The notes under the pieces: model-generated | Told to the model about the DNA's origin: nothing | What the model saw: the letters and a program-made list of their open reading frames with translations, nothing else | Databases searched by the model: none | In this document: in pieces, positions 1-64,000 of the stretch | Position numbering within the stretch: position 1 is the stretch's first letter | Layout of the letters: each line of letters opens with the position of its first letter | Assembly (NCBI GenBank): GCA_035352955.1 | Contig: DAOPYQ010000008.1 | Coordinates: forward strand, 9,701 to 73,700 | Source: Candidatus Omnitrophota bacterium | Lineage (GTDB): Bacteria > Omnitrophota > Omnitrophia > Omnitrophales > Aquincolibacteriaceae | Reading direction: 5' to 3' | Length of the DNA stretch: 64,000 nucleotides | Program-made: the position numbers and the translations under genes

Positions 1-984
1 GATTTCGAGCCCTCGAAGCGAAGCCGCCTCCCCCGCCTTGTCGCCGTCATAGACCACCGTCACCTCCTCCACAAAACGTTTCATCAACCGCACATGGTCT
101 TCGCCGAGCGCCGTTCCGAGCGTCGCGACCGCGTTTTTGAAACCGTGCTGGTAAAGCGCGAGGAAATCCATGTAGCCTTCGACCAGGATCAGGTTCGGCC
201 AATCGCGATCGATGAATTTCTTGGCAAGGTTAAGACCGAACAATTCACGCCGTTTGGAAAAGACCGGAGTTTCCGGAGAATTGAGATACTTAGGGCCTTC
301 GGCATCGCCGATCAAACGACCGCCGAACGCGATGATCTTGTTCTGGAGGTTTTGGATCGGGAAAATAAGGCGCCCGCGGAACGTATCATAGTAGTTCCCT
401 TTCGGAGATTGCTGAATGAGCGCCGCCTGTTTGAGAAACTCCTCGGAATACCCCTTTTTCTTCAGATGATCATAAAGGGTCCGCCATTCCTGCGGTGCCC
501 AACCCAGTTTAAATTCCCGGATGATCTCGTCGGAGACCTGTCGCTTCGCAAGATACGCCCGCGCCGCCGCACCCGGTTCCTTGAGGAGCAACTGGTGGTA
601 AAGTTCCGCGGCCCGTTGACAAGCTTCATACATTTTTTCTTTGATCCCGGAATCTTCCTTGGAACCCCGGCGTTCGGGCAAGGTAATGTGGGCGCGATCG
701 GCAAGAAATTTCAGCGCCTCCGGAAAGGTCATGTTCTCGTGACGCATAAGAAAGCTGAAAACATCACCGCCCGCGCCGCACCCGAAACAATGGAAGAGCT
801 GCTTTTCAGCCTGGACCATGAACGACGGGGTCTTTTCTCCGTGGAAGGGACAACAGGCCTTGAGGTGCCGACCAGAGCGTTTCAGGGGAACGTATTGGGA
901 AATGATCTCGACGATATCGTTGGCGGCGCTCACCTGCTCAACAACATTTTCTTCGTAACGCGTCGCGCCGGGTACGGAACTCAT
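1..984 (-). CDS. dnaG: DNA primase DnaG, partial (ATG at 984..982; 3' end beyond window start)
   Basis: My translation of the minus strand from 984 gives MSSVPGATRYEENVVEQVSAANDIVEIISQYVPLKRSGRHLKACCPFHGEKTPSFMVQAEKQLFHCFGCGAGGDVFSF. This matches the primase CHC2 zinc-finger motif and TOPRIM region. It is absent from the ORF track because no stop lies inside the window. The plus ORF 94..1146 is its shadow. Confidence 0.85.
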   Translation of the reverse strand, partial: MSSVPGATRYEENVVEQVSAANDIVEIISQYVPLKRSGRHLKACCPFHGEKTPSFMVQAEKQLFHCFGCGAGGDVFSFLMRHENMTFPEALKFLADRAHITLPERRGSKEDSGIKEKMYEACQRAAELYHQLLLKEPGAAARAYLAKRQVSDEIIREFKLGWAPQEWRTLYDHLKKKGYSEEFLKQAALIQQSPKGNYYDTFRGRLIFPIQNLQNKIIAFGGRLIGDAEGPKYLNSPETPVFSKRRELFGLNLAKKFIDRDWPNLILVEGYMDFLALYQHGFKNAVATLGTALGEDHVRLMKRFVEEVTVVYDGDKAGEAASLRGLEI

Positions 985-993
985 ATCGGTCCG

Positions 994-1581
994 CTAGGAT
1001 TTCGAAAGCTTGACCGTCTTCACGGATTTTTCGAAAGGCTGGGCGATCGCCTCATGAATTTGAGGAACGATCCGCGCGACCGTCTGGCCGGAAAAACTTT
1101 GCCCGGGTTTATAAACTTTCTGGAGACTTTCGATCGGAAGGAATAAAAGGAATTGGGAAATAAAACTAGCAAGAAGCACAAAATAAACCACCCCGAGCCC
1201 CATGCCCCCGAGGAATTTTAGGCTCCCGGAAACCTCAAGCCGTAAGAACTTCCCGATAATATTCACGGTCCAGGACACTGAGATCCACACAAAAACACCG
1301 AGCAGGAAAAAAGAGAACGCTTCGGACATCTCCTGAGGCATCGAAGAAATGATCCCGCGCATGGAATCCGCGGCGCTGTGATAAAAGGTCATCACGAGCA
1401 TGCTGACGAGAAGAACCGTGAACGTCTTTCCGAACATTTCACTGAACCCCTGGCGTCCCCCATGCACCAACCCCCAAAGGACCCCGAAAAGAACGATCCA
1501 ATCAAACGCCGAAAGATGCTGAAGGGCCGCAAAGGCCGCGTTCTTCTGGAGAGAATCGATCAATTGCCACAACCAATCCAT
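994..1581 (-). CDS. cvpA: CvpA-family membrane protein (colicin V production protein-like)
   Basis: About four hydrophobic helices (FDWIVLFGVLWGLVHG..., VLLVSMLVMTFY..., FFLLGVFVWISV..., GLGVVYFVLLASFISQFLLFLP). Size and topology fit CvpA. The internal ATG at 1581 is preceded by AAGGGGGAG, so I take it as the start rather than 1665. The stop lies 10 nt before dnaG. Confidence 0.55.
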   Translation of the reverse strand: MDWLWQLIDSLQKNAAFAALQHLSAFDWIVLFGVLWGLVHGGRQGFSEMFGKTFTVLLVSMLVMTFYHSAADSMRGIISSMPQEMSEAFSFFLLGVFVWISVSWTVNIIGKFLRLEVSGSLKFLGGMGLGVVYFVLLASFISQFLLFLPIESLQKVYKPGQSFSGQTVARIVPQIHEAIAQPFEKSVKTVKLSKS

Positions 1582-1598
1582 GCGCGCTCCCCCTTCTT

Positions 1599-2912
1599 TT
1601 AATCCACCGCCGTCCCGAAGACGCCGTCCTGGTAAAGTTTTTCCAAACGAAGCGTTATGATACACCCTTGGGCGGGACGTGGGTACTTAAAAAAGACTTT
1701 GAGGTAATTTGCCGCGCGGCCGTTGGAAAATTCCGCGTCTTTTTCTTTTTCCTCGCCAAGAATCCGCAGAGTTCTGCCGAAATAGCTTCCGCGAACCTCT
1801 TCCGCGATCCGTTCCGCCAGCACGATCAGCTTCCGGACGCGATCTTTCACCACCGCCGGCGGCAGACACGGCCAATCCGCCGCACGCGTCCCCTCGCGAC
1901 GGCTGTAAGGAAAAACATGGGTTTTGAGCGGCCGTACGCTCCGGAGAAGTTCCACGCTATTTTCAAACTGCTCCTCTGTCTCGCCGGGAAATCCGGCCAT
2001 CACATCGAGACTTAACGCAAAATCCGGAACCTGCGCCTGTAGCCGCCGGATCGTTTCGAGATAAAATTCGCGTGTATACGAACGATTCATCCGGCGAAGG
2101 ACTTCGTTGTCTCCGCTCTGAAGCGGGATATGAAGGTGCGGACAAAACTTCGGAATCTCCCGGAAAGCCGCCACGATCGGCGCTCCCACATCCGTAATCT
2201 CGATAGAACCTAACCGGACCCTTTCGATCCCGTCCACCTCCGCGCAAGATTCGATGACATCCCGCAACCGAATCGTGCTGCCGGCAAACCGGAAGTCCAG
2301 ACCGTACGCGCCGAGTTGAATACCGGTAAGGATGATCTCACGGTAACCAGCGTCGCGGAGCCGGAGAACTTCTTCGCGGATCTCCGAAAGCGCACGGCTC
2401 CGGGAGCTTCCGCGAACCAGCGTCACTTTGCAAAAGCTACAGACATGATTGCATCCGTCCTGGATCTTCACGTAGGCCCGGGTATGCCCCTCGGATCGGG
2501 AAACGGACAACGGCAAAAACGATCCGGGCGCAGGGGCAACGGAAACAGTGCCCCCCAACAACCGTTCCGCGAGAACAGCCTTGTCCTCGTTCGGGAAAAC
2601 GGCGTCCACTTCCGCCATCGACTCGATCTCTTTGCGATTCCTTTCCGCATAACATCCGGTCACAACAATCCGCGCGGCGGGATGTTCCCGCCGGAGACGC
2701 CGGATCCAGTATCGATTCGTCCGGTCTGAATCTTCGGTGACCGTGCAGGTATTCAGGACAACCAGGTCGCAGCGCACGCCCTTTTGCCCTTCGATATCGC
2801 ACGCGCCTTTTTTCTCCATGGCTTCCCGGATCGCCTGGGTCTCATACTGGTTGACCTTGCAACCGAGCGTATAGAACCGGACATTCGTGGTGGGGAAAAG
2901 ACCGGAAGACAT
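1599..2912 (-). CDS. Radical-SAM methylthiotransferase, MiaB/RimO/MtaB family
   Basis: N-terminal MTTase domain YTLGCKVNQYETQAI. Radical-SAM cluster CNHVCSFCKV (CxxxCxxC). C-terminal TRAM-like segment. Length 437 aa. Confidence 0.8.
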   Translation of the reverse strand: MSSGLFPTTNVRFYTLGCKVNQYETQAIREAMEKKGACDIEGQKGVRCDLVVLNTCTVTEDSDRTNRYWIRRLRREHPAARIVVTGCYAERNRKEIESMAEVDAVFPNEDKAVLAERLLGGTVSVAPAPGSFLPLSVSRSEGHTRAYVKIQDGCNHVCSFCKVTLVRGSSRSRALSEIREEVLRLRDAGYREIILTGIQLGAYGLDFRFAGSTIRLRDVIESCAEVDGIERVRLGSIEITDVGAPIVAAFREIPKFCPHLHIPLQSGDNEVLRRMNRSYTREFYLETIRRLQAQVPDFALSLDVMAGFPGETEEQFENSVELLRSVRPLKTHVFPYSRREGTRAADWPCLPPAVVKDRVRKLIVLAERIAEEVRGSYFGRTLRILGEEKEKDAEFSNGRAANYLKVFFKYPRPAQGCIITLRLEKLYQDGVFGTAVD

Positions 2913-3718
2913 CAGGAGGGGGAAAGAATTCCGGAAAAACGGAGCGCGGCAACGATCCCGACAAAAGCGGTATCAGCTCGCAAAAGCACTTCCCCAAGCC
3001 CCACAACCCAGAAATTCTTTTCCTTTCGTTTCCAACGGACCCATGCAATCTCATCGTCGGAGAATCCGCCTTCAGGCCCGATTATGATATTCAGGGCGGT
3101 CATCCTGTCCTTGAGCGGCCTAAGCCCGGAAATCCATTCGGAAAAATATAGCGCACCCGGCCCGGGATGGAAGATCGCAAGAGGTTCTCCTTCGGGAATC
3201 AGTTCCACCGCGGTTTTGAGAGGAACCGGCTCTTTAATCCGCATGATATTCAGGGCCCCAGACTGTTTGCTGGCTTCGCGCGCGATACGGCACCAACGCT
3301 CCGTCACCTTGCCGACCTTCTCGTCCCCGATCTTGATCTCACAACGGTCCGAAAAAAGCGGTCGGAACTCCCCCACCCCGAGCTCCTGGGCTTTCTCCAC
3401 GAGAAGATCCGTCTTTCCCTTCCTCAAAAGAACGGGCATCACCCGAAGGAAAATGCCGGTCCCCTCGACCGCCGTCTCCCCGGTAAAATGGGTCACCTCA
3501 AGACGGACCCGGCCGTCCTTCACAAACTCATGGATCATGGCCGTGGCCTCATGGCCCTCCCCATCCGTCACGAGGCACGTATCCCCGGCTTTCAGGCGAA
3601 TGCTGTCCCGGAGATGCTGCGTCTCGGAGGGCTCCAGCCACAGTTCCTGACCAAGCTCCCCAAGCGGGACGGCGGTGAAAAATCTTCTTAATTTTCTGTT
3701 CTGTTTTTTTTCCGGCAT
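2912..3718 (-). CDS. rsmE: 16S rRNA (uracil1498-N3)-methyltransferase RsmE
   Basis: RRFFTAVPL...LRKGKTDLLVEKAQELGV...IIGPEGGFSDDEI are RsmE hallmarks. The ATG at 3718 (MPEKKQNRKLRRFF) gives the usual ~265 aa. The track start at 3805 adds a 29 aa atypical extension. Confidence 0.75.
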   Translation of the reverse strand: MPEKKQNRKLRRFFTAVPLGELGQELWLEPSETQHLRDSIRLKAGDTCLVTDGEGHEATAMIHEFVKDGRVRLEVTHFTGETAVEGTGIFLRVMPVLLRKGKTDLLVEKAQELGVGEFRPLFSDRCEIKIGDEKVGKVTERWCRIAREASKQSGALNIMRIKEPVPLKTAVELIPEGEPLAIFHPGPGALYFSEWISGLRPLKDRMTALNIIIGPEGGFSDDEIAWVRWKRKEKNFWVVGLGEVLLRADTAFVGIVAALRFSGILSPS

Positions 3719-3829
3719 AAATTCTTTCGAATTCCCCCAAGATCCCCGGGAAAAACAAGACCCGTTGGCGAGAAAGCCAACGGGTCCCGGATCTTCATGC
3801 TGCAAATGAATAAAATCTTGAAAAAGGTC

Positions 3830-4126
3830 CTATTTTTTACCCTTATCGTCGCCTTTTTTCTTATCGTCTTTCTTATCGCCCGAACCCCCGCCCTGGGCCG
3901 CGCCTTCTTCCTTCGGCTTTTTAGTGCGAAGAACGTTCTGGGCCTGCGGTCCCTTTTCACCCTGGACGATATCGAACTCGACCTCTTCATCCGGATTCAG
4001 ACGTTTATAGCCTTCGCCCTGGATCGCGGAATAGTGAATAAAAATATCACGTTCCTCGCCTTCCTTGCGGAGAAACCCGAAACCTTTCACATTGGAAAAC
4101 CACTTCACTTTGCCCTTGTCTGCCAT
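3830..4126 (-). CDS. Cold-shock protein (CspA family) with a C-terminal Lys-rich tail
   Basis: MADKGKVKWFSNVKGFGFLR...IFIHYSAI contains the RNP1/RNP2 cold-shock motifs. The ATG at 4126 is preceded by AAGGAGGG. The C-terminal ~35 aa is KKPKEEGAAQGGGSGDKKDDKKKGDDKGKK. Confidence 0.85.
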   Translation of the reverse strand: MADKGKVKWFSNVKGFGFLRKEGEERDIFIHYSAIQGEGYKRLNPDEEVEFDIVQGEKGPQAQNVLRTKKPKEEGAAQGGGSGDKKDDKKKGDDKGKK

Positions 4127-4212
4127 ACCGCCCTCCTTGAACATCTATTTCAAACTTCCGCTCAACAAACAACCCTGTGCCGGAAAAACACAGGCACGCC
4201 CTTCTTTAAAAC

Positions 4213-4485
4213 CTATTTCACCTTAATCTTTAAAATAAGGCCCGGTTTAAAAACAACAACCTTCTTTTCCGGAACCGTTACTTCCTCGCCCGTCCTGGGA
4301 TTGCGTCCTAAACGACCGCGCCGGTTCTTCACCTTGAACACACCGAAGTTGCGAAGTTCCACGGTCTCGCCGCGCTGTAGGCTTTCGGAAATAACATCCA
4401 GAGTCTTTTGGACGATCTTTTTGACATCGATCTGGGTGAGATTGGTTTCGTTCGAGACTTTCATCACGATATCTTTTTTAGTCAA
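4213..4485 (-). CDS. hup: HU/IHF-family nucleoid DNA-binding protein
   Basis: LTKKDIVMKVSNETNLTQIDVKKIV...RNFGVFKVKNRRGRLGRNPRTGEEV is a classic HU/IHF arm. The start codon is TTG at 4485 with a perfect AAGGAGGTG 5 nt upstream. Confidence 0.85.
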   Translation of the reverse strand: MTKKDIVMKVSNETNLTQIDVKKIVQKTLDVISESLQRGETVELRNFGVFKVKNRRGRLGRNPRTGEEVTVPEKKVVVFKPGLILKIKVK

Positions 4486-4556
4486 GTCTCCACCTCCTTA
4501 TATCGAAAAAGCAACTCCACTATTACCCAACTGCTTATCCTGTTTGAAGATGCAAG

Positions 4557-4585
4557 AAAATATCAAAACATCAGAGCACTGTCAA
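4557..4585 (-). promoter_or_regulatory. Candidate sigma70-type promoter for hup
   Basis: On the minus strand: TTGACA (comp 4580..4585), a 17 nt spacer, TATTTT (comp 4557..4562). This sits ~70 nt upstream of the HU start in an AT-rich 560 bp gap. A GTAAC-N7-GTTAC palindrome lies at 4598..4614 just upstream. Confidence 0.4.
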
Positions 4586-5049
4586 GCAATTTAAGTTGTA
4601 ACTTCAATTGTTACAGGGAGTTAAAGAAAACAGGGATTTTAGACAGGAATTTTTGAAAATTTCTATTGGGAAATCAAGCAACGATCACCCACGTCGATCA
4701 TTTCGTCCTCAGGAGCCCCATTTAAGCGGCTATGGCAATCTCTAGGTTGTTTTTATAAGTCTGCTCGAGAGAACCGAGAAGGCTTCCTCAACAGTCCAGA
4801 ATTCGCCATCTTTTTTTACGCCGTCGAAATGGATCGCTTCTCCTCCAGAAATAGCCCAAAGCAGCGCCGTCACAGAAGTTTCGCTTTTCTCGCTTTTTGC
4901 TTTCGCGAACAGAACTCTTTTCCGCATCCACAGACACCGTTGCCGTCCGAATTTTTCAGGTTGTTATAAATTGATAAAAACAGCTATTTCGTGCAAAAGC
5001 AGCGGCGGGAATAAAAAACTCATGAAACCACTTCAAAAAACAGTCGGAT

Positions 5050-8000
5050 CTATGCGCGAATCTTAACGCAGTCTTCCCCCAATAGCGCTTCTAATTCCTT
5101 GAACAACGCATCGGAGGTGGTCACTTTCAGATTCTCACCTGAATCGATGATAGTCCGGCCGCCTTTGGGGTCCTGGAGGGTGAAATAAACAGGGGTCGTC
5201 CCTTTGTGACGAAAGAGGATCTTACGGACCTCCTTGAGCACTTCGGGGCCGAGACCGGCAGTCTTGAGATTGATCGCGATCATCCTCGTGAAGCGTTTGG
5301 GAACCTCTTCGAGAGGGACCACTTCGTCCGCAAGGATCTTCGGCGTGTCGTCGCGCGCATCCACTTTGCCGCGGACAAAAACAAGGGAATCCTTCTGGAT
5401 CTGGGCGAGCGCCGCCTTGTAAACGCTCGGGAACACGACTACTTCACAGGAACCGCTCAGGTCCTGAAGCGTCACAAAAGCCATCTTATCGCCCTTCTTC
5501 GTCAAGATCTCCTTGAGACTATCGATGATCCCGCCGATGGTGACTTCGGCCTGATGATTGAATTCAGAGAGCGTTTCCGTCGAAGCGGTCGCGTAATTTT
5601 TGAGAATCGTCGTAAAAGGCGCAAGCGGATGGGAGGAGACATAAAATCCGATCAGTTCACGCTCGTAGGCCAGCTTCTGGCTTTCAGGCCACTCCGGAAT
5701 ATCCGGCACGCTCGCCTGCTGATCGTGGAACGTCTCCTGGGCTCCCCCGCTTTCGAAAAAAGAAAGCTGACCGCGGCTCCGGTCCTTCTGAAGGTTCGCG
5801 CCCATGTCCAAGACCGGATCGAGCATGGCCATAAACTGGGAACGATGAAGTTTCCATTCGTCGAAAGCACCGCATTTGATAAGACTTTCCAGAACTTTCC
5901 GGTTACAGGTCCGAAGATCGACACGCTGGACAAAATCAAAGAGCGATTTAAAAGGGCCGTCCTTCATCCGCGTCGCGATGATCGACTCGATGGCCGTGGA
6001 ACCCACGTTCTTGATGGCCGCAAGCCCGAACCGGATGTGATTTCCGACACAGGTGAAATCGGAAAAACTTTCGTTCACGGCGGGCGGCAGAACATTGATC
6101 TCCATTTTTTTCGAAGCCTCGATGTACTGCACCACCTTATCGGTGTTGCCCATTTCCGAAGTGAGCAACGCCGTCATAAACTCCACCGGATAGTGGGCTT
6201 TAAGATAAGCCGTCTGGTACGAGACCGCGGCGTAGGCCGTCGAATGGGATTTATTGAACCCGTACCCGGAAAAGTAATCGATCTGGTCCCAGATCTTTTC
6301 GGCGATCTTTTCCTTAGCGCCGCGCTTCAGGGCGCCGTCCATAAAAGCCTTCTTTTCCTTGGCCATGACTTCCGGGATCTTTTTCCCGATCGCGCGGCGA
6401 AGCGAATCGGCCTGGGCGAGCGTGAAGCCCGCGAGATCGCTGACGATCCGCATCACCTGCTCCTGATAAAGAATAACGCCATACGTTTCCTTGAGGCTCG
6501 GCTCAAGCGCAGGATGATCGTACTGGATGAGCTTGGGATTGTGCATTCGCTTGATAAAATCGTCCACCATGCCGCTGCCCAGCGGCCCCGGCCGGTAAAG
6601 CGCCAAAAGCGCCACAAGATGCTCGAAACGGCTCGGTTTCATTTTTTTTAGAAGGTCCCGCATCCCCGAACTTTCAAGCTGGAAGATCCCGATAGCATCG
6701 CCTTTTGCGAGCATCTCGTAAGTTTTCGGATCGTCCTCCGGAAGATTGTGGATATCAACCGCCGTGCCGCGCATTTTCTTCACGATCTTAACCGCCTCAT
6801 CGATCACCGTAAGCGTCTTAAGGCCGAGGAAGTCCATCTTGAGAAGACCGATCTTTTCGAGATCTTTCATCGTGAACTGCGTACAGATCTGGTCCTCCGT
6901 TTTGAACAGAGGCACGTGTTCCGTCAGGTGCACGTCCGAGATCACAACACCGGCGGCATGGATCGAAGCATGGCGGGAAAGACCTTCGAGAGCTTTCGAG
7001 GTCTCGATCAGCTGCGCGATGCGGGAATCCTTCACAACCAGCTCTTTAAGCGCCGGCTCTTTTTCCAGGGCCTGATCGATCGTGATACCGAGTTCGTTGG
7101 GGATCGCCTTGGCAATACTGTCCGCCTCACCGTACGTGAGCCCCATGACGCGCCCCACGTCACGCACGACAGCCTTGGCCTTCATCGTCCCGAACGTGAT
7201 GATCTGCGCGACATTTTGTGTGCCGTACTTGCGCTTCACATAATCGATGACCTCGTCGCGGCGTTCATAGCAGAAATCGATGTCGATATCAGGCATGCTG
7301 ACGCGGTCGGGGTTAAGGAACCGCTCGAAATAAAGGTGGTGCTTGAGAGGATCGATGTCCGTGATGTGGAGCGCATAGGCGACCAGACTTCCCGCCGCAG
7401 AACCGCGGCCCGGGCCGACGGGAATGTTCTTTTCCCGGGAGAAACGGATAAAATCCCACACGATAAGAAAATAACTGATATAGCCCATCTTGGCGATCAG
7501 TGCGATCTCGAGACGGAGCCGGGCCTCGTAATCCTTGGGGATCCCTTCCGGAAATCTCCGGTTCAGATTTTCGAAGCAAAGCTCTTCCAGGTATTGCGTT
7601 TGGGTCTTCCCCTGCGGCGGCGGGAATTGCGGCAGGAAGATCTTGTGAAAATCCAGCTCGAGGTTGCAGCGCTCTGAGATCGCGATAGTGTTCTTGAGCG
7701 CCTCCGGGACGCCCCGGAAGATCCGCTGCATTTCTTCGGCGGACCGGAGGTAATACTGGTCGCCCTGATACCGCATGCGGTTCGGCTCGGCGATCTGTGA
7801 TCCGGTCCCGATGCAGATCAGCGCATCGTGGGCCATCGCCTCGTTCTGATGGATATAATGGACATCGTTGGTGGCCACAAGCCCGACCTTGAGTTCCTTG
7901 CCGAGCGCGAGCGAACCTTCAATGACTTTTTTCTCCACATCGAGCCCGTGATCCATTACTTCGAGGAAGAACCGGTCCTTGCCGAAGATCTCGCTGTATT

Positions 8001-8499
8001 CCCGCAGGACTTTCCGGGCGTCGTGCGGCTGGTCGTGATAAAGGTAATAAGGAATTTCCCCTTTGAGGCCGCCGCTCAACCCGATCAACCCTTCGGAATG
8101 TTCTTTGAGGATTTCTTTATCGATGCGCGGGCGGTAATAGAAACCTTCAACGTAGCCGATGCTCGCGAGCTTCATGAGATTCCGGTAGCCTTTTTCATTC
8201 GCGGCCAGAAGCGTAAGATGGAAGGACGCTTCCTTGATCCCGTGGGCTTGCTTTTCGAGCCGGGACCCGGGGGCAACATACGTCCCCATACCGATGATCG
8301 GTTTGATCCCCTCTTTCATGGCCTGGGAATAGAACTGGATCGCACCGAAAAGGTTGCCATTATCGGTCATGGCAAGTGAAGGAAATCGCAGTTCCTTGCT
8401 ACGGACCATCAGCGCATGGATCTTGCAGGTCGCGTCAAGAAGGCTGTACTCGGTGTGACAGTGGAGATGGACGAAATCGCTATGGGACATTGAGCTCAA
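5050..8499 (-). CDS. dnaE: DNA polymerase III alpha subunit DnaE
   Basis: PHP domain FVHLHCHTEYSLLDA, then the palm/fingers and OB regions, 1149 aa. The track start at 8499 is TTG. An ATG at 8490 (MSHSDFVHLHCHTEYS) is equally plausible. Neither has a clear SD. Confidence 0.95.
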   Translation of the reverse strand: MSSMSHSDFVHLHCHTEYSLLDATCKIHALMVRSKELRFPSLAMTDNGNLFGAIQFYSQAMKEGIKPIIGMGTYVAPGSRLEKQAHGIKEASFHLTLLAANEKGYRNLMKLASIGYVEGFYYRPRIDKEILKEHSEGLIGLSGGLKGEIPYYLYHDQPHDARKVLREYSEIFGKDRFFLEVMDHGLDVEKKVIEGSLALGKELKVGLVATNDVHYIHQNEAMAHDALICIGTGSQIAEPNRMRYQGDQYYLRSAEEMQRIFRGVPEALKNTIAISERCNLELDFHKIFLPQFPPPQGKTQTQYLEELCFENLNRRFPEGIPKDYEARLRLEIALIAKMGYISYFLIVWDFIRFSREKNIPVGPGRGSAAGSLVAYALHITDIDPLKHHLYFERFLNPDRVSMPDIDIDFCYERRDEVIDYVKRKYGTQNVAQIITFGTMKAKAVVRDVGRVMGLTYGEADSIAKAIPNELGITIDQALEKEPALKELVVKDSRIAQLIETSKALEGLSRHASIHAAGVVISDVHLTEHVPLFKTEDQICTQFTMKDLEKIGLLKMDFLGLKTLTVIDEAVKIVKKMRGTAVDIHNLPEDDPKTYEMLAKGDAIGIFQLESSGMRDLLKKMKPSRFEHLVALLALYRPGPLGSGMVDDFIKRMHNPKLIQYDHPALEPSLKETYGVILYQEQVMRIVSDLAGFTLAQADSLRRAIGKKIPEVMAKEKKAFMDGALKRGAKEKIAEKIWDQIDYFSGYGFNKSHSTAYAAVSYQTAYLKAHYPVEFMTALLTSEMGNTDKVVQYIEASKKMEINVLPPAVNESFSDFTCVGNHIRFGLAAIKNVGSTAIESIIATRMKDGPFKSLFDFVQRVDLRTCNRKVLESLIKCGAFDEWKLHRSQFMAMLDPVLDMGANLQKDRSRGQLSFFESGGAQETFHDQQASVPDIPEWPESQKLAYERELIGFYVSSHPLAPFTTILKNYATASTETLSEFNHQAEVTIGGIIDSLKEILTKKGDKMAFVTLQDLSGSCEVVVFPSVYKAALAQIQKDSLVFVRGKVDARDDTPKILADEVVPLEEVPKRFTRMIAINLKTAGLGPEVLKEVRKILFRHKGTTPVYFTLQDPKGGRTIIDSGENLKVTTSDALFKELEALLGEDCVKIRA

Positions 8500-8503
8500 A
8501 TCT

Positions 8504-8611
8504 CAAAATTCAAAAATAAAAATTACGGAGTCGCTTCGCGACATTACAAGAAACGCGTCTCTTTGAGTTTTTCGTTTTGCTTTTGAATTTTGCTTTTTAA
8601 CTTTTGAATTG
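8504..8611. repeat. AT-rich TTTTGAATT repeat cluster (one inverted, two direct copies) between guaA stop and dnaE start
   Basis: CAAAATTCAAAA (8504..8515) is the reverse complement of TTTTGAATTTTG (8581..8592). A further TTTTGAATT lies at 8602..8610. Related TTTGAATTT copies occur at ~23106 and ~23153 upstream of ubiA. Confidence 0.35.
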
Positions 8612-8615
8612 ATTA

Positions 8616-10157
8616 TTATTCCCACTCGATCGTCGCGGGAGGCTTCGAGGAGATGTCGTAACAGACGCGGTTGATACCGCGGACTTCATTGATAATGCGG
8701 TTCGAGATACGGCCGAGAAGTTCCGGGGGCAATTTCGCCCAGTCGGCCGTCATGCCGTCAAGGGACGTCACGGCGCGGACCGCCACGGCGTTCTCGTAGG
8801 TCCGCTCGTCCCCCATCACGCCAACACTCTGGACGGGAAGCAGGACCGCGAACGATTGCCATACCTTGTCATAGTAACCGGCTTTCTTGATCTCATCGAC
8901 CACAATCCAATCCGCCTTGCGGAGAAGATCGCAACGGTCCTTGCGGACCTCTCCGAGAATCCTCACCGCAAGCCCCGGCCCGGGAAACGGTTGCCGACCA
9001 ACGATATCCTTGTCGATCCCGAGCGCGTAACCGACCGCGCGAACTTCATCTTTGAAAAGTTCTTTCAACGGTTCGACGAGTTTAAATTTCATATCCTTCG
9101 GAAGCCCGCCGACATTGTGATGACTTTTGATCATGCTGGTCGGTCCGCCAAAGTAGGAAACCGATTCGATCACGTCCGGGTAAAGCGTCCCCTGAGCGAG
9201 GAACGGTACCTTGCCGAGGCTGTTGGCTTCTTTCTGAAAAACATCGATGAACGTCTTTCCGATGATCTTGCGTTTTTTCTCCGGATCGATCACTTTTTTA
9301 AGCCGGTCAAGAAAGATCTTCTCGGCATCCACGACCTTGAGGTTCATCTTGAAATGCCCGCGGAAGGTAGTCTCAACTTTGTCCGCCTCTTTATAACGCA
9401 ATAACCCGTTGTCGACAAAGATACAGTTGAGTTTTTTGCCGATAGCCTTGTGGAGAAGAACCGCAGCCACCGAAGAATCCACTCCACCGGAAAGCCCGAG
9501 CACCACGCGATCGCGGCCAACCTGCTCGCGGATCTTCCGGATGCTTTCCTTGATGAAAGATTTCGGAGTCCAGTTCTGCCGGCACCCGCAAACGCCTACC
9601 AGAAAATTTTTGAGGATGCGGGAGCCTTGTTCGGTATGAACGACCTCGGCGTGGAACTGGATCGCATAGATCTTTCGCTTGGGGTCACCCATCGCGGCGA
9701 ACGGCGCATTCTCCGTATAAGCCAGCCGTTCAAAACCATCCGGGATCTTATCGAGCTTGTCGCCGTGGCTCATCCAGCAGGTCAATTTCCTTGCGACCCC
9801 CTTGAAAAGCGGACTTTCACGCTTGGAAATATGGAGCGTTGAAAAACCGTACTCGCGTTTTTTGGATTTATGGACCCGGCCACCGAGCTTGTGGGAAAGG
9901 AGTTGCATGCCATAGCAGATCCCGAGGATAGGAACGCCGCAATAGAAGAACCGGCGGTCCGGGATCGGAGCTCCCTTGCCGTACACATTGGCCGGAGAAC
10001 CCGAAAAAATGATCCCCTTGGGCTTCTCGGCCATCACCTTCTCGAACGGCACGCTAAAGGGATACACCTTCGAAAAGACCTTGTTCTCACGAACGCGACG
10101 GGCAATGAGCTGTGTGTACTGCGATCCGAAATCCAATACAACAATGGTTTGGTCCAT
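8616..10157 (-). CDS. guaA: GMP synthase (glutamine-hydrolysing) GuaA
   Basis: [24 protein letters not shown] glutamine-amidotransferase N-terminus. [10 protein letters not shown]-loop. Conserved C-terminal PATIEWE. The ATG at 10157 is preferred over the TTG at 10181. Confidence 0.95.
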
Positions 10158-10172
10158 GAATGATCCTGATAC

Positions 10173-10232
10173 AACGCACAACGCTCAACACGCAATGCAA
10201 AAGCCTTTCCGCTGCGCGTTGAGCGTCGACCG
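10173..10232. repeat. GC-rich palindromic intergenic element, copy A (REP-like)
   Basis: ACGCTCAACACGCA...(17 nt)...GCTGCGCGTTGAGCGT forms a ~13 bp stem with one mismatch. Between the guaB-like stop and the guaA start. Confidence 0.45.
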
Positions 10233-10239
10233 TTGTTCG

Positions 10240-11400
10240 TTATTTACACATTCCGAGTTTTTGTGCGGACTGAAAAAGTTTTCCTTCGGTCTTGATGGCC
10301 GGAGCGATCACGATCTCGGTCAACTGCATCTCCCGGATGTTTTTCGCGCCAACATTCCCCATCGAAGTCTTGAGCGCCCCGACAAGGTTCTGTGTCCCAT
10401 CATCGAGCCGTGCGGGACCGTAAAGGATCTCTTCGAGCGAACCGGTCGTCCCGACGTGAATACGCGTCCCGCGAGGAAGATTCGCATGCGGCGTCGCCAT
10501 CCCCCAGTGAAAACCGCGGCCGGGCGCCTCTTTGGTCCTGGCAAACGCGGAACCGACCATCACACCGTCCGCACCGGAAGCGATCGATTTACAAATATCG
10601 CCGCCTGTGGACATCCCGCCGTCGGCGATAATGGAAACGTACTTTCCTGTTTTTTTATGGTAGTGTTCGCGCGCCGCGGCACAATCGGCGATCGCGGTCA
10701 CCTGCGGCACACCGATCCCGAGAACCCCACGGGTCGTACAAGCGGATCCGGGACCGATCCCGACGAGAAGACCCGCGCAACCGGTTTCGGCAAGTTCGAG
10801 AGCGACCTTGTAGGTCACGCAATTGCCGAGAATCACGGGAATCTTCGTTTTTTTGCAAAGTTTCGAAAAATCCACGACCTGATAGGCCTTGGAGATGTGG
10901 CGAACGGTCGTCACCGTGGACTGAACGACAAGGATATCGGCCCCCGCCTCTTCCACGATCTTGCCGAAACGTTCGGCCCTTTGCGGGATCGCACTCACGG
11001 CGCAAAGCACTTTTGCCTTTTTGATCTCCCGGACGCGCTTCACGATCAACTTTTCGCTGATGGGTTTTACATAAAGTTTCTGGACCAGTTGCGTCGCTTT
11101 CTCCGGCGTCGTTTTGGAGATTTCATCCAGGATCGCCTCATAATCATCGTAGCGGGTATAGATCCCCTCGAGATTGAGTACGGCCAAACCGCCGAGCTTT
11201 CCCATCGCGATCGCAAATTTCGGATCGACAACGCCGTCCATGGCCGACGCCAGGAACGGAATCGGAAGGGTCATCTTCCCCAAAGGCATCCGGATATCGA
11301 CTTCCTCGGGATTGATCGTAACATCTCCCGGCACCAACGCGATCTCATCAAATCCATAAGCGCGACGGGCCTTGCGGTCTTTACCGATAAAAACTGACAT
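10240..11400 (-). CDS. IMP dehydrogenase-family protein lacking the CBS pair (GuaB-related / GMP-reductase-like)
   Basis: IMPDH TIM-barrel motifs are present (catalytic-loop region [20 protein letters not shown]). It is only 386 aa and the CBS subdomain is absent. ATG at 11400 with AAGGAGGA 7 nt upstream. Confidence 0.8.
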
Positions 11401-11436
11401 GGTGGATCCTCCTTAGGTGGTGATGGCTGAAATGAA

Positions 11437-11480
11437 AAAAGGCGCAAAGACGAACGCTCGCTGCGTTCCCTTGCGCCCTT
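11437..11480. repeat. GC-rich nested hairpin, copy B (related?)
   Basis: AAAGGCGCAAAGACGAACGCTCGCTGCGTTCCCTTGCGCCCTT: inner GAACGC/GCGTTC and outer GGCGCAA/TTGCGCC stems. In the divergent region between the guaB-like gene and the SurA_N gene. Confidence 0.35.
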
Positions 11481-11564
11481 GAAATATGCTGGATGGATAA
11501 TGTTTCGTGTCCCATTTGCGGTATCATACTAAAGCGTCTTTTTCTTGTCAACGCACGAAAACAG

Positions 11565-11612
11565 CTCAACGCGCAACGCACAGCGAGTCCTTTTTTCCGT
11601 TGCGCGTTGCCC
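11565..11612. repeat. GC-rich palindromic intergenic element, copy C (REP-like)
   Basis: Perfect 12 bp inverted repeat CAACGCGCAACG (11568..11579) / CGTTGCGCGTTG (11598..11609) with a 19 nt T-rich loop. Preceded by GCTCAACGCG as in copies A and E. Confidence 0.5.
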
Positions 11613-11668
11613 GACGCGCCCTTCTTGCTTGTGCTTTTACGAGCAGGTGTGCTACATTATCCGCCATC

Positions 11669-12313
11669 ATGCTGAAGATTTTCCGCAAATATACCAAAGT
11701 CATTATCTGGATCGTCGTCGTCTCTTTTGTCCTTTGGGGCGGCTATTCGATCAGCGCGATGAAAAAAGAGGGCCGCTTTGCCGGCGAGGTCTTCGGCAAG
11801 ATCGTCACCTTCCAGGAATTCAACCGGTTTTACCGCGCCACCCAAATCTTCATGCCTTCGAAGGAACCGGTGAAAGACCCCGACCTTCTCCGCAACTACA
11901 CCTGGCAGAACATCGTTTATTCCCGGGAAGCCCAACGCGAAGGCCTCAAGGTGACCGATGAAGAGGTCCGCGGAGAGATCTCAAACATCCTTAATCAGCA
12001 GGGGCTCATCAACCCGACCCCGGAACAATATAAGGTCTGGTTGACCCGGGCCCTGCAGATGTCCCCTCGCGAATTCGAAGAAGGCCTGCGGGAATTCATC
12101 CGGATCCAGAAATTGCTCCAGGGCAAGATTCCTGCCCCTGCGGTCCCTGAAGCCGGCAAGCCCGTCGACAAAAAGGCGGAAGCAGAAGCTTTCGCGAAGC
12201 AAAAAGAAGTATTCATGAAGTGGACCGACGAGCTGAATAAAAATTCCGGTTTCAAGGATTATCTCGCCGTCCAGCAGGGATCGACCGAACCCTCCGAACC
12301 GCCTCAGAGCTGA
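11669..12313 (+). CDS. SurA N-terminal-domain periplasmic chaperone-like protein (PpiD/SurA_N type, no PPIase domain)
   Basis: N-terminus MLKIFRKYTKVIIWIVVVSFVLWG (signal-anchor helix). Then VTDEEVRGEISNIL...PEQYKVWLTRALQMSPREFEEGLREFIRIQKLL, typical of SurA_N. The ATG at 11669 is chosen because the track start at 11507 would read through a palindromic repeat. No SD upstream. Confidence 0.6.
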   Translation: MLKIFRKYTKVIIWIVVVSFVLWGGYSISAMKKEGRFAGEVFGKIVTFQEFNRFYRATQIFMPSKEPVKDPDLLRNYTWQNIVYSREAQREGLKVTDEEVRGEISNILNQQGLINPTPEQYKVWLTRALQMSPREFEEGLREFIRIQKLLQGKIPAPAVPEAGKPVDKKAEAEAFAKQKEVFMKWTDELNKNSGFKDYLAVQQGSTEPSEPPQS

Positions 12314-12316
12314 TCC

Positions 12317-13369
12317 ATGACGAAAAAAACCGTTGAAGAATTCGCGAAGCTTGTCGGTGGAACCGTTATCGGGGACGGAAGGCTCCTGATCGAGGGGATC
12401 ACGAATTTCGAAAATCCGCTGAAGGGTCACCTCTCTTTCGTCCAGGACGAAAAAGGCTTCAAGATCCTCGAAACCTCCGAGATCGCCTGCATGATCGTTC
12501 CGAAACAAATCCAGCGATCCTCCAAAGTCCTGATCCAGGTCGATCATCCCAAACGGGCGTGGGCCGCACTTCTCCGGGAACTCTTTCCCCCCCGAAAATT
12601 CATCCCTGGGATCTCCCCGCAAGCTTCCGTCGCGAAATCCGCGAAATTGGGGCAGAACGTCACGATTGAGGCCTTCGTTTGTATCGGAGAAAATTCCGTC
12701 ATCGGCGACGGAACGGTTGTGAGATCGAGCGCTTTTATCGATGAGAATGTCAAAACCGGTGCGAACTGCGTCATTCATCCGAACGTAACGATCTACCGGG
12801 ACACCGAGCTCGGCGCGAACGTCATCCTCCACGCGGGTTCCGTGATTGGCGCGGACGGGTTCGGCTATGTCGCAACCGCGACCGCACACGAAAAGCTCCC
12901 CCAGATCGGCAATGTTGTGATCGAAGATGACGTGGAGATCGGATCCTGTTCGACGATCGACCGCGCAGCGATCGGTTCCACTCGCATCGGCAGAGGCTGC
13001 AAGATCGACAATCTCGTCCAGGTCGCGCACAACGTGCAGATCGGCCCGCACACCGTCATTTCCGCGCAAACCGGCATCTCCGGCAGTTGCAAGATCGGCT
13101 CTCATGTCACGATGGGCGGCAGTGTCGGGGTCGGGGATCACGTGGAGATCGGCGACTGGGCCATGATCGGCGCCGGCGCGGGGTTCCCTTCTAACAAGAA
13201 AGTCCCTGGTAAACAGATCTATTTCGGCCAGCCTGCCCGTCCTTACGCAGAAATGAGAAAACAGTTCGGTGCGCAGCTCCGCTCCGCCGAAACGTTGGAT
13301 GACGTCCGCGCCCTCAAGAAAAAAGTCGCGGAACTCGAAAAGAGACTAGAAGAAACTTCTCAGAAGTAA
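12317..13369 (+). CDS. lpxD: UDP-3-O-acylglucosamine N-acyltransferase LpxD
   Basis: Left-handed beta-helix hexapeptide repeats throughout ([43 protein letters not shown]...). 350 aa. The start overlaps the upstream stop (ATGA-type junction at 12311..12319). Confidence 0.9.
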
Positions 13370-13376
13370 TCCCCTG

Positions 13377-13433
13377 CCAGCGCAACGGACAACGCGCAGC
13401 GTAAAGATCTTTTCGTGAAACGTTGCGCGAATC
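13377..13433. terminator. GC-rich palindromic element copy D, placed as a candidate bidirectional terminator between convergent lpxD and folE
   Basis: GCGCAACG (13380..13387)...ACAACGCGCAGCG...CGTTGCGC (13421..13428). Fills essentially the whole 64 nt lpxD-folE spacer. No clean U-tract. Confidence 0.4.
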
Positions 13434-14024
13434 TTACTCTTCCCTTTTTAGCCGGATTAGGCTAAGGAATTCGCTGCGGGAGCGGGCGTCTTTGCGGAAG
13501 GCCCCAAGCATGGAGCTCGTAATCGTGTACGCGTCGGCCTTTTTAACACCCCGCATAGACATGCATAGATGTAAAGCCTCGATCACAACCGCGACGCCCT
13601 TCGGTTTTAACGCGTCCATCATGCATTCGGCAATCTGGGTCGTAAGGCGCTCCTGGACCTGAAGACGCCGCGAGAACACTTCGACAAGGCGCGGGATCTT
13701 CGAAAGACCGATGATCTTTCCGTTGGGGATATAGGCGATATGGGCCTTGCCATAGAATGGCAGAAGGTGATGCTCGCAAAGCGAAAAGATCTCGATGTCT
13801 TTCACGATCACCATCTCGTCGTAGGGCTCTTTGAAAACCGCATGCGCGAGGATCGCTTTGGGATCCATTTGATAGCCCTCGGTCAGATAGTGGAGAGATT
13901 TGGCCACACGGACTGGCGTCCGCTGAAGCCCTTCACGTTTCGGATTCTCGCCCAAAAGACCCAATAATTCCGCAACAAGTTTTGGAAACCGTTCTTCTGA
14001 ATCGATCATCTTCTGCTTTGCCAT
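13434..14024 (-). CDS. folE: GTP cyclohydrolase I FolE
   Basis: [56 protein letters not shown] matches the FolE active-site region (CEHH). The ATG at 14024 with GGGAGAG SD is preferred over the GTG at 14057. Confidence 0.9.
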
Positions 14025-14074
14025 AAATTCGCTCTCCCTGAGGAAAACAGGCGCCACTTACTGGAGCCAGTCCC

Positions 14075-15106
14075 CTATTTCAATGATTTTCGAACTGCTT
14101 CCGCAATCTTGATAAAACGCCCGCTTACCAACCCCTGGGAATCCTCCTGAACCACCGGCAGCCCTGAATCTCCGCACTCGCGGATCCGGGCCTCCAACGG
14201 AATGTCCCCCAAGAACGGGATTTGAAAAACCCCGGCCATGGTCTCGCCACCGCCTTTGCCAAAAATAGCGCCGGTCATATTTTCGACCACTCCGAGGATC
14301 GGGATCTCAAGCTGGCGGAACATATTCACCGCCTTCCGCACATCGGCAAGCGCCACTTCCTGCGGAGTCGATACGATCACGACCCCGGACAAATTCACCC
14401 ACTGGGCGAGCGAAAGCTGAATGTCCCCCGTTCCCGGCGGAAGATCCACCACCAGAAAATCCAGCTCCCCCCAATCCACTTTATGGAGAAACTGTTCGAT
14501 CGTCTTGTGAAGAAGCGGTCCCCGCCAGATCACCGGCTGCTCGGGATTCGCAAAAAAACCGATCGAGATCGTCGGCATCCCGTGCGCTTCGACCGGGAGG
14601 ATCCTTCCGTCCGCGGTCCCGTTCGGCCGTTTCTCCGAAGGGATCCCGAGCATGATCGGGATATTCGGCCCGTAAATATCCCCGTCCATGAGCCCGACCT
14701 TTGTTCCAAGCTTTTTGAGAGCGAACGCGAGATTCACAGCCACCGTCGATTTCCCGACACCGCCCTTCCCGCTCGCCACGGCGATCACATACTTGACCCC
14801 CGGAATAGATTTTACCGCGGCAGATTCCCCTGCTGCGGCGGCACCGCAACGCGCCCGGGAAGAAAAATGGATCGTTACCGCATCAACGCCTTCAAGGGAA
14901 CCGAGGACTTGCTCGATCCGGCTACGGAGCGCCGTCTGGATCAAAGAATCCTCCGACGCCTCCAGGTGAAGAAAAACATGTTCGCCGTCGATCGCAATTT
15001 CGCGAACGATCCCGAGTGAGATGATGTCCTCTCTCAGGACCGGCTCTTCGACATGCTTGAGATATTCGATGATCTTTTCGCGGGTGATCTTATTAAAAGT
15101 GGTCAT
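14075..15106 (-). CDS. apbC: Mrp/NBP35/ApbC Fe-S cluster carrier ATPase
   Basis: N-terminal DUF59-like segment. Deviant Walker A VASGKGGVGKSTVAVNLA. CxxC region. 343 aa. Confidence 0.9.
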   Translation of the reverse strand: MTTFNKITREKIIEYLKHVEEPVLREDIISLGIVREIAIDGEHVFLHLEASEDSLIQTALRSRIEQVLGSLEGVDAVTIHFSSRARCGAAAAGESAAVKSIPGVKYVIAVASGKGGVGKSTVAVNLAFALKKLGTKVGLMDGDIYGPNIPIMLGIPSEKRPNGTADGRILPVEAHGMPTISIGFFANPEQPVIWRGPLLHKTIEQFLHKVDWGELDFLVVDLPPGTGDIQLSLAQWVNLSGVVIVSTPQEVALADVRKAVNMFRQLEIPILGVVENMTGAIFGKGGGETMAGVFQIPFLGDIPLEARIRECGDSGLPVVQEDSQGLVSGRFIKIAEAVRKSLK

Positions 15107-15110
15107 AACT

Positions 15111-16022
15111 TCAAACGTTTCCCTTGGGCGCCTCGCTCGCCGACGGCTTCAGAAGGATCCACACAAGCGCCGTCATAAGGATCAGGAATCCCCATCCGAG
15201 GATCCCGTCATAAAGGATCTTGGAGCCCCAGAAAAGCGACCATTTCTGGTGCTGCTTCATAAAAATATCATCCAACCGGACAAAAAAAACACAACCCGCG
15301 TGAAGCCCGATCGACGCATAAAGCGACCCGCTCCGGTAGGCCGCCGTGTTCAGAGCCCACCCAAAAAAGAACAGCCCCACCGCCTGCGGCCAGAACTTCG
15401 GCCATGCGGCCAGAGACAGGAACGGCGCCGTCATTAGGCGAAAACTATCGACCACCGAAGGGGTCTGATCCACAAAGATCTTCTTGATCCCGATGAAATG
15501 GATGAGGGAATAAAAAACCGTCGTGACCAGAATGCTCAGAAACACACGGTTCCCGAAAGTTTTGAGAAGCGACCGGAACACGAATCCGCGAAAAAAGAAC
15601 TCCTCCATAATCCCGATCAAAAGCCCCGTCGCGAGCGCCGCAAGGATCTTCCCGCCCCAGACCACCCACGGGAACGAATCCGGCGCGAAAACCGCCTGCC
15701 CCGCATAAACCCGCAAAGCGCCGACACTTCCCAAGAGAACGAGCCCCGTAAAAAAACCTGTTTTAAAAAGACCCAAGCTCCGCGTATTCCAAAGTAATCC
15801 GAACCGCACCAGCGTCTCCTTACGGATACGAACAAACAAAACGGCGGCCACAAGCGTCCCGATCATCACGATCCGCTGGAAGACCCGTTCGAACTTGTAG
15901 ATCTTGTCGAACCCGAAAAGCCCGAGGAATTTCGGCAGCCAGACATAGAAGAACGGAGCGAGGACCGCGCTCAAAAGAAGGATCACCGCAAAAATGAGAA
16001 CGAATTTAAAAAAACCTTTCAT
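15111..16022 (-). CDS. CPBP-family intramembrane metalloprotease (CAAX protease / Abi-like)
   Basis: Polytopic membrane protein with the CPBP motif EEFFFRGFVF, a downstream HFIGI-type motif and a second conserved His region. 303 aa. Confidence 0.75.
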   Translation of the reverse strand: MKGFFKFVLIFAVILLLSAVLAPFFYVWLPKFLGLFGFDKIYKFERVFQRIVMIGTLVAAVLFVRIRKETLVRFGLLWNTRSLGLFKTGFFTGLVLLGSVGALRVYAGQAVFAPDSFPWVVWGGKILAALATGLLIGIMEEFFFRGFVFRSLLKTFGNRVFLSILVTTVFYSLIHFIGIKKIFVDQTPSVVDSFRLMTAPFLSLAAWPKFWPQAVGLFFFGWALNTAAYRSGSLYASIGLHAGCVFFVRLDDIFMKQHQKWSLFWGSKILYDGILGWGFLILMTALVWILLKPSASEAPKGNV

Positions 16023-16081
16023 GATTTCCTTTCTTTCTTGGAGGGAGAAACATTCTTTTTCTTAAAATGAGCCATTTCTTA

Positions 16082-16537
16082 TCATTTCAACTCAAGCACC
16101 AGTTCGATCTCGACCGCGGCATTCATGGGAAGACTTGCGACACCGACCGCGGACCGGGCATGCGTCCCCTGTTCCCCAAAAACATCGCCCAAAAGCCCGG
16201 AGGCTCCATTCACAACGGCCGGGATCTCATAAAAATCCGGCGCAGCCTGAACAAAACCGGTCATTTTTACGACCCGGGCGATCTTTTCGAACCCGATAAG
16301 ATGCTTCATAACGCTAAGCGAATTCAGCGCCGCAAGACGCGCGGCCTTCTGGCCCTCTTCCAGCGACAGATCCCTGCCGACCTTTCCAGCCAGGACTTTC
16401 CCGTCCGCGTCTTTCGAGACCTGCCCGCTCAGGAAAGCCAGCTTCCCGGACACTACCACAGGTTGATAAAGCCCTACGGGTTTCGGCGCCAGAGGCAATT
16501 GCAGACCTATTTCTTTAATCTTGGAATCTACATCCAT
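16082..16537 (-). CDS. ridA: RidA/YjgF-family reactive-intermediate deaminase
   Basis: 151 aa. Conserved PAR...V.V..LP (ARSAVGVASLP) C-terminal signature and chorismate-mutase-like fold motifs. Confidence 0.8.
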   Translation of the reverse strand: MDVDSKIKEIGLQLPLAPKPVGLYQPVVVSGKLAFLSGQVSKDADGKVLAGKVGRDLSLEEGQKAARLAALNSLSVMKHLIGFEKIARVVKMTGFVQAAPDFYEIPAVVNGASGLLGDVFGEQGTHARSAVGVASLPMNAAVEIELVLELK

Positions 16538-16583
16538 GAGGAAATTTCTCTCCGAATCTTCCGCCGGTATAACAGGGACCGCG

Positions 16584-17291
16584 TCACTTGCGCCCTATAA
16601 TAAGCGTAGCAGTCCCAAAAGAAAAGGATTTCGTGGAAAGCTCAGAAAAACCCGCTTTTTCCATCCTCTCCATGACCACGGAGGGAGACTGGAAATGCCG
16701 CACGGACTCCGACAGGAACCGATAGGCGGTGTCGTTCCCGGAAACCCAACGCCCCACAAGCGGCAGGTAAATTTTCACGTACGGGATAAAGAAAAGTTTG
16801 AGAAGGAAGTTCCGGGGCCGGGTCAGCTCAAGAAAGGCCACTCTTCCTCCCGGTTTCAGAACGCGGAAAATCCCGCCAAGGAATCGCGGCATATCCTGTA
16901 CGCTGCGGAGCGTGAACGCGGAAAGAATCAGATCAAAGCTGGCGTCCGGGAACGAAAGCTCATGGAAATCCCCGGCCTGAAGTTCCACCGGCAGCGGTAA
17001 TTTCATCCTTGCTCGTTCGAGCATCGCCGTCGAAAAATCCAGGCCCACGGCCCTCGTCCAGGGTTTTACTTCCATAAAGCACTTAAGGAAATCCCCCGTG
17101 CCGACCCCGAGGTCCAAGATCGAATCCCCGGAGAGAAGATGTTCGCGCTCCAAAACGTCTTTGGCCTTCTGTCTCCAACCGTCCGAGGCGCCCAAACTCA
17201 GGATCCGATTCAGAAGGTCATAGCGCGGGCTGATCGAATCGAACGTCCTGCAGATAAAATCCTTATCCGGTGCCACGTAAGACTTCGTCAT
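16584..17291 (-). CDS. ubiE: Demethylmenaquinone/ubiquinone C-methyltransferase MenG/UbiE
   Basis: FDSISPRYDLLNRILSLG...ILDLGVGTGD (SAM motif I)...LKPGGRVAFLE. This is the classic UbiE/MenG architecture. The 4 nt overlap with the upstream GNAT is an ATGA junction. Confidence 0.8.
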   Translation of the reverse strand: MTKSYVAPDKDFICRTFDSISPRYDLLNRILSLGASDGWRQKAKDVLEREHLLSGDSILDLGVGTGDFLKCFMEVKPWTRAVGLDFSTAMLERARMKLPLPVELQAGDFHELSFPDASFDLILSAFTLRSVQDMPRFLGGIFRVLKPGGRVAFLELTRPRNFLLKLFFIPYVKIYLPLVGRWVSGNDTAYRFLSESVRHFQSPSVVMERMEKAGFSELSTKSFSFGTATLIIGRK

Positions 17292-17788
17292 GACACAAGG
17301 CCCTTTTCCATCCGGTAGTCATCCAGGAAAAACCCGCCGCCGATATCCTGCGTCACAGATTCAACGTTCTTGAAGCCCATTCCCTCATACGCCCGGATCG
17401 CGGCAATATTTTTCTTGTTCACCGCCAGAACAACCTTACGAAACCCTTTCTTCCTGGCTAACCCTACCGCAAAAGCCATGACTTTCCCTCCGTAACCTTT
17501 CCCGCGGACCGGCGCACGAAGGTAGATCTTACTCAAAAACAGCTCCCTCTTTTCCTCCCTCGGGAGGATCCCAAGATACCCTTCCTCTTGGCCGTCGATC
17601 TGAATCAGATAATAGAAAAACCCTTCCTCAAGCTGCTCCGCAATGGCTTCCTTCGACTGAAATTTCTTGAGCATGTATTCGACTTGCGCCACGCCAACGA
17701 TCGGGGGATAGTGCTCACGCCATATCTCCTGCGCGAGCTTCTCCACCCGGCTGAGGGAGTCCCCAGCCAACGCTTGCGTAATGATCAT
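17288..17788 (-). CDS. GNAT-family N-acetyltransferase
   Basis: Acetyl-CoA binding motif RGKGYGGKVMAFAVGLARKKGFRKVVLAVNKKNIAAIRAYEGMGF. The internal ATG at 17788 forms an ATGA overlap with the upstream stop, which the track start at 17800 would not. Confidence 0.7.
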   Translation of the reverse strand: MIITQALAGDSLSRVEKLAQEIWREHYPPIVGVAQVEYMLKKFQSKEAIAEQLEEGFFYYLIQIDGQEEGYLGILPREEKRELFLSKIYLRAPVRGKGYGGKVMAFAVGLARKKGFRKVVLAVNKKNIAAIRAYEGMGFKNVESVTQDIGGGFFLDDYRMEKGLVS

Positions 17789-18921
17789 CGTTCCAGCCAT
17801 GGTTCCTCGAATCTCTTTACGACATCGTAATTTGTGTCGCGCTGGACCGGCACAAAACCGGCATCTTGGATAAGACGGATTAGGTCCTCCCGCCGCGTAT
17901 TCACCTTAATACCCGTAGGTTCAAGCACCTTATCCTCGAACAAGGTGCCGCCCATGTCGTCGCAGCCGAATGCGAGTGCAATCTGTCCGAGCTTCAGACC
18001 CTCCGTGAGCCAACCACTCTGAATGTGATCAAAATTATCCAGCATGAGCCGCGAGATCGCGACGGTTTTCAGGTAATCATCCCCTCCCGCAGACCTCACC
18101 CCCGCCAACACTCGGAGGCTGCCTTCGTGTTTCCGAGGTCCGACACCGGGTGCTGCATTCGGCTCAAAGTTCATGAAACTCCACGGGATAAACGCGCGGA
18201 ACCCGTGCGTCAGGTCCTGCAACTCGCGAAGCCGGATCAAATGTTCGATCCTTTCCTCCTTTGTTTCAAGATGCCCAAACACCATCGTGGCAGTCGTTTT
18301 GAAACCGGCTTCATGCGCGGTCTTCATCACTTCGAGCCAACGATCGGAAGATATCTTCCTGGGACTGATCAATTTACGGACCCGTTCCACGAGGATCTCC
18401 GCCCCGCCGCCGGGAAGCGAATTCAGCCCCGCCTCTTTGAACCTCCGGAAAAGATCCGGCAAAGGGATACCCGATCTTTGTGAAAGCACGTCCATTTCAA
18501 TGGCAGAAAAAGAATGGATATGGATCTTGGAAAATTTCTCACGGATCGCGCAAACGATATCCAGATAGTAGTCAAACCGGAGATCGGGATGGATACCGCC
18601 CTGGATCAGGACCTGCGTTCCGCCAAGATCCGAAAGCTCCTGTACTTTAGCGAGGATCTGTTCCTTGGAAAGGATATACGCCCCGGAAGCTCCCGGCACG
18701 CAATGGAACGCACAAAATTCGCAACCGATCGTGCAGACATTGGTGTAACTGATGTTGCGGTCCACCACGAAAGTCACGGCATCCCGGAAAAGCCTCGGCG
18801 TAACCGCCTGGGCGGCCTTCCCAAGCGCGAGAAGATCACAAGTATAAAGCCGGACGCCGTCCTCCAATGTGAGACGTTCGCCTCGAATGCGCTTCTCCAG
18901 GATTTTATCGTGAATATCCAT
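17785..18921 (-). CDS. Radical-SAM menaquinone (futalosine-pathway) enzyme, MqnE/MqnC (CofH-like) family
   Basis: CTIGCEFCAF cluster motif. TIM-barrel radical-SAM fold of ~378 aa. IHIHSFSAIE and GFKTTATMVFGHLET resemble MqnE/MqnC/CofH. I cannot distinguish MqnE from MqnC by eye. Confidence 0.75.
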   Translation of the reverse strand: MDIHDKILEKRIRGERLTLEDGVRLYTCDLLALGKAAQAVTPRLFRDAVTFVVDRNISYTNVCTIGCEFCAFHCVPGASGAYILSKEQILAKVQELSDLGGTQVLIQGGIHPDLRFDYYLDIVCAIREKFSKIHIHSFSAIEMDVLSQRSGIPLPDLFRRFKEAGLNSLPGGGAEILVERVRKLISPRKISSDRWLEVMKTAHEAGFKTTATMVFGHLETKEERIEHLIRLRELQDLTHGFRAFIPWSFMNFEPNAAPGVGPRKHEGSLRVLAGVRSAGGDDYLKTVAISRLMLDNFDHIQSGWLTEGLKLGQIALAFGCDDMGGTLFEDKVLEPTGIKVNTRREDLIRLIQDAGFVPVQRDTNYDVVKRFEEPWLER

Positions 18922-18971
18922 TCAAACTCCCAAGGAGACCGGGACTTTTTCTCAAAAAGAACCTGCCCCTA

Positions 18972-19817
18972 TCATTCGAGAAATCTCAACGGCTGCGGCA
19001 ACGGTGAAAGCCCTTGTTCGTGAGCCAGCTCAAAAAAACGCGCGACCCCTTCGTTCATGTCAGAGGTCAACTCATACTGAAGATTCACGAAATAACCGAG
19101 CAACTGGCAGAACCGCCGGTCGTCAGGCGTGATCTCGAGCGCCTGTTTCAACAACCCCTCCGGATCGCTCAGGTTCTTCAGAAGATTTTCCCTAAGAAGG
19201 TCCCGGAAAGCCGCCACCTGCACGGGATATTGCTCCGCGGCCGCTTTACGGACGGCCCAAAGGGCGAACACGAACGGCTTGCCGGTCCATTGCTGCCACA
19301 ATTCCGCAAGATCATACTTGTAAACCATGTCTTTGGGCTGGCAAAAAAGCGCCTGATCCCCGATCACGATCGCCGCCGGATACTTCTGAAGCATGGCTTC
19401 GGGATTCTGCTCCACGGTTTCGAAAGTGTTCGTAAAATCATACCGCCCTTTGAGCAGAATCCGCGCGAGCGTCACGGAACTCAGGCTTTCTTTCGAAAGT
19501 GCGATGACGGCACCATCGAGGGTTTCGAGCTTTTTCCTCGAAAGCAGTAGGACACTCCTTGAAAAGAGCCTCGCGCCGATCCCGAAGCCCAGGAGAAGAT
19601 AATCGTCCTGATGCTGGAGGTATTCCATGGACGAAATGGGAGCCAGATCAATCTCGCCGCGCTGCATCGCATCGTTGATCGCCGCGGGATACGTTTCGAG
19701 GAAGCTCACACCCTGCTCCCACTCTTTTCCCTTGAGCGTTTCTGCGAGTCCGAAATAGAACGGCAGACAATTGAGGTAGCGGATCTTTCCGATCCGGAGT
19801 TGGGTCTGCGTGGTCAT
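18972..19817 (-). CDS. mqnA: Chorismate dehydratase MqnA (futalosine pathway)
   Basis: LRIGKIRYLNCLPFYFGL is the MqnA/MqnD N-terminal motif. Periplasmic-binding-protein-like fold length. The ATG at 19817 overlaps the UbiX stop as ATGA. Confidence 0.75.
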   Translation of the reverse strand: MTTQTQLRIGKIRYLNCLPFYFGLAETLKGKEWEQGVSFLETYPAAINDAMQRGEIDLAPISSMEYLQHQDDYLLLGFGIGARLFSRSVLLLSRKKLETLDGAVIALSKESLSSVTLARILLKGRYDFTNTFETVEQNPEAMLQKYPAAIVIGDQALFCQPKDMVYKYDLAELWQQWTGKPFVFALWAVRKAAAEQYPVQVAAFRDLLRENLLKNLSDPEGLLKQALEITPDDRRFCQLLGYFVNLQYELTSDMNEGVARFFELAHEQGLSPLPQPLRFLE

Positions 19818-20455
19818 GAGCGTTCTGGAATATACCTGGAAAAACTTCCGACCCACCGGGGATAAAGAGCATGCGGTATGTCCATCTGGTCCAAGACCTT
19901 CCCCACCACAAAGTCCACGAGGTCCGACACCTTTTGCTGGGAACCGTAAAAAGCCGGCATCGGAGGAACGATCTTCACGCCTAATCTTGCAAGCTTGAGC
20001 ATGTTCTCAAGATGAATAGCGGAAAGCGGCGTTTCACGTGGTACAAGAACAAACTTGCGGCCTTCTTTGATCGTGCAATCTGCGGCGCGGTGGATCAGAT
20101 TCTGGGAAAGGCCCGACGCAACCGCCCCGAGCGTTCCCATGCTGCACGGAATGATAATCATGCCTTCCGTCGGGTACGACCCACTCGCGATCGGTGCGGT
20201 GAAATCGTGAAAGTCGTGGATCGTGATAGGAACGGGTTCTTTTTTTTTATTATAAAAAAGAGCCCTGTCCTTTTTTTTTATCAAGGGGGACAGTGCCTCA
20301 AAATCGGAATGGCTCCCTTCCTCACGCATAACGATCCGCGCGGTATCGGAGATAACGAGCTCCACCGGAATCTTCTGCTCCGCCAGAATCTCGAGCAGAC
20401 GGATCCCGTAGATGGCCCCGCTCGCACCCGTCATCGCAACAACATAGGGTTTCAT
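19814..20455 (-). CDS. ubiX: Flavin prenyltransferase UbiX family (MqnM-like partner of the UbiD-type decarboxylase)
   Basis: MTGASGAIYGIRLLE...IIIPCSMGTLGAVASG...VLVPRETPLSAIHLENMLKL match the UbiX/Pad1 flavoprotein. It carries a ~17 aa K-rich insertion encoded by two T9 homopolymers (approx 20230..20239 and 20271..20279). Confidence 0.85.
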   Translation of the reverse strand: MKPYVVAMTGASGAIYGIRLLEILAEQKIPVELVISDTARIVMREEGSHSDFEALSPLIKKKDRALFYNKKKEPVPITIHDFHDFTAPIASGSYPTEGMIIIPCSMGTLGAVASGLSQNLIHRAADCTIKEGRKFVLVPRETPLSAIHLENMLKLARLGVKIVPPMPAFYGSQQKVSDLVDFVVGKVLDQMDIPHALYPRWVGSFSRYIPERS

Positions 20456-20520
20456 GAGGTAGTCCTGTTATAAGATTGCATCACGCTTTTTGCAGTTCTG
20501 ACGAGCAATAGCACCTTCAG

Positions 20521-20549
20521 AAAAAATTCGAGGAGCCCGGCAATGCCGG
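20521..20549 (-). terminator. Weak intrinsic-terminator candidate after the PAS histidine kinase
   Basis: Minus-strand RNA: CCGGCauuGCCGG stem (comp ~20537..20549). An UUUUUU run (comp 20521..20526) starts ~10 nt after the stem, so it is non-canonical. Confidence 0.25.
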
Positions 20550-20565
20550 AAGTACGAAGAGAGCC

Positions 20566-22023
20566 TCATCCCTGCGAGGCGTCGGCAGATGCGGTTTTCA
20601 GCGGCAGCTCAAAAGCAAAATAGCTGCCTTTCCCTTCTTCGCTTTCGACCCAAATCCTCCCGCCGTGCAATTCCACGATCTCCCGAGAGATGGTCAAACC
20701 AAGCCCGGTACCGCTGACTCCTTGCATGGCTTGGGATTCGATACGTGAAAACTTTTCAAAAAGCTTCGCGAAATCTTTTTCGGCGATCCCCGGCCCGGTG
20801 TCACGGATCCCGAGCTCGATCTTCTGCGCATCAGCCTTACGCTTTCCCACGACGGTGACCGTCCCACCGTTGGGAGTAAACTTCAGCGCGTTGCCGATCA
20901 GATTGGTCAGAACCTGACTAATCCGATCCTGGTCAGCCTCGATCTCCAACGGTTTTTCAAGCTCTGTATGGATCGTAATACCTTTGGTTTTGCTCCACGC
21001 CGCAAACTCGTTCACCAGAGTTTGAACAAGGTCTTCGGCGTGGAATAGCGTGGGCCTCATGGTGAATTTTTTCGATTCGAGCTTGGAAAGGTCCAAAAGA
21101 TCGTTGATCAGTCGCGAAAGCCGCTCGATATTTCGCAACGCAGTCGCGACGTTCTTTCCCTGGCCCGGTGTGAGAAAATTACCGGCACTGGTGTCCGCCA
21201 GAAGTTGGAGGGACCCCTGAATACAGGTCAGCGGCGTCCGAAGATCGTGAGAAACATTGGCCAAGAATTCATTTTTAAGAGTCTCGATCTCTCGTTGTTT
21301 TGTGACGTCGGAGATCACGGAAACGAAACCCACGGTCTTGCCGTCCTCGCTCTCGATGACGGCGTTGCTGGCAAGGAGCACTTTTTTAACCTGATCATTC
21401 TGGCTCTGGATCACGATCTCTTTGCTTTTTGCCCCGTCCGCCGGCTGCTGCACCAAACTGACCAGCTGCTCTTCCTTCAGATCGCTTAAGATCGATTGGC
21501 CAATCTTTTCTTCCTTTTTGACCCCAAGCAGCTTTTCGGCGGCCGGGTTCATCAGCATGATCTCACCCTTTTTGTTTACCATGATCACGCCTTCAGCCAT
21601 GGAATGGACAACTTCTTCGGTCTGTTTCTTTTCCTCCCCAAGTTCCTTAAACGAGGTATCAAGCTTTTCGAATTTCTCCGTCACGATCTTGACCTTATTG
21701 ACCGCGATATCAAGTGTCTTGTTCTTCTCTTCGATAACGCGCTCGAAGCGTTCCCGTAGCTCGGTGGTCTTTTCCATCGTCTTCTTCTCAACTTCTTTGG
21801 TGACGATCGCGGAGAGCTTTTGCGTCAAAACGCTGGCCTGTTGGGTGTCCCCTTCGATATGCTCTTCAACCTCTTTTGCAAGTTTGTCCGCGAACGTCGC
21901 TTGGGGGACAGCCTCGGGCGAAACCTCGATCTCCCGCTTGCGCCGAAGCACTCCAAAAGCCTGAAAAATGAGGAATATGATCGATAGGACCAAAACGATC
22001 AAAAATATTTGCAGTGCGTCCAT
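20566..22023 (-). CDS. Sensor histidine kinase (TM - coiled coil - PAS - HisKA - HATPase)
   Basis: N-terminal TM helix. Long coiled coil. PAS-like segment. H-box SHDLRTPLTCIQG. N/G1/G2 boxes (NLIGNALKF, DTGPGI, GTGLGL). No response regulator is adjacent. Confidence 0.85.
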   Translation of the reverse strand: MDALQIFLIVLVLSIIFLIFQAFGVLRRKREIEVSPEAVPQATFADKLAKEVEEHIEGDTQQASVLTQKLSAIVTKEVEKKTMEKTTELRERFERVIEEKNKTLDIAVNKVKIVTEKFEKLDTSFKELGEEKKQTEEVVHSMAEGVIMVNKKGEIMLMNPAAEKLLGVKKEEKIGQSILSDLKEEQLVSLVQQPADGAKSKEIVIQSQNDQVKKVLLASNAVIESEDGKTVGFVSVISDVTKQREIETLKNEFLANVSHDLRTPLTCIQGSLQLLADTSAGNFLTPGQGKNVATALRNIERLSRLINDLLDLSKLESKKFTMRPTLFHAEDLVQTLVNEFAAWSKTKGITIHTELEKPLEIEADQDRISQVLTNLIGNALKFTPNGGTVTVVGKRKADAQKIELGIRDTGPGIAEKDFAKLFEKFSRIESQAMQGVSGTGLGLTISREIVELHGGRIWVESEEGKGSYFAFELPLKTASADASQG

Positions 22024-22087
22024 TAAAATGCGTCTCTCTTGGTTGCCGGCAATGCACGCTGGCCGTAAAACGTGTTAAAGATGGGAA

Positions 22088-22095
22088 ATTCTACA
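22088..22095 (-). promoter_or_regulatory. Possible extended -10 promoter (TGTAGAAT) for the histidine kinase
   Basis: The minus strand reads ggTGtAGAATttc ~95 nt upstream of the kinase ATG. The -35 is weak. Hand-identified only. Confidence 0.25.
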
Positions 22096-22174
22096 CCTTC
22101 CAATGCCTTTTCGACGAACCTTTTTACAACTTCGTCTATTCCGCCCACGCTCCTCCGGTAGGGACGCGGGATCC

Positions 22175-23029
22175 CTATAAAGTCACATCAAGTACCGCCG
22201 CGAAGAAAATCGCAAGGCTAACAACCACATTCATCAAAAAAAAGGCTTCGTTGACCCTGGCGACGCCAAAGTTACGAACCAAGAAATGCTCACGGAACAG
22301 AAATCCCGCAACCACCGCCAACCCGATCCAGTAAAAGAAGCCCATTCCCGCAATCGTCCCGGCGAGGCCCCAACAAAGAAAACTTATGGCGTGAAGCAAA
22401 CGCGTCAGTTTCAAAGTGCTCGCGATGCCAAACCGAGCAGGAAATGAAAAAAGCCCCTGCTGAATGTCAAAATCGATGTCCTGAAGCGCATAAATCATGT
22501 CGAATCCGGCAACCCAGCAGGTCACACCGGCCGTCAAAAAAAGCGGCGCCCATGCACATTGCTGCGTGGCAGCGATCCATGCGCCGGACGGCGCAATCCC
22601 GAGGATCAGTCCGAGGATAAAATGGGAGAGCCACGTAAACCGTTTCGCGAAAGGATAAAGCCAAGCCAGTATCAACGGAACGGGCGAAAGCCAGAGGCAG
22701 ATGTTCCCAAGCCGGGCGGCGCTCGTTTCGAAGATCATGAACGACACAAGAATAAGCACCCAGACAAGCGGTGCCATGATCCGGTTCCCCGGAAGCGCCC
22801 GATCCCGAGTCCGGGGATTCAGGGCGTCGATCGAGCAATCGAACAGACGGTTCAGCCCCATCGCCATCGTCCGGAAGCTCACCATCGCGACCGTCACCCA
22901 AACGAACACATCAAGATCCGGCCAGCGCCGGCCGGCCATGAAAAGCCCGAGATAAGCGAAAGGAAGCGCAAATAAAGAATGTTCGAGTTTGATGTCTTTA
23001 AAAAAAATCCCGAGTTTTTTTAAAATCAA
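22175..23029 (-). CDS. UbiA-family aromatic polyprenyltransferase (MenA/MqnP-like)
   Basis: NRLFDCSIDALNPRTRDRALP Asp-rich motif and a second D-rich motif region. ~8 TM helices, 284 aa. Start is TTG at 23029 (no in-frame ATG upstream; stop three codons later). Confidence 0.8.
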   Translation of the reverse strand: MILKKLGIFFKDIKLEHSLFALPFAYLGLFMAGRRWPDLDVFVWVTVAMVSFRTMAMGLNRLFDCSIDALNPRTRDRALPGNRIMAPLVWVLILVSFMIFETSAARLGNICLWLSPVPLILAWLYPFAKRFTWLSHFILGLILGIAPSGAWIAATQQCAWAPLFLTAGVTCWVAGFDMIYALQDIDFDIQQGLFSFPARFGIASTLKLTRLLHAISFLCWGLAGTIAGMGFFYWIGLAVVAGFLFREHFLVRNFGVARVNEAFFLMNVVVSLAIFFAAVLDVTL

Positions 23030-23164
23030 TCGATCGCCTTTTGTTAATTTTGAAACTCGAAACAGCTATCGAATAACGCAAAATCCGCATCGAGGGTTAC
23101 TGGAAAATTTGAATTTAAGATTTATTTCGGGCTTCGCTTCTCGGAGTTTGAGGTTTGAATTTTG

Positions 23165-24631
23165 TTAAAGATATTTCGGATCGAGCCCGTATTCCTTCCA
23201 CCGCGTCTCGACCCGGCGTTTGATCTCATCGGTCATGATAATATCCTCCGGCCAGGGGCGTTCCATCCCTTCATCTCCGCCCTTCCGGGTTGCGTCGATC
23301 CCGATCTTGGAACCGGAAAAATCCCGCGCGGCACCATGATCCAGTTCATCCAGCGGCCCTTCCCCGAACACGATATCGCGCTTCGGGTCCATATTATTCA
23401 GCACGCGCCAAGACACTTCGCGAAGGTCCTGGATGTTCGTATCACCGTCAAGCACCACGATCATCTTGGAAAACATCATCTGCCCGAGGCCCCAGATCCC
23501 GTGAATGATTTTCTTCCCCTGCCCGGGATAGCTCTTTTTGATCGAAACGATCAAGCAGTTATGGAACGCGCCTTCCCACGGCAGGCAGATGTCCAAGATC
23601 TCCGGAAACTGTTTTTGGATCATGGGCAGAAAGATCCGCTCGATCGCCTTGCCTATGTAACAATCCTCCATCGGCGCGCGGCCGACAATGGTCGAAATAT
23701 AAATCGGATTTGTGCGATGCGTCATGCAGGTGACATGAAACACGGGAAAATCTTTGGCCCGCGAATAAAACCCCGTGTGATCGCCGAACGGCCCCTCGAG
23801 ACGCAATTCACCTTCTTCGACATAGCCCTCAAGCACGATCTCGGCGTCGGCCGGCACTTCAAGGTCCACGGTCTTGCACTTCACGAGTTCGACCGGTTTC
23901 TTTCGCAGAAATCCGGCAAGCATTAACTCATCTATCCCGGCCGGCAACGGGCATGCGGCCGAAAACAGGGTCGCCGGATCGGCGCCGATCACACACGCCA
24001 CCGGAAGCCGCCCTTTACTTCCCTTCCCGAGTTTTCGGAAATGTTCAGCGCCATCCTTATGGATCTGCCAGTGCATCCCGGTCGTCTGGTCATCATAAAC
24101 GTGCATCCGGTAAAGCCCGACGTTCCGCTTCCCGTTCTGGGGATCTTGGGTAATGACCAGCGGGAACGTAATAAATTTACCCCCATCTTTCGGCCAACAC
24201 TGGACCACCGGCAGCCCGTCCAAGATCGGCTTCTCGCCGGGCAGAACGACTTTTTCCTGGCACGGCGCGTGCTTCACCCTTTTCGGAAGCACCGCGTTCA
24301 GTTCCGTCAGTTTCGGGATCATCGCGATCTTCTCGAAAATCCCTTGGGGAGGTTTCATGTCAAGAAAGGAACGGATACGTCCGGCGATTTTAGAAACGTC
24401 TTCCACCCCTAAAGCGAGGGACATCCGCTTCGAAGAACCGAACAGATTGATCGCAAGCGGGACGGAGGAACCTTTCACATTTGTAAAAAGAAGCGCCGGC
24501 CCCTCCTTTTTCACGATTCGATCGTAGATCTCCGTGATTTCAAGCACAGGATCGACCGAAGCAGAAATTTCCACAAGCTCTCCGGCATCCCGGAGCGTCT
24601 TAATAAATTGACCGAGATCCTTAAAACCCAT
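23165..24631 (-). CDS. ubiD: UbiD-family (prFMN-dependent) decarboxylase (MqnL-like)
   Basis: MGFKDLGQFIKTLRDAGELVEI...GPALLFTNVKGS...GLYRMHVYDDQTTGMHWQIHKDGAEH fit UbiD. The ATG at 24631 is the conserved N-terminus. The track start at 24748 would overlap the upstream gene by 128 nt. Confidence 0.85.
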   Translation of the reverse strand: MGFKDLGQFIKTLRDAGELVEISASVDPVLEITEIYDRIVKKEGPALLFTNVKGSSVPLAINLFGSSKRMSLALGVEDVSKIAGRIRSFLDMKPPQGIFEKIAMIPKLTELNAVLPKRVKHAPCQEKVVLPGEKPILDGLPVVQCWPKDGGKFITFPLVITQDPQNGKRNVGLYRMHVYDDQTTGMHWQIHKDGAEHFRKLGKGSKGRLPVACVIGADPATLFSAACPLPAGIDELMLAGFLRKKPVELVKCKTVDLEVPADAEIVLEGYVEEGELRLEGPFGDHTGFYSRAKDFPVFHVTCMTHRTNPIYISTIVGRAPMEDCYIGKAIERIFLPMIQKQFPEILDICLPWEGAFHNCLIVSIKKSYPGQGKKIIHGIWGLGQMMFSKMIVVLDGDTNIQDLREVSWRVLNNMDPKRDIVFGEGPLDELDHGAARDFSGSKIGIDATRKGGDEGMERPWPEDIIMTDEIKRRVETRWKEYGLDPKYL

Positions 24632-25298
24632 CCGCAGTCTCCTTTTTCCGGAAAAAATTGCAGCAAGCCCCGAAAGGCACCCGAACAATACTGGCAAGTC
24701 CCTGGAAAGCGATCGCTTGATTGAGCTTCTTGATGTGGACGTACTCATTCTGCTGAAAATGCCCCGACCCTCGAAGGAATTCGGAGGTCCTTTCCTCGAC
24801 CTCTAGCTCAAACGGAAGATCGAAGACCGCAAGCACCATCACCACGGTGAAACATCCGAGACCCATATTGATAAAAAAGTTCAAAGGTCGAAAAAAAACA
24901 CCGAGCAGGAACAGGGCCCATCCGGAAAATACCGCGATCCGAACCACCAACGCCATCCGGTTCTTCAGTCGGACCCAAAAGGTCATGTTGGAGAACTGGC
25001 TTTTGAGAAAAGCCAGCCGCGCGGCTTGGATGAGCGCGAGAAAATCCCGGCCCTCATAGATCTTCGGATCAAGAAAGAAGCCTTCCATCGAAGGATATTC
25101 CCCGGAGGGTTCAAGGGGGGTGACGCTCACGTGAAGGAAACCGCGCTGATCCAAAACATAGCGGGCCACTTCGCAGCCGGTGACCGCGGTCCGGTGGGAC
25201 GGCAAGGTGTATTTCAAAAAAACCCATCGCAAATAGAGGGCGAAGCAAAGGGAAACCACGGCCGTCCCGATGAAAAAAAAACACTGGATAAGATTCAT
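24621..25298 (-). CDS. Polytopic membrane protein, YugP-like (zinc-metallopeptidase-family topology). I see no HExxH in this ORF.
   Basis: MNLIQCFFFIGTAVVSL...SHRTAVTGCEVARYVLDQRGFLHVSV resembles, from memory, the YugP N-terminal region. No HExxH anywhere in the ORF: the expected position reads AARLAF. Two C-terminal TM helices. ATG at 25298. Confidence 0.35.
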   Translation of the reverse strand: MNLIQCFFFIGTAVVSLCFALYLRWVFLKYTLPSHRTAVTGCEVARYVLDQRGFLHVSVTPLEPSGEYPSMEGFFLDPKIYEGRDFLALIQAARLAFLKSQFSNMTFWVRLKNRMALVVRIAVFSGWALFLLGVFFRPLNFFINMGLGCFTVVMVLAVFDLPFELEVEERTSEFLRGSGHFQQNEYVHIKKLNQAIAFQGLASIVRVPFGACCNFFRKKETADGF

Positions 25299-25422
25299 GG
25301 CGTGCAATTATAGGCCAACTGGAGCCACGACTCTATTGATTTTAAAACCTTTTCTGGCCTTCCGCGTTAGCGAGAGCCCTGGAATCAATGAAAAAAACCG
25401 AGGGGCTGGGGGTTTGGGCGGT

Positions 25423-26346
25423 TTACGGCTGCGCTTCAAGGAACCTTAAAAGGTTCTGCATATCTTCTGGCATTTCGCTTGTCAACCGGATCCATTTTTT
25501 CGTACGAGGCTGCTCAAATCCAAGAGCCGAAGCATGCAACGCCTGACGGCGGATCGGAGGAAACGGGGTCCCGTAGAATGAATCCCCCAGCACGGCATGC
25601 CCCATGTGCGCAAAATGAACTCGGATCTGATGCGTGCGGCCGGTCTTGGGGCGGATCTCGACGAGGGTCGCGTTCGGAAACCGCTTTAGGACCTTGAAAC
25701 AAGTGGTCGCCTCCTTGCCTCCGGAAGGACGGACAACAACCTTTTTCCGGTTCAAAAATGCGCGCCCGACGGGTTCTTCGCAAACTCCCTCGTCATGCTG
25801 CACGACCCCCCGGACGATTGCGTGATAGACGCGGTCGATCGAGTGGTCTTTGAATTGTTTTGCAAGTTTGGCGTGCGTGTAATCGTTTTTCGCGACCACC
25901 AAGAGCCCGGAAGTGTCTTTATCCAACCGGTGGACGATCCCCGGCCGGATCTTGTCCTCGGAATTTCCGAGGTTCTGCACATGAAAAAGAAGCGCGTTGA
26001 CGAGCGTGTGATGGGGATTCCCCGGCGCGGGGTGGACCACCATCCCGGCGGGCTTGTTCACGACAAGACAGTCGTCGTCCTCATAAACGATATCCAAGGC
26101 GATCGGTTCAGCGGGAAGTTCTTCATGCGGGGTATCGAGTTTTTCGACATGGATTTTTTCCCCAGGCTTGACGGCATAATGCGGCGTCACGACCTTACCA
26201 TCCACCAACACACCGCCGTTCTTGATAAGCTTCTGGAGCTGCGCCCGGGAATGTTGGTCCGACATCTTCTGGGCAAGAAAAACATCCAACCGCTGCTCAG
26301 CCTCGTCAGCTTCGACAATGAATTCGGAAAAACGATTCTTCGGCAT
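25423..26346 (-). CDS. rluD: 23S rRNA pseudouridine synthase, RluD/RluA family
   Basis: S4-like N-terminus. Catalytic motif HRLDKDTSGLLVVAKN. GRTHQIRVHFAHMGHAVLGD. 307 aa. Confidence 0.9.
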   Translation of the reverse strand: MPKNRFSEFIVEADEAEQRLDVFLAQKMSDQHSRAQLQKLIKNGGVLVDGKVVTPHYAVKPGEKIHVEKLDTPHEELPAEPIALDIVYEDDDCLVVNKPAGMVVHPAPGNPHHTLVNALLFHVQNLGNSEDKIRPGIVHRLDKDTSGLLVVAKNDYTHAKLAKQFKDHSIDRVYHAIVRGVVQHDEGVCEEPVGRAFLNRKKVVVRPSGGKEATTCFKVLKRFPNATLVEIRPKTGRTHQIRVHFAHMGHAVLGDSFYGTPFPPIRRQALHASALGFEQPRTKKWIRLTSEMPEDMQNLLRFLEAQP

Positions 26347-26350
26347 GACG

Positions 26351-27103
26351 TCAGCGGCCCTTTTTCCGGCGGGTCTGATGCTGCCGGAACATAAAAAAAC
26401 CGAACGCCGCCGTCACGGCCAGGATACTCGTCCATTGACCGGAGCTCAGCCCCAACCAAACCAGATTGGGTTCACGGAAAAACTCGATCATATAGCGCCC
26501 GAAACCGTAGAAGGCGAAATAGAGAAGAGCAATCTGACCTTCGAAACGGGCGCTCTTCCGTTTCGAAAGAAGGAACACAAAAAGGAACAGGTCAAATGCG
26601 GCCTCATACAGCTGCGCAGGATGGACGGCATAGGCCATGTCAGGAAACCTGACAGCCCACGGGAATCCGCATTCCTTCCCAAAACAACAACCATTCAGAA
26701 AACAACCGATCCGTCCGAAGGCCTGACTGAGCGCCGTATAGGGTACGATAAAATCCAGCATCTTCCAGAAAGGGATCTTCTTTTTGCGGGCCGTAAGATA
26801 AAACCCGAGAAGCCCCGCAAGCAAACCACCGTAAACGATCAACCCACCTTCCCATACGGCAACTATCTTGAGCGGATACGCGAGGTAATACGAAAAGTTC
26901 TGCCCGATATAGGAGAACCGCGCACCCGCAAATCCCCAGACCAACGTCCAAAAGGAAATATCCAGTACATCGTCCGGAGCCGGAAATCCTTCCCGAACGG
27001 CGCGCCGCGTCATCAAAAAGACCGAAAGAAGCACGCCCAACGCGATACAAACGCCGTAGGAGTAAAGGTGCAGCGGACCAATGGACAAAAGGACCGGGAT
27101 CAT
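26351..27103 (-). CDS. lgt: Prolipoprotein diacylglyceryl transferase Lgt
   Basis: Lgt signature LYGGLLAG...GRIGCFLNGCCFG. Polytopic. ATG at 27103 overlaps the lspA stop (ATGA). Confidence 0.9.
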   Translation of the reverse strand: MIPVLLSIGPLHLYSYGVCIALGVLLSVFLMTRRAVREGFPAPDDVLDISFWTLVWGFAGARFSYIGQNFSYYLAYPLKIVAVWEGGLIVYGGLLAGLLGFYLTARKKKIPFWKMLDFIVPYTALSQAFGRIGCFLNGCCFGKECGFPWAVRFPDMAYAVHPAQLYEAAFDLFLFVFLLSKRKSARFEGQIALLYFAFYGFGRYMIEFFREPNLVWLGLSSGQWTSILAVTAAFGFFMFRQHQTRRKKGR

Positions 27104-27558
27104 GATTTTTTCGCGGAAGACTTCTGCGGCAAGAAAAGGCTCAGAAGATAGAGGCAAACCCCGATCGTGATCGCGGAGTCCGCGAGATTGAAAACGGGCC
27201 AGATATGAAAATCAATAAAATCAATCACGGCGGCAAAACGCAACCGATCGATCCAGTTCCCGATCGCGCCGCCGAGGATCAGCCCCAAGGCCCAGCGATC
27301 GCGTTCCGACACATGCTGTTCGGGACGGTTGGCCAAAAAGAAAAGGGCCACAAGACTGATCGTGATCACTGTAAAAAGCACCGGCGCGGCATCGCTAAAA
27401 AGACCGAATGCCACCCCCCGGTTATGGACGAGCGTCAGGGAAAGGACCTTGGGAATCACCGGAACGGAAGTCTCGGGAGAGAGAAGCTTGAGAGCGAGGA
27501 ATTTCAGAAACTGATCGGTGAGAACGATCGCCCCCACAAGGCCGTAGAAGAAGATCAC
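27100..27558 (-). CDS. lspA: Lipoprotein signal peptidase II LspA
   Basis: VHNRGVAFGLF...GGAIGNWIDRL...FNLADSAI are the LspA catalytic-Asp motifs. GTG start forms a GTGA overlap with the upstream stop. Confidence 0.9.
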   Translation of the reverse strand: MIFFYGLVGAIVLTDQFLKFLALKLLSPETSVPVIPKVLSLTLVHNRGVAFGLFSDAAPVLFTVITISLVALFFLANRPEQHVSERDRWALGLILGGAIGNWIDRLRFAAVIDFIDFHIWPVFNLADSAITIGVCLYLLSLFLPQKSSAKKS

Positions 27559-28037
27559 AGACGGCGTTTGTTCTTTTCCTCTTCTTCCTGGGCCTTCTTA
27601 GAAAGACGGGTATAGGGCATGACCATCAGACGCTTCTTGGGGATCGCCTCTCCGGTCAGCTCGCAGATCCCGTAAGTCCCTTCGTCAATGCGCTTCAGAG
27701 CGACATCGACATCGTTAAGGATCTGCTGCTCGTTGGAGGCCAGCCCGATATTGAGCTCGCGGTCATAATTGTCGGTCGCTTTGTCTCCCACATCGGAAAG
27801 CTCATCCGGGCTTTCGCAACGGTCCCCGTTCAGGGAGTTTCCTTCGATCTGGGAAAGATCACCCACGATCTTCTTGCGAAGATCCATGAGAAGCCGCTTG
27901 AAGAGATCGAGATCTTTTCGGGAAAGCCTCTTGGCTTTGCTGGCCTTGGAAACTTTCGCGACCTTAAGAGTTTTGGAGGTTTTCGCCTTTGCGGGTTTGC
28001 TAGCTTTCTTTTTTGAAGCTTTTTTCGCCTTCGGCAT
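27555..28037 (-). CDS. DksA/TraR-family regulator, Cys-poor variant, with N-terminal Lys/Ala-rich histone-H1-like tail
   Basis: C-terminal coiled-coil plus GTYGICELTGEAIPKKRL aligns to the DksA zinc-finger region. Only one of four Cys is kept. The N-terminal 40 aa is MPKAKKASKKKASKPAKAKTSKTLKVAKVSKASKAKRLSRK. ATG at 28037. Confidence 0.65.
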   Translation of the reverse strand: MPKAKKASKKKASKPAKAKTSKTLKVAKVSKASKAKRLSRKDLDLFKRLLMDLRKKIVGDLSQIEGNSLNGDRCESPDELSDVGDKATDNYDRELNIGLASNEQQILNDVDVALKRIDEGTYGICELTGEAIPKKRLMVMPYTRLSKKAQEEEEKNKRRL

Positions 28038-28127
28038 AGGATCCAGATCCTTTTTTTTTGGAATTAAACCGCCCGACTTCCAAGCAGACCGGGGTTCGCC
28101 TTCCGTGTTCTATGATTCGAGGCGGCA

Positions 28128-28156
28128 TTATACTGATGCCTGCTTGAGGAAGCAAG
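28128..28156 (-). promoter_or_regulatory. Candidate sigma70 promoter for the dksA-like/lspA/lgt/rluD unit
   Basis: On the minus strand: TTGCTT (comp 28151..28156), a 17 nt spacer, a perfect TATAAT (comp 28128..28133). ~90 nt upstream of the ATG. Confidence 0.45.
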
Positions 28157-28204
28157 CTCTAAACAAGGAATCGAACGAGGTAAAAAAACAGAAAAACTCC
28201 CGCA

Positions 28205-29524
28205 CTAAAGGTGGTGAAGAACGAAGTCTTTACCCTTTTTCTGGAGCTCTTTCTTGAGAACGCTGATGAAGGCCTCGACGACCACGGGATCGAACTGAGA
28301 ACCGGCGCAATTCTGTAATTCATCAAAGGCCACTTCGATCGACCGGCCCTCTCGATAGCAACGGGTTGAAACGATCGCATGAAAACTGTCTACCACACTG
28401 ACGATCCGGGCCTCGATCGGAATCTGATCCCCTTTCAACCCGTGGGGATAACCACTCCCGTCGAATCGTTCGTGGTGAGCCAGGATGATCTCCCGGACCT
28501 TCTTAAAATCAGTCAACGGTTCGAGGATCTTGGCGCCCTTTTCAACGTGCGTTTTCATGATCGCCCATTCGTCCGGGTCCAAACGGCCCGGTTTGCACAG
28601 GATCCCGTCCGGGATCCCGATCTTCCCGACGTCATGGAGGATCAGCGCGGCAGAAATAATATCCTTCGCTCGGCCCACGGTATCCATCCCGAGTTCCCGG
28701 GCCGTCATCAACCCCAACCGTTCGACTTCGGAGACATGCCCGAACGTATACGGCTCCTTGGCGTGAACTTCTTCGGCGAGCGAACGCATGATCTCATAAT
28801 AAGTCCGCTGCTCCTTACGCCGCATCCCTTCGATCTCTTCGAGGCGCCGTTCCAGTTCACGATTCTGTTCAAGGAGGCTTTGATTGTATTCCGAGGTCTT
28901 CACCGCCATCGAACAATCGTGGGCCAACGTCTGGAAAAAAGTGACTTCCTGCTTCGCAAAGCACCGGCCGTTGAGGCGACGGCCGAGCATGAGCACCCCG
29001 ACCAGCGTGTCCTTAAAATAACCGGGAACCGCCAACTCAACCTTCAGGTTTTGCATCGCCTTCTGCACCCCGGCAAGCTGTTCAGATTTGGAGTTTGAGG
29101 CCAAACGGAATTCGGCGCGGGAAAGCATTTTTTTAACGTCGGAAAGGAAAAGGTACTCCCGGGAAATAGCCTGTTTTTTCTTGGGATCGGAAAACCACTG
29201 GATCAGGGCATGATCGGGGTCGAACTTAACGAGATTGGCCGGAAGGCGGCCCGTCCCCTTGGAATTGACGAACTCGTAACGCTTCTTTTTGGAATCCAGG
29301 ATCAGGAGAGAGGTGTGCGTCAGACCGAACTGACGGTCAATGAAGCGGGTAATGAGCTTGAGAAGACGGTCGGGCCGCTTGAGACGGACCATGCTGCGAG
29401 CAACATCCCGCAAAACTTCCTGATAATCAAATTTTCCGTTGTTTGTGAAACCGGTACCGGTCGGCATCGCAGACTTGCCCCCTCCGGGGGCGTTCCTTTC
29501 AGGCCTTCGGATCTCGAAAAGCAC
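28205..29524 (-). CDS. GAF-domain HD-GYP phosphodiesterase (c-di-GMP signalling)
   Basis: N-terminal GAF-like domain. HD motif LILHDVGKIG. HHERFDGSGYPHGLKG (HD-GYP signature). GTG start. Confidence 0.85.
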   Translation of the reverse strand: MLFEIRRPERNAPGGGKSAMPTGTGFTNNGKFDYQEVLRDVARSMVRLKRPDRLLKLITRFIDRQFGLTHTSLLILDSKKKRYEFVNSKGTGRLPANLVKFDPDHALIQWFSDPKKKQAISREYLFLSDVKKMLSRAEFRLASNSKSEQLAGVQKAMQNLKVELAVPGYFKDTLVGVLMLGRRLNGRCFAKQEVTFFQTLAHDCSMAVKTSEYNQSLLEQNRELERRLEEIEGMRRKEQRTYYEIMRSLAEEVHAKEPYTFGHVSEVERLGLMTARELGMDTVGRAKDIISAALILHDVGKIGIPDGILCKPGRLDPDEWAIMKTHVEKGAKILEPLTDFKKVREIILAHHERFDGSGYPHGLKGDQIPIEARIVSVVDSFHAIVSTRCYREGRSIEVAFDELQNCAGSQFDPVVVEAFISVLKKELQKKGKDFVLHHL

Positions 29525-29526
29525 CC

Positions 29527-29901
29527 TCAGGCGATCTTAGCAAGAAGATCGATCTTATCCTGCACGTCCTTTTCGAGATATTCCAAGCTCAGGGGTTTGG
29601 TGATGTAATTGTCAGCCCCGAGACGCATGGCTTCTTCGATCTTGTCCTGCGTCTCAACCGCCGTCACCATAATGACCTTCACCTTCGGGTAGCTTTCCCG
29701 GATCTTCTTGAGTGCGCCCAACCCGTCAAGTCCGGGCATCTGAATATCCAAAAGCACCACGTGCGGCTGAAAAACCGCTACCTGCCGGAGGGCGTCCTCT
29801 CCCGAAACGGCAGTCGCCACCTTAAAATCACGGTCTTCAAAGAAAGACTTGAGGAACTCACAGATCTCCACTTCATCATCCACGATCAGCAATTTCTTCA
29901 T
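29527..29901 (-). CDS. Stand-alone response-regulator receiver (CheY-like)
   Basis: LLIVDDE...LLDIQMPGLDG...VIMVTA...KP. 124 aa, no output domain. AAGGAGAA SD. Confidence 0.9.
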   Translation of the reverse strand: MKKLLIVDDEVEICEFLKSFFEDRDFKVATAVSGEDALRQVAVFQPHVVLLDIQMPGLDGLGALKKIRESYPKVKVIMVTAVETQDKIEEAMRLGADNYITKPLSLEYLEKDVQDKIDLLAKIA

Positions 29902-29943
29902 CCTTGTGTTCTCCTTATGTCCTTGTTTTAAAAATCCGGATCT

Positions 29944-31461
29944 TCAAACCTTCTGGGCGGTCACCTCAACCGTACCGCTATTTTTGATCTCCGCCGCCGG
30001 AGGAATCTCCGTCTGGCGGGGCAACTGTATGATAAAAAGACTGCCTTCGCCAGGCTGGCTCTCCACCCGGATCGCACCACCGTAACGGTGTACGATCTGT
30101 TTTGTTACAAAAAGCCCTAGTCCCACGGCCTCATGCCGCGTTGTAAAAAACGGGTTAAAAACTTTGTCGACATGCTCCGGCGGAATCCCCCGCCCCGTGT
30201 CCGAACAAAAGATCTCGATCAGATCATCCTCACGGCGGTATTTCAGTTCCACCGTGATCCGGCCTTCTTTGCCGACGGCCTCAACCGCATTCAACAGCAG
30301 ATTGAGAAAAACCTCGCGGACCTCCTGCACGTTCGAATAAAAACGCGGCAGTTCCGGATCCAGATTCCTCGTGATCTCGATCTGGTCGAGGGTCGCCTGA
30401 TACGCTAGAAGCGCCAGCGTCTCGTCCAGCACCTTTTCGAGCGAAACCCAGTCCCGCGGGCCACGCGAGCCCTGCGAATACAAAAGAAGTTTCCTTGTAA
30501 TATCGGCCGCGCGTCGCGTTTGCTTCACTATCGTGTTAAGCGATTCTTGAACGTTAGGCTCCAGTTGCTTAGGACCCTTCTGCATGAGAAGGACCTGTGC
30601 CTTGCCGGAAATGATCGCGAGCGGGTTATGGATCTCGTGTGCGATGCCGGCCGCAAGTTGCTCGATGGCGTTCAGTTTGGTCTTCTGGATCCACTGGGAT
30701 TGGGAATCCTGAAGCTCGAAATTGAGCTGTCTGAGCCTCTTGACGATAAGCGCGTTGTGGATGCTCTGGGCGATCGTACCCGAAAATTCCCGGAAAAACT
30801 GAAAATCCGATTGGTCAAAAACAGTGTCGGGATAAAGTGAGCCGAAAGCGATGAGCCCCACCGGTTCCCCCTTCACGAAAAGCGGGATGACCCAGCCCGC
30901 CTGGAGAACATCGAAATCACGGGAAAGCGTGTTGGCTTCCTGCCAGGACAGGCTCTGCAGGAGCAGCCCCCGGACCAGCACATGCGGCCCGGTCTGGTGG
31001 ATCAACTTGAGAAGCGGCGAATCGACCGCAAGCCGGATCTTTTTCGAAGCCGAGATCGCCCACCCGTAGGCCGATGCCACTTCAAAATTGTTCTGAAGCG
31101 GATCCGGGACAAGGAGCGCCACGCTCTTGAGATGCAGCACCTCGCCGAACGTGTTCACCACCAGGTTTGACAGCTCCTGGAGGTCCAGGTTCACGGTCAG
31201 TTCCTGCGCCAAATCCATCAGCGTCATCTGGGCAAAGGTCTTTTTATGAAAAAGATATTTCTCGAGGAACCATTTAACGGAACGTTCGATCGGCTTGAAC
31301 GCCGCAAGAAAGATCCCGGTCATGATGAAGATCGGAAGGAGCGGGTGGTGCGCCAAGGAAAAAGGCAGAAGGAACGGAAAAAGATACGCGGCAAGACCGC
31401 CCAGGAAGAAAAGAATCAGTCCCACCAGGACCTTTTTCAGGACTTTTTTCGGAGCTCTCAC
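29944..31461 (-). CDS. Membrane sensor histidine kinase with GAF-like sensor domain
   Basis: Two N-terminal TM helices. GAF-like region. H-box IAHEIHNPLAIISG. HATPase boxes (NLLLNAVEA, DTGRGI, GLGLFV). The track start is GTG at 31461 with no obvious SD, so the start is uncertain. Confidence 0.85.
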   Translation of the reverse strand: MRAPKKVLKKVLVGLILFFLGGLAAYLFPFLLPFSLAHHPLLPIFIMTGIFLAAFKPIERSVKWFLEKYLFHKKTFAQMTLMDLAQELTVNLDLQELSNLVVNTFGEVLHLKSVALLVPDPLQNNFEVASAYGWAISASKKIRLAVDSPLLKLIHQTGPHVLVRGLLLQSLSWQEANTLSRDFDVLQAGWVIPLFVKGEPVGLIAFGSLYPDTVFDQSDFQFFREFSGTIAQSIHNALIVKRLRQLNFELQDSQSQWIQKTKLNAIEQLAAGIAHEIHNPLAIISGKAQVLLMQKGPKQLEPNVQESLNTIVKQTRRAADITRKLLLYSQGSRGPRDWVSLEKVLDETLALLAYQATLDQIEITRNLDPELPRFYSNVQEVREVFLNLLLNAVEAVGKEGRITVELKYRREDDLIEIFCSDTGRGIPPEHVDKVFNPFFTTRHEAVGLGLFVTKQIVHRYGGAIRVESQPGEGSLFIIQLPRQTEIPPAAEIKNSGTVEVTAQKV

Positions 31462-31505
31462 GTGAAAAAGCGAAGCCTTTTCAGAAATAGAGCACTTCCT
31501 TTTGT

Positions 31506-34358
31506 TTATTTTTGGACTGTCCGGACGGCCTCAACACATTTGGGGCAAAGGACCGCGTGCTCCGGATCTCGGCCGACAGCAGAAGAATAATTCCAGCAGC
31601 GGGGGCATTTCGTACCGTCCGCCTTCACTACAAGAATATTGAGCCTCAGTTTTGTCTGGAGGACTGCGGAAACACTTTCTGTGGCCTCCATACCCGGCAA
31701 GGCTTTCGCCTCAAGACAGACCTGAGACACGACCATGACCCGAGCAAGTTCCTTTTCATATCTATGTAATATTTCGGCCGATTTTCCGTCTTCTGCATAT
31801 AGAAAAACCTTCGCCTCAAGCCCCGCGCCGATCACTTTCGCCTCGCGTTGCTTTTCCAAAAACGGCGTCACCAGATCACGGATCTCACGGAGGTGTTCCC
31901 ACTCCCCAAATTCGTCCCCCGGCTTCACGTCCCCGAGTACCGGCCAGCCGCTCGCGTGAACGGACGCCACGCCTTCTTCGAGCGGATAGGCCTTCCAGAC
32001 CTCATCCGACGTAAAAGGCATGATGGGCGCTACGATCCTGACCAGGCTGGACAAAATGTCAAAAAGTACGGTCTGGGCGGAGCGGCGAATCCACGAATCC
32101 GGCGCCGCGGTATAAAGGGTGTCTTTGAGCGCATCGAGATAATAAGCGCTCAGATCCACCACGCAAAAATTGTAGACCTCGCGGTAGATCTGGTGGAATT
32201 CGAACCTGTCATAAAGGTCCGTCACGGTCTGCACGAGCTTTGCAGTCTTCACCATCGCCCAGCGATCAAGCGGATGCTGTTTCGCATACGGCACCCGGTG
32301 CTTCCGGACGTCGAAATCGTAGAGGTTCGAAAGCAAATACCGGAACGTATTCCGGATCTTCCGGTAAGTATCCACCAGCTGCTTCAGGATCTCGTTGGAG
32401 AGCCGGACATCGAACTGGTAATCACAGGAGGTCACCCACAACCGGAGCACATCGGCACCGAATTCTTTCATCACATCCTGGGGCGTCACAACATTGCCCG
32501 CGGATTTCGACATCTTCTTCCCCTGCCCGTCCATCACGAACCCGTGCGTCAGCACACTTCTAAAAGAGCTCTTGTTCTCCAGCGCGACTGCCGTCGTAAG
32601 AGCGCTCTGGAACCACCCGCGATGCTGGTCCGAACCTTCCAGATAAAGATCCGCCGGGAACTGAAGTCCCGGATATTGACGCAGAACCGCTTGGTGACTC
32701 ACGCCGGAGTCAAACCACACGTCAATGATATCGGTCTCTTTCTCGAATTCACTTTTATGGCACTTCGGGCACTTCGTTCCCTCCGGCAGAAAATCTTCCG
32801 CCGCATGGGCGAACCACGCGTCCGCGCTTTCTTTTCTAAAAAGTCCGAGAATCTTCTCCTTGGACTCTTTGACAAAGTGTACCCCCGTACAATGTTTGCA
32901 GCGAATGATCGGTATCGGAACGCCCCAATAACGCTGCCTCGAGAGACACCATTCCGGCCGCGTTTCGACCATGGCCCCGATGCGGTTCTTCCCCCAATCG
33001 GGAATGAACCGAATGTCTTTCTGGATCGCTCCCTGCATCCGCGCGCGGAGATCCTTGTGGTCGATCTTCATGAACCACTGCGTCGTCGCGCGGAAAAGAA
33101 TCGGCTTCTTGCAACGCCAGCAATGCGGGTAAGAATGCGAATGATCGGCCTCGTGCAGAAGAAGCTTTTTTTCTTTCAGGAGTTCCGTGATCTTCGGGTT
33201 CGCCTTAAAAACATGTTCGCCGTGACAAAAATGGAATTCTTCGGTGAACCGTCCGCGAGAGTCCACGGGCGAAAGAATCGGAAGCCCGTTATCGAGATGC
33301 CCGAACTTGTAGTCCTCTTCCCCGTGCCCCGGCGCGATATGAACGATCCCGGTGCCGTCTTCGCTGGAAACATAATCCGCAAGGATCGCGCGGCCTTTGC
33401 GCGCAAGAAAAGGATGATCGTATTCGACCCCTTCAAATTGCTTTCCCGGCAGGCTGAGAAGACTCTCGGCAAGCGGATTTTTTAGCTTCAGGGAGTGAAG
33501 GAACGGCACCCGTGCATCCGCGAGACACCAGATCTCGTCTCCGAGATCCAAAAAAGAGTACGAAAGCTCGGGATGAAGCGCCACCCCAACATTCGCCGGA
33601 AGCGTCCAGGGCGTTGTCGTCCAGACAAGAAAATAAACCGGTTTGCTGCCGAACCGGGCCAACTCGGTCGGGCCGATCTTCTGCCGCAAAGCCTCCTGCG
33701 CGACCAGAAATTTCACATAGACGGATTTTGAGATCTTGTCCTCATATTCGAGTTCGGCGTCGGCAAGCGCGGTCTCGCAATCAAAGCACCAGGGAACCGG
33801 CTTCAACCGCTGCTCGATGTAACCGTCTTCATACAATTTCAGAAACGATTCTGCGATCGAGGATTGATATTCGTAGTTCATGGTGAGATACGGGTTCGAC
33901 CATTCCCCGAAGATCCCGAGTCGCTTAAATTCCTCGCGTTGGATCGCGACGAATTTTTCCGCGTATTTGCGCGCCTGCTTGCGGAACTCGACACGGTCAA
34001 CCTCTTCCTTGCGCTTCCCCATCTCCTTCAGACACTGATGCTCGATCGGGAGCCCGTGGCAGTCCCAGCCCGGCACATAAAGCGCGTCATGACCGCGCAT
34101 ACCTTGATATTTGACGATAAGATCCTTCAAGACCTTATTGAGGGCGTGACCGATGTGGATGTGACCGTTCGCGTAAGGCGGCCCGTCATGGAGAATATAT
34201 TTCGGCTTGCCCGCGGACCGCCGGCGGATCTCCGAATAAATCCCGTGTTCTTCCCAAGCTTTAAGCATCTCCGGCTCGCGCTGGACAAGGTTCGCCTTCA
34301 TGGGAAAAGGCGTTTGCGGAAGATTTAAAGTGTCTTTGTAATTCTTAGCTTCGCTCAT
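31506..34358 (-). CDS. ileS: Isoleucyl-tRNA synthetase IleS (type 1, C-terminal zinc finger)
   Basis: HIGH motif ([14 protein letters not shown]). KMSKS. Editing domain. C-terminal CPRCWNYS...CPKC. 950 aa. Confidence 0.97.
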
Positions 34359-34376
34359 AATTCAGTCATGGGTGAT

Positions 34377-34417
34377 GAATCACGGGCAACAAGATCGTTT
34401 CACGCTGCCCGTCATTC
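34377..34417 (-). promoter_or_regulatory. Imperfect 12 bp-stem hairpin in the ileS 5' leader / downstream of the PNP stop
   Basis: GAATCACGGGCA...(17 nt)...TGCCCGTCATTC, 11/12 complementary. It lies 19 nt upstream of the ileS ATG and 10 nt after the PNP stop. No U-tract follows. Confidence 0.3.
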
Positions 34418-34427
34418 GTTAGTTTGG

Positions 34428-35276
34428 TTAAAATTTCGCGATCGCCGCCGTAATCAGCTTGTCCAGTTTCGGCCCGGCTTCATTCGCCGTCTTGATGATC
34501 TCCTGGATATTGCACGGCTCGAGATGATCGGGGTCACAAAGGTCGGTCACAATACTGAAACCCAGGATTTCCATGCCCATGTGGACGCCCACGATCACTT
34601 CCGGCACGGTCGACATCCCGACAAGGTCCGCGCCCAAATGCCGCATCATCCGGTATTCCGCCCTGGTTTCGAGGCACGGGCCGGTCACTCCGATATAAAC
34701 CCCCTGATTCACCGGCACCTTGACCTCCCGCGAAGCCTGAACGGTCAGATCGATAAGCCGCTTCGAATAGGGCTCGTACATATCCGGGAACCGCGGGCCG
34801 AACTTGCTCTCATTCGGACCCACCAGCGGATTGACGCCCATAAAATTGATCTGATCGGCGATCAGAACAATCTCGCCTTTTTTATAGCCGAGGTTCACCC
34901 CCCCCGCCGCGTTCGAAACGATCAGGATCTTCGCTCCAAGCTGGCGCAGCACGCGCACGCCGAATGTCACTTCGTCAAGCGAATAGCCTTCATAGAAATG
35001 GAATCGTCCCTCCATCGCCGCGATCTTCTTTCCCGAAAGTTCTCCCAGCACAAGCTGTCCCTTGTGGGATTCTACGGTCGATTCCGGAAAATGCGGGAGC
35101 TTGTCGTAGGTCAGAACCGTTTCGGCTTTGATCCGCTTGGCGAGATTCCCGAGCCCGGTCCCGAGCACCAGCGCGATCTCGGGAACGAAATCCGTTTTCT
35201 TGCGGATCCCGGCAACACACGCATCGACCTTTTTCAAAAGAGTGCCCGAAGGTTTCTGGGTACGTTTCATAGGCAT
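34428..35276 (-). CDS. Purine nucleoside phosphorylase (PNP/MTAP family I)
   Basis: LVLGTGLG...GHMGMEILGFSIVTD...VGMSTVPEV match trimeric PNP family motifs. 282 aa. Confidence 0.85.
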   Translation of the reverse strand: MPMKRTQKPSGTLLKKVDACVAGIRKKTDFVPEIALVLGTGLGNLAKRIKAETVLTYDKLPHFPESTVESHKGQLVLGELSGKKIAAMEGRFHFYEGYSLDEVTFGVRVLRQLGAKILIVSNAAGGVNLGYKKGEIVLIADQINFMGVNPLVGPNESKFGPRFPDMYEPYSKRLIDLTVQASREVKVPVNQGVYIGVTGPCLETRAEYRMMRHLGADLVGMSTVPEVIVGVHMGMEILGFSIVTDLCDPDHLEPCNIQEIIKTANEAGPKLDKLITAAIAKF

Positions 35277-35280
35277 CGGA

Positions 35281-35583
35281 TCATCCCCCGCTAAATTGGA
35301 AAGCCATTTTTAAAAGAACCGTCACAAGGACCCGGTTCGTCACATAAAGAATAAAAAACGCCAAAAGCGGCGAGAGATCCATCATCCCGAAACGCAGCGG
35401 CAGGCGCTTGAGCGGGTCCAGGATCGGATCCGTCACCTGCTGAAGGAACCGGACGGGCGCGGAAAACGGATCGACCGGAAACCAGCTCACGATGATCCTG
35501 GCAAAAAGCAACCAGTAAAGGATCTTGCAGATGCTGTCCACCATCAGCGCGGCCCCCTGAAAAATGATCCCGAACACGAACAT
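35281..35583 (-). CDS. yggT: YggT-family membrane protein
   Basis: ARIIVSWFP...DPILDPLKRLP. Two TM helices. 100 aa. Confidence 0.75.
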   Translation of the reverse strand: MFVFGIIFQGAALMVDSICKILYWLLFARIIVSWFPVDPFSAPVRFLQQVTDPILDPLKRLPLRFGMMDLSPLLAFFILYVTNRVLVTVLLKMAFQFSGG

Positions 35584-35591
35584 GAAAACTC

Positions 35592-35645
35592 CTTGCGCTC
35601 AACGCGTAAAGCACAACGTAAAAGCTTTCCCGTTGCACGTTACCT
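35592..35645. repeat. GC-rich element copy E (REP-like), between proC stop and yggT start
   Basis: TTGCGCTCAACGCGTAAAGCACAACG...CCGTTGCACGTTA shares the GCTCAACGCG core with copies A and C and has an imperfect inverted arm. Confidence 0.35.
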
Positions 35646-35728
35646 TGAGCCTCATTAGTGCTTATTGGAAATCAGGGCTCTCCTGACTATCCGATCAATA
35701 TTTAAAGCGGTCAGGATGACCGTTGCGC

Positions 35729-36541
35729 TTATTTTTTCCTCAATTGCCGGCTGCGGACCATTGCAGCGGCAAGCGCCCGGTGAAAGATCCTGCCGAATTT
35801 TTTCTGTTTCAGCACTTTGAGCGCGGCATCGGTCGTCCCCTTTTTCGAAGTGACTTTTTCCCGAAGCTCCGCGCACGAATGCTCCGATCCTTTGGCCAGA
35901 AGCGCCGCGCCAAGACCGGTCTGAACCGCAAGCGTCGCCGCCACATTCGCCGGCAGGCCCTGCATCACACCGAAATCCGCCATCAGTTCCATCAAGTGAA
36001 AGAAATAGGCCGGCCCGCTGCCGCTCACCGCGGTCACGAGATCAAAAGACTTTTCGGGAAGCCGGACAACCGCCCCGCACCCTGAGAAAAGATTCTCCGC
36101 GAAAGCGATCCATTTTTTATTCTTCCCGCAAACCGCCGTCATGGATTCGCCGACCTTTGCGCCAAGATTCGGCATCGCGCGGACCACTTCAGCCTTTCCG
36201 CCGAAAGCTTCCCGGATCCTTTCCGTCGTCAGCCCGGCCAGGATCGAGATCACGCAGTGGCCCGGTCTGAAGAAATATTTATGCTCTGCGGCGAACGGCG
36301 CGAAATCCTGCGGCTTCTGGGCAAGCATCACCACATCGGACTTATCCAGAAGTTCCACCGCCGAGGCCGCGCAATGGACGCGGGTCTTGCGGGCAAAACC
36401 TCTTGCTTTGGCTACGATCTTGTCATAAACCCATATTTGAGAAGGACTTGCGATCCCTTTGCGGAGGACCCCCTCAAGGATCGAAGTTCCCATGTTCCCG
36501 ACCCCGATCAAGCCTATCTTCCATTTACCGAGTCTCTTCAT
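35729..36541 (-). CDS. proC: Pyrroline-5-carboxylate reductase ProC
   Basis: IGLIGVGNMG Rossmann. MPNLGAKVGESMT. SGSGPAYFF. 270 aa. ATGA overlap with the yggS stop. Confidence 0.9.
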   Translation of the reverse strand: MKRLGKWKIGLIGVGNMGTSILEGVLRKGIASPSQIWVYDKIVAKARGFARKTRVHCAASAVELLDKSDVVMLAQKPQDFAPFAAEHKYFFRPGHCVISILAGLTTERIREAFGGKAEVVRAMPNLGAKVGESMTAVCGKNKKWIAFAENLFSGCGAVVRLPEKSFDLVTAVSGSGPAYFFHLMELMADFGVMQGLPANVAATLAVQTGLGAALLAKGSEHSCAELREKVTSKKGTTDAALKVLKQKKFGRIFHRALAAAMVRSRQLRKK

Positions 36542-37212
36542 ACCCTACTCTCCCTAGGAAATATCAAAGAGCCAATTCTAAGCAAATTTGCGCCTTCTTC
36601 AATGGCAATCTTATAGTCCACGGACATTCCCATGGAAAGGACATCCCAGTCATAACCCGGAAATTTCTTCTTGAGATCTTCAAGAAGCGCTTTCGTCTTC
36701 CGGAAACATTCCCGGATCTTCGCCGTATCGTCGGTCAGCGGACCGATGACCATCAACCCCCGGACCCGGATCGCCGGCCGGGACGGAAGACCGCGGACAA
36801 AATCCTCGACCGCGGAGGGATTGAACCCGAATTTGCTCTCCTCGCCCGACATGTTCACCTGCACGAGGCACGGGATTTCCGTGATCCCTTTGTTTTTGGC
36901 ACATTTCTCAATCGCGTCCGCGAGTTCCGCACGATCAAGCGAATGGATCAGCGCCACTTGCCCGACCACATACTTGACCTTATTGGTCTGAAGATGCCCG
37001 ATCAAATGCCAACGGACGTCTCCGGGGAGCGCGTCTTTTTTCTCCTGCCACTCCTGCACACGGTTCTCTCCGAAATCCCGTTCTCCCACAGCATACGCTT
37101 CAAAGATCCGTTCCGGCGAAACCGTTTTGGTGACAAGCACCAACCCGACATCACGGCCGGCAATTTCACGGATCGAACATTTCAGATGTTGAATGCGGGA
37201 TGCGATGGTCAT
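36538..37212 (-). CDS. yggS: YggS-family PLP-homeostasis protein
   Basis: VTKTVSPERI...HLIGHLQTNKVK...MGMSVDYKIAIEEGANLLRIGS. ATG at 37212, 5 nt after the upstream stop. The track start at 37293 adds an extension overlapping the upstream gene. Confidence 0.85.
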   Translation of the reverse strand: MTIASRIQHLKCSIREIAGRDVGLVLVTKTVSPERIFEAYAVGERDFGENRVQEWQEKKDALPGDVRWHLIGHLQTNKVKYVVGQVALIHSLDRAELADAIEKCAKNKGITEIPCLVQVNMSGEESKFGFNPSAVEDFVRGLPSRPAIRVRGLMVIGPLTDDTAKIRECFRKTKALLEDLKKKFPGYDWDVLSMGMSVDYKIAIEEGANLLRIGSLIFPRESRV

Positions 37213-37219
37213 GAAAATC

Positions 37220-38242
37220 TCAGGGGATCGGCTGAGAGGGTGCCGAGGACAACGTATCCGGTTTATTAACTTTCGCCCCACGGCCCTCGACATCCTTTTC
37301 GACAGCCTTTAAGAGATCGAGGAACTGGATCACCTTCATCCGGTCGATCAAAAAAGCAGGCTTCTCTCCTTCGCGGAGACCGTAATAAGCGTTCTGCTCG
37401 GACACTTCATTACCGAAGTGAAAGAACTCAGTCTTGCCAAGGTCCGGTTCGATCCAGATCCGGTCGTGGATAATAAAAAAACCGAGCTCGGCCTGGGATC
37501 GTTTTTCCCCGTCGAGGAATTCCTTAATATAAAAATTTTGAAGCGCCACGAGAACCTTTCCCATGGATTCCGCCGGCATCTTCTGCCCGAGCTTTGCGAT
37601 CGGCTCCATCCAATACCACTCCCCCCCGGTATCTTTTTTCCACTGCCAGGTATTCGGCCCCATTTCAACCGAGACTTTATGGATCGTTTCCGGAGGAGCA
37701 CGGAACACCCGTTTTTCCCTCAGTAAATAAGCACTTGGCCGAAGCGCCGAACCCATCTCCCCTTGCAACAAGAAATAACCCCGTTCCGAATCCCACCGCG
37801 CATACACGCCGTTGCCGATCGGGGTCTTTGCACCGAGCTTGAGTGTTTCCGCTTTTTTCCCGGGCATCTCGACGACCATTTCGAGCCCCGGCTTCGCAAG
37901 ACCGTATTCGTCCCACTCTTTCGCGGCCCGCAAGCGCGGCCGTTCGGAAGCCATCCTCAACGCCATCACAAGCCCTCCGACGATCCTTCCATCAGCCGGA
38001 TAACGGACCGGCGCGGTAAGCATCCAGCGGTCCCCTTCCTTTTCAAGAACCGTTTCCGTCTTTGCGGTATGGTCCAGGATCCTGAGACGTAATGGAACGT
38101 CGGTCTTTGCAAGTACAAAATTCCGGTTCACTTCATCGGGAGAAATCGTCAGGGCCTGTTTCTCAAGGCGGGTTTGAAAAAAATAAATCGCCATGACCGC
38201 GGCGAACAAAAGACAGAAAACGAACGTACGCCGGAGCCTCAT
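37220..38242 (-). CDS. DUF4340-type protein (accessory partner of GldG-type ABC systems)
   Basis: N-terminal signal/anchor helix, 340 aa periplasmic-type domain. Gene order ATPase-permease-GldG-this gene is the conserved arrangement I recall for DUF4340. ATGA overlap with gldG. Confidence 0.55.
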   Translation of the reverse strand: MRLRRTFVFCLLFAAVMAIYFFQTRLEKQALTISPDEVNRNFVLAKTDVPLRLRILDHTAKTETVLEKEGDRWMLTAPVRYPADGRIVGGLVMALRMASERPRLRAAKEWDEYGLAKPGLEMVVEMPGKKAETLKLGAKTPIGNGVYARWDSERGYFLLQGEMGSALRPSAYLLREKRVFRAPPETIHKVSVEMGPNTWQWKKDTGGEWYWMEPIAKLGQKMPAESMGKVLVALQNFYIKEFLDGEKRSQAELGFFIIHDRIWIEPDLGKTEFFHFGNEVSEQNAYYGLREGEKPAFLIDRMKVIQFLDLLKAVEKDVEGRGAKVNKPDTLSSAPSQPIP

Positions 38243-39669
38243 GAAGTCCGCAACCGGATTACAAGATAGAGCCCGCCCAGCAAAAGAAACGTGAGCGGAA
38301 AAACCGCAAGGACCACGATCAAGAACTTCGTCCGCTGCGCCGCGTTCATCAGAATCGGACTAAAACGAAGTTCCGCGCGCCGCACATCGACAAAACGGTC
38401 GTCCCTCGCCAGCCAACGGATCATATTCAACCCGAGCTCTTTATTGCCGGAAAGGTTCAGATAACCGTTGGAGAGAAAATCACTGTCGCCCACGATAAGC
38501 ATCCGCCCCCCTTGGGAGACATTGGGTGCAGAATGTGGGAGGGTGGATGGCGAAGCACCCGGTTTCTCGTCTTCCGCCTTGCGCTTTCCGTCAGCCTGTT
38601 TTTGTTCAACCGCCACCAAAACCGGCAGCGGTCCCGCCACGTCGGTTTTCATATCAAAAATCGCGTTTCCTTTTTCAAGCTGGGGAAGATCGGTCTCGGC
38701 CCAGCTTTCGTCGCTTGTCATGGCCAGCGGTGTCACTTCAAGCCCCGCGGGACCCTCGGTCGAAGGCTGGATCGTTCGCACGAGCGGAAAAAAGGTCGCT
38801 TCCTTGATCGTCCGGGTAACCGGGTGATCCACATAATACTGGCTCACGAGCGGCATCAGAAAATCCCCGCCCACAATTCGGCTCTTTTTGTCTACAAGCA
38901 CGTTGTTTCCCATAACAACGCCAAACTGTTTCGTGAACTCTTCAAAGGAAGCCCCCGTCCCGGGATCCATCGGATCAAACATCAAAAGAACGCCCTTGCC
39001 GTTTTCAAAGGCTTTCCGGATATCCGCGAGCTCTTCGGGTTTCAGTTCCCATCGGGGGCCGGCAAGCGTCACCACCTGACAAGTGTCCGGGACATGATCC
39101 CGCGACAACACGATCTCATGGAGCATGGCGTTGTAACCTTCAAGGGTATCGCGAAACTTCTGGATTCCGTTCGGATCTTCCCCGAAAAGCTCCGCCTCAC
39201 CGTGCCCCGTCACGAAACAAACATCAAGGTCCTTGGGATGAAGCAACCGCAGAAACGCGTTTGTGAAATCTTCTTCGCTGGGCCGGGTAAGGCGCTCTTC
39301 GCGCTCACCCACCCGCACCAGGATCACGGACGGCTCCCGGACGTTGAATTGTTGCGCAATACGCGGCCGGCGGTTCGGATCAAAAAAGTCATAATGAAAA
39401 TCCGGATGATACCGCTGGCATTCCTTAAGGAACACCTCAAGCCCCTGCTTTACCGGATCCTCCTGCAAATAAAAAAGCACGACCTCAAGCCTCTGGCCCT
39501 TCAGCCCCCGGAGGACATCCGCGGTCGCGGGCGGAAGCGAATACACTTTTTCCCGCGTCAGGTCCCACCGGTAGTGGTAATTGGAGATCAGGAAATAAAC
39601 CATCCCGAGCGTCGCAAGCAAAATAAGCGCTTCGAACAGCATCTGGAATTTCAGGAGAAATTGTCGCAT
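38239..39669 (-). CDS. GldG-family ABC-transporter auxiliary protein
   Basis: N- and C-terminal TM helices flank a large extracytoplasmic domain (VVLFYLQEDP..., GRMLIVGDSDFLSNGYL... typical of GldG). 476 aa. Confidence 0.75.
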   Translation of the reverse strand: MRQFLLKFQMLFEALILLATLGMVYFLISNYHYRWDLTREKVYSLPPATADVLRGLKGQRLEVVLFYLQEDPVKQGLEVFLKECQRYHPDFHYDFFDPNRRPRIAQQFNVREPSVILVRVGEREERLTRPSEEDFTNAFLRLLHPKDLDVCFVTGHGEAELFGEDPNGIQKFRDTLEGYNAMLHEIVLSRDHVPDTCQVVTLAGPRWELKPEELADIRKAFENGKGVLLMFDPMDPGTGASFEEFTKQFGVVMGNNVLVDKKSRIVGGDFLMPLVSQYYVDHPVTRTIKEATFFPLVRTIQPSTEGPAGLEVTPLAMTSDESWAETDLPQLEKGNAIFDMKTDVAGPLPVLVAVEQKQADGKRKAEDEKPGASPSTLPHSAPNVSQGGRMLIVGDSDFLSNGYLNLSGNKELGLNMIRWLARDDRFVDVRRAELRFSPILMNAAQRTKFLIVVLAVFPLTFLLLGGLYLVIRLRTS

Positions 39670-40445
39670 CAGCTTTTCCAGTTCCGTGTTTCAACCGAAC
39701 GGATGGCGAGATAAAGAAAATAGAGGAAAAAGAAAAGGAAATAGACCACGTCCTGCAAATCCACGATCCCGAGCGTGAAATGGCGGTAGTGGCCCAAAGG
39801 CGAAAGCGCCCCAAAGATCTTCGCCCAGACCCCGTCGCTGATCTCCGTGACCCACTCGAAGACCCAGAAGACCACAAGCACGCTGAATGTCCCGATCGCG
39901 CTCACCACCGTACTCCGGGTCAGGCTCGATACAAACACCCCGGCGGCAAGGTAAGCCATTCCCAGAAGCCAGAACCCAAGAAATCCGGAAAGCACGGGCC
40001 CCCAGTCGAGCTCCCCGCCGATCCAGCGGAACACCGCGAGATACCCCAGAAGCGGCACCAGCAGGAACTCAAAGAACCAAACGATCCCAAGCATTTTCCC
40101 CGCGACGATCTCAAAATCCGACAACGGATATGTAAAAAGAAGCTCCAGGGTCTCCTGCCGCTTCTCCTCCGCAAAGGAACGCATGGTCAGAAGCGGCACG
40201 AAAAAAAGGAGAATGATGCTAAGGTTCGAAAAAAACGAACTGAACACGAACTGCGTCTGATTAATCCCGTTGAGGCTCGAAAGACCGAATTGCCGGGGAT
40301 CCATCGAGATCTTCACATAACTCAGCACCAGGATCACAAAAAAGACCCCCGTGACCAGGAAGAACAGGACCCCCATCATTACCCCGAGCCAGGAATGGAA
40401 GCATCCGGTGAATTCCCTGCGAGCGATCACGAACAGCTTCGTCAT
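39669..40445 (-). CDS. ABC-2 family transporter permease (GldF-like)
   Basis: Six TM helices, 258 aa. 1 nt overlap with gldG, 4 nt overlap with the ATPase. Confidence 0.75.
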   Translation of the reverse strand: MTKLFVIARREFTGCFHSWLGVMMGVLFFLVTGVFFVILVLSYVKISMDPRQFGLSSLNGINQTQFVFSSFFSNLSIILLFFVPLLTMRSFAEEKRQETLELLFTYPLSDFEIVAGKMLGIVWFFEFLLVPLLGYLAVFRWIGGELDWGPVLSGFLGFWLLGMAYLAAGVFVSSLTRSTVVSAIGTFSVLVVFWVFEWVTEISDGVWAKIFGALSPLGHYRHFTLGIVDLQDVVYFLFFFLYFLYLAIRSVETRNWKS

Positions 40446-41446
40446 GACGGTTTTCCCTCGACCTTCCCTTCCTTCAGCAGGTGAAGGAAGATCTCTTCCA
40501 GAGCCAGTTTCACGCGCTGGATTTCCACAACCGGGATCCCGTGTTCCACGAAAAGTTTTGTGATCCGCGGCCTGAGGTCCTCTGCATACGAAGTTTCGAA
40601 CGATAAATCGATCTCCCCGCGGGCTGCTTCGCAGGATTTCAACCCTTCGACCCCGGGAAGCGCCCTCAAAAGCCGCAACGCAGCCTCCTCATACTGTTTG
40701 CTCTGGATCACGACATGAACGCCATCGCGATCCTTCAGGCACGACTCGAGCTCACGCACGGTTCCGCTCGCAATGATCCGCCCCTGGTTAATCATCATCA
40801 CGCGGTGGCAAAGCATGGAAACTTCGGGAAGGATGTGGGTGGAAAGAATGATTCCGCGATTGTGTCCCAGCGCGCGGATCAATTCACGGATCTCCGTAAT
40901 CTGCTTGGGATCAAGCCCGGTCGTCGGCTCATCAAGGATCAGGAGCGCAGGATCCCCGATCAACGCCTGCGCGATCCCGACACGCTGACGGTACCCTTTC
41001 GAAAGCCGGCCGATCAGACGGTGCCCGACCTGCCCCAGCCCGCAAAGTTCCATTTTCCCGCGCACGTGAACGTTAAAATCCCGGCGACGGACCCCTTTGA
41101 GTTTGGCGACGAACTTGAGGTATTCGCAAACCTTCATGTCCGGATAAAGATTCACCGATTCGGGAAGATACCCGAGAAAGCGTTTCGCCTTTTTGGGATG
41201 CTTGAAAAAATCGGCCCCCTTGATCCGGACACGCCCTTGGGTCGGCGGAAAAAAACCTGAAAGAATGCGCATCGCGGTCGTCTTGCCCGCACCGTTGGGC
41301 CCGAGAAACCCGATGATCTCCCCCTCCTTGATCTCGAAGGAAACATCGTTGAGCGCAAGAATACGGCCGTATTTCTTGGAAACATTCTCGAACCGGACGA
41401 GAGGGGAAGGATTACTTTTTTCGCTAGCGATCATATCGTCTTTCAT
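40442..41446 (-). CDS. ABC transporter ATP-binding protein (GldA-like)
   Basis: Walker A GPNGAGKTT. Signature LSKGYRQRV. Walker B LLILDEPTTGLD. H-loop. 334 aa. Confidence 0.9.
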   Translation of the reverse strand: MKDDMIASEKSNPSPLVRFENVSKKYGRILALNDVSFEIKEGEIIGFLGPNGAGKTTAMRILSGFFPPTQGRVRIKGADFFKHPKKAKRFLGYLPESVNLYPDMKVCEYLKFVAKLKGVRRRDFNVHVRGKMELCGLGQVGHRLIGRLSKGYRQRVGIAQALIGDPALLILDEPTTGLDPKQITEIRELIRALGHNRGIILSTHILPEVSMLCHRVMMINQGRIIASGTVRELESCLKDRDGVHVVIQSKQYEEAALRLLRALPGVEGLKSCEAARGEIDLSFETSYAEDLRPRITKLFVEHGIPVVEIQRVKLALEEIFLHLLKEGKVEGKPS

Positions 41447-41491
41447 GGGGCAGAAGCTCTTTCAAAAGTCACCTGTCCCCTTTTCCATAGA

Positions 41492-42703
41492 TCACGAAGG
41501 TACGATCTTTGCAAATTTCCGCTTGCCGCATTGAAGAATGATGGCTTCCCCGACCGTGATCACAGCCTTGGGGTCCGTAACTTTCTCCCCGCCTATCTTA
41601 ACGCCACCTTGCTCTACCATCCGGCGGCCTTCGGACTTGCTCGCAACCAGCTGCGCCTCCGCAAGAAGGCTTACAATATCGATCGTCGGGTGGGCGATCT
41701 TTACGACCGGCACTTCATCAGGCAGCCCTTTGTTCTTAAAGATCTCGTCGAATTCCTCGCGCGCCCGTTTCCCCTCTTTTTCGGAGTGGAAGAGCGTCAC
41801 GATCCGTTCCGCGAGACGCGCCTTCATCTCGCGCGGGTGCATCTCACCGGACTTTAACCCCGCGAGGATCCCGTCCACCTCGTTTTTGGGCATCGCCGCG
41901 AGATAGCGGTAATAGCGTTCCATCATGGCGTCCGAGACCGACATGACCTTCCCGAACATTTCTTTGGGGGTATCCTTGACTGCAATATGATTGCCGAGGC
42001 TTTTGGACATCTTCTGGACGCCGTCGAGTCCTTCGATGAGCGGCATCGTCATCACGACCTGCGGCTCCTGACCGTCCGCCTTCTGCAGTTCGCGCCCCAC
42101 GAGCAGATTGAACATCTGGTCCGTCCCTCCGAGTTCGATATCGGAACGGAGCACCACGGAATCGTGCCCCTGAAGCAACGGATAAAGGAACTCCACAAGA
42201 GCGATCGGTTCTCCGGACTTGTAGCGCTTTGAAAAATCATCCCGTTCGAGAATCCGCGCAACGGTATACTGCGCCGTCAACCTCAGAAAATCTTCCGGCG
42301 TCATTTTCCCGAGCCATTTGGAATTAAAATAGACTTCGGTCTTTTTCTTGTCCAGGATCCGGAACACCTGGTCTTGGTACGTCTTGGCATTTTCCAGGAC
42401 TTGCTCTTCCGTCAGCATGGGCCGGGTCTCGGATTTTCCGGAAGGATCGCCGATACGCGCCGTAAAATCCCCGATAATGAAAACAACGTCATGCCCCAGG
42501 TCCTGCAACTGGCGTAATTTGCGGAGAGGCACGGTATGCCCGAGATGAAGATCCGGCGCCGACGGGTCCGCGCCGTACTTGATACGAAGAGGGCGGTTTT
42601 TCTTGATCGAAACCTCGAGCTTTTGGGCAAGCTCCTTTTCGGAGATAAGATCCACGAGGTTCTCTCTGAAAACTTCAAGCTGATCCTGGACGGACGGAAA
42701 CAC
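41492..42703 (-). CDS. tyrS: Tyrosyl-tRNA synthetase TyrS
   Basis: HLGH motif (PDLHLGHTVPL). KMSKS. C-terminal S4-like domain. GTG start at 42703 with GGGGAGGG SD. In-frame stop three codons upstream. Confidence 0.95.
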   Translation of the reverse strand: MFPSVQDQLEVFRENLVDLISEKELAQKLEVSIKKNRPLRIKYGADPSAPDLHLGHTVPLRKLRQLQDLGHDVVFIIGDFTARIGDPSGKSETRPMLTEEQVLENAKTYQDQVFRILDKKKTEVYFNSKWLGKMTPEDFLRLTAQYTVARILERDDFSKRYKSGEPIALVEFLYPLLQGHDSVVLRSDIELGGTDQMFNLLVGRELQKADGQEPQVVMTMPLIEGLDGVQKMSKSLGNHIAVKDTPKEMFGKVMSVSDAMMERYYRYLAAMPKNEVDGILAGLKSGEMHPREMKARLAERIVTLFHSEKEGKRAREEFDEIFKNKGLPDEVPVVKIAHPTIDIVSLLAEAQLVASKSEGRRMVEQGGVKIGGEKVTDPKAVITVGEAIILQCGKRKFAKIVPS

Positions 42704-42831
42704 TGCTATCTACCCTCCCCTCAATAGGTTACAAATCAGGGAAACATTTTAGCAATGAAGGTGGGGAATGGAAAGGACTTAGTAAAGGCGTCAGACACCC
42801 TTTTGAAAAAGGAGGAGAAAAAAGCAGTTCC

Positions 42832-45800
42832 TTACGCAGCTCGCGCGACGAGCTTCATCTCGACGAACTGCTGGGCCAGCTTGGCGATCTGGCTGATGAT
42901 GAACCCGTTGGTGCCGTTCGCCCGGACTTCCGGCAAATTCTCAGCGACAAAGTTCTTCAAAAGATCCCCTCGCATTTGCGCATCGGGAATGCTGGCGATC
43001 AGATCCGCCAGGGATTTGAGCGGCATGGCCAGAGCACTTGCAACCGCAAGATCCTCGGCACCGATCTTCTCACCGAACGCGAAATGCGCGCCGTCCGCAA
43101 GTCCGGCCATTTGTGCCGCAGTAAGGTGCAACGTCGTGATCCCGCCCCGGGTCGACGCGCCAAGTCTGTTAAGGACCGCCGCTTCCGTTGTTTCCCCGGC
43201 CCGCATCGGCTCCACCCGAAGGATGCTTTGTTTCTCAAGGGCCTCAAGAACTTTCCCGAGCGATCCAAGCTCTGAGGCTGGCACGACGTCTTTACTCTGG
43301 ATTTTTTTACGGATCTCCGAAATAAGCGCAGGCGATCCGACCGTCACAAGCGATGTCTGACCGTCTTCCGTCATAAACATTTTGAGAAGGTAATAAAGAG
43401 CCGTAGGATTCTGCGACAAATACTCCGTCATAAGGTCCTGACCAATCGCCAAAGTCCCGCGCGGATTCTTGACCGTCTGAACTGAACTGTCGGTAACGGT
43501 CAGCGCCCCCACAGACACGGGCCGGGAAATATACAACGGCTCCTCCCCCGGGATCAAACTATGGAGCACCGAACTATAGGCCGTATCATCCGCCGCGTAG
43601 CCGACCGGAATTCCCACAAGTTCCTGAAGCGTCCTCACGATCGCTTCCTTGCCGCCCAATTCATCAAGCTCCTCGATAAGGCGCGAAGGAATAATATTGA
43701 AATAGTAGTAGCGGATAAGCTCGAGCCGCTCGACCGTCATGAGTTCCCGGATCGTTGTGGCCGGAAGGATCGATGTGCGGACTTCGTTCCGGGACGGCCC
43801 TTTCGCGGGAACGCTACCAACTGTGCCAGAAAAACCGGGCGAAGGCAGGCGGATGGACGCCGGAGAAGAACTCGTAGCGACCTCTTTGATTACCGCTCTG
43901 GTCGCGGCAACCGGAATCGCAACCGTCTGAGGAACCTCCGCTTGAATACCTTCCGTCTGAGAAACTTTCGAACGCCTTTCGGAGCGTTTTCCAAGAAATA
44001 TCTGAAAGTGAGCGTCCGCCTTTTCGAAAAGTTTAACGTTCGCGGGAAGATTGGGAGCGCGCTTCCCTGCAGAGGCTTCCTCGTTTTCCAGGATCCAGTG
44101 CCTCAGGGCCATCAGCAGCTGCTTGTGGAGGGCCGGATCCGTCGCCCGTATCCGGGAAAGCAACGAAGGCGTAATCGACACCCCGTCCAGGGAAGCAATA
44201 AATTTGGTTTCATCTGCGGGTATCGAAAATCCTCTGGAACCCTTCGTGACAGCCTCGCCCGTCAGGGGTTGCATTTCACGCCACGCAACCTCTTCGCTGA
44301 GAACTTCCTCTAAAGGTTTCAGAGCCTGAACTTCCCCGGCTTTTAACAACTTCGCCCGCCTGCTATCCACCGAATGAATCAACCCGAAGCCCAAGGTCAT
44401 AGTGATCAAGACAACGGAAAGCGCCGCCATCAGACTGAGAAACGCGAACGACGCTACGGCAGTCACGATCATTCCGCCCGTCACCCACGTAAGAACTTTA
44501 AAGAACTGCTGCTCTTTCGACAACTGTTGGACCTTATCAAGGATATCCCTAAGGTTCCCTGTCTTTTTATCGTTGGTATTTTGTTCTCCAACCTTTTTAC
44601 CCACAAGATGCGGAAACTCGGCGGCGAGCATACCCCAAACCCGGCTGGCGTCAGCATACTCTTGGGTCCCTCTGGGGTAATGGGCTGCGATCATCTTTAA
44701 AACATACTCCATCGGATGGTCCTGGGAGTAGATTGCATGGCTATTCTGGTCACCGCCCTTTTTATTCGTCTTGGGCGCCGAAAGAGCAGGCGCGTTTTCC
44801 AATTTCTTCGCAGCGGCCGCAGCACGCTCTCTGTCCTGAGCTTTTTCGACCGCAAGCTTATAAGCGCCATCCGCTTGACGGATCTCCGCCTTGATCGCAG
44901 GATCCTTCACCGCCAATTCCTCGGCCAAAGCCTTGGGGTCCCTTATCACTTCGGCAAGAGTCGCGGGCCGAATCTCGCCATATTTATCTTTGTCCGCTTT
45001 GTTCTGAACGGCTCTTACGGAATATCCTCCGGGCGCTGTGTAAACCACTTCAATGTTCACGTCCCGGCCGTCGATCTTTCTGATAACGGTGGCCAGGACA
45101 ACCGGCTGGCTGGGCACTTTAGGAGAGGCCATTGAATCGTCCGGCAAGAAGCTGCCATTTTGCACCTGCCCCGTTTCTTTTTTGAGCTTGGCCGCCGCCT
45201 GAAGCCGCTTAACTTCCAAGTGACCGCTGAACCACTTTTGAACCTCGCTTATCACCCCGGGCATTTCTTCCGGAGTCGGCTCAGGCTGCGTTTTGAAGGT
45301 AAAAAGAGGTTCGGTCGGATTTTTCGGATCGAAATAAACAATAACCCCAAAACTGTTTTTCCCCCTGGTCACAAGCTTGTTCCCTATCAGAACCGGTTCT
45401 TTGGAAACAACCGCCGCGACGGGAGACATAGCATGGCTAGCGGATGCCGCAGGGGTCATCGGAGATATTGCCGCCGGCGCTCCCACCACAACCGTTGGGA
45501 CAGCGCTTTGGGGTTTTTGCCCGACCAGCTTTGTCCGTTTGAAATTCTCCGCCGCAGCTTCAAGATCCTGGGAAGTTTCGACAATCTCAAGCCTGTCATC
45601 ATCCGTCACACCTTTGACAAACCAACGGTCCTTAATCGAAGGATCCTGAGCCGGATCAAAAAGGACAACGTATCTCCGTCCTTGGAACTTAAATATGCCG
45701 AAAAGGATCCGCCCCTTGTAATCTACCGTCCCGTCTATGCCATAGCCATCAACACCTCGGTCATCTTGCCACGCCTCATTCGGGTTGCCGATAACCTGCG

Positions 45801-48800
45801 GCGGCGTTCCTTCAATGATCGCCAGAGGAATCTTATGTGAAATTCTGTAGCGAGCTCCGTCCGAACGCCGCTCGGCACGAAGCACTGAGGCTTCGGGAAT
45901 CCTGCGCTGACGTCCACGGGCTTCGACCCCGGCGATCGCCATCTCGATATCTCCCGTAACGTTCGCGGCCATCTGTCTCCTGGAACGCTCCAGCTGACGC
46001 GTCATCGCAGCATCCGCTTCAGCTGCCGCAAGATCCGGATCTTCCGCCACATTCGCGACAAACTCGCGAGCCCGAAGCATCGCAAGCTGACGCTCGAAAG
46101 CAACGTCCACTTCCTGCGCTGCGGCGGCGGAATCTCCAGCCACGTCCGCGATCCAGAGATCATCCCCAACGCGCCGTTCCTTCCTCGCGGTCGAAACAAT
46201 AAATTTTTCCGCAGCAGCGCTCAGAGGCTGCTCCTTACCGCCCACTGTCATAACCCAGGGGGATTCCCCGCGATCAAATGCGCCATAATCAAAAAGCACG
46301 ACCGTCGATCCGTTCGTTCCAGGCAGGGATGCAAAAACGATCCGGTTCCCGGAATCTCTCTGGACCGGTCCGGAAACCACCACGGTCGTACCGCTAAGAG
46401 CAATCACCGCTCCAGTCGGAGATTGGTACCGGATCACCGCTCCTTCGTCCCGCTTCTCCGCACGCAACCGCACATCACCCCGGGGAGCACGAACGGCTTT
46501 CTGGAAAAGAGCCGGTGCGAGAGCTTGGGATGCTCCGAGGCTGAGAAGTTCGTGAAAAGCCAGTCGATCGCCCGTCGTCTTAACGCCTGTGATCAGAGTA
46601 GAGGCGCCTTCCGACCCGATCGCAACAGCCAGCGCCGCCCATCCGGGATTAAGCACGGATCCGTTTTGAACGTGAAGGCCCTGAATCCTGTTAATCGCCT
46701 GATCCAGCACCGCAGTATAAAATGCCGCCTGTTCCTTATAAACCGGGGTCCCGGCCTCAGGATCCTCAAACCGGTTGGTCTCGACATCTTTTCGTGCCAC
46801 CCGGAGCAAATTCAATGCCGCAGAACGAAGCTGTTCCGCAGCAAGTATCGTATCCTTCTCGAGCGCCATCAAATGTTCCACGAGGATCTCCACATGGCCG
46901 GAAAATGGGTGTTCCACTTCCCTATGGATGATCAAAAGACCGATATCCCGCCTTATCCCGTTGATGTCCGCGATCGCCTGCGCACGGCTCACCGCTTCCG
47001 CCGTACTCCGGAGTTCTTTGCGATGTTGTGAACTGTTGCTGGCGAGCGCTATTTGCAAAATACCCGCAGGGCCGGAAAGAACTGGGAGATGTCCGGCCAC
47101 GGATACCGTCTGAGCCTGCGGGTGGAACGACTTCTCCTCTTTCTTCGCACCTTTACCGGCTTGAAGATCAACCGATTCCTTCCCTTCGTCAATAGGAAGA
47201 GTGACCGATGTCGAACCACGACGTTCCGCGCGGATGATCCAGCCACCTTTCCCGTCCATGATCTGTTCCAGCTGATAGGTCAAAAAGTTAAAACCTTTAT
47301 CATCCTCACGGTTTCCCTCCGTATTTTCATCCGAAGGATCTTTGATCCCTTCGATGCGTTTCGTATACCAGGGCGCGAAACCATTCAAGTCACCATCATT
47401 GGTAACTCTCCCTTTCAGGGCTTCCTCAACGTAACGGTTAATGAAAAATTTCATCTGCTGGGTACTTCCGGTAGCGGAGATCATCTCAAATCCTGCTTCA
47501 TCCAGCGAAACGCCGTAAGCATCCCTAAGCTCCCGCAAAAGCCCTTGAGCCCACGCCCGTTTCGCCTTGTCCGTCGTATTCCTCGAAACATTCCGCAGCT
47601 CCGTCACAACGATCGCACGCGCCGCGACATCCAAATTCTCAAGCTGATTTTTTTCGATATATTGGGACTCGACCGCCCGCACAAGCTCGTTGGTTTCCGA
47701 GTCCCCGCTCGAAGCAAGCGCTTTCACGAGAATATCGCAACTATCCGCATAATGGGACTGCGCCAGCACATTTTTTGCGGCCGCCGGGAACGCCCCGAGA
47801 TTCAGGTTCGAGATCCTCTTCAGATCGGCCAGGGCTTCGGCCGGCTCGGGCTTCTTGTCACTGCGCGTCCAGGCTGTCCGTTCGAAATAACCAAGCCGGG
47901 TCCCCTTTCGGATCTCGTCTTCAAGAGAACTGAAAATACCGGCCTTTGCCTTCGCGGCCCCCCCCAGAAACGCTGCCGCCCAAATCCCTTTCAAAGAAAA
48001 CTCACGCCGTGTCATATCACCGCTCCGGATCTCCGCGCGATGCGAGGTTTCGCCCCCGGCACTCCGGGTCTTTTTCCCTGGACCCTGTAGAGAGGATTTT
48101 CCGGAACGGTCGGCCTCCTTCCGTTTTTCTTCCAAGATATGCCGGGCGTGAGAATAAACGGCAAACACAAAGATCGCCACACCGGCCACTGCAGCCGCGG
48201 GGAACAGCCATTGTCCGGCGTTCGTAATGGAAGATGACGCGTCCGCAAGGACCGGAAGTCCTTCAGTCCATTCGGAAGAACGACGCTCTTGGCGAGAAAC
48301 CTTGTTTGTCGCCGGTGCTTCCGTAGCCTGGGCCGAAATCCCGAACCCCCGCGCGGAAACCACCTCGGCGGTAAAAAACGCCGCAACCCCCAACATCAGT
48401 GCGAGCGTTATGGCATTCGAGGCACGCCGCTCCGCCCTCGGACCAACGTGCGTCTCTCCGTATTTGGGCTCCAGATTCACGACCAGCATTCTGCGGGCCT
48501 CGGTCACATCGTAAAAAATACCGTTCTCCCCGAGTCCGAGGATTCTGGAAAATTTCCTGGCCGGTTCGCTCTGCCCCGCGATCCGCTTGATCGCGGCCAT
48601 ATCATGAGCGGCCAATCCCTGAAGGATCGCGTTGTAAAGGGCTTCATAATTCGAATCTCCCGCAACGCGGTCGGCGGCAGTTGAAAAATTTACGGTTTCC
48701 ACCTCTCCGGGACCGAACGTTTTCTGTCCCGTAAGGTCGAAAACCTTTGCCACCGCGGATTTTTCAGAAAGTTTTGAGAGCATGTAAAGAAGACGGATCA

Positions 48801-51800
48801 GGCTCCGGGGATCGCGGGATTTGATCTTGCGGAAATTAAAGATCGCATTCTTGAAGTTCACGGTTCTCATAAAATCCACGAAGGACTCGAAATCGCCCTG
48901 TGCACTGATGTTTTGAAGTTCTTTAAAAACTTCCGACAACTCGATTTCACGCTGGTTGGCAACCTCCGCCGCCCGTTTTTGTTCGAGAAGGCGATCTTGC
49001 TTGTCCCCCAGATCTTTTTCCAGGCGCTGTTTTTCCCGCTGTTTCTCGGGGATCCCCGCCCGTCCGCCGTTCTCTCTCAGAGAGTTCACTTGAGCAGTAA
49101 CACTGTGGATCGCCTGAACATCCGCCGCGATCTCTTCCTGGAGCCGGTTATGATCCGCCGTCAGGGCCTGGACCTTTTCCTGTGCCTGCTGAACCTTTTT
49201 TTCCGCGACTTCCAGCAGCCCCTTCTTTTCGTAAGGTTCCCAAGCTCGCGCGATCTCAAATGCCTGTTTTCCTTCCCCGAGAAATCCTTCGAAAAGCCGC
49301 ACGGCCGGCCAGCTGCCTTCGATGTGGGCGAAAGAACTGAATTTTGAGAGATCCTGGAGAAAAGCAAAATTTCTGATATGTGCATCTGTGGCGACGCTCG
49401 CGAACCGCGACAGAACATACGTGGCCGCCTGCAGCGCGGCGATCTTGAAATACCGGTTGCGTTCGCTGAGCTTCCGGTTCCCGAATTCAAAAACCGGCAC
49501 GCCGTCCACGGTCTTGATCGCGATATCAAGCCCGAAATCCTTCAGAGCCATCCGGATCTCTTCAAAAGGTCGCTGCGTCAGTGTGATGATCGCCCCAAAG
49601 GAAAAGGCATCGCTCCCAAAGATCTCCTCGATCGGTTCTTTGCTGAACGGGGCAACCCCCGAGGGAGCGGTAAAATTGATACGATGAATATCGGGTTTGC
49701 CCGCGGTCTCACGGGCCTTCAACACGGCCAGGCTTACGAAGAAAAGGAGCCGCACGAGGGTCTCGGCATTTAAGGACTGCAGAAAGAAAATACTGTAATC
49801 GAGCGTGCTGGCTTCTTCGGGATTATTGAAGAAATCGTAGAATTTCTGATACTCCGCCGGATACTCCCGCTGCAGCGCATCGATCGCTTGCTTGGCCTCA
49901 TCAAAGGTCGCCTTGGAAATATGGGACTGCCCGTTAGAAGCGAACTTGCGGATCCGGTGCCAAAAGAAACCCTGGTTGAACCGGTTCAGGAAATCGTCTT
50001 CCTGAAAGACCCTCAGGAAAAATTCGAGTTTCTCCCGGGACATCGCCTCACCCTCGCGCGTCGCCAGTACATCGAGGGAATTAAGCAGTGCCAACGTCCG
50101 GAGATACTGTCTTTCCTTGCCGAAAGGCGCCGGATAGTTCCCGTAAAAAAGATTCTGGGTGCTGCGTTCGCCAAATTCGATCGTGCCGAGATCCACATGG
50201 AACCGGATGAGCCAGAGCACTTCTTCCACTTCTTCGGACGAATATCCCATCGTCTGCAAAATTGCGGCTTCCGCGATAAGCCCCGCCCCGATATCCTCAT
50301 GGTTGCCGGCGCCGAGCCCGATCCCGATGTCATGAAAAAATACCGTCAGATAAAAAAGGTTCCGCCGTTTGGCGACCTTCGCCGCGTCTCCGTCGGTCCC
50401 GTAGCGGATGATCTCCTGAAACGCCTTGCGGTAAAGATCGAACTGCGCCTGGTTGAATTTGATCCCCTTCTTGAGCTTGTTAAACGTATCGAGGTCCCCT
50501 TTTTCGATCAGATCGAGGAATTCGATCAGTTCGAGCGTGTGCTGGCTCACCGTCTTGTTGGGATATTTCTTGAAAATATCCCGGTCTTTCCGTGAATCCG
50601 TTCCGCTCTCAACGCGCGGGAACCATTCGAACATGGTTTTGGTCTTTAAAAGTTCTTCCAGACGGGCCCGGATACTGAGTCCCTGCGGTTTCGTCGGGGC
50701 CAACGCCTCGTCAAGCAACGGCGGCAGACGGACGCCCTTAAGATCGGCGTGGTCCTTGTTCACGAGCGGAACCTCGACCCAATCGCCCCACCGCGGATGC
50801 TTCGCCCCGGACTTCGCCTTCGCCGGACCGGCCACGGCGTTCTTGTCCTGAAGGTGGGCCTGGACCTCCTGCCACCGTTCGCGCATCGAATCGATCGAGC
50901 GCCGCAACCATGTAGGCGAACCTTCTCCGAAGTGCAACGTGGAAAAATTCCTCTGGAGCGTCACAAGGCTGTAGATGAGGTCCCGCTCTTCATCTTCTTT
51001 GAAAATGTCGAGCGTTTGCAAAAGCTGCGGGATGATGAGCCAGGAATCGGTCGCCTCGTCGTTGAGGAAGATCCTGGCATAATGCTGGAGAAATGCCGTA
51101 AGCCAGAGGATCTTCTTGAGCGGTTGGGTCTTCTTGTCCGTGTAATCGTTACTCTCGACGATATGGTAGGCCTTATCCAGTTTGTCAACGGCGTCAGCAT
51201 CCAGAGGAGCTTCCTGCCCTCTTCTTTGGTCAAAGAACGCCTTCAGTCCGCCTTCGGAGGTCCGCCGGTGCGCTTCGAGCAGACTCAGGATGTCGTAAGT
51301 GGTCCTCAGCTGATCGTAACGCGAAGAGGTGATCACCAGCGCTTCGGGAATATAGACCAGTTCGCGGATCAAGGTAACGTCGTTCAAGGCCTTCCAGAAT
51401 TCGTCGAGATTCGCACCCGGACTCTCCAGGATCCCCTTAAAAGTCGCCTTTTTGTCAGCCGGAATATTCTGGTGGAACAGGTTGACCGCATCGGTCAGCT
51501 TCCCCCTCAGGTTCCGTTTCCGTTCGGGATCGGTCGTCGAAAATTCGATGCCTTTGAAATAAGCGTGTGTGGCGTTCCGGTAATCGCCGAGCTCCCGGTA
51601 ATGGTCCCCGAGTTTCTCGAAAAGGTCCAGAAACTCTTTTCCGTTGATCTCGGGGATCTGCGCTTTTCCGAAAAGTTTCGCGACATAAGACTTCACCACA
51701 TGCATCGCGCCTTCCGGATCCAAATAGTTTTTCCGGTATTCTCCGAGCAAATTCCGGATCGCCGGAGAAAATCCGTCCCGTTTTTCCATCGCCGGAAGGA

Positions 51801-54800
51801 ACCGATCCAGAACGTTCTGGAACGGGGAAACCGCCTGAACGCCCGGGTTCTCAACATCCTGGACGATCAGATAATCCAGCACATTCATCAGCAGGAAAAC
51901 CTGTTCCGTCAGGAACATTTCTTCGGTCGTGGCTCCCGCGGCAACTTCTCTCGAGGCGAGAAAAGCCTGGATCGATTCCTGGTAAAGAAGCGCCTCAACG
52001 AAAAGGACTGCGGCTTCCGTCGTCTTCTCGTCAAGTCCCTCTGTCCCAAAGACCGACTCGGACAACCGGACACGCTTGCCGGCGGGATCGTAATCTCCCA
52101 TGACCCAGAGGGTCCTGCCTCCGTTGCTGAATTCGCTCACCATCGGAATGTTCCGCGCAAACTCGATAGCGCGGACCGCTCCGGCCGCAGAATAAGCTTC
52201 TTTGACCAAACCGTTCTGGGAAACAAGGCGGGAGAATGCCGTCTCGAAGATCTTCCGTTTCTTTGCTTTTTCATCGTCATCGCCGGAAAAACCCACTTGC
52301 GCAAGTTCTTGTTCGAGTGTCCCGCCCGTCGATATCTCGCCGATCTTCTGGGATTGATAATCCTGAGAAGGTGAAAGGACGCCGTCAAGCGCCCACGGCA
52401 GGCTCACGGGCAAAGGCTTCGCAACCCCGGCGACGCTTCTCCGTTCCGCACGGCTGCTGTCATCGAAAGTCCCCGCGATATCACTCCGGGCGCCCAGATC
52501 GGCATCCAGGATGTCTGAGACCGTACCGTCCGTCCCGACCAGAACCGTTCCGTCAAAAGCGACCGGCCGGCGATCCGACATTTTCCGCGTTCCGTGCCGT
52601 TTCGCGATCCTCGCGCCAAAATCGGCATTAACATCCGCCGCCGGCACGACAACTTCCCCGGTCACCCGGGTTGTCTTTCCGGCTGCCAAAAGAGATTTCC
52701 GCGAAGCGATCCTTTTTTCCACATTCCTGAGATCGCGCCGGAGATCCATAAGATTAAAAGCCTGCACCGAACTCGGAAGATTGTCCCCCAAAAGTTTCAT
52801 CTTGGCCGCGATCCTGGCCTCAAGCGCCGCACGTTTGTCTTCCATCTGCGCAAGCTCCGCATCCAAAGCGCCGGCGCCCGCCGCAGAGGCTGCAACCTCG
52901 GCCCTCCGCTCGGCACGACGGTCGAGAAAAGTTGCCCATGGAATGTCATACAAGGGTTTTACTTTCAGGGTCACGGTGCCTTCGTATTTTCCGGAAACGG
53001 GCTGTTTAACAGGATCGACCCGGACAACGTTGATCTCAACAGAAACGTCCTCGTATTGTCCTGCGCCAACACCGCGTTTCCCCACCGAAATGATTTTCGT
53101 TTCGCCTTCCTCAAGCGTCAGATTGTTGTTCTCTTTTTTATCCTGTTGCTCTCCGAGGATCCGGATCTGGGCCTTCGCAGGAGTTCCCGGAAAAGTTTCC
53201 ACGAGAAAAGCCGAAAAACCATTCCCAATGCCTTCCGAATGCTGCGGCCTTTGCGCATTAAGCGTCACTTCAAAAGGTGCAACTCTACGGGGAGCGTAAT
53301 GTTGCACATATTCCCACAACAGGGAATCATAGTTGCCTTTCAGAAGAGAAACATCCCAACCTTTGACCCCCTTCAAAAGACCTTCGATATGTCGAAGAAC
53401 ACTCAGAGTGAACCCCTCGTCCTTATGCCGAAGAATACTCTGCGTAAAACCAACATCCCTATCCGGGGATTCCTCCTGCCGGATCGCGGCGTCGATCAGG
53501 GGAGTCAGCAACGGTTTTAGAAAAGGCAGTTCGTAGGGCATATACGTATTGATGGCGTGCTTGGCGTTTTTCCAGGTCGCAAACACCGCTTCGGTCTCAG
53601 AAACGCGCTGCCATTTCCATCGGCGAAGCACTTCCTGCACAGTCTCCTCTTCGCCCAACGCAAGACTGCTCAGCATGTCGCGCATGAGTCGCAGGTCATA
53701 CGCCGTCAGGGCCCAATTTCCGGCAAGAAGGATGTCGGGAGAACTGTAAGCCATGACCGGAAATGCTTGGCCCCCCATCGCCTTGACGAGCCCAAGGATG
53801 CGGTCCCCGAGAGCATCGTATCCATGGACCACAAGGATCTCGTTGGGAGCCAGCTGCAAAACTTCACCGTTCGTGCCATTCTCAAGACGGGTCGTGATCT
53901 TGTGCCCTTGAAGCGCACGGGACACATCTTCCACCGTTTGATAATCCAGATCCAGGATATTGGCGTTAATCCCCCGCTCACGAAGTTTTGCGAGAATGAG
54001 ATTGCCCAGTTCCGGCTTTCCGGAAGCACGCGGCCCGCCGATCAGGATCACACTACCCCGCTCTTCCGGAAGCTCGTCAATAGCTTCTTCGACGAGCGCG
54101 TCAAGTTTTTGTTGCATGGCCCGATCCGCTCGTCGGATCAGCTCAAGCCTCTTTTCCGTAGAGTCGACCTCGTTAAGCTCCGCCAAAGTCTCCGGCCGCC
54201 AACGCTTCGCTCCGGTATCCATAACATAAGAAGGATGCGCTTCATCAAAAGGAGCCGCAAGGTCCGGATCCGCCGCAAGCATCGCGTCCACGATCCGGCT
54301 GATGGCGATCTGATAGGCCGCCTCGCGAAGCGTGATCTTTTGAGACTCCGAAACCCGCGAAATATCATAGAATGCGCTCACCACCTTATCTTCCATAAGG
54401 CCATTCCCGGCAACCTCAGGCCAAAGCTCCCCGATATTGTTCTGCCTCCATTCTAAAGAGGAAAAAGCCACCCCGCCGTCGTTGGTGGCCACATCGGGAA
54501 GAATGATGGCGCCTTTGTCGAGAAGGATCTGTTCGGATCCGTCATTTTCAAGAGGGCCGTTCGCGCCCTCGGAAATGATCTTGGCACGAATAAGCTTGGC
54601 GATATCTTTGTTAACGGTTTTTTCCTTCGCCGCAAGCGCCAGGACCGTGACGTCGCTTGCCCAGAAATCTTCTATAGATTCCACGCGAGCGTCCTCAGGA
54701 TGCGCTTTCGCATACGTCAGGATTGTGTTCTTTTTCGACGTCCCGTCCGCGTTCCTCTCGGCCAAATGCTTGTCGAGCGCGTTGAGATCGAGTCCCGTAT

Positions 54801-57800
54801 CCTTCACGGCGGCCACAGCGACGGACTGGCCATCCACGAATTCCTTGATGGCCATGACGTGCGCTCCGTTATCATAAAAGCTTCGAGCCGCATAACTGCC
54901 GACATTCCCGTAAGCTTCCACGGCGATTCTCTGACCCGCAACACCGGCGCCGATCCCGAGACGTTCCCCGTAGATCTTCAGCGCTTCTCGCGTCACATAG
55001 TAGAGGCCCAGACCCGTCGCCGGAGTGCGCCCCGCGGCGCCGCCCTTGCCTTCTGGTTTTGCGGTCACGGTGGCCACAGGAGAGCCTTCACTCCTGTCGA
55101 TATGCCGCTGGCCATAATAATGTTTCATATAGTATTCGAGATAAGGGAGGGCAGTCTCATCCTCCTCCGCAAGCGCAGCGCGGAATGCATCGTTATCGAA
55201 AAGCTCCGGATTCTTGATCTTCAGGAACTCATCAGCAAACCATCCCATTTCTCGGGAAGTCGTTCCGACGTCGCCGGCCGGCACATCCGAAAGAGGCCCG
55301 AAGGCGTTAGGATCCTGCTTTAAACATTCCGCCACATACCCGCGCATCAACCGCGCCAATTCCTTGACGGAGAGTTCTTTGGGATTGATCGCCACGCCGC
55401 CTTTACCGCCACCATAGGGAAGCCCCGCGATCGCATTTTTGACGCTCATTTCCGTCGCAAGGGCTTTGATCATAGATTCGTTCACCCCAAGGGCGAAGCG
55501 GATACCGCCTTTGTAAGGCCCTCGGTAGGGCGCATGACCGATGCGGTACCCATCAATGTATTGCGTCTCTCCGCCTTCATCCAGAGTCAGGGGGATCCTG
55601 ACACGAATGACTTTCGTGAACTGTAACAACTTCTCAAGGATCCTTGGATCAAGCCGGATCTGCTCGGCCACTTTTCGGATCTGCGCCTGCGCATTCCTCA
55701 GGAAACCTTCCCCCTTCTCTCCAGCTTCCGTCTTGAGCTTCACACCCTCCGGATCTGTCTCCATATAACGAATCTTCTTCCACCGCTCAGCAATCTTCGC
55801 AGTAGTTTCCGACGCTCCAGCTCCCGCATCCTTCCGCAATTCCGAACGACGGACAGTCGCATCAAGCGGCCCAGCGGCAGCCGAACGCGCCACAAAATCA
55901 GCGGCAGTGATCGTCAGAGTCTTCAGATTGCAATTCTTGGCAAGCATGATCTCGACGCGAGTCAAAGGCAGTGCGGGATCGATCGCATCAAGAGGGATAT
56001 CGAACCCCCGGGTCGTTGCGGTCACCGGATACATGTAAGTGCCAAGGACCCTTTCACGGGAACCTTTCAGCCCATAAACAAGAACCTGAATGTTTGCCGC
56101 CTGCCCCTCCTGAGAAAGTTCTGGCGCCAGAGTTGTCAAACGAAGCGATGCCGCTTCCGAAGCGGGTTTATTGGGAGTCAGAGCCCACAGAGCGCTCCCG
56201 GCCTTTTTGGCATCGTTGCGCTGGATCAAGACCGTTCCGTTCGTCACAATCACCGAAACAGCCTCCAGAGAGGTCCACCCCGCCGTAAAATCAAACGGAT
56301 CCACCGGCGTCAGCGCTACCCGGTGAAAGCGTAAAGGCTCCGTCAGCATAGCGGAATCCGTAAAAGAAATGGTGTTCGTCTGCCCCGGCACGATCGTCAT
56401 TTCGTCGCTCGTTACCGGCGTCCGTTCCCCTGTCAGTGCATTTGATCCCAAGACGAACGCAACCGCTTTAAAAGACGCGGCATTGGTCCCTGAAACAACA
56501 AATCCGATCGTTCCGGTCCCGCTCACCCGACCCGGGTCGTAGCTCGTGGTACGAACCACCAAGTCTTCCGCAAAAGAGAGAAAAGCCGACATAAAAAGAG
56601 CCGTAAACGCAATCCCCCTCGCGGCGTTCGAGCGCGGCGTAAGATTGCTCAGCCGCTTCTCGGCGCGAGACGCTTTTTGCTCCAGTAACGCTAACACGTC
56701 CGCGTAGAGAGCCGGCTGTCGATCCTTAAGAAAGATCTGCTCCTTGCCATGACTGCGCGAGATTCGAAGGCCTTCCAATCCCACGATGGCCTCGAAGTAA
56801 ATGTCATGGTAAGGCATACGATAAACCGTGTAGTGATGAGCCAAAGTGGGAAGAGATTGGATCGCTACATCTCCGGACCGAAGATAGATCGCGTACTCCT
56901 GTAGCGTCAGATCCATACCAAGTTTCAACCTCGGCACGATTTCTTTTAGCCTTATAGCATTCAACGCCGGGGTCACAGCCGCGACGACCCGCGCAAAAAC
57001 ACCGCTAAAGCCGGATTTGCCGGAAGCGGGCGTTTCTTTTAATGCCGGAAGCCGGACAGGCTTGTGTTGGAGCGAAACCGACAGCGCCGCCGCGTCAATG
57101 GCGCCCGCAATCGTGTTCCCGCGCCTGGCGATCGACGTACCGATCACGCGATTCACCGCCAAGGCCTCTTCCAAGGTCAGAACGGCATAAAACTTCTCTG
57201 CAACCTTCGGCGCCTCCGTCAAATTCGAGGCCCGGAACACCCTGGCGACGTTACGCACTTCGTCTGCCGTAAAGGTCTCGGCTGAACCCTTTCGCGCAAG
57301 CACTCCGTTAAAAATATCCGCGAGCGACTGATACTGGCTCGCGGTCAACGCATCCTGCTCCGTCGCACCCGTCTCACGCAATTCCGCGCGCCAGGCGCTA
57401 ACAAGAGCGCTCACGAACATATCGCGATGCCAGGACTGGCCCAGCACCCATTCGACCTCTTGTAATTCTTCAAAACTCATCATCCCCGCCCAGGCGAGGA
57501 AATCAAACCGAAGGTTCGCGCCTTCCTCTTCAGTCTTGCCCGGAAGAAGTTTCTTGAGCAATTCACTCTGGAGACCGTAGCCTGCGCGGCCAAAGATCTC
57601 GTTGGCGACAAAAAGACCGGCCCCTTTTTCAAAATCGATCCCGACCTGGGGATCATAATTAGAATCGCCCTTCTTGAACCAGGGCGGACTCGTCACGCCA
57701 CCGCGGGGCTCGCGGATCGGCTGATCCGCGCGGTTGATATCGACGCCGCTCCCAATACGAGCCTTTTCATCTCGAGCCGAGGCGGACGCATTCTTCCTGT

Positions 57801-60800
57801 CATCATTGTCGTTACGCTGGGGCATGATGGCGAACACGATCACAAGCGCTCCGGCGGCCCGGTAGGCCGAAATCAGCTTTCGGTCAAGAAGCAATCTTTG
57901 TTCCTCTGTCACACTCGTTCCCTTCGCCGATCCCAAATATGCGATTGCGAAAAGACCGCGCGCCGCCGTGCCATAGTCCGAGATCGTCTTAATGGAAGGA
58001 CATTCGATATCGTTCGGAAGAATAAGGCAGGAGAACTTCGCCCCCGGTTTCATGAAGACGCCGCGCATGAACTCGAGCGCGTCATCCATCACCATCGGCG
58101 TCGTGTCCCCCGCCGCGAGCGCTTTTTGATAAGCCTTTTGCGTTTTCAGATAATTTTCATAATTTTTCTTAAGCGCTGTCTGCTCGCCTTCAGGAAGCGC
58201 TTCAAAGATCTTCCTCATGTTCTCCGTGGTTTCGTCAGCCTTCATGGCGATGGCGAGCGCCTTGCCGAGATGACGGTCGAGAACGTTCCCAAAATCATCT
58301 CCCTCTTCGCGTTCCGCGAAAGGATCCACGTCCCTCTTGTAATCAAAAACCTTGTCTTGGTTCTCCGGACCGATCCCCTTCAGTTCGATCCCCAGCTGGT
58401 TGTGAAGCTTGGCAATAATCCCTTCAGTCGTATTCCCATCGCCGTTGATCATCTTGACGTAGCGCTCGGCCTTCTCCCGTCTGGAATCACGCAGCATTTT
58501 CTGAAGCGCGGGATCCCGAAGCTGAGCGATTGAATGGACCAGGACATAGATGGTTTTAGCTCCGGGGTAATTGATCTCTTTGCCCTCCAACGGCGTTCCC
58601 TTGGAATTAACCTGGATCTCGAAACCAACCGTAGCTTTGATGCCAAACTTCTTCGCGGCCGCGAGGAACCGCTCCGCTCCGGCCAACGTGTAATGATCGA
58701 TAAGGCCTACCGTCTGAAGCCCGGCGCGCCAGGCGCGGTAAACGATCTCTTCGGGATAGAAGGGGCTGTAAGAATCCTTGCCGTGAACGTGGTTGTTGCT
58801 TTCAAGTGAAAGCGGCGCACGGCGGATCTTGCCCGCTTTCGCAAGCGCGACGATCTTGTCAACCGCGGCTTCGCGGGTAGCCTGGCTACGGCTCTTCAGA
58901 TCGTTTTCGAGGAAAAGAAGTTCATTTTCGGAGGCGATGTCGTTCCCCATTTGATTGAGCGTGGGGTGGTCACTGCCGCGCAGGTCCGCGGCAAGTTTTT
59001 CATAAATGCGCGGGGGAATGAACTGCAGCACATACGGCAGATAAAGCTGGCGGAAGAGCGCGAGCGCGGCATTCGGGTTCTCTGCCGCTGCCTTGGCAAG
59101 GATCTCCGTCTTAAAATATTCCATTGCGCCTTCAAAATCGCGGTTGCGGTCGTTCTCGACTTTTCCGATATTGCTGTAAAAACTGAGCAGTTTCTCGAAC
59201 CGTTTCGACCGGTATTCCGGATGCGTCGTATCGAACGCGAGCCTGAGGAGCGCCATCGTCCGGCGTAATTCAAAAGGGTTTGTCTTAAGGTCGATGGTTT
59301 CCTGGGCAATCCCGCTTTTTTCGATATCAAACCGGGCGACTTCGTCACCGGGGCGGGCCCCATAAAGAACGACCTGTATCGTTTCCTCGCCGGCGCGGGA
59401 GACTTTCTCGATCACGGCGCGCACAGCCAGTTTGTCGTCCGCCAGCTTCACCGGGTCGCGAAAGCTTACGGAATACGACTTGCTTCCCCACCCCATGCTT
59501 TTTACATCGTGGACCGTGTCTGGCCTGAGACTATCCGTCAACTGATCAAAATAATCGTAGGTAAGGCCGCGCTCCTGCATGATCTCCGGCACCGACGCAG
59601 TCGAGGCTTCAAGCGCCTCCACAGCCTTTTGATATTCTCCCTTCTGCACCAGATTCCGGAATTTCTCTTCACTGCGAACTTCCGCGCGGAAATCTCTGGC
59701 TGAAGCTCTTGGAAGGGCTAATCCCCTGTCAGAGGCCTGAGGCACCAACAGCAAAGTACCGTCCTTCGGTTCGACCACAAAGATCGTGCGGGAAGATGTT
59801 TGATAAGGCCGGAACCCGCCGGGCCCGGACGTTGTGAACATTTCAAGCCGGTTCTTCCGGACACGCGCGGAAACAAAAGTAAGCGGAGCCGACGGATAAC
59901 CGGTCAGCATCGCCAAAGACACTTCTTTTGAACCGGCCAAACGCTCGAGCAATTTGACCCCCTGCTCAAAAGTCAGCCGCTTATTTTCGGACGGAGGATT
60001 CACGACCCGTGTCGCGACAATCTCCCGCAATTCCGCACGAGAGCCCAATATGTTCGCAAGCGCGGCTTTCGGGCTCTCCCCGCGCAGTAACTCGGCAGCG
60101 ATCGCAGAGACGACAAACGGGCCCTCGGCGATCAAGTCTTCACCGAAAAGACCCCAGAAAGCATTGGGAGACAATTCCCTGATCGTTTGTTTATGACCAT
60201 CCGAAATGACGGCGATGGAAGGAAAAGGCCGCGTCGGTGGTTGAGACGGATCCACAAGCAATGACATCTGCAGACTTACCACAAAATCCTGAACCCGTTG
60301 GGCCGCCATAGCCACCAGCGCCCCTTGGGACGCCTCCAGCATCACTGCCACAAACCCTGTGAATTCCCCTTTTTTCTCGAGGATGTCAAGAACCTGGCCC
60401 ATCGTAACCACGTCGGCTTCCATGATTTGACCGGCTTTTGCATTCGGCTTCCGGGATTTCCCTTCCCTCCGTTCGGCCCTTTCACTCTCGCCCCATGCCG
60501 CGGCTCGCTCCTCGGGAGATTGAGCCTGGAAACGCCGCCACTCTTCGCGCTCCGCTTCGGGACCGGTCAATTGCGATCCGTCTTGCAAGGAACGGGATGC
60601 GGTTTTCCGCCCAAAGTCTTCAACATACCGGACGCCTGCCGCCTGAAGCAACTGCGCGACTTCAATTCCGACCGGCCCTGCCAGTTCCACATCGGGACCC
60701 ATCAGTTGATCGAGGCGCACCGCATCGAAAAACGCCCCGCCCCGGAGCTCGGCACGGACAGTTTGGGCCTTCTCCTGATGTCCGCGGATCGCGGCGTCGA

Positions 60801-63800
60801 TCAACTGGATACCGCCGCCCTGATCAATAGCCTTGCCCAACTCTTCGGGAGCGGGTAAGAAGAAATACTTTCTTTCCGCAAGAAGTTCTTCGTAGGCTTG
60901 TTTGGCAACCTTGAAACGATCATCCCCGGGCTTTATCACGCCAGGGACCTTCGCCCGGACACTCTCATAATAAAGCCCGCGAACGACCATCAGCTCGTTC
61001 TCTAACATCTGCTCTATCATGGACTTCACGGCGGTTCCCGCCGAAACATCGAGGCTTGAACGCTTCTCTTTCCGGGATTCCTCGGATCTCATGTCTCTTT
61101 CCGGAGCAGATACCCTCGCCGTCGCCGATACGTTTTCTGCCGGAAGAAGATACGGCAAGAGCCTGGGAGTAAAAATCAATGCGCCGCCGAGGGCTGCCCC
61201 TACGGCAAAAGTGATCCATCCCAAATAAGCCGCGCCCGTAAGAATGGCCACGGCTCCGCCCGCGTTCGGCGCGATAAGCGCAACAAGATAAAGGCCCGAA
61301 AGCCTGAAAGGCTTCGCAATCCCCGCCAACGATTGGGCATTGACCTCGGGGAAGAAAAACTTCATGGCTTTCCAAATCGGGACAAGCACTGCAGCAAGCG
61401 CCGCCAAAAAACCGATGTGCGCAATCGCCGCGATCAATTCCCAAACGCCGGAAAGCTTGTCCGCCACGACTTGTCCCACGGAGCGGTCCGCCGCCTTTTC
61501 AACAGACCCCGGTACGGTGATGCTTTCCCGCTTCTCGGCGCGGAATGCCGCAAACAGCTTGGCGCTCTTCTCCTCCGCGGTAAGTTTGTTCGCTTTTTTG
61601 TCACTGGAAGGGTCTTCAGTGACCCGGCCATCCTCATAAACGGTAACTCTTTTCTTCTCGCTCGACACCACAAGTTTCCCCGGTTTTGAGGTATCGATCC
61701 GGAACGCGCCGTAAATCGTAGGCTTGTTAACCGGCGTCACATCAATGACAGAAATATCGCTGCCAACGTCCGCAAAGGACAAAGCAGCGTTCTCGCCATA
61801 CGGTTTGCACATTTGCCGGAACTGCTCAATAAATTTTGTCACAAATGCGGGCGTCGGGACCCGGACAAGCAGCGGACGAACTTCCGGACCCTGTTCCCGG
61901 AATGCCGCGACGTCGGCGCTCTTCCACTCCATTTCCCCCGTTTCCACTTTCGCGGATGTAACGCGGATGATCAACTTCTGAGCACCGGCCTTCGACCGGA
62001 CATCGAAAATGGTAAAACCCGGAAAAATACCATGACCGTAATAGGCATCACTAAACTTTCTTGAGAAATCGGCACGCATTTCTTCGAATTTCTTTTCTTG
62101 CGTTTTCTCAAGCCAATACGAATACGCCCTCATATGCAGCGCGTCAAAAAATTGGCCGTAGTTGCGGTGTCCGGTCAGCATCGTCTTGAGCTTCAGATAG
62201 AATGCCCCGGTCGGACCTTCCTTGTCGTAAACGGACCAAAGGGCCGAGAGGATCTCATCTGGATAGAGCTCAGCCAGGCCCATCCGGCGGGTCATATCCG
62301 CCATGATCGCTTGCTCATCCCGCAATTCCGCGCGCCAGGCCCCATACGGGGATCCGTCATAACCGGTCTGGCGGCTATTGTCATCTGCATCAGACGCATT
62401 GGACGCTTCCTCGGCCGCCCTTGCCGCCTCGGCAGCGAGCTGGTTATCAAAAGACTGCAGAGCTTCGCTCGACCGGGGATCCCCGATCTTCCGCAATTCA
62501 GCCGCGATCATTTTTCTGAACGCAGGGGAATTTTTTTGATTCTTCAGCCTTGCGACTAATTCAGGCACACTCTCAGCCCCGCGAAATTCCACCAGCGCAG
62601 GAACCGCGGCCATACGGACATACTCGAAAGAAGAATCCAGCCCCTCCGCAAGCTCGGCCCACGCGCCCAAGTCTTTCAATAAGTCAGCGGTGGCCTCGCA
62701 AACACGGTAGTCCGGATACTTCAAATTGTTCCGGAGCCGGGGGATCACAGATTCCGGTGATCGTTTAAATTCAGGCAGCAAGTCCTGCAACAAGTGGGTC
62801 ACCGCGATTCGCACGCGGCCGGCATCATCATTTAAGGCCGCCGTCAGTTCAGGAATGGCCCGGCTTCCGTCACGCTCGCGAAGTGCCCAAAATGCCGCAG
62901 CCCGAAGATCTTCATAGGGAGATTTTTTTTGTCCGGCAAGAATATCCCACTGCTTTTTCTGAAAAAGTGCGGGCACCGCGATTTCCCGAACCCGTTCCTC
63001 ATCATTGACCAGTGCCAGGCTGAGCCCATGCAAATCATTGAGTTCTTTGATGCCCTCTACCGCAGCTCTCCGGGCTTGCAGGCTATCATCGGCTAAAGCG
63101 CCTTCCAGGAGAGGCAGGGCTTTGGCTCCCTCCGTTTTAACAAGTATCCGGAGGATCTTCTCACGGATCATTTCCGCTTTCAGGCCCATTTTGGATGGCT
63201 TCCAGATCTTCATCAGTCGGGGTCCCACGGAACTTCCGATCTCGATCAATCGGGCGGCAGCCTCGCTCGAATATTCCCAATAACCGAGTCTGCGGATATT
63301 CCATTGAACAGGATCTACGATCCTCAATGCCAAATAAAAAATCCACCTCATTGTTTTGACAAAAACGGTGATGACCGATGTGGCGACAAGCGCCAGAATG
63401 CCTGCCATCACGGCAAGGGTGAAGATTCCGCTAAAACCCCAGACCCCGAAAAACGTCACCGCCGTCATACTGCCAATAAAAATCTTGCCGAGCGAACGAT
63501 CCCACATATATTGATCCCAAAGCTTAACCAAAACAGGCGCTTCCTTCCGCTTCTCGGCGCGAGGAAAGAAAAAACCTTTTTCCGGAGCAGCAGGTTTGAC
63601 GTCGGCCAGAACCCAAACTCGCAAATCAGGCTTTGTGAAAGAGATCGCGTAAAGAACGACCGCCGACGGATCCGCTTTTGCCCGGGCAAGAGCTGTTTCG
63701 GATTGGATCGGCCCCCCGTCTTTGACGCTTAAAATGAATTCTTCGGGCGTCCGATGGTTCAGTGAAGTTTGAATGGCCTGAAGGCCGGTCGCATAACGCC

Positions 63801-64000
63801 AGGTAACATTGTCTACCTGACGGATCGCTTCCGGCATTCCCGTAAGGATCCCGTGCTCGAACTTTCCGTCCTTCATTGCCTTCGTAACCGCTTGATAGCG
63901 CATCGCGGTAATCGAGCGGAGCACTTCGGCTTTAAAAGCTGACAGAAGATCTTTTGTGAGGTCAACAGGATATTGACTGGAACCATAGCCGAGGCGATTC
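42832..64000 (-). CDS. Giant multidomain membrane protein, at least 7,055 aa, 5' partial (continues beyond window end)
   Basis: One uninterrupted frame with a stop at 42832. The track start (GTG 63924) is not the true start: the same frame through 63925..64000 reads NRLGYGSSQYPVDLTKDLLSAFKAE with no stop. The in-frame modules are listed as separate features below. Confidence 0.8.
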   Translation of the reverse strand, partial: NRLGYGSSQYPVDLTKDLLSAFKAEVLRSITAMRYQAVTKAMKDGKFEHGILTGMPEAIRQVDNVTWRYATGLQAIQTSLNHRTPEEFILSVKDGGPIQSETALARAKADPSAVVLYAISFTKPDLRVWVLADVKPAAPEKGFFFPRAEKRKEAPVLVKLWDQYMWDRSLGKIFIGSMTAVTFFGVWGFSGIFTLAVMAGILALVATSVITVFVKTMRWIFYLALRIVDPVQWNIRRLGYWEYSSEAAARLIEIGSSVGPRLMKIWKPSKMGLKAEMIREKILRILVKTEGAKALPLLEGALADDSLQARRAAVEGIKELNDLHGLSLALVNDEERVREIAVPALFQKKQWDILAGQKKSPYEDLRAAAFWALRERDGSRAIPELTAALNDDAGRVRIAVTHLLQDLLPEFKRSPESVIPRLRNNLKYPDYRVCEATADLLKDLGAWAELAEGLDSSFEYVRMAAVPALVEFRGAESVPELVARLKNQKNSPAFRKMIAAELRKIGDPRSSEALQSFDNQLAAEAARAAEEASNASDADDNSRQTGYDGSPYGAWRAELRDEQAIMADMTRRMGLAELYPDEILSALWSVYDKEGPTGAFYLKLKTMLTGHRNYGQFFDALHMRAYSYWLEKTQEKKFEEMRADFSRKFSDAYYGHGIFPGFTIFDVRSKAGAQKLIIRVTSAKVETGEMEWKSADVAAFREQGPEVRPLLVRVPTPAFVTKFIEQFRQMCKPYGENAALSFADVGSDISVIDVTPVNKPTIYGAFRIDTSKPGKLVVSSEKKRVTVYEDGRVTEDPSSDKKANKLTAEEKSAKLFAAFRAEKRESITVPGSVEKAADRSVGQVVADKLSGVWELIAAIAHIGFLAALAAVLVPIWKAMKFFFPEVNAQSLAGIAKPFRLSGLYLVALIAPNAGGAVAILTGAAYLGWITFAVGAALGGALIFTPRLLPYLLPAENVSATARVSAPERDMRSEESRKEKRSSLDVSAGTAVKSMIEQMLENELMVVRGLYYESVRAKVPGVIKPGDDRFKVAKQAYEELLAERKYFFLPAPEELGKAIDQGGGIQLIDAAIRGHQEKAQTVRAELRGGAFFDAVRLDQLMGPDVELAGPVGIEVAQLLQAAGVRYVEDFGRKTASRSLQDGSQLTGPEAEREEWRRFQAQSPEERAAAWGESERAERREGKSRKPNAKAGQIMEADVVTMGQVLDILEKKGEFTGFVAVMLEASQGALVAMAAQRVQDFVVSLQMSLLVDPSQPPTRPFPSIAVISDGHKQTIRELSPNAFWGLFGEDLIAEGPFVVSAIAAELLRGESPKAALANILGSRAELREIVATRVVNPPSENKRLTFEQGVKLLERLAGSKEVSLAMLTGYPSAPLTFVSARVRKNRLEMFTTSGPGGFRPYQTSSRTIFVVEPKDGTLLLVPQASDRGLALPRASARDFRAEVRSEEKFRNLVQKGEYQKAVEALEASTASVPEIMQERGLTYDYFDQLTDSLRPDTVHDVKSMGWGSKSYSVSFRDPVKLADDKLAVRAVIEKVSRAGEETIQVVLYGARPGDEVARFDIEKSGIAQETIDLKTNPFELRRTMALLRLAFDTTHPEYRSKRFEKLLSFYSNIGKVENDRNRDFEGAMEYFKTEILAKAAAENPNAALALFRQLYLPYVLQFIPPRIYEKLAADLRGSDHPTLNQMGNDIASENELLFLENDLKSRSQATREAAVDKIVALAKAGKIRRAPLSLESNNHVHGKDSYSPFYPEEIVYRAWRAGLQTVGLIDHYTLAGAERFLAAAKKFGIKATVGFEIQVNSKGTPLEGKEINYPGAKTIYVLVHSIAQLRDPALQKMLRDSRREKAERYVKMINGDGNTTEGIIAKLHNQLGIELKGIGPENQDKVFDYKRDVDPFAEREEGDDFGNVLDRHLGKALAIAMKADETTENMRKIFEALPEGEQTALKKNYENYLKTQKAYQKALAAGDTTPMVMDDALEFMRGVFMKPGAKFSCLILPNDIECPSIKTISDYGTAARGLFAIAYLGSAKGTSVTEEQRLLLDRKLISAYRAAGALVIVFAIMPQRNDNDDRKNASASARDEKARIGSGVDINRADQPIREPRGGVTSPPWFKKGDSNYDPQVGIDFEKGAGLFVANEIFGRAGYGLQSELLKKLLPGKTEEEGANLRFDFLAWAGMMSFEELQEVEWVLGQSWHRDMFVSALVSAWRAELRETGATEQDALTASQYQSLADIFNGVLARKGSAETFTADEVRNVARVFRASNLTEAPKVAEKFYAVLTLEEALAVNRVIGTSIARRGNTIAGAIDAAALSVSLQHKPVRLPALKETPASGKSGFSGVFARVVAAVTPALNAIRLKEIVPRLKLGMDLTLQEYAIYLRSGDVAIQSLPTLAHHYTVYRMPYHDIYFEAIVGLEGLRISRSHGKEQIFLKDRQPALYADVLALLEQKASRAEKRLSNLTPRSNAARGIAFTALFMSAFLSFAEDLVVRTTSYDPGRVSGTGTIGFVVSGTNAASFKAVAFVLGSNALTGERTPVTSDEMTIVPGQTNTISFTDSAMLTEPLRFHRVALTPVDPFDFTAGWTSLEAVSVIVTNGTVLIQRNDAKKAGSALWALTPNKPASEAASLRLTTLAPELSQEGQAANIQVLVYGLKGSRERVLGTYMYPVTATTRGFDIPLDAIDPALPLTRVEIMLAKNCNLKTLTITAADFVARSAAAGPLDATVRRSELRKDAGAGASETTAKIAERWKKIRYMETDPEGVKLKTEAGEKGEGFLRNAQAQIRKVAEQIRLDPRILEKLLQFTKVIRVRIPLTLDEGGETQYIDGYRIGHAPYRGPYKGGIRFALGVNESMIKALATEMSVKNAIAGLPYGGGKGGVAINPKELSVKELARLMRGYVAECLKQDPNAFGPLSDVPAGDVGTTSREMGWFADEFLKIKNPELFDNDAFRAALAEEDETALPYLEYYMKHYYGQRHIDRSEGSPVATVTAKPEGKGGAAGRTPATGLGLYYVTREALKIYGERLGIGAGVAGQRIAVEAYGNVGSYAARSFYDNGAHVMAIKEFVDGQSVAVAAVKDTGLDLNALDKHLAERNADGTSKKNTILTYAKAHPEDARVESIEDFWASDVTVLALAAKEKTVNKDIAKLIRAKIISEGANGPLENDGSEQILLDKGAIILPDVATNDGGVAFSSLEWRQNNIGELWPEVAGNGLMEDKVVSAFYDISRVSESQKITLREAAYQIAISRIVDAMLAADPDLAAPFDEAHPSYVMDTGAKRWRPETLAELNEVDSTEKRLELIRRADRAMQQKLDALVEEAIDELPEERGSVILIGGPRASGKPELGNLILAKLRERGINANILDLDYQTVEDVSRALQGHKITTRLENGTNGEVLQLAPNEILVVHGYDALGDRILGLVKAMGGQAFPVMAYSSPDILLAGNWALTAYDLRLMRDMLSSLALGEEETVQEVLRRWKWQRVSETEAVFATWKNAKHAINTYMPYELPFLKPLLTPLIDAAIRQEESPDRDVGFTQSILRHKDEGFTLSVLRHIEGLLKGVKGWDVSLLKGNYDSLLWEYVQHYAPRRVAPFEVTLNAQRPQHSEGIGNGFSAFLVETFPGTPAKAQIRILGEQQDKKENNNLTLEEGETKIISVGKRGVGAGQYEDVSVEINVVRVDPVKQPVSGKYEGTVTLKVKPLYDIPWATFLDRRAERRAEVAASAAGAGALDAELAQMEDKRAALEARIAAKMKLLGDNLPSSVQAFNLMDLRRDLRNVEKRIASRKSLLAAGKTTRVTGEVVVPAADVNADFGARIAKRHGTRKMSDRRPVAFDGTVLVGTDGTVSDILDADLGARSDIAGTFDDSSRAERRSVAGVAKPLPVSLPWALDGVLSPSQDYQSQKIGEISTGGTLEQELAQVGFSGDDDEKAKKRKIFETAFSRLVSQNGLVKEAYSAAGAVRAIEFARNIPMVSEFSNGGRTLWVMGDYDPAGKRVRLSESVFGTEGLDEKTTEAAVLFVEALLYQESIQAFLASREVAAGATTEEMFLTEQVFLLMNVLDYLIVQDVENPGVQAVSPFQNVLDRFLPAMEKRDGFSPAIRNLLGEYRKNYLDPEGAMHVVKSYVAKLFGKAQIPEINGKEFLDLFEKLGDHYRELGDYRNATHAYFKGIEFSTTDPERKRNLRGKLTDAVNLFHQNIPADKKATFKGILESPGANLDEFWKALNDVTLIRELVYIPEALVITSSRYDQLRTTYDILSLLEAHRRTSEGGLKAFFDQRRGQEAPLDADAVDKLDKAYHIVESNDYTDKKTQPLKKILWLTAFLQHYARIFLNDEATDSWLIIPQLLQTLDIFKEDEERDLIYSLVTLQRNFSTLHFGEGSPTWLRRSIDSMRERWQEVQAHLQDKNAVAGPAKAKSGAKHPRWGDWVEVPLVNKDHADLKGVRLPPLLDEALAPTKPQGLSIRARLEELLKTKTMFEWFPRVESGTDSRKDRDIFKKYPNKTVSQHTLELIEFLDLIEKGDLDTFNKLKKGIKFNQAQFDLYRKAFQEIIRYGTDGDAAKVAKRRNLFYLTVFFHDIGIGLGAGNHEDIGAGLIAEAAILQTMGYSSEEVEEVLWLIRFHVDLGTIEFGERSTQNLFYGNYPAPFGKERQYLRTLALLNSLDVLATREGEAMSREKLEFFLRVFQEDDFLNRFNQGFFWHRIRKFASNGQSHISKATFDEAKQAIDALQREYPAEYQKFYDFFNNPEEASTLDYSIFFLQSLNAETLVRLLFFVSLAVLKARETAGKPDIHRINFTAPSGVAPFSKEPIEEIFGSDAFSFGAIITLTQRPFEEIRMALKDFGLDIAIKTVDGVPVFEFGNRKLSERNRYFKIAALQAATYVLSRFASVATDAHIRNFAFLQDLSKFSSFAHIEGSWPAVRLFEGFLGEGKQAFEIARAWEPYEKKGLLEVAEKKVQQAQEKVQALTADHNRLQEEIAADVQAIHSVTAQVNSLRENGGRAGIPEKQREKQRLEKDLGDKQDRLLEQKRAAEVANQREIELSEVFKELQNISAQGDFESFVDFMRTVNFKNAIFNFRKIKSRDPRSLIRLLYMLSKLSEKSAVAKVFDLTGQKTFGPGEVETVNFSTAADRVAGDSNYEALYNAILQGLAAHDMAAIKRIAGQSEPARKFSRILGLGENGIFYDVTEARRMLVVNLEPKYGETHVGPRAERRASNAITLALMLGVAAFFTAEVVSARGFGISAQATEAPATNKVSRQERRSSEWTEGLPVLADASSSITNAGQWLFPAAAVAGVAIFVFAVYSHARHILEEKRKEADRSGKSSLQGPGKKTRSAGGETSHRAEIRSGDMTRREFSLKGIWAAAFLGGAAKAKAGIFSSLEDEIRKGTRLGYFERTAWTRSDKKPEPAEALADLKRISNLNLGAFPAAAKNVLAQSHYADSCDILVKALASSGDSETNELVRAVESQYIEKNQLENLDVAARAIVVTELRNVSRNTTDKAKRAWAQGLLRELRDAYGVSLDEAGFEMISATGSTQQMKFFINRYVEEALKGRVTNDGDLNGFAPWYTKRIEGIKDPSDENTEGNREDDKGFNFLTYQLEQIMDGKGGWIIRAERRGSTSVTLPIDEGKESVDLQAGKGAKKEEKSFHPQAQTVSVAGHLPVLSGPAGILQIALASNSSQHRKELRSTAEAVSRAQAIADINGIRRDIGLLIIHREVEHPFSGHVEILVEHLMALEKDTILAAEQLRSAALNLLRVARKDVETNRFEDPEAGTPVYKEQAAFYTAVLDQAINRIQGLHVQNGSVLNPGWAALAVAIGSEGASTLITGVKTTGDRLAFHELLSLGASQALAPALFQKAVRAPRGDVRLRAEKRDEGAVIRYQSPTGAVIALSGTTVVVSGPVQRDSGNRIVFASLPGTNGSTVVLFDYGAFDRGESPWVMTVGGKEQPLSAAAEKFIVSTARKERRVGDDLWIADVAGDSAAAAQEVDVAFERQLAMLRAREFVANVAEDPDLAAAEADAAMTRQLERSRRQMAANVTGDIEMAIAGVEARGRQRRIPEASVLRAERRSDGARYRISHKIPLAIIEGTPPQVIGNPNEAWQDDRGVDGYGIDGTVDYKGRILFGIFKFQGRRYVVLFDPAQDPSIKDRWFVKGVTDDDRLEIVETSQDLEAAAENFKRTKLVGQKPQSAVPTVVVGAPAAISPMTPAASASHAMSPVAAVVSKEPVLIGNKLVTRGKNSFGVIVYFDPKNPTEPLFTFKTQPEPTPEEMPGVISEVQKWFSGHLEVKRLQAAAKLKKETGQVQNGSFLPDDSMASPKVPSQPVVLATVIRKIDGRDVNIEVVYTAPGGYSVRAVQNKADKDKYGEIRPATLAEVIRDPKALAEELAVKDPAIKAEIRQADGAYKLAVEKAQDRERAAAAAKKLENAPALSAPKTNKKGGDQNSHAIYSQDHPMEYVLKMIAAHYPRGTQEYADASRVWGMLAAEFPHLVGKKVGEQNTNDKKTGNLRDILDKVQQLSKEQQFFKVLTWVTGGMIVTAVASFAFLSLMAALSVVLITMTLGFGLIHSVDSRRAKLLKAGEVQALKPLEEVLSEEVAWREMQPLTGEAVTKGSRGFSIPADETKFIASLDGVSITPSLLSRIRATDPALHKQLLMALRHWILENEEASAGKRAPNLPANVKLFEKADAHFQIFLGKRSERRSKVSQTEGIQAEVPQTVAIPVAATRAVIKEVATSSSPASIRLPSPGFSGTVGSVPAKGPSRNEVRTSILPATTIRELMTVERLELIRYYYFNIIPSRLIEELDELGGKEAIVRTLQELVGIPVGYAADDTAYSSVLHSLIPGEEPLYISRPVSVGALTVTDSSVQTVKNPRGTLAIGQDLMTEYLSQNPTALYYLLKMFMTEDGQTSLVTVGSPALISEIRKKIQSKDVVPASELGSLGKVLEALEKQSILRVEPMRAGETTEAAVLNRLGASTRGGITTLHLTAAQMAGLADGAHFAFGEKIGAEDLAVASALAMPLKSLADLIASIPDAQMRGDLLKNFVAENLPEVRANGTNGFIISQIAKLAQQFVEMKLVARAA
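48880..49230 (-). other. Long coiled-coil segment of the giant protein
   Basis: EKKVQQAQEKVQALTADHNRLQEEIAADVQAIHSVTAQVNSLRENGGRAGIPEKQREKQRLEKDLGDKQDRLLEQKRAAEVANQREIELSEVFKELQ. Heptad-like, charge-rich. Confidence 0.5.
50120..50460 (-). other. HD (HDIG-type) metal-dependent phosphohydrolase domain in the giant protein (approx aa 4490-4600)
   Basis: SQHTLELIEFLD...LFYLTVFFHDIGIGLGAGNHEDIGAGLIAEAAILQTMGY...VLWLIRFHVDLG shows the H...HD...H...D pattern of HD domains. The FHDIG motif is encoded at comp ~50320..50334. Confidence 0.65.
53900..54100 (-). other. P-loop-like module with degenerate Walker A (GPRASGKP) in the giant protein (approx aa 3290-3340)
   Basis: SVILIGGPRASGKPELGNLILAKLRERGINANILDLDYQ...EILVVHGYDALGD resembles nucleoside/nucleotide-kinase P-loop proteins. 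Pro replaces the Walker-A Ser/Thr. Encoded at comp ~54001..54040. Confidence 0.4.
54440..55650 (-). other. Complete glutamate/leucine/phenylalanine/valine-dehydrogenase (GDH) catalytic + NAD(P)-binding domain embedded in the giant protein (approx aa 2760-3160)
   Basis: YIDGYRIGHAPYRGPYKGGIRF...LPYGGGKGG (Gly-rich catalytic-Lys motif, comp ~55396..55413)...DVPAGDVGTTSREMGWF...GIGAGVAGQRIAVEAYGNVGSYAA (Rossmann)...ILPDVATNDGGVAFSSLEWRQN. Order and spacing match canonical GDHs. One ~45 aa insertion follows the REMGW motif. Confidence 0.75.
58540..58800 (-). other. PHP-like metal-binding module of the giant protein (approx aa 1708-1795)
   Basis: HVHGKDSY (HxH...D) encoded at comp ~58768..58791. 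Then LIDHYTLAG and GFEIQ...IYVLVHSIAQ. This is the pattern of PHP-domain metal ligands. Only about the N-terminal half of a PHP fold is recognisable. Confidence 0.45.
62450..63050 (-). other. HEAT/PBS-lyase-type repeat region of the giant protein (approx aa 290-490)
   Basis: Repeated ...D..VR..A..AL..[LI]...A[IV]P.L...L.D... units: ARRAAVEGIKELNDLHGLSLALVNDEERVREIAVPAL, DLRAAAFWALRERDGSRAIPELTAALNDDAGRVRIAVTHLL, EYVRMAAVPALVEFRGAESVPELVARLKN. Coordinates are approximate. Confidence 0.55.

Follow-up and report, generated by a model that had tools for sequence, protein, structure and literature searches.

A dispersed family of palindromic heptad repeats in intergenic spacers of an Omnitrophota genome

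Introduction

The window analysed here, a stretch of 64,000 nucleotides (64 kb) from a Candidatus Omnitrophota bacterium (GCA_035352955.1 DAOPYQ010000008.1:9701-73700), carries G+C-rich, palindrome-like sequences between several of its genes, and the question that they raise is whether these are copies of a single element and, if so, of what kind. The initial annotation saw variants of one motif in five intergenic spacers and took them to be a genome-specific family of REP/BIME type. The sequences that it quoted are indeed present in the window where it placed them, and the observation as a whole is largely real, being partly confirmed, as the REP/BIME-type interpretation is partly supported.

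Results

Four intergenic elements belong to one family

We built a family profile from 10 copies outside the window and searched it against the 64-kb window using nhmmer. This gave four matches, at 10173-10240 (E 1.9e-11), 11564-11619 (E 1.5e-8), 13380-13429 (E 6.6e-7) and 35596-35650 (E 3e-7), and none elsewhere in the window. They correspond to the following four elements, written with their 7-nt units set apart.

10170-10244, element A (sequence, phased arrays and profile): TACAACG CACAACG CTCAACA CGCAATG caaaagcctttc CGCTGCG CGTTGAG CGTCGAC CGTTGTT CGTTATT
11565-11613, element B (profile): CTCAACG CGCAACG CACAGCG agtccttttttc CGTTGCG CGTTGCC CG
13380-13429, element C (profile): (G)CGCAACG GACAACG CGCAGCG taaagatcttttcgtgaaa CGTTGCG CG
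35595-35650, element D (profile): GCG CTCAACG CGTAAAG CACAACG taaaagctttcc CGTTGCA CGTTACC TTGAGC

With four copies in 64 kb, the idea of a dispersed family of palindrome-like repeats between genes is upheld, and by the window gene calls all four lie in intergenic spacers and none in coding sequence. The five-spacer version of the claim holds for A to D and fails for 11437-11480, which has no heptads and no profile match. Two of the copies stand between co-directional genes: element A occupies the 82-nt gap that separates guaB3 (10240-11400, minus) from guaA (8616-10157, minus), overlaps the guaB3 stop codon and exceeds all other inverted repeats of the window in length, and element D, which has the diagnostic second unit of the family (xxxAAAG), lies between proC (35729-36541, minus) and yggT (35281-35583, minus), its end coming 11 nt before the yggT start codon. 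Element C, which is degenerate and has a shortened right arm, takes up the 64 nt between the convergent lpxD (12317-13369, plus) and folE (13434-14024, minus). Element B occupies the divergent spacer between guaB3 (start 11400, minus) and a SurA_N-like gene (11669-12313, plus), where it adjoins the guaB3 promoter's -35 box on the upstream side.

The non-random feature of these sequences is the 7-nt phasing of the motif and not its frequency. Simple over-representation was rejected, since the window has 22 matches to the 9-mer CAACGCGCA at one mismatch or none where 19.4 are expected, which is no enrichment; the pentamers CAACG and CGTTG occur there 92 and 66 times. Runs of CAACG phased at 7 nt are found in the window in A, B and C only, three arrays where 300 dinucleotide shuffles gave 0.003 on average. 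A tandem 7-nt unit thus underlies the repeats, a feature that the initial annotation had missed.

The predicted stems fared unevenly when the RNA folding of the copies was computed. Among A to D, the fold is strong for A alone, at -42 kcal/mol (z -6.9) on the minus strand and just -29.6 kcal/mol on the plus strand. Those of the other three are weak (z -0.04 to -2.3): D reaches -22 kcal/mol (z -2.3) on the minus strand and -13.3 on the other, and the two strands give z of -1.5 and -2.0 for B and -1.5 and -0.04 for C.

The elements have two distinct arms and a constant polarity

Aligned copies share the layout (CDCAACG)~4, an A/T-rich loop of about 11-12 nt (the modal loop length) and (CGTTGHG)~4, over a length of about 65 bp (range about 60-76 bp), with arms of 21-35 nt and a modal arm of four units on both sides. 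Polarity is constant, a CAACG run being followed by a CGTTG run in 23 pairs and the reverse in 0. Nearly all elements combine one "T" arm, which starts with CTCAACG and often has CGCAAAG as its second unit, with one opposed "U" arm that ends in CGTTGCG CG; with a slash marking the boundary, the ends of the element read (A)G/CTCAACG... and ...CGTTGCGCG/. The T-arm signature is present in window copies A, B and D. Copies from at least eight MAGs (metagenome-assembled genomes) can be aligned over their full length, and derived variants are common at fixed positions, for example the CAAAG unit second from the T end. As the arms are not mirror copies of one another and the T and U ends are distinct, the whole element looks like the unit that is copied.

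The unit logo, drawn from 161 units, is C-D-C-A-A-C-G, in which six of the seven positions are conserved and the variable one is almost never C (2/161 units). Adjacent units differ at one position, so that the arrays are heterogeneous and not homogenised. At the variable position, 28.6 of the 74 unit pairs would be expected to be Watson-Crick paired and 19 are (P = 0.006 for that few or fewer, an approximate value because the counted copies are partly related), and compensatory covariation in the stem is absent. Given pairing below chance at this position, what is conserved is sequence identity rather than stem complementarity. The orientation of the element relative to transcription differs between window copy A and L010, a comparison of few copies.

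Neighbouring features include a leader hairpin and a second heptad family

The features that surround the elements or resemble them are as follows.

11431-11480, minus: leader hairpin, not a family member; G+C-rich hairpin from 11480 to 11438, then a T-run from 11437 to 11431
11523-11551, minus: sigma-70-like guaB3 promoter; TTGACA, 17 nt, TATGAT, 11 of 12 positions matching
8491-8615: second heptad family, first copy; (N)TCAAA(N) x4, about 40 nt, (N)TTTGA(N) x5-7
23030-23164: second heptad family, second copy; in the spacer between genes with Pfam UbiA and UbiD matches

The spacer at 11437-11480, which had been counted as a fifth copy, contains a terminator-like hairpin of another kind. Separated by about 17 nt from the guaB3 ribosome-binding site downstream of it and folding at -26.2 kcal/mol (z -5.2), it looks from its sequence like an intrinsic terminator or attenuator in the guaB3 5' leader. 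Relatives have a hairpin and T-run of other sequence at the equivalent place. The guaB3 promoter sits between element B and this hairpin, and its -10 box and the downstream ACCGCAAATGGGACA are kept in relatives.

The (N)TCAAA(N) heptad family had been overlooked. Its arrays at 8491-8615 fill the guaA-dnaE spacer and have the same architecture as the CAACG family, from which they are distinct; they include TRF period-7 arrays at 8498-8524 and 8581-8610 and show a lag-7 autocorrelation of 0.49. The copy at 23030-23164 (lag-7 autocorrelation 0.46) has CAAAATTCAAACCTCAAAC-type units in common with it.

The family recurs in other genomes, also inside genes

The initial annotation had called the family genome-specific. 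An exact-pattern scan refutes this, having found the same family at about 22 loci in at least eight other MAGs, with up to 3-4 copies per 8-kb locus; the labels of these carriers are Omnitrophota, Lentisphaerae, Victivallales and Chthoniobacterales (Omnitrophota or PVC). Extragenic placement, true of the window, likewise does not extend to other MAGs, where in-frame copies lie inside ORFs, namely giant ORFs and MqnD; L010, L015, L029 and L032 have well-supported intragenic copies. In MqnD, the arms of one pair can flank about 60-85 nt of conserved native coding sequence, and different heptad families have entered the same two protein loops on at least four occasions. The spacer downstream of an MqnD ortholog that lacks heptad arrays measures 17 nt, as against 80-90 nt in element-carrying genomes.

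In the closest relatives, the spacers that correspond to those of the window hold heptad families other than this one. The CAACG-family profile had zero matches in 680 kb of syntenic loci of relatives whose GuaB3 is 62-96% identical, and the equivalents of individual sites follow suit: relatives L034 and L035 have no array equivalent to B in the same spacer, and the 56-nt junction of L033 that corresponds to lpxD/folE has no heptad array. Among 49 relatives with adjacent guaB3 and guaA, 14 have no spacer between them, and about 10 of the 23 relatives with guaB3-guaA spacers of 35-250 nt have heptad inverted arrays of other families there. No pair of filled and empty sites with conserved flanks was recovered among these relatives; their spacers differ wholly between stop and start codons, and element boundaries and target duplications are therefore not definable from them. 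The strain is represented by five assemblies that come from different samples; all match the window at 100% identity and so are uninformative on gain, loss or slippage. Unit numbers are unequal between the orthologous copies L007 and L009.

Across 919 kb of the lineage, period 7 dominates tandem repeats (at a TRF score of at least 40, periods 6, 7, 8 and 9 account for 0, 42, 6 and 12 arrays), with dozens of unrelated heptad sequences in the lineage and several families within one genome. Of 86 period-7 arrays, 51 lie mostly in intergenic sequence, though non-coding DNA makes up only about 9% of the sequence and coding DNA about 91% by crude ORF calls, a method that overcalls. In the set picked independently of the repeat, 36 of 63 period-7 arrays have an inverted partner of at least three units, as against 5 with a direct partner.

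No known RNA family or mobilising gene was found in the window

An intrinsic terminator role does not fit A to D, none of which is followed by a T-run, and a terminator scan flagged just weak partial stems at B and C. We rejected a tRNA, tmRNA or known RNA family, as none was found: Rfam 15 gave no match in the whole window at gathering score, and the sole match at E up to 1 within 8400-13600, mir-249 on hairpin A, is spurious (23.7 bits against a 70-bit threshold). No transposase gene, or any other gene for mobilisation, was found in the 64-kb window or in the surroundings of copies elsewhere, no direct repeat that could be a target-site duplication is evident in the 25-nt flanks of the 27 copies compared, and no IS element with these ends was seen in the window or among genes beside copies. 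A phage origin was rejected because viral contigs had zero matches. Integron attC sites were also rejected, given the unfitting U end CGTTGCGCG, the flanking housekeeping genes in both orientations and the lack of an integrase in the window; GCTCAAC and GTTGAGC are sequences that we take to resemble integron R''/R' core sites.

Discussion

We favour, at roughly even confidence for the reading as a whole, the view that A to D are copies of one non-autonomous copy-and-paste palindromic repeat of about 60-76 bp that survives in permissive spacers. It draws on the ordered T/U consensus, the non-mirror arms, the fixed polarity, the pattern of presence and absence, the in-frame copies and the Xanthomonas precedent discussed below; the family is dispersed, asymmetric-ended and common to several genomes, and it persists in spacers and protein loops. 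An asymmetric element would be duplicated whole to new places by an activity acting in trans, and copies would persist where insertion is tolerated, that is, in the short spacers of a compact genome and in a few surface loops of proteins, where three heptads make seven codons. Once transcribed, they may fold as imperfect hairpins of 6-bp helices broken by single mismatches, which could, as a side effect, shield or delimit the 3' ends of mRNAs (as between guaB3 and guaA) and would not be why the family exists; this RNA-hairpin effect, a matter of predicted folds, would be secondary and is unproven. Several observations go against copy-and-paste. A mobilising gene was found neither in the window nor beside copies, the flanks give no sign of a target-site duplication, and polymorphic sites, filled in one genome and empty in another with the same flanks, were not recovered. 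The MqnD arms that straddle native sequence, and the repeated colonisation of the same places, are unexplained by contiguous insertion, and mobility as such does not explain period 7 in many unrelated heptad sequences. The 7-nt periodicity, common to many unrelated heptad families of the lineage, probably reflects the generation or maintenance of arrays by slippage-prone 7-nt units.

Other explanations start from the hairpins or from the period. REPs in malE-malF form hairpins that set the relative expression of neighbouring genes, and the elements here might similarly be selected RNA structures, terminating transcription or blocking 3'-to-5' exonucleases so as to tune the expression of their neighbours, with the likeness in sequence secondary. 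We consider this unlikely. Position is in its favour, as A, D and the 8491-8615 array lie just past stop codons in co-directional pairs and C between convergent genes, and so are the greater stability of the transcribed strand at A (-42 vs -29.6 kcal/mol) and D (-22 vs -13.3 kcal/mol) and the presence of some heptad hairpin at the same two spacers in relatives. However, A to D lack a T-run, though this genome does use a hairpin with a T-run (11431-11480), B precedes a promoter in a divergent spacer, and the folds of B, C and the 8491-8615 array are not significantly different from those of shuffles. The stems show no compensatory covariation and are mismatched above chance at the variable position, the spacer of site A is missing in 14 of 49 relatives, and orientation relative to transcription varies. 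Sense-strand (G-U) asymmetry was dropped as a sign of RNA-level selection: positive for A and D, it is absent over 23 orthologous spacers, in which the sense strand does not exceed the antisense in stability (11 vs 12, Wilcoxon p = 0.96). Replication slippage of 7-nt units in place, independently at each locus, with template switching or hairpin selection giving the inverted pairs, is a rather improbable origin in our judgement. It would suit the dominance of period 7 in the TRF spectrum of 919 kb, the dozens of unrelated heptad sequences and the variation in unit number between the orthologous L007 and L009. Heptanucleotide repeats are also the commonest long simple repeats in most prokaryotic genomes, with polymerase slippage proposed for them (Mrazek et al. 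2007, as cited in PMC4679880). Independent origins are nevertheless not expected to yield a T/U consensus that is ordered and asymmetric and that shares derived units in set places across loci and genomes, nor do heterogeneous arrays, with one position varying between neighbouring units, point that way, or the occurrence of one family in several spacers of one genome when close relatives have other families there.

Proteins that read or write heptads could also be invoked. The ribbon-helix-helix omega protein recognises direct or convergent arrays of contiguous 7-bp units, and by analogy the arrays could be DNA operator or architectural sites, one heptad per subunit of a repeat-reading protein, that organise or regulate their neighbours. 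Conservation at six of the seven positions does not depend on pairing and the seventh is almost never C (2/161), unit number is steady at about 4 + 4 in strictly convergent arrays with an A/T-rich centre, and B abuts the -35 box of the guaB3 promoter, all of which would be consistent with such sites. We give the idea very little credence, as a genome with several unrelated heptad families would require a separate reader for each, some copies sit within ORFs or between convergent genes, placement relative to promoters is inconsistent, and no candidate binding protein was found. It is decidedly doubtful, too, that the arrays are written or maintained by dedicated novel machinery, neither an ordinary transposon nor chance slippage. 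Such machinery would unite period 7 in unrelated families, the families peculiar to each genome and the repeated colonisation of spacers and MqnD loops as inverted pairs. It might take the form of template-directed extension of DNA ends or gaps by 7-nt units, which would give non-mirror convergent arms, no target duplication and local sequence replaced rather than interrupted, or of a heptad-reading protein family whose specificity differs between genomes.

Dispersed heptanucleotide repeats are on record from cyanobacteria, Xanthomonas, Geobacter and Beggiatoaceae, with neither mechanism nor function established. This lineage may be unusually informative, given its several families per genome, the other families at the same junctions of relatives and the in-frame entry into proteins; its genomes are so compact that spacers are either absent or almost entirely one element. 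Existing metagenomes and metatranscriptomes could make both the spread of the elements and the reason for period seven testable. In annotation, the elements should be called neither terminators nor REPs; they can confuse gene calling, as they are translated as QRATxNAQR and RCALR peptides, and we conjecture that they may break assemblies.

The family may be compared with several known palindromic repeats. MITEs (miniature inverted-repeat transposable elements) are recognised by terminal inverted repeats, a target-site duplication and a related autonomous IS element; the arms here serve as imperfect terminal inverted repeats, and the other two signs were not seen in the flanks and genes covered. 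Rickettsia palindromic elements (RPEs), reportedly described by Ogata and colleagues in 2000, are said to occur between genes and in frame within genes, where they add a peptide in tolerated loops. The likeness lies in palindromic repeats that are both intergenic and in frame in coding genes; RPEs are 100-150 bp and have no heptad periodicity, and the in-frame copies here are in other MAGs, with none in the window. REPs are short, dispersed and mainly extragenic, often form opposed doublets that fold as a long hairpin, occur as several families per genome, and lie chiefly between co-directional and convergent genes and occasionally within genes; REP, BIME and REPIN elements carry on one end a conserved GTAG or CGTC tag that stays unpaired (PMC3733652). 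They are mobilised by RAYT (TnpA-REP) transposases, whose Y1-type gene tends to have REPs on its flanks. The elements here are similarly dispersed, palindromic and mostly extragenic, with opposed doublets and comparable arrangements of neighbouring genes, but a REP/BIME identity is not supported. Their ends have no conserved unpaired GTAG or CGTC, their arms are heptad arrays, and there is no REP unit (a 20-40 bp imperfect palindrome), as the arms are not self-complementary and only both together make an inverted repeat. Nor was a Y1/RAYT transposase seen in the window or beside copies: Pfam annotation of the 64 kb includes no Y1_Tnp match, and a RAYT or transposase adjoining copies in other MAGs was rejected, as the bracketed genes look housekeeping from their inspected translations (HflX-, FtsH-, NifU-, LpxA- and methyltransferase-like proteins). 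The CGTC in element A belongs to a degenerate version of the unit CGTTGAC.

Dispersed heptamer repeats offer a closer comparison. Cyanobacterial STRR heptanucleotide repeats are said to have been described by Mazel and colleagues in 1990, and these, with the Beggiatoaceae and Geobacter (4x/5x) elements, resemble the present arrays as tandem heptanucleotide families that are mostly intergenic and number several per genome. Such families have about 2-6 units and are genome-specific and mostly intergenic, several occurring per genome; the Beggiatoaceae TAACTGA repeats, with 169 direct sets and 1 indirect, lie just upstream of start codons (PMC4679880). Geobacter metallireducens has 49 four-heptanucleotide elements with GGACCGG as consensus, which lie both within genes and between them (PMC2700814). 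Unlike the direct TAACTGA arrays before starts, the elements here are inverted pairs and mostly downstream of genes. The closest precedent is that of the Xanthomonas GGGAATC and Nostoc GGGGA(T/C)T repeats, which have tandem 7-nt units with some positions free and four-unit convergent pairs, and which vary in length and sequence among related species (Rehm et al. 2015, PMC4692102). The Xanthomonas arrays mostly have four units, with 70-75 convergent pairs among about 185 arrays; 89-93% are intergenic, near the end of the upstream ORF, a small number lie between divergent genes, and 7-11% are intragenic (PMC4692102). The CDCAACG family shares with them degenerate 7-nt units, about four per array, in convergent pairs that are mostly intergenic, but not the G-quadruplex potential of the Xanthomonas and Nostoc repeats, which neither CDCAACG nor its complement can have for want of G-runs. 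It is further set apart by its hosts, uncultured and of another phylum (Omnitrophota and PVC-labelled MAGs), an ordered asymmetric two-arm consensus across genomes and clean in-frame copies in protein loops. Since it recurs in other Omnitrophota/PVC genomes, sometimes in frame in genes, the CDCAACG family is best placed not with the classical REPs but among the dispersed heptamer repeats known from bacteria, a poorly understood class of which it is a new instance.

A phased heptad array defines the repeat

The initial annotation described GC-rich palindromic repeats in at least five intergenic spacers, and the sequences that it quoted were found at their coordinates. The repeat is real, although one of the five copies is unrelated and the repeated unit is actually a heptad array. 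Taken simply as a string of bases, the motif does not stand out: with one mismatch at most allowed, the window has 22 matches to CAACGCGCA against 19.4 expected, and the pentamers CAACG and CGTTG are found 92 and 66 times, respectively. The special feature is the 7-nt phasing. Exact 7-nt-spaced CAACG/CGTTG runs are found in the window only at 10172-10242, 11567-11609 and 13383-13401, three phased arrays where 300 dinucleotide-preserving shuffles gave a mean of 0.003. A search profile built from ten copies of other genomes matched the window in four places only, copies A to D, all of which lie in spacers; the fifth site, 11437-11480, holds no heptads, gives no profile match and is removed from the family.

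Copies of the CAACG family (profile matches) and the genes around them (gene calls)
5050-8490, minus strand, dnaE
8616-10157, minus strand, guaA
10173-10240, copy A, E 1.9e-11
10240-11400, minus strand, guaB3 (GuaB3-family IMPDH-related gene)
11564-11619, copy B, E 1.5e-8
11669-12313, plus strand, SurA_N-like gene
12317-13369, plus strand, lpxD
13380-13429, copy C, E 6.6e-7
13434-14024, minus strand, folE
35281-35583, minus strand, yggT
35596-35650, copy D, E 3e-7
35729-36541, minus strand, proC

The window lies within contig CAYPJP010000007.1 of MAG GCA_964411105.1, whose proteins NCBI labels Candidatus Omnitrophota bacterium. Further along, window positions 42832-64000 on the minus strand hold the 3' portion of a giant gene that continues past the window end, its product as called having 7823 aa and Pfam hits to HEAT, PHP and ELFV-dehydrogenase. 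Giant genes have reportedly been described from Omnitrophota in a bioRxiv preprint (10.1101/2023.11.21.568195).

An ordered, asymmetric element

The element comprises a run of NNCAACG units (mode four), an A/T-rich centre (mode 11-12 nt, frequently TAAAAGnnTTTT) and a run of CGTTGNN units (mode four), for a whole length of 60-76 bp. Across 161 units the logo reads C-D-C-A-A-C-G, with C very rare at the second position. In hairpin register, the variable position is Watson-Crick paired in 19 of 74 unit pairs, compared with 28.6 expected (P = 0.006 for that few or fewer under random pairing). The arms are not mirror images and, since their variable position is mostly unpaired, any hairpin would consist of 6-bp helices split by G-A, T-C and A-C mismatches. 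This asymmetry is ordered: one end, the T arm, begins with CTCAACG, often followed by the derived unit CGCAAAG, while the other, the U arm, terminates in CGTTGCG CG and has variable inner units. The T/U order is repeated in copies of at least eight MAGs, and within the window the T-arm signature is found in copies A, B and D.

Distribution of heptad families

Scanning one genome per species for the exact pattern yielded 27 loci, about 22 of them obvious family members, from MAGs labelled Omnitrophota and also Lentisphaerae, Victivallales and Chthoniobacterales, some with multiple copies. The CAACG run preceded the CGTTG run in 23 elements and followed it in none. A profile search of 80 metagenomic loci (680 kb), picked solely for a GuaB3 62-96% identical to that of the window, found no copies of the family; the equivalent spacers of these relatives carry heptad-built inverted repeats of other sequences.

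Heptad families in relatives, by locus
L033, GGGACTN heptads, guaB3-guaA and guaA-dnaE junctions
L034, GTACGGN heptads, guaB3-guaA and guaA-dnaE junctions
L035, L037, L040, L044, L087 and L088, other heptad families, guaB3-guaA spacer (and guaA-downstream spacers where present)

Among the tandem repeats of 919 kb, 7 is the dominant period: at a TRF score of at least 40, period 7 has 42 arrays, period 8 has 6, period 9 has 12 and period 6 has none. Period-7 arrays are intergenic in 51 of 86 cases, non-coding DNA making up about 9% of the sequence, and their partners are inverted in 36 of 63 and direct in 5. The guaB3-guaA spacer is absent from 14 of the 49 relatives in which these genes adjoin, and among the 23 spacers measuring 35-250 nt, about 10 amount essentially to a single heptad element. 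The simplest reading is that the few permissive sites of compact genomes have been colonised repeatedly and independently.

The window holds a second, A/T-rich family, (N)TCAAA(N) facing (N)TTTGA(N), which fills the guaA-dnaE spacer (8491-8615) and recurs at 23030-23164 between the genes that match Pfam UbiA and UbiD. In prediction it folds no more stably than shuffles (z -0.4), and it thus has the heptad architecture without a convincing hairpin. The contigs L002 and L005, from two independent Logan assemblies of one strain, both stop at window position 8664, about 50 nt from the 8491-8615 arrays; heptad repeats may break short-read assemblies. Recurring heptad cores span unrelated loci and MAGs, GCCGTAC/GTACGGC being found in six loci (L006, L024, L031, L034, L093, L104) and GGACT-containing units in five (L032, L033, L044, L046, L108). 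A 434-nt convergent spacer of the close relative L034 (2753-3186) contains an unrelated long palindrome, gtgtcattgcgagc...gctcctcgcaatgacac, which may represent a further family of dispersed repeats.

Copies inside proteins

In other MAGs the CAACG family also occurs in frame within long ORFs, where it is translated as ...NAQR(A/S)TxNAQR... followed by ...LRVARCALR...; in one protein the copy forms a linker at which homologs have unrelated sequence. Rickettsia palindromic elements likewise occur in frame in proteins, a likeness to the in-frame heptad copies described here.

An alignment (A1) of 29 Omnitrophota orthologs of MqnD (1,4-dihydroxy-6-naphthoate synthase) has two hypervariable loops, three in some orthologs, with the two spots lying either side of a conserved KKIAIPGKLTTAYLVLQLY. 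The MqnD proteins are 262 to 344 aa long and 72-85% identical, and at least four heptad families have entered the loops in frame.

MqnD loci
L010, 4270-5154
L114, L115 and L116, 1501-2535

DNA of four orthologs places CAACG, GTACGG, GGATGGA-like and GGCCACG arrays in these spots. Two divide the pair between the spots, with the inverted arm in the second; the other two have a full pair in the first and one further inverted arm in the second. A single contiguous insertion does not explain arms that straddle native coding sequence. Some orthologs lack arrays, and one of these has a downstream spacer of 17 nt, compared with 80-90 nt in array-bearing genomes. A small gene for a GIY-YIG domain, a nuclease fold, lies two genes downstream of MqnD (L114, L115, L010 3095-3520 and the P0025 gene list) and is conserved in several Omnitrophota loci that have many heptad elements; its position is probably mere synteny.

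Alternative readings of the elements

The REP/BIME-like label of the initial annotation suits the behaviour of the family, not its affiliation. The GTAG or CGTC tags that define REP elements (PMC3733652) are absent from the elements, and neither the annotated window genes nor the genes bracketed by copies elsewhere include a Y1/RAYT transposase. The elements matched no Rfam family and had no matches in viral contigs. Predicted folds differ widely in stability: copy A is very stable (-42 kcal/mol, z -6.9), and the other three copies do not clearly surpass shuffles (z -0.04 to -2.3). Selection at the transcript level receives mixed evidence: in A and D the transcribed strand folds much better than the other, whereas sense and antisense stability are equal across 23 orthologous spacers, and the element stems gave no compensatory covariation. 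Nor are the copies canonical terminators, as no T-run follows any of A to D, in contrast to the terminator-like 11431-11480.

That site has, on the minus strand, a strong predicted hairpin (11437-11480; -26.2 kcal/mol, z -5.2) with a T-run after it, and lies between the guaB3 ribosome-binding site and a near-consensus promoter (11551 to 11523, minus strand; TTGACA, 17 nt, TATGAT). It is therefore a terminator-like structure of the leader rather than a repeat. The leader (11401-11551, minus strand) runs promoter, TATGATACCGCAAATGGGACA, hairpin and T-run, ribosome-binding site. TATGATACCGCAAATGGGACA is strongly conserved in the relatives L033-L040 and L054, and the hairpin and T-run keep their position while varying in sequence. 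The leader gave no Rfam match; it looks like a conserved attenuator, or an initiating-nucleotide-sensing leader, for a guanine-nucleotide gene.

For the CAACG elements themselves, the most likely reading, to which we give about an even chance, is a non-autonomous element that would be duplicated by copy-and-paste and would persist where it is tolerated, in permissive spacers and protein loops, any RNA-hairpin effects being possible but incidental.

Comparison with known heptad repeats

We place the CAACG family among the dispersed heptameric inverted repeats, as a new member of that kind. The cyanobacterial STRR heptanucleotide repeats are a related case. To our knowledge, no mechanism has been established for the heptad repeats of Xanthomonas, Geobacter or Beggiatoaceae, or for STRR. 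Among described systems the GGGAATC repeat of Xanthomonas comes closest, with about 185 arrays per genome, mostly of four units, and 70-75 convergent pairs; 89-93% of the arrays are intergenic, near the upstream ORF, 7-11% are intragenic, a few lie between divergent genes, and arrays differ among related species (PMC4692102). The unit GGGACTC of L033 agrees with the Xanthomonas consensus GGGANTN. Geobacter metallireducens has heptanucleotide elements of four units and others of five units between and within genes (PMC2700814), Beggiatoaceae have TAACTGA repeats (PMC4679880), and, according to the summary in PMC4679880, Mrazek et al. 2007 noted a general excess of heptanucleotide repeats. New relative to these systems are the host phylum, the non-G-rich unit, the ordered asymmetric consensus that the CAACG family has in common across several genomes, and the clear in-frame protein copies.

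Follow-up and report, generated by a model that had tools for sequence, protein, structure and literature searches.

Menaquinone can be built through futalosine by the Mqn enzymes, and the late steps of this route were predicted by comparative genomics ten years ago. In a 2016 study of human-gut genomes, Ravcheev and Thiele (PMC4746308) found homologues of UbiA, UbiD and UbiX co-occurring with mqn genes and proposed 1,4-dihydroxy-6-naphthoate as the compound that they prenylate and decarboxylate; the names MqnP, MqnL and MqnM and their late-step roles stem from that prediction, which was made without biochemical proof and without an example from Omnitrophota. The Streptomyces coelicolor proteins SCO4490 (UbiD-like), SCO4491 (UbiA-like), SCO4494 (MqnE) and SCO4506 (MqnA) serve as the reference for TIGR03701, NF041584, TIGR03700 and PDB 7AHR. 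For Omnitrophota, Seymour et al. 2023 took a match to 4-hydroxybenzoate polyprenyltransferase as evidence of ubiquinone in members of Omnitrophia and Aquiviventia (PMC10066038).

Here, we describe a locus in an Omnitrophota metagenome-assembled genome whose nearest relatives belong to the class Omnitrophia, family Aquincolibacteriaceae. Judged from its sequence, the region is very probably a chromosomal gene array for menaquinone synthesis via the futalosine (Mqn) route in this uncultured bacterium, with UbiA, UbiD and UbiX homologues lying among mqn genes as in the 2016 study. The array is an ordinary cluster and a further member of a known gene set. The original prediction had called the pathway recently described, a wording that fits neither the age of the proposal nor the databases, as most of the array proteins already bear machine-assigned NCBI menaquinone-enzyme names (the exact proteins are called 'menaquinone biosynthesis decarboxylase', which is the UbiD homologue, 'menaquinone biosynthesis protein' and 'cyclic dehypoxanthinyl futalosine synthase').

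As in S. coelicolor, where adjacency is implied by the locus tags SCO4490/SCO4491, the UbiD-like and UbiA-like genes are neighbors, the UbiD homologue scores above the cut-off of the SCO4490 model and the active-site residues of MqnA are kept. In contrast to S. coelicolor, mqnA and mqnC here belong to the same array, with mqnE missing from its vicinity; on the SCO4491 model the UbiA homologue reaches 248, short of the cut-off of 420, and two junctions of the array hold unrelated genes. A similar layout is found in Gaiellales and other Thermoleophilia (Actinomycetota), where, for example at locus L040, a stretch of no more than 10 kb contains mqnL, mqnM, menG, mqnA and mqnC, and mqnA directly precedes mqnC. 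Unlike our locus, the Gaiellales cluster adds mqnE and a polyprenyl diphosphate synthase, and a UbiA homologue was not identified beside its mqnL. Proteins of these clusters share 29–55% identity with those described here.

Layout and conservation of the array

The six pathway genes occupy positions 16584-24631 of the window (the whole 64,000-nucleotide stretch analysed), and their gene models were also called independently on the source contig. All the genes of the original prediction, namely the six pathway genes, a GNAT acetyltransferase and a PAS sensor kinase, are present on the minus strand, with the latter two interrupting the array as had been noted.

Table 1. Genes of the futalosine-type array and its end neighbors (window coordinates).
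Gene or product	Position	Strand	Length (aa)	Assignment and features
Zn_peptidase_2 (YugP-like) membrane protein	24621..25298	-		PF04298, 71.5 bits; without HExxH
mqnL	23165..24631	-	488	UbiD-family prFMN-dependent decarboxylase, futalosine route
mqnP	22175..23029	-	284	UbiA-family membrane polyprenyltransferase; TTG start
Sensor histidine kinase	20566..22023	-	485	N-terminal hydrophobic stretch, PAS, HisKA, HATPase (Pfam and NCBIfam)
mqnM/ubiX	19814..20455	-	213	Flavin prenyltransferase, prFMN for UbiD-family enzyme
mqnA	18972..19817	-	281	Chorismate dehydratase, futalosine step 1; YLNCLPF motif
mqnC	17785..18921	-	378	Radical-SAM cyclic dehypoxanthinyl futalosine synthase
GNAT N-acetyltransferase	17288..17800	-	170	Pfam Acetyltransf_1; mqnC-menG junction
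menG/ubiE	16584..17291	-	235	Demethylmenaquinone C-methyltransferase
RidA/YjgF-family protein	16082..16537	-	151	PF14588, PF01042

The clustering is genuine: the core order mqnL-mqnP-mqnM-mqnA-mqnC-menG is kept with intact open reading frames in about 30 loci of Omnitrophota, in which MqnP identity goes as low as 48%. Co-directionality carries no weight, because the minus strand carries nearly all genes from 5 kb to 64 kb, with a GC skew that stays negative all along. Stop and start codons overlap at four junctions. Where several ATGA overlaps had been expected, two are of that kind (ubiX stop with mqnA start, and GNAT stop with menG start), while the other two are longer, at 16 nt (mqnC/GNAT) and 11 nt (Zn_peptidase_2-like gene/mqnL start). 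These junctions point to translational coupling, which we count in favor of a menaquinone array. Transcription would probably proceed from two units, (Zn_peptidase-like)-mqnL-mqnP and mqnM-mqnA-mqnC-(GNAT)-menG-..., parted by an insertion-prone junction that here contains the PAS histidine kinase. The flanks consist of housekeeping genes (rluD, lgt, lspA, apbC, folE, lpxD, guaA and dnaE).

Assignment of the pathway enzymes

The UbiD homologue is of the menaquinone type (MqnL). It scores 611 bits on the equivalog model TIGR03701 ('menaquinone biosynthesis decarboxylase, SCO4490', mena_SCO4490; cut-off 496), while the E. coli-type UbiD model NF008175 fails at 441 bits against a cut-off of 788. 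It carries the motif EGPFGDHTG at residue 279. Its 71 closest homologues outside Omnitrophota are 50–58% identical, and mqnA or mqnC adjoins 39 of the 43 whose available loci, all in other phyla, extend 8 kb or more downstream.

The UbiA homologue likewise lies nearest to MqnP rather than to the UbiA of ubiquinone synthesis, with scores below the MqnP cut-offs. Its top NCBIfam models are MqnP_DT (281 bits, cut-off 430), MqnP_SCO4491 and MqnP_Cj_Hp (197 bits), and it falls under the cut-off in all three even though these are its best-scoring models; the generic TIGR01475 is passed (269 against 181). The proteobacterial UbiA model TIGR01474 was rejected (103 bits, cut-off 275), as was MenA, whose models were unmatched and whose E. 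coli representative gave no BLAST match. Both Asp-rich motifs are retained, NRLFDCSID at residue 60 and DMIYALQDIDFD at residue 177. L150, a less closely related locus, has an MqnP homologue of 38% identity beside an MqnE.

The UbiX homologue is the putative MqnM; the available models do not split MqnM from other UbiX proteins. It passes NF004685 (208, cut-off 188) and TIGR00421 (207, cut-off 109), and it matches solved UbiX structures with E-values of about 1e-47 to 1e-48. Taken together, the model scores and the mqn-linked UbiD clade support the original assignment of the UbiD, UbiX and UbiA homologues to the late futalosine steps.

Contrary to what its first description had implied, the array reaches beyond the late steps, as it also encodes MqnA for step 1 and MqnC for step 4. 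The PF02621 protein (199 bits) with the YLNCLPF motif is MqnA, as proposed, matching S. coelicolor MqnA (7AHR/2NXO) at an E-value of 1e-35; as a candidate MqnD it was rejected, with only 3e-5 to TTHA1568. Asn17, Ser86 and Tyr242 of the S. coelicolor enzyme align with N16, S88 and Y242, and the first two of these are reported to be absolutely conserved in MqnA (PMC9672406). For the radical-SAM protein, of which MqnE and MqnC had both been left as options, only MqnC holds. TIGR03699 (MqnC) is passed at 438.6 against 428.1, and TIGR03700 (MqnE) fails at 366.5 against 434.6; with purpose-built profiles the protein reaches 424 bits for MqnC and 328 for MqnE, a difference of about 100 bits. A neighbor-joining tree splits Actinomycetota MqnE and the solved MqnE 6XI9 from Actinomycetota MqnC and the Omnitrophota proteins with a bootstrap of 99/100, and in the Gaiellales cluster, which has both paralogues, it is the MqnC copy that pairs with our protein. 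The CX3CX2C motif reads CTIGCEFC. MenG/UbiE passes TIGR01934 (MenG_MenH_UbiE; 180.5, cut-off 158.4), scores 143 bits on PF01209 and has the SAM motif LDLGVGTG at residue 59.

In the proposed pathway, MqnA would dehydrate chorismate to 3-enolpyruvyl-benzoate, MqnC would cyclise dehypoxanthinyl futalosine and MqnM would make prenylated FMN, as assigned from sequence. Homology, gene context and the published prediction further suggest that MqnP would prenylate 1,4-dihydroxy-6-naphthoate, that MqnL with prFMN would strip the carboxyl group to give demethylmenaquinone, and that MenG would methylate this to menaquinone.

Missing steps and alternative products

A six-frame profile scan of the window and 8.4 kb to its left returned a single radical SAM of the MqnC type and a single PF02621 protein. 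Neither mqnE, mqnB nor mqnD was found there or within 9–10 kb of the array in any of the related loci, and the sole PNP_UDP_1 protein of the window (34428-35276), a candidate MqnB, is a PunA-type purine nucleoside phosphorylase, confirming the earlier remark that mqnB and mqnD are not visible. We assume a complete pathway, with MqnE, MqnB (or MTA nucleosidase) and MqnD presumably encoded elsewhere in the genome. The pathway could instead be truly incomplete, the three genes being absent from the small genome of a possibly host-dependent cell that takes up an intermediate from another organism or uses unrelated, unrecognised enzymes for these steps. Their absence near the array in about 30 lineages would fit this, given that Gaiellales keep mqnE beside mqnA and mqnC, as would the description of Omnitrophota as reduced host-dependent nanobacteria (PMC10066038) and the fixed end positions of the motif-less Zn_peptidase_2-like gene and the RidA-family gene. 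However, MqnA would serve no purpose if MqnE were lacking, and all examined lineages have an intact mqnA whose active site is preserved. Scattered mqn genes are moreover normal, as the model names SCO4490, SCO4494 and SCO4506 point to separate Streptomyces loci, and our search covered array neighborhoods, so that genome-wide absence is unsupported. We consider such an incomplete pathway unlikely.

Still less likely is that the UbiA, UbiD, UbiX and UbiE homologues make ubiquinone, the quinone given by the main genomic study of the phylum (PMC10066038). The name '4-hydroxybenzoate polyprenyltransferase' that NCBI and JGI apply to the UbiA homologue or its orthologues agrees with that reading, and E. 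coli UbiD is the solved structure nearest to the UbiD homologue (416 bits, 41.5% identity). The four E. coli enzymes belong to the same families and have a prenylation, a prFMN-dependent decarboxylation and a C-methylation as their shared chemistry with the array, but identities to UbiA, UbiD, UbiX and UbiE are only 28% (27.9% for UbiA), 41.5%, 39% and 32%, the E. coli-type UbiD and proteobacterial UbiA models fail where that of the menaquinone decarboxylase is passed, and a naphthoate rather than 4-hydroxybenzoate is the expected substrate. The candidate genes are also interleaved, and apparently translationally coupled, with mqnA and mqnC, and the ORFs scanned in the window include no UbiC, UbiG, hydroxylase or UbiB/J. 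The published study itself gives chorismate lyase as missing and the canonical pathway as incomplete; it never mentions the futalosine route, and its supplementary KEGG module tables carry only M00116 and M00117. The array challenges the published inference, and the quinone of the Omnitrophia group is probably menaquinone instead. Least plausible of all is a non-respiratory naphthoquinone or other prenylated aromatic, such as a secondary metabolite drawn from futalosine-route intermediates. A precedent is reported from a macrolide cluster of Streptomyces, where futalosine-type genes are employed for a naphthoquinone chromophore (PMC4763440). Against it, the housekeeping flanks contain no tailoring, polyketide or export genes, and the broad conservation of the block among Omnitrophota is in keeping with a core function.

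Variable junctions and array-end neighbors

The kinase and GNAT genes are probably passengers rather than pathway enzymes, because both sit in variable junctions, which other lineages fill with unrelated genes. The kinase gene, bordered by gaps of 151 nt and 110 nt, is missing from the mqnP-mqnM junction in most related loci. At L097 the same junction contains a PAS kinase only 32% identical to ours, and elsewhere its place is taken by small ORFs, by a gene resembling RluD or by a sugar-modification island exceeding 8 kb, depending on the lineage. The GNAT protein passed no specific NCBIfam model. Its gene occupies the mqnC-menG junction in only some relatives (L008, L009/L108, L011 and L124); L007, L013 and L014 have no gene there, L012 has an 858-aa ORF of unscanned content, and L010 shows a gap similar to that of L012. 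GNAT homologues of 52–55% identity occur in unrelated contexts in Phycisphaerales, Ignavibacteriaceae and a metagenome-assembled genome (the protein labelled Desulfobacterium sp. N47 by NCBI).

The two ends of the array are constant. In related loci the syntenic RidA/YjgF-family gene always follows immediately after menG. The Zn_peptidase_2-like protein lacks HExxH in all 31 Omnitrophota orthologues, while farther homologues have the motif at the aligned position. This gene is tied to the array by position, and three homologues (29–34% identity) each lie directly upstream of, and overlap, the UbiD gene of the same block.

Gene content and setting of the array

The array occupies the minus strand, and the gene list and coordinates of the original prediction proved correct: the ORFs, their profile matches and the gene models obtained independently for the public source contig all agree.

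Genes of the futalosine-type menaquinone array, in order of transcription
Gene or product	Coordinates	Strand	Basis
Zn_peptidase_2-like membrane protein	24621-25298	-	ORF listing and profile search
UbiD family, mqnL	23165-24631	-	ORF listing and profile search
UbiA family, mqnP	22175-23029	-	ORF listing and profile search
PAS-HisKA-HATPase sensor kinase	20566-22023	-	ORF listing and profile search
UbiX, mqnM	19814-20455	-	ORF listing and profile search
PF02621 protein, mqnA	18972-19817	-	ORF listing and profile search
CofH/MqnC-type radical SAM, mqnC	17785-18921	-	ORF listing and profile search
GNAT acetyltransferase	17288-17800	-	ORF listing and profile search
UbiE/MenG methyltransferase	16584-17291	-	ORF listing and profile search
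RidA family	16082-16537	-	ORF listing and profile search

Reading the gene boundaries directly from the sequence, we found that the Zn_peptidase-like gene overlaps the start of the UbiD gene by 11 nt and the radical SAM gene overlaps the GNAT gene by 16 nt, that the UbiX/PF02621 and GNAT/UbiE pairs are each joined by an ATGA overlap, and that 151 and 110 nt of intergenic sequence separate the kinase gene from its neighbours. The array had been described as co-directional, which is true but uninformative, because the minus strand carries nearly every gene between 5 and 64 kb, with negative GC skew throughout. A promoter and terminator scan returned sites no commoner than in shuffled sequence. 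Housekeeping genes flank the array, with dnaE, guaA, guaB3, lpxD, folE and apbC on one side and rluD, lgt, lspA, a dksA-like gene, a two-component system and ileS on the other.

A 100%-identical MqnC protein is encoded on CAYPJP010000007.1 (137.9 kb) of the MAG GCA_964411105.1, and also occurs in GCA_035403665.1 and several metagenomes. Samples in which this population is present include JGI 3300009694 and SRR4236661. NCBI labels the window proteins 'Candidatus Omnitrophota bacterium', and the nearest species representatives are Omnitrophota MAGs with UbiD identities of 67-82%. Three of these representatives (AM5_bin-0692, AM-sed-core1-D1_bin-136 and UBA1443) are classified as Omnitrophia; Omnitrophales; Aquincolibacteriaceae in the supplement to a genomic study of the phylum (Seymour et al. 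2023, PMC10066038).

Assignment of the pathway enzymes

On sequence grounds we assigned to the array a predicted chorismate dehydratase, an MqnC-type radical-SAM cyclase, a flavin prenyltransferase, a UbiD-family decarboxylase, a UbiA-family prenyltransferase with intact catalytic motifs and a UbiE-type methyltransferase. The PF02621 protein matched the S. coelicolor chorismate dehydratase MqnA with an E value of 1e-35, as against only 3e-5 for MqnD (TTHA1568). Asn17, Ser86 and Tyr242 of S. coelicolor MqnA align with N16, S88 and Y242 of the window protein, which thus falls in the MqnA branch of PF02621 with the conserved Asn and Ser in place. Asn17 and Ser86 are reported to be absolutely conserved in MqnA and required for its activity (PMC9672406).

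The radical-SAM enzyme, previously described as MqnE/C-type, is MqnC and not MqnE. It passed the MqnC equivalog model TIGR03699 (438.6, cut-off 428.1) and failed the MqnE model TIGR03700 (366.5, cut-off 434.6). For comparison, a Gaiellales (Actinomycetota) cluster, L040, carries both paralogues, its MqnE scoring 465 on TIGR03700 and its MqnC 481 on TIGR03699. The window protein is 44-48% identical to MqnC paralogues versus 37-40% to MqnE paralogues, and purpose-built profiles gave it 424 bits for MqnC versus 328 for MqnE. A midpoint-rooted tree of only three clusters, in which the Omnitrophota proteins fell on the MqnE side, was set aside as uninformative; adding the solved MqnE 6XI9 allowed a quartet test, which separated MqnE from MqnC plus the Omnitrophota proteins in 99 of 100 bootstrap replicates.

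Within Omnitrophia MqnC, the FIPWSF motif is followed by a loop of variable length (window ~18097-18174, MqnC residues ~250-275) that is longest in the window and the related loci L007, L008 and L009 and absent from L011-L014 and from Actinomycetota MqnC. Among the alignment rows displayed, the variable position of FIP(W/L) is W in MqnC and L in MqnE proteins.

The UbiD homologue passed TIGR03701, 'menaquinone biosynthesis decarboxylase, SCO4490' (611, cut-off 496), and failed the E. coli-type UbiD model NF008175 (441, cut-off 788); its nearest solved structure is E. coli UbiD, at 41.5% identity. It is 50-58% identical to its 71 nearest non-Omnitrophota homologues, and mqnA or mqnC lies near the gene in 39 of the 43 such loci that have at least 8 kb of downstream flank. 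Profile match and gene context together identify it as MqnL, the SCO4490 clade of the UbiD family.

Scores for the UbiA homologue ranked MqnP_DT best, followed by PRK12886, TIGR01475, PRK12888, MqnP_SCO4491 and MqnP_Cj_Hp. The cut-offs of the MqnP models are high, and the protein fell below them (MqnP_DT 281, cut-off 430; MqnP_SCO4491 248, cut-off 420; MqnP_Cj_Hp 197, cut-off 375), while passing the generic TIGR01475. It failed the proteobacterial UbiA model TIGR01474 (103, cut-off 275), matched neither the MenA models nor E. coli MenA, and has both Asp-rich motifs. We consider it a likely member of the MqnP clade. The best 120 matches listed for this protein are all 55-100% identical to it, and among them the named organisms are Omnitrophota and the protein names 'UbiA-like' or '4-hydroxybenzoate polyprenyltransferase'. 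In a more distant lineage (L150, 7499-9563; 38% MqnP identity), the gene directly after that for the UbiA homologue encodes an MqnE-type radical SAM protein, which scores 464 bits on the MqnE profile versus 369 on that of MqnC.

The UbiX homologue clearly belongs to the UbiX family (NF004685, 208, cut-off 188) and is 39% identical to E. coli UbiX and 37-56% to members of the Actinomycetota clusters, although neither the available models nor these identity values tell MqnM from other UbiX proteins; we read it as probably Mqn-linked because its gene shares the ATGA overlap with mqnA. The methyltransferase passed TIGR01934 (180.5, cut-off 158.4), in keeping with MenG/UbiE.

The TIGR03701 match, the best UbiA score on MqnP_DT and the mqnA/mqnC context support the original reading of the UbiD, UbiX and UbiA homologues as MqnL, MqnM and MqnP, a proposal that dates from 2016 (PMC4746308). 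The array had also been called a late-step one; the late steps are present, but early steps are mixed in with them. In the proposed chemistry, MqnP would prenylate 1,4-dihydroxy-6-naphthoate, MqnL would decarboxylate the prenylated product with prFMN supplied by MqnM, and MenG would methylate the resulting demethylmenaquinone. By analogy we favour prenylation before decarboxylation, because E. coli UbiD, the nearest characterised relative of MqnL, takes a substrate that is already prenylated. Ravcheev and Thiele left the order of these two steps open (PMC4746308).

Gene order and the junctions with probable passengers

We compared the array with eight species-representative genomes (L007-L014), two loci obtained by protein look-up (L097 and L098), loci reached through the Zn_peptidase-like protein (L180-L182) and ~20 metagenome contigs. 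The shared order, dksA-lspA-lgt-rluD-(Zn_peptidase-like)-mqnL-mqnP-junction 1-mqnM-mqnA-mqnC-junction 2-menG-ridA-CPBP protease-apbC-folE, persists down to 48% MqnP identity.

Junction 1, the gap between mqnP and mqnM, is a hot spot for insertions. Many related loci have nothing in it; L007 and L098 carry small ORFs there, and L011, L123 and L125 an RluD-like gene. In L120 the insert is an island longer than 8 kb (9988-18686) with NeuB, radical-SAM and glycosyltransferase genes. The genes of this island encode a NeuB-cupin protein, three radical-SAM/SPASM or B12-radical-SAM proteins, a NUDIX protein, a methyltransferase and a GT2 glycosyltransferase. No mqnM was found in the flank after mqnP in L111, L112, L115 and L119, which suggests insertions there similar to that of L120. 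Within junction 1 a PAS kinase was seen only in the window and L097. We rejected it as a conserved part of the array, since most lineages are without a kinase and the two junction kinases are only 32% identical; it may have a regulatory link to quinone synthesis.

Junction 2, between mqnC and menG, is empty in L007, L013 and L014, holds the GNAT gene in the window, L008, L009/L108, L011 and L124, and holds an 858-aa ORF in L012, with a gap of similar size in L010. The GNAT was rejected as a pathway enzyme because it occupies this junction in some lineages only and because homologues of 52-55% identity occur in unrelated contexts, with no mqn neighbours, in three phylum-level groups (Phycisphaerales, Ignavibacteriaceae and a MAG protein that NCBI labels Desulfobacterium sp. 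N47). As its gene overlaps both neighbours, it is probably co-expressed with mqnC and menG. Both the kinase and the GNAT are, in our reading, probable passengers in insertion-prone junctions.

Two further genes keep their place beside the array. The RidA/YjgF protein, which matches PF14588 ('YjgF/chorismate_mutase-like'), is encoded directly after menG in every related locus, and no link between RidA and the pathway was seen outside Omnitrophota. At the opposite end, the gene before mqnL encodes a PF04298 membrane protein, a YugP-like 'neutral zinc metallopeptidase' that reads QAARLAF where more distant family members have HExxH. The HExxH motif was not found in any of the Omnitrophota orthologues (31/31) or in the 33 nearest of 150 cluster representatives, and is present at the aligned position in 88 more distant ones. 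We recorded the arrangement with mqnL in the window, L097, L098 and L180-L182. Three motif-less homologues, at 29-34% identity, each lie directly upstream of and overlap a UbiD gene in the same block; the motif-less clade was seen only upstream of mqnL, and it overlaps the mqnL start in every lineage sampled.

Quinone identity and the missing steps

The public names of the exact window proteins at NCBI include 'menaquinone biosynthesis decarboxylase', 'menaquinone biosynthesis protein', 'cyclic dehypoxanthinyl futalosine synthase' and 'flavin prenyltransferase UbiX'. Names clash within the one operon: the 'menaquinone biosynthesis decarboxylase' (UbiD) sits beside a '4-hydroxybenzoate octaprenyltransferase' (UbiA), and JGI names the UbiA orthologues '4-hydroxybenzoate polyprenyltransferase'. 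From a match of the latter name, Seymour et al. 2023 assigned ubiquinone to Omnitrophia and Aquiviventia, noting that they found no chorismate lyase (UbiC) and that the canonical pathway was incomplete; futalosine does not occur in their text, and the accessible part of the KEGG module list in their supplement has only the classical Men and Ubi modules (PMC10066038). In a literature search, the only paper to combine 'futalosine' with an Omnitrophota name was a 2026 survey with a single mention of the phylum.

The window ORFs scanned included no UbiC, UbiG, ring hydroxylase or UbiB/UbiJ, and its UbiA and UbiD proteins are not of the proteobacterial and E. coli types, both scoring below cut-off on the respective models (TIGR01474 and NF008175). 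Nor was any of MenF, MenD, MenH, MenC, MenE, MenB and MenA found among these ORFs. Menaquinone is more likely than ubiquinone in the clade of the window, because the UbiA gene lies in a conserved array with mqnA, mqnC and a menaquinone-type decarboxylase. This is a modest correction and not a new kind of system, the pathway itself being textbook. The redox potential of menaquinone is lower than that of ubiquinone, and having it instead would change the reading of the group's respiratory chains and oxygen relations. KEGG- and COG-style UbiA, UbiD and UbiX labels can mislead outside Pseudomonadota.

The futalosine route also requires MqnE, a futalosine/aminofutalosine nucleosidase (MqnB or MTA nucleosidase) and MqnD. 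The original observation that no mqnB or mqnD was visible holds across the window, the 8.4 kb to its left and the 9-10 kb around related arrays (~30 neighbourhoods), and mqnE was likewise not found there, an absence that applies to the locus and not to the organism. Each locus has a single PF02621 protein at E <1, as judged by a profile that was built on MqnA and might overlook a distant MqnD. The only PNP_UDP_1 (PF01048) protein of the window (34428-35276, minus strand), encoded between ileS and a yggT-proC-yggS-like group, was rejected as MqnB: it is PunA-type, passing the purine nucleoside phosphorylase models NF006054 (357 versus 218) and TIGR01700 (311 versus 293), with no MqnB or nucleosidase model among its matches. 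A PunA-type gene also lies beside ileS in the related locus L099.

We infer that mqnE, mqnB and mqnD are encoded elsewhere in the genome, because every lineage examined has intact mqnA and mqnC genes whose active-site motifs are conserved, and because scattered mqn genes are normal, as the Streptomyces tags SCO4490, SCO4494 and SCO4506 in model and structure names indicate. We predict that a complete Omnitrophia genome should have mqnE, mqnB or an MTA nucleosidase gene, and mqnD at other loci. A different account would make the Omnitrophia route non-canonical, with mqnE, mqnB and mqnD truly absent and their place taken by uptake of an intermediate or by unrecognised enzymes, and would at the same time make the YugP-like protein a decarboxylase partner specific to the lineage, such as a membrane tether. 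We hold this combination to be improbable; the pattern behind it may be trivial, because the whole surrounding block is syntenic.

Several other minus-strand features of the window lie outside the array. Between ileS and the dksA-like gene (28205-31461) are genes for a histidine kinase, a single-domain response regulator and an HD-GYP-type (HD_5) response regulator; their position is the same across the related loci, and the orthologues of the kinase in those loci give weak GAF matches. Four co-directional genes at 37220-41446 encode an ABC ATPase, an ABC-2 permease, an ABC_transp_aux protein and a DUF4340 protein. At the right end of the window, a 7031-aa ORF (42832-63924) ends beside tyrS; its C-terminal 3515 aa gave no Pfam match, and its N-terminal half contains HEAT repeats, a PHP domain and a complete Glu/Leu/Phe/Val dehydrogenase domain pair.

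Follow-up and report, generated by a model that had tools for sequence, protein, structure and literature searches.

A recurrent R-[S/A]-E-x-R motif punctuates a family of giant Omnitrophota proteins and may mark sites of processing

The small genomes of Omnitrophota devote much of their length to giant genes, to which a predatory or parasitic lifestyle is attributed. The products of these genes may work as single chains or may be divided into pieces, and to our knowledge no cut sites have been located in them. Cleavage has been suspected by West-Roberts et al. 2023 (bioRxiv 10.1101/2023.11.21.568195), who state that information on cleavage points is absent. A 64,000-nucleotide stretch of Omnitrophota DNA (subsequently called the window) that ends inside such a gene raises this question anew: is the gene real, what does it encode and is there anything in the product that indicates how it might be divided?

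The minus-strand frame from 42832 to 64000, translated up to base 64000, contains 7,055 sense codons and a stop codon only at its terminus. The listed ORF call (42832..63924, minus strand, 7,030 aa) starts at a GTG. The GTG at 63924 is ruled out as the true start by fuller assemblies, in which the product has 7,823 aa: this protein was found in the NCBI assembly GCA_964411105.1 (contig CAYPJP010000007.1, 137.9 kb), in the Logan assembly of SRR4236661 and, with the single substitution F5658L, in a JGI/IMG contig. The gene has 7,823 codons (23.5 kb), of which the window holds residues 769–7823 and the stop codon (42832..64000, minus strand); the 768 N-terminal residues lie outside and the start codon is situated ∼2,304 nt past the window edge. 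The sequence-only reading had described a single ORF, open at the window edge and continuing upstream of the GTG, and had asked for a comparison with independent assemblies; the stop-free frame, the 768 further residues and the agreement between NCBI, Logan and JGI/IMG bear this out. It had also argued that the frame is no accident of high GC content, which is consistent with a chance probability for the open frame of ∼1e-122 at 55% GC and with coding-like GC contents of 0.61/0.42/0.62 at codon positions 1/2/3.

Could the frame nevertheless result from chimeric assembly, or belong to a decaying pseudogene in which high genomic GC happened to leave no stops? Every source is an assembly from metagenomes, the three overlapping the window share 100% DNA identity and thus represent one strain, so that their independence is only partial, and single in-frame stops occur in two relatives (L085 and L091). 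However, the chance probability given above, the recovery of the 7,823-aa product from NCBI, Logan and JGI data (in one case with a substitution), a base composition equal to that of neighbouring genes, intact catalytic residues in an embedded glutamate dehydrogenase (GDH) and the retention of N- and C-terminal modules, motif and synteny across dozens of species all speak against an artefact or a dead gene, an explanation that we regard as barely credible. The giant gene is a genuine single chromosomal gene. No internal repeats were detected in its product by BLASTP, and an adhesin-type repeat protein can therefore be rejected.

The gene is located 128 nt upstream of tyrS (41492..42703, minus strand), its conserved downstream neighbour and synteny anchor, within the conserved order rpsA-lpxA-giant-tyrS; the flanking genes are housekeeping genes. 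A housekeeping neighbourhood directly upstream of tyrS had been predicted, and a search of related genomes for synteny, proposed at the same time, found the giant slot conserved beside tyrS. The closest tyrS loci all belong to Omnitrophota MAGs (75–84% identical). The NCBI names for HNX69154.1 and HPS37570.1 support the link to Omnitrophota that the sequence-only reading had suggested, as does the product name (‘Glu/Leu/Phe/Val dehydrogenase dimerization domain-containing protein [Candidatus Omnitrophota bacterium]’). Among the flanking genes of relatives no dedicated protease or transporter gene is conserved beside the giant gene. Rfam and tRNA scans of the window returned nothing, and a link to phages was dropped after PHROGs gave only a weak PHP/DNA-polymerase match. 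The first 300 aa of the protein fragment in the window are not conserved, and scanning genomes with them found no relatives. In the homologue search, queries with the C-terminal 1,200 aa and the GDH missed even themselves; the index evidently contains no giants and its negatives are thus uninformative on giant relatives.

The same reading had held that proteins of this size are extremely rare. This does not stand: according to Seymour et al. 2023 (PMC10066038) most Omnitrophota genomes carry ORFs >20 kb, and a recent catalogue (bioRxiv 10.64898/2026.06.07.730766) counts 5,761 proteins of at least 10 kaa. In this phylum such a size is thus nothing unusual by itself. As an ORF >20 kb in an Omnitrophota genome, the 7,823-aa protein joins the known kind of giant ORF defined by Seymour et al., and its more interesting feature is a punctuation motif that the sequence-only reading had not noticed.

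Before turning to this motif, we describe the units that it separates (all on the minus strand). A hydrophobic pair of ∼2 transmembrane helices (residues 947–1000, 63304..63465, Kyte-Doolittle scan) is followed by a HEAT-repeat module (residues ∼1015–1300, 62404..63261, Pfam HEAT_2 E = 3e-20) and a cluster of 3–4 transmembrane helices (residues 1617–1715, 61159..61455), a module in common with P0128. A PHP-containing module spans residues 2369–2971 (57391..59199), with Pfam PHP at 2505–2598 (E = 4e-8), and is homologous to residues 136–686 of P0127 and 2663–3215 of P0129. Downstream of a GDH-type module we found a weak P-loop nucleoside/nucleotide-kinase-like segment (residues 4063–4121, 53941..54117, NCBIfam E = 4.5e-4), a sub-threshold HD-domain-like segment (residues 5309–5381, 50161..50379, Pfam E = 0.01; GlnD-type 1e-8, far below cut-off), a probable coiled coil (residues ∼5677–5792, 48928..49275, weak LXG/HBL/PspA matches) and a further hydrophobic pair of ∼2 transmembrane helices (residues 7270–7313, 44365..44496, hydrophobicity scan). 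A conserved C-terminal module (residues 7505–7823, 42835..43791) runs from the motif copy RNEVR to the family tail ...KLVARAA-COOH and also occupies the extreme C-terminus of L006, L010, L102, L103 and L107. When the last 3,555 aa were compared with PDB sequences, nothing matched. The tiled domain scan that had been suggested thus confirmed HEAT repeats, PHP and GDH as domains thousands of codons apart in one frame. For the other motifs named from the letters the outcome was mixed: the Walker-A-like region gained the weak P-loop kinase match, FHDIG lies in the segment with sub-threshold HD matches only, and the ∼100-aa coiled coil received indirect support from weak LXG/HBL matches.

The GDH-type module is complete (residues 3534–4010, 54274..55704, minus strand) and contains both Pfam domains, ELFV_dehydrog_N (5e-40) and ELFV_dehydrog (4e-43), at 136.6 and 148.2 bits compared with gathering cut-offs of 25.3 and 23.4; PDB GDHs match at 2e-66. 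In an alignment with seven GDHs the substrate-binding residues and the catalytic Lys and Asp are kept (KGG.RF, GGGKGG, NPK and DVPA.D). The module resembles hexameric S-GDH in having both domains, all substrate and catalytic residues, and the motifs EGANGP and GGV..S..EW. It differs in its position, 3,500 residues inside a giant protein, in an identity to free-standing GDHs of only ∼35%, in a 39-aa insertion between both domains, in a single Cys and in a Rossmann Gly motif that reads AYGNVG instead of GFGNVG. We conclude that the module is an intact-looking, predicted enzyme. GDH-type enzymes of the ELFV family act as hexamers.

Between these units a pentapeptide recurs. RxExR occurs 25 times in the giant protein (2.7 expected, in agreement with a local shuffle) and RAExR 17 times (0.32 expected), compared with one RAExR in the 13,398 aa of the other ORFs in the window. 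The motif is strict, with neither Lys in place of Arg nor Asp in place of Glu. Codons vary from copy to copy (CGC/CGT/CGG/AGG, GCC/GCG, GAA/GAG) and selection hence acts on the peptide. Copies of type RAExR are found on the minus strand at residues 915 (RAEKR, 63547..63561), 1324 (RAELR, 62320..62334), 1588 (RAEKR, 61528..61542), 1850 (RAELR, 60742..60756), 1942 (RAERR, within 60466..60549 together with REEWR at 1919, possibly a chance match), 2089 (RAELR, 60025..60039), 2206 (RAEVR, 59674..59688), 2972 (RAELR, 57376..57390), 3213 (RAEKR, 56653..56667), 4463 (RAERR, 52903..52917), 4618 (RAERR, 52438..52452), 5956 (RAERR, 48424..48438), 6089 (RAEIR, 48025..48039), 6358 (RAERR, 47218..47232), 6614 (RAEKR, 46450..46464) and 6809 (RAERR, 45865..45879). 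Serine replaces alanine at 3486 (RSELR, 55834..55848) and 7440 (RSERR, 43972..43986), and the sequences at 1744 (RKEKR, 61060..61074), 6004 (RQERR, 48280..48294), 6428 (RKELR, 47008..47022) and 6707 (RKERR, 46171..46185) are motif-like, likewise on the minus strand.

The placement of these copies follows the units. None lies inside a Pfam domain or a transmembrane segment of the giant protein, and the copies favour polar stretches (P = 0.0005). The PHP homology block stops exactly at RAELR-2972, and RAELR-2089, which opens a module shared with P0126, corresponds in position to RSEAR-794 of that protein. In an AlphaFold2 model RSELR-3486 is predicted to lie in a linker with pLDDT <50, ∼40 aa before the confidently folded GDH; the context of a second modelled copy is uninformative owing to missing alignment depth. 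Some copies precede hydrophobic segments: a signal-peptide-like one directly follows RAEKR-3213 (56554..56625, minus strand), and three hydrophobic or signal-like segments each follow a copy (residues 5961–5985, 6029–6057 and 6098–6125; 47929..48423, minus strand), the last being the Tat-like TRREFSLKGIWAAAFLGGAAKAKA. We therefore considered whether the motif copies serve as n-regions of internal signal peptides. However, apart from a few striking cases such as the Tat-like TRREFSLK there is no enrichment: hydrophobic stretches follow 14 copies compared with 9.6 ± 3.0 expected, and the exposure of signal peptides by cleavage is statistically not supported.

The motif is not confined to this protein. 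R[AS]ExR occurs 24, 19 and 16 times in P0127, P0128 and P0129 (5.6–5.8 kaa), where 0.2–0.4 copies are expected, and the syntenic ORFs L004 and L007 carry 12 and 8 copies. In total, 41 metagenome loci contain 245 copies in 92,983 aa (5.9 expected), whereas control ORFs of the same 41 loci show no enrichment (3 copies in 68,903 aa, 3.1 expected). The sample was this giant-protein family, with the >30-kaa ‘Archaeovorins’ outside it. A logo of 309 copies, which have a median spacing of 185 aa, contains no information past ±2 residues, and the extended consensus is [S/A/P]-R-[S/A]-E-x-R-[S/A/T]. Homology blocks between family members begin or stop at motif copies. In L097, L087, L104 and L106 the motif brackets enzyme domains at 14–60 aa, with no copies within the domains, and the first copy comes after the N-terminal domain. 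Enzyme domains of the relatives include DHQ synthase, epimerase, 2-Hacid_dh and a 6PGL-like domain; HEAT modules occur in relatives too and are absent from the sampled member L097.

Two further properties hold across the family. The motif copies evolve in concert within each protein: identity at the variable fourth position (x4) among copies of one protein is 0.48 compared with 0.23 in shuffles (shuffle maximum 0.27), and the variable positions switch wholesale between relatives, with 16 of 16 copies reading RAEVR in L087 and 8 of 8 reading RSExR in L086, two proteins with 57% identical N-terminal domains. Furthermore, cysteine is 13-fold depleted (0.08% compared with 1.02% in neighbouring genes). 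Proteins that live outside the cytoplasm or are exported unfolded typically show such depletion, and its occurrence in otherwise cytoplasmic-looking enzymes is an independent clue to the destination of the products.

Family members start with a cleavable Sec-type signal peptide and a conserved N-terminal domain of ∼560 aa, which is kept in all members and in our protein lies outside the window. The AlphaFold2 model of this domain (core pLDDT >80) predicts a parallel beta-sheet core flanked by helices, as in the TIKI fold, and the alignment contains an invariant AHG...(31 aa)...VEG...RDxxM...GGFH. The spacing of AHG and VEG agrees with that given for the His-Glu pair of the superfamily and is like that of His85 and Glu113 in Bcr135; judged from the alignment, the first Glu of the 2His-2Glu motif appears to be Gln. 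On the basis of the model we assign the domain to the EreA/ChaN/TraB/TIKI hydrolase fold with a conserved His...Glu...His set. Pfam gave best E-values of 0.026 (DUF5694) and 0.047 (Cofac_haem_bdg/ChaN), below cut-off, a profile search against the PDB found no match and Foldseek nothing significant. Compared with known members of the superfamily (TIKI Wnt protease, RRSP, erythromycin esterases, PrgY/TraB, ChaN) the domain carries a ∼300-aa helical insertion. The superfamily includes esterases and heme binders besides proteases. Candidate specificity-determining columns that track the A or S type of the motif were found, for example one with K against N/G, and are not evidence, as they derive from only 19 sequences with shared ancestry.

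How does the protein compare with the giants described so far? Archaeovorins (West-Roberts et al. 2023) and ‘multi-enzyme metabolic cluster’ proteins (bioRxiv 10.64898/2026.06.07.730766) have in common with it the phylum, a signal peptide, many transmembrane helices and HEAT scaffolding, and likewise contain unrelated divergent metabolic-enzyme domains with poor conservation and suspected processing. With 7,823 aa it is far from the >30,000 aa (gene >90 kb) given there for Archaeovorins and is under the threshold of at least 10,000 aa for inclusion in the second set. It shares with Archaeovorins HEAT, a large number of transmembrane helices and, behind the signal peptide, an N-terminal region lacking recognisable domains, but lacks their SecA-DEAD/preprotein-binding domains and the C39 or S8 peptidase near the N-terminus; like the cluster proteins, it combines distinct Pfam families (HEAT, PHP, ELFV_N, ELFV, and weak P-loop and HD matches), none dominating by copy number. 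Pfam and NCBIfam tiling found no glycosyltransferase, NUDIX, SAM-methylase, C39/S8 peptidase, SecA-DEAD or dockerin domain in the giant protein. The family-wide R-[S/A]-E-x-R punctuation appears to be new: the searchable text of the closest giant-protein papers, a comparison with Kizina et al. 2022 (PMC9004380) outside it, does not mention it. The same searchable text is silent as well on the TIKI-like domain at the N-terminus, the C-terminal module that the family conserves, the avoidance of cysteine and the slot in rpsA-lpxA-giant-tyrS.

From the ORF, its family, the statistics, placement and concerted evolution of the motif and the N-terminal fold we infer cleavage and a candidate enzyme. 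The reading we prefer, with a probability of roughly 0.45, is that of a modular, polyprotein-like giant in which the motif copies would be cleavage sites and the N-terminal TIKI-like domain the candidate protease. The chain opens with the signal peptide and the TIKI-like domain; a variable series of unrelated modules, shuffled from species to species, comes next, and the conserved C-terminal module with its tail closes it. In our protein the series comprises transmembrane clusters, HEAT, PHP phosphoesterase, intact-looking GDH, P-loop kinase-like and HD-like modules and many blocks without match, each boundary being marked by the extended consensus. Recognition and cleavage at the motif copies would split the precursor into single-domain products: membrane-anchored pieces, pieces with their own signal-like N-termini and some soluble enzymes that have to oligomerise, such as hexameric GDH. 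For the site-specific endopeptidase that this requires, the TIKI-like domain encoded in the gene itself is the foremost candidate. Located behind a signal peptide, however, this domain should be periplasmic, and since many motif copies flank cytoplasmic-looking (NAD(P)- or ATP-dependent) modules, a periplasmic protease could reach them only if the whole chain is exported.

The motif might instead belong to a protein that is never cut, i.e. one membrane-anchored multi-enzyme coat or surface assembly of ∼850 kDa, as proposed for V. archaeovorus, in which it would act as a docking peptide (for HEAT or a partner) or as a linker cap. HEAT repeats, here and in relatives, are protein-binding scaffolds, transmembrane segments are numerous, surface-coat and adhesion roles are preferred in the literature, cleavage itself is putative, and homogenisation of the motif within a protein is equally expected from a single binding partner. 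However, a docking motif would be needless at every boundary, at 14–60 aa around enzymes and at the ends of homology blocks, hexameric GDH-type enzymes are hard to square with permanent tethering in an 850-kDa membrane protein and some sampled members (L097) do without HEAT modules, so that we consider an uncut assembly rather unlikely. We find it improbable that the motif is a non-proteolytic signal carried by each module, either a site of post-translational modification on Arg or Glu or a tag by which machinery for export or insertion would pass the modules through the membrane one at a time. The invariance of its Arg and Glu, the cysteine depletion, the signal peptide and the several signal-like segments directly after motif copies would fit such a role, whereas the alternation of Ser and Ala at position 2 leaves no obligatory phospho-acceptor, the motif shows no enrichment of hydrophobic segments behind it, and an export ATPase, a SecA-like domain or a modifying enzyme was found neither in the protein nor conserved beside it. 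A by-product at the DNA level without protein function (dispersed repeat, recombination hotspot for shuffling or mutational bias) could yield the same pattern of shuffled modules with homology blocks that break at the motif, but it is very remote given that only the amino acids are conserved while codons differ per copy, that R is not exchanged for K or E for D and that neighbouring genes of the same genomes are unenriched.

Polyprotein-like processing has precedents outside this phylum. MARTX toxins of Vibrio and relatives are also very large, shuffle effector modules between strains and include RRSP, an effector of the same TIKI fold as the predicted N-terminal domain; their own protease domain frees the modules at inter-module linkers, where in our case such processing is inferred. 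In contrast to them, the giant lacks glycine-rich RTX repeats and an inositol-hexakisphosphate-activated cysteine protease domain (Pfam, NCBIfam), no T1SS genes are nearby, the candidate protease would be N-terminal and TIKI-like, the putative site is a strict pentapeptide and not a Leu-X site, and the modules are housekeeping-type enzymes instead of known toxins. Viral polyproteins (potyvirus NIa, picornavirus 3C, coronavirus Mpro) are likewise single ORFs whose units are parted by short consensus copies that fit the specificity of their own protease and co-vary with lineage. Many copies of one consensus between units and sites that co-vary with lineage are present here too. However, the giant gene is cellular and sits on the chromosome, at a conserved locus of housekeeping genes, cleavage of its product is presumed, the candidate protease has another fold class, and transmembrane segments and a signal peptide are interspersed.

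A fuller version of the polyprotein reading can be offered tentatively, as a plausible proposal: Omnitrophota giants might be cellular, chromosomal, self-processing polyproteins that are cut at R-[S/A]-E-x-R by their own exported candidate TIKI-like endopeptidase, which co-evolves with the sites, releasing species-specific, shuffled, cysteine-free enzymes and membrane pieces. With a strict motif and a named candidate protease, the question of one chain or many products becomes experimentally concrete. The motif predicts product boundaries, so that structures can be predicted module by module, and provides a simple sequence signature for related systems in metagenomes. If the proposal is true, it would be the first cleavage-site code for bacterial giant proteins and a bacterial counterpart of viral polyprotein expression, possibly equipping the cell surface or a host or prey cell.

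The ORF listing of the window places the giant gene on the minus strand at 42832..63924, with 7,030 aa counted from a GTG, and translation of the same frame up to base 64000 yields 7,055 codons, with the terminal stop as the only one; the chance of such an open frame is ~1e-122 at 55% GC. The sequence-only reading had proposed that the ORF is still open at the window edge. Indeed the frame runs stop-free to 64000 and the true start falls outside the window: a protein cluster look-up identified the full-length sequence as HNX69154.1 (P0003, Candidatus Omnitrophota bacterium) with 7,823 aa, of which the window encodes residues 769–7823. The 7,823-aa gene call is likewise present in NCBI assembly GCA_964411105.1 (contig CAYPJP010000007.1, 137.9 kb) and in the Logan assembly of SRR4236661. 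The three assemblies overlapping the window are identical in DNA; they are one strain assembled independently. In a JGI/IMG copy (P0002), residue 5658 (window ~49330) is L in place of the F of the NCBI copy, the only substitution between the two; this copy thus represents a second, slightly different strain with the same intact ORF. GC content by codon position (1/2/3) is 0.61/0.42/0.62, and base composition is uniform over the whole window.

The extreme rarity assumed for proteins of this size did not hold, as Omnitrophota commonly carry ORFs >20 kb (PMC10066038). A 2026 preprint catalogued 5,761 proteins of at least 10 kaa and defined a class of ‘multi-enzyme metabolic cluster’ (bioRxiv 10.64898/2026.06.07.730766). 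In the ‘Archaeovorins’, HEAT repeats occur together with many transmembrane helices and numerous divergent enzymes; cleavage of these proteins is suspected, and information on cleavage points was stated to be absent (West-Roberts et al., bioRxiv 10.1101/2023.11.21.568195). Since giants of Omnitrophota have already been described, the present ORF is a smaller, new representative of a known kind.

Tiled Pfam and NCBIfam scans recovered most of the domains suspected from the sequence: HEAT repeats (3e-20), a PHP domain (4e-8) and both halves of a Glu/Leu/Phe/Val dehydrogenase (GDH; 5e-40 and 4e-43) were matched in Pfam, while the Walker-A-like motif gave a weak P-loop kinase match and the FHDIG motif an HD match, but one below threshold. 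The GDH module matches solved GDH structures at 2e-66 and keeps all substrate and catalytic residues, with an identity of ~35% at most to any free-standing GDH. About 10 segments are strongly hydrophobic. A PDB sequence search with the C-terminal 3,500 residues yielded zero matches, and no internal repeats were found in the giant protein.

On reading the full sequence we spotted a recurring pentapeptide, R-A-E-x-R. The giant protein contains 25 copies of RxExR (2.7 in shuffles) and 17 of RAExR (0.32 in shuffles), local shuffling gave the same enrichment, and across the window's remaining 35 ORFs (13,398 aa) RAExR appears once. Lys does not stand in for Arg, nor Asp for Glu. Recognised domains and transmembrane segments are free of copies; these instead flank the HEAT repeats, the transmembrane clusters and the PHP, GDH and HD regions. 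In an AlphaFold2 model of residues 3440–4520 the copy RSELR-3486 falls in a linker modelled at pLDDT <50, just before the confidently folded GDH, and the second copy sits in a region without alignment depth, where its context is uninformative.

Synteny with tyrS, the downstream neighbour, had been suggested as a way to find relatives, and with tyrS as anchor in the genome collection this proved productive: related Omnitrophota (tyrS 75–84% identical) likewise carry very long open frames upstream of it. These are nearly unalignable to the giant protein, yet rich in R-S-E-x-R (12 copies in locus L004 vs 0.8 expected, 8 in L007). An exhaustive search of representatives with residues 1321–2520 returned only four other proteins; three of them measure 5.6–5.8 kaa and contain 24, 19 and 16 copies of R[AS]ExR, where 0.2–0.4 are expected. 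For the conserved N-terminal domain of ~560 aa, which is TIKI-like and encoded upstream of the window edge, nine homologues were found, all of them Omnitrophota fragments lacking Pfam annotation. An alignment of N-terminal-domain homologues was used to retrieve 41 metagenome loci, whose giant ORFs (92,983 aa) hold 245 copies of R[AS]ExR vs 5.9 expected; control ORFs of the same loci (68,903 aa) hold 3 vs 3.1, and 120 pooled ordinary GDHs 1 vs 1.0. A logo of 309 copies reads [S/A/P]-R-[S/A]-E-[V/A/L..]-R-[S/A/T], with no information outside that stretch, and copies are spaced by a median of 185 aa.

Homology blocks of the family start or stop at motif copies. For PHP, the last residue of the block is 2971 and the motif follows at 2972; in the relative P0127 the corresponding positions are 686 and 687; the block shared with P0126 begins at a copy, and the shared C-terminal module opens at RNEVR in the giant protein, RAEIR in L006 and RSESR in L010. 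In four independent members the copies stay out of Pfam domains and bracket the enzyme domains at 14–60 aa; the first copy comes after the N-terminal domain. Variable positions of the motif are homogenised within each protein, for example 16/16 RAEVR in L087 and 19/24 RSELR in P0127, with a within-protein identity at the fourth position of 0.48 vs 0.23 in shuffles, and the variant changes wholesale between fairly close relatives.

By reading of the alignment, all members start with a Sec-type signal peptide with an A-x-A-like site, followed by the conserved domain. Its invariant AHG...VEG...RDxxM...GGFH would fit the His-Glu chemistry described for the EreA/ChaN/TraB/TIKI superfamily. Loop insertions in this domain carry a second short repeat, different for each protein: by eye, SVIRHP occurs twice in the giant protein (residues ~330 and ~590), and P0126 and P0137 show three copies of YGVRST...TPYAFRRT. 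At window 47929-48012 (minus strand), 9 residues past RAEIR-6089, lies an internal sequence with a near-canonical twin-arginine signal (M-TRREFSLKGIWAAAFLGGAAKAKA); Tat signals are normally functional at the N-terminus only. At the C-terminus, all complete members have a conserved module or a tail in which an amphipathic helix precedes small-small-Ala-COOH (42835-42880, minus strand, in the giant gene). Comparison of the giant protein with L086, L088, L102, L105, L107, L108, L114, L115 and P0127–P0129 gave the endings ARAA, ARSA, QVAA, EISA, EVMA, LTAA, SVAA and LHSA, which resemble C-terminal recognition tags (ssrA-like LAA) or a secretion signal. Orthologues in the same slot (L086, L102, L115 and others) are complete at ~1.6–3.0 kaa vs 7.8 kaa, which implies a several-fold expansion or contraction of the gene among related species, with both ends kept. 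Single in-frame stops occur in L085 (TGA, 12052-12054, then 894 open codons in the same frame) and L091 (TAA, 11548-11550, then 819), and motif copies persist past both; sequencing error, recent pseudogenisation, a naturally split gene or read-through could account for them.

The surrounding genes are chromosomal and of housekeeping type (dnaE, guaA, guaB, lpxD, folE, menaquinone genes, ileS, proC, tyrS), and the conserved locus order is aro genes, rpsA, lpxA (opposite strand), giant gene, tyrS and ABC transporter. The gap between giant gene and tyrS (42704-42831) has no terminator-like site on the coding strand and one weak promoter-like match (42774-42746), so that co-transcription of the two genes is possible. 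The menaquinone/prenyl-quinone run (16584-24748, minus strand: UbiE-type methyltransferase, radical-SAM MqnC/CofH-like, VitK2_biosynth, UbiA, UbiD), which is broken by a PAS histidine kinase gene, suggests the futalosine route. Two ORFs lack a Pfam match, 94-1146 (plus strand, 350 aa) and 11981-13141 (minus strand, 386 aa); the latter overlaps an lpxD-like gene encoded on the other strand and is unlikely to be a true gene. An Rce1-like (CPBP family) intramembrane protease ORF lies at 15111-16022 (minus strand); nothing linking it to the giant gene was found, nor is it conserved as a neighbour.

The motif pattern matches the one seen in viral polyproteins and, on the bacterial side, in MARTX toxins: a short, strict consensus, absent from ordinary genes, stands at every module boundary, co-varies as a set in each protein and shares the chain with a conserved hydrolase-fold domain. 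We therefore tentatively favour processing at the motif (probability about 0.45), in which the copies would be cleaved and the TIKI-like N-terminal domain would be the candidate endopeptidase. The gene, its family, the motif statistics and positions, the concerted evolution and the predicted fold of that domain are demonstrated; the cleavage and its enzyme are inferred. No dedicated protease or transporter was found at the conserved locus.

Copies placed between modules could also serve as docking motifs of a scaffold that stays uncleaved, which we regard as unlikely, and a modification or export tag is a distinctly doubtful reading. Codon usage differs from copy to copy, and a DNA-level by-product is accordingly very improbable; an assembly artefact or dead gene, with the frame intact in two strains, is extremely improbable. 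For processing by the N-terminal domain, topology poses the chief difficulty: the periplasm is where the candidate protease is expected, and several bracketed modules look cytoplasmic. Cysteine makes up 0.08% of 85,024 aa of giant ORFs vs 1.02% in the genes beside them at these loci (7 residues in the 7,823 aa of the giant protein), and its avoidance extends to modules resembling cytoplasmic NAD(P)- or ATP-dependent enzymes. This hints that the chain may be exported to a far greater extent than its enzyme content suggests.
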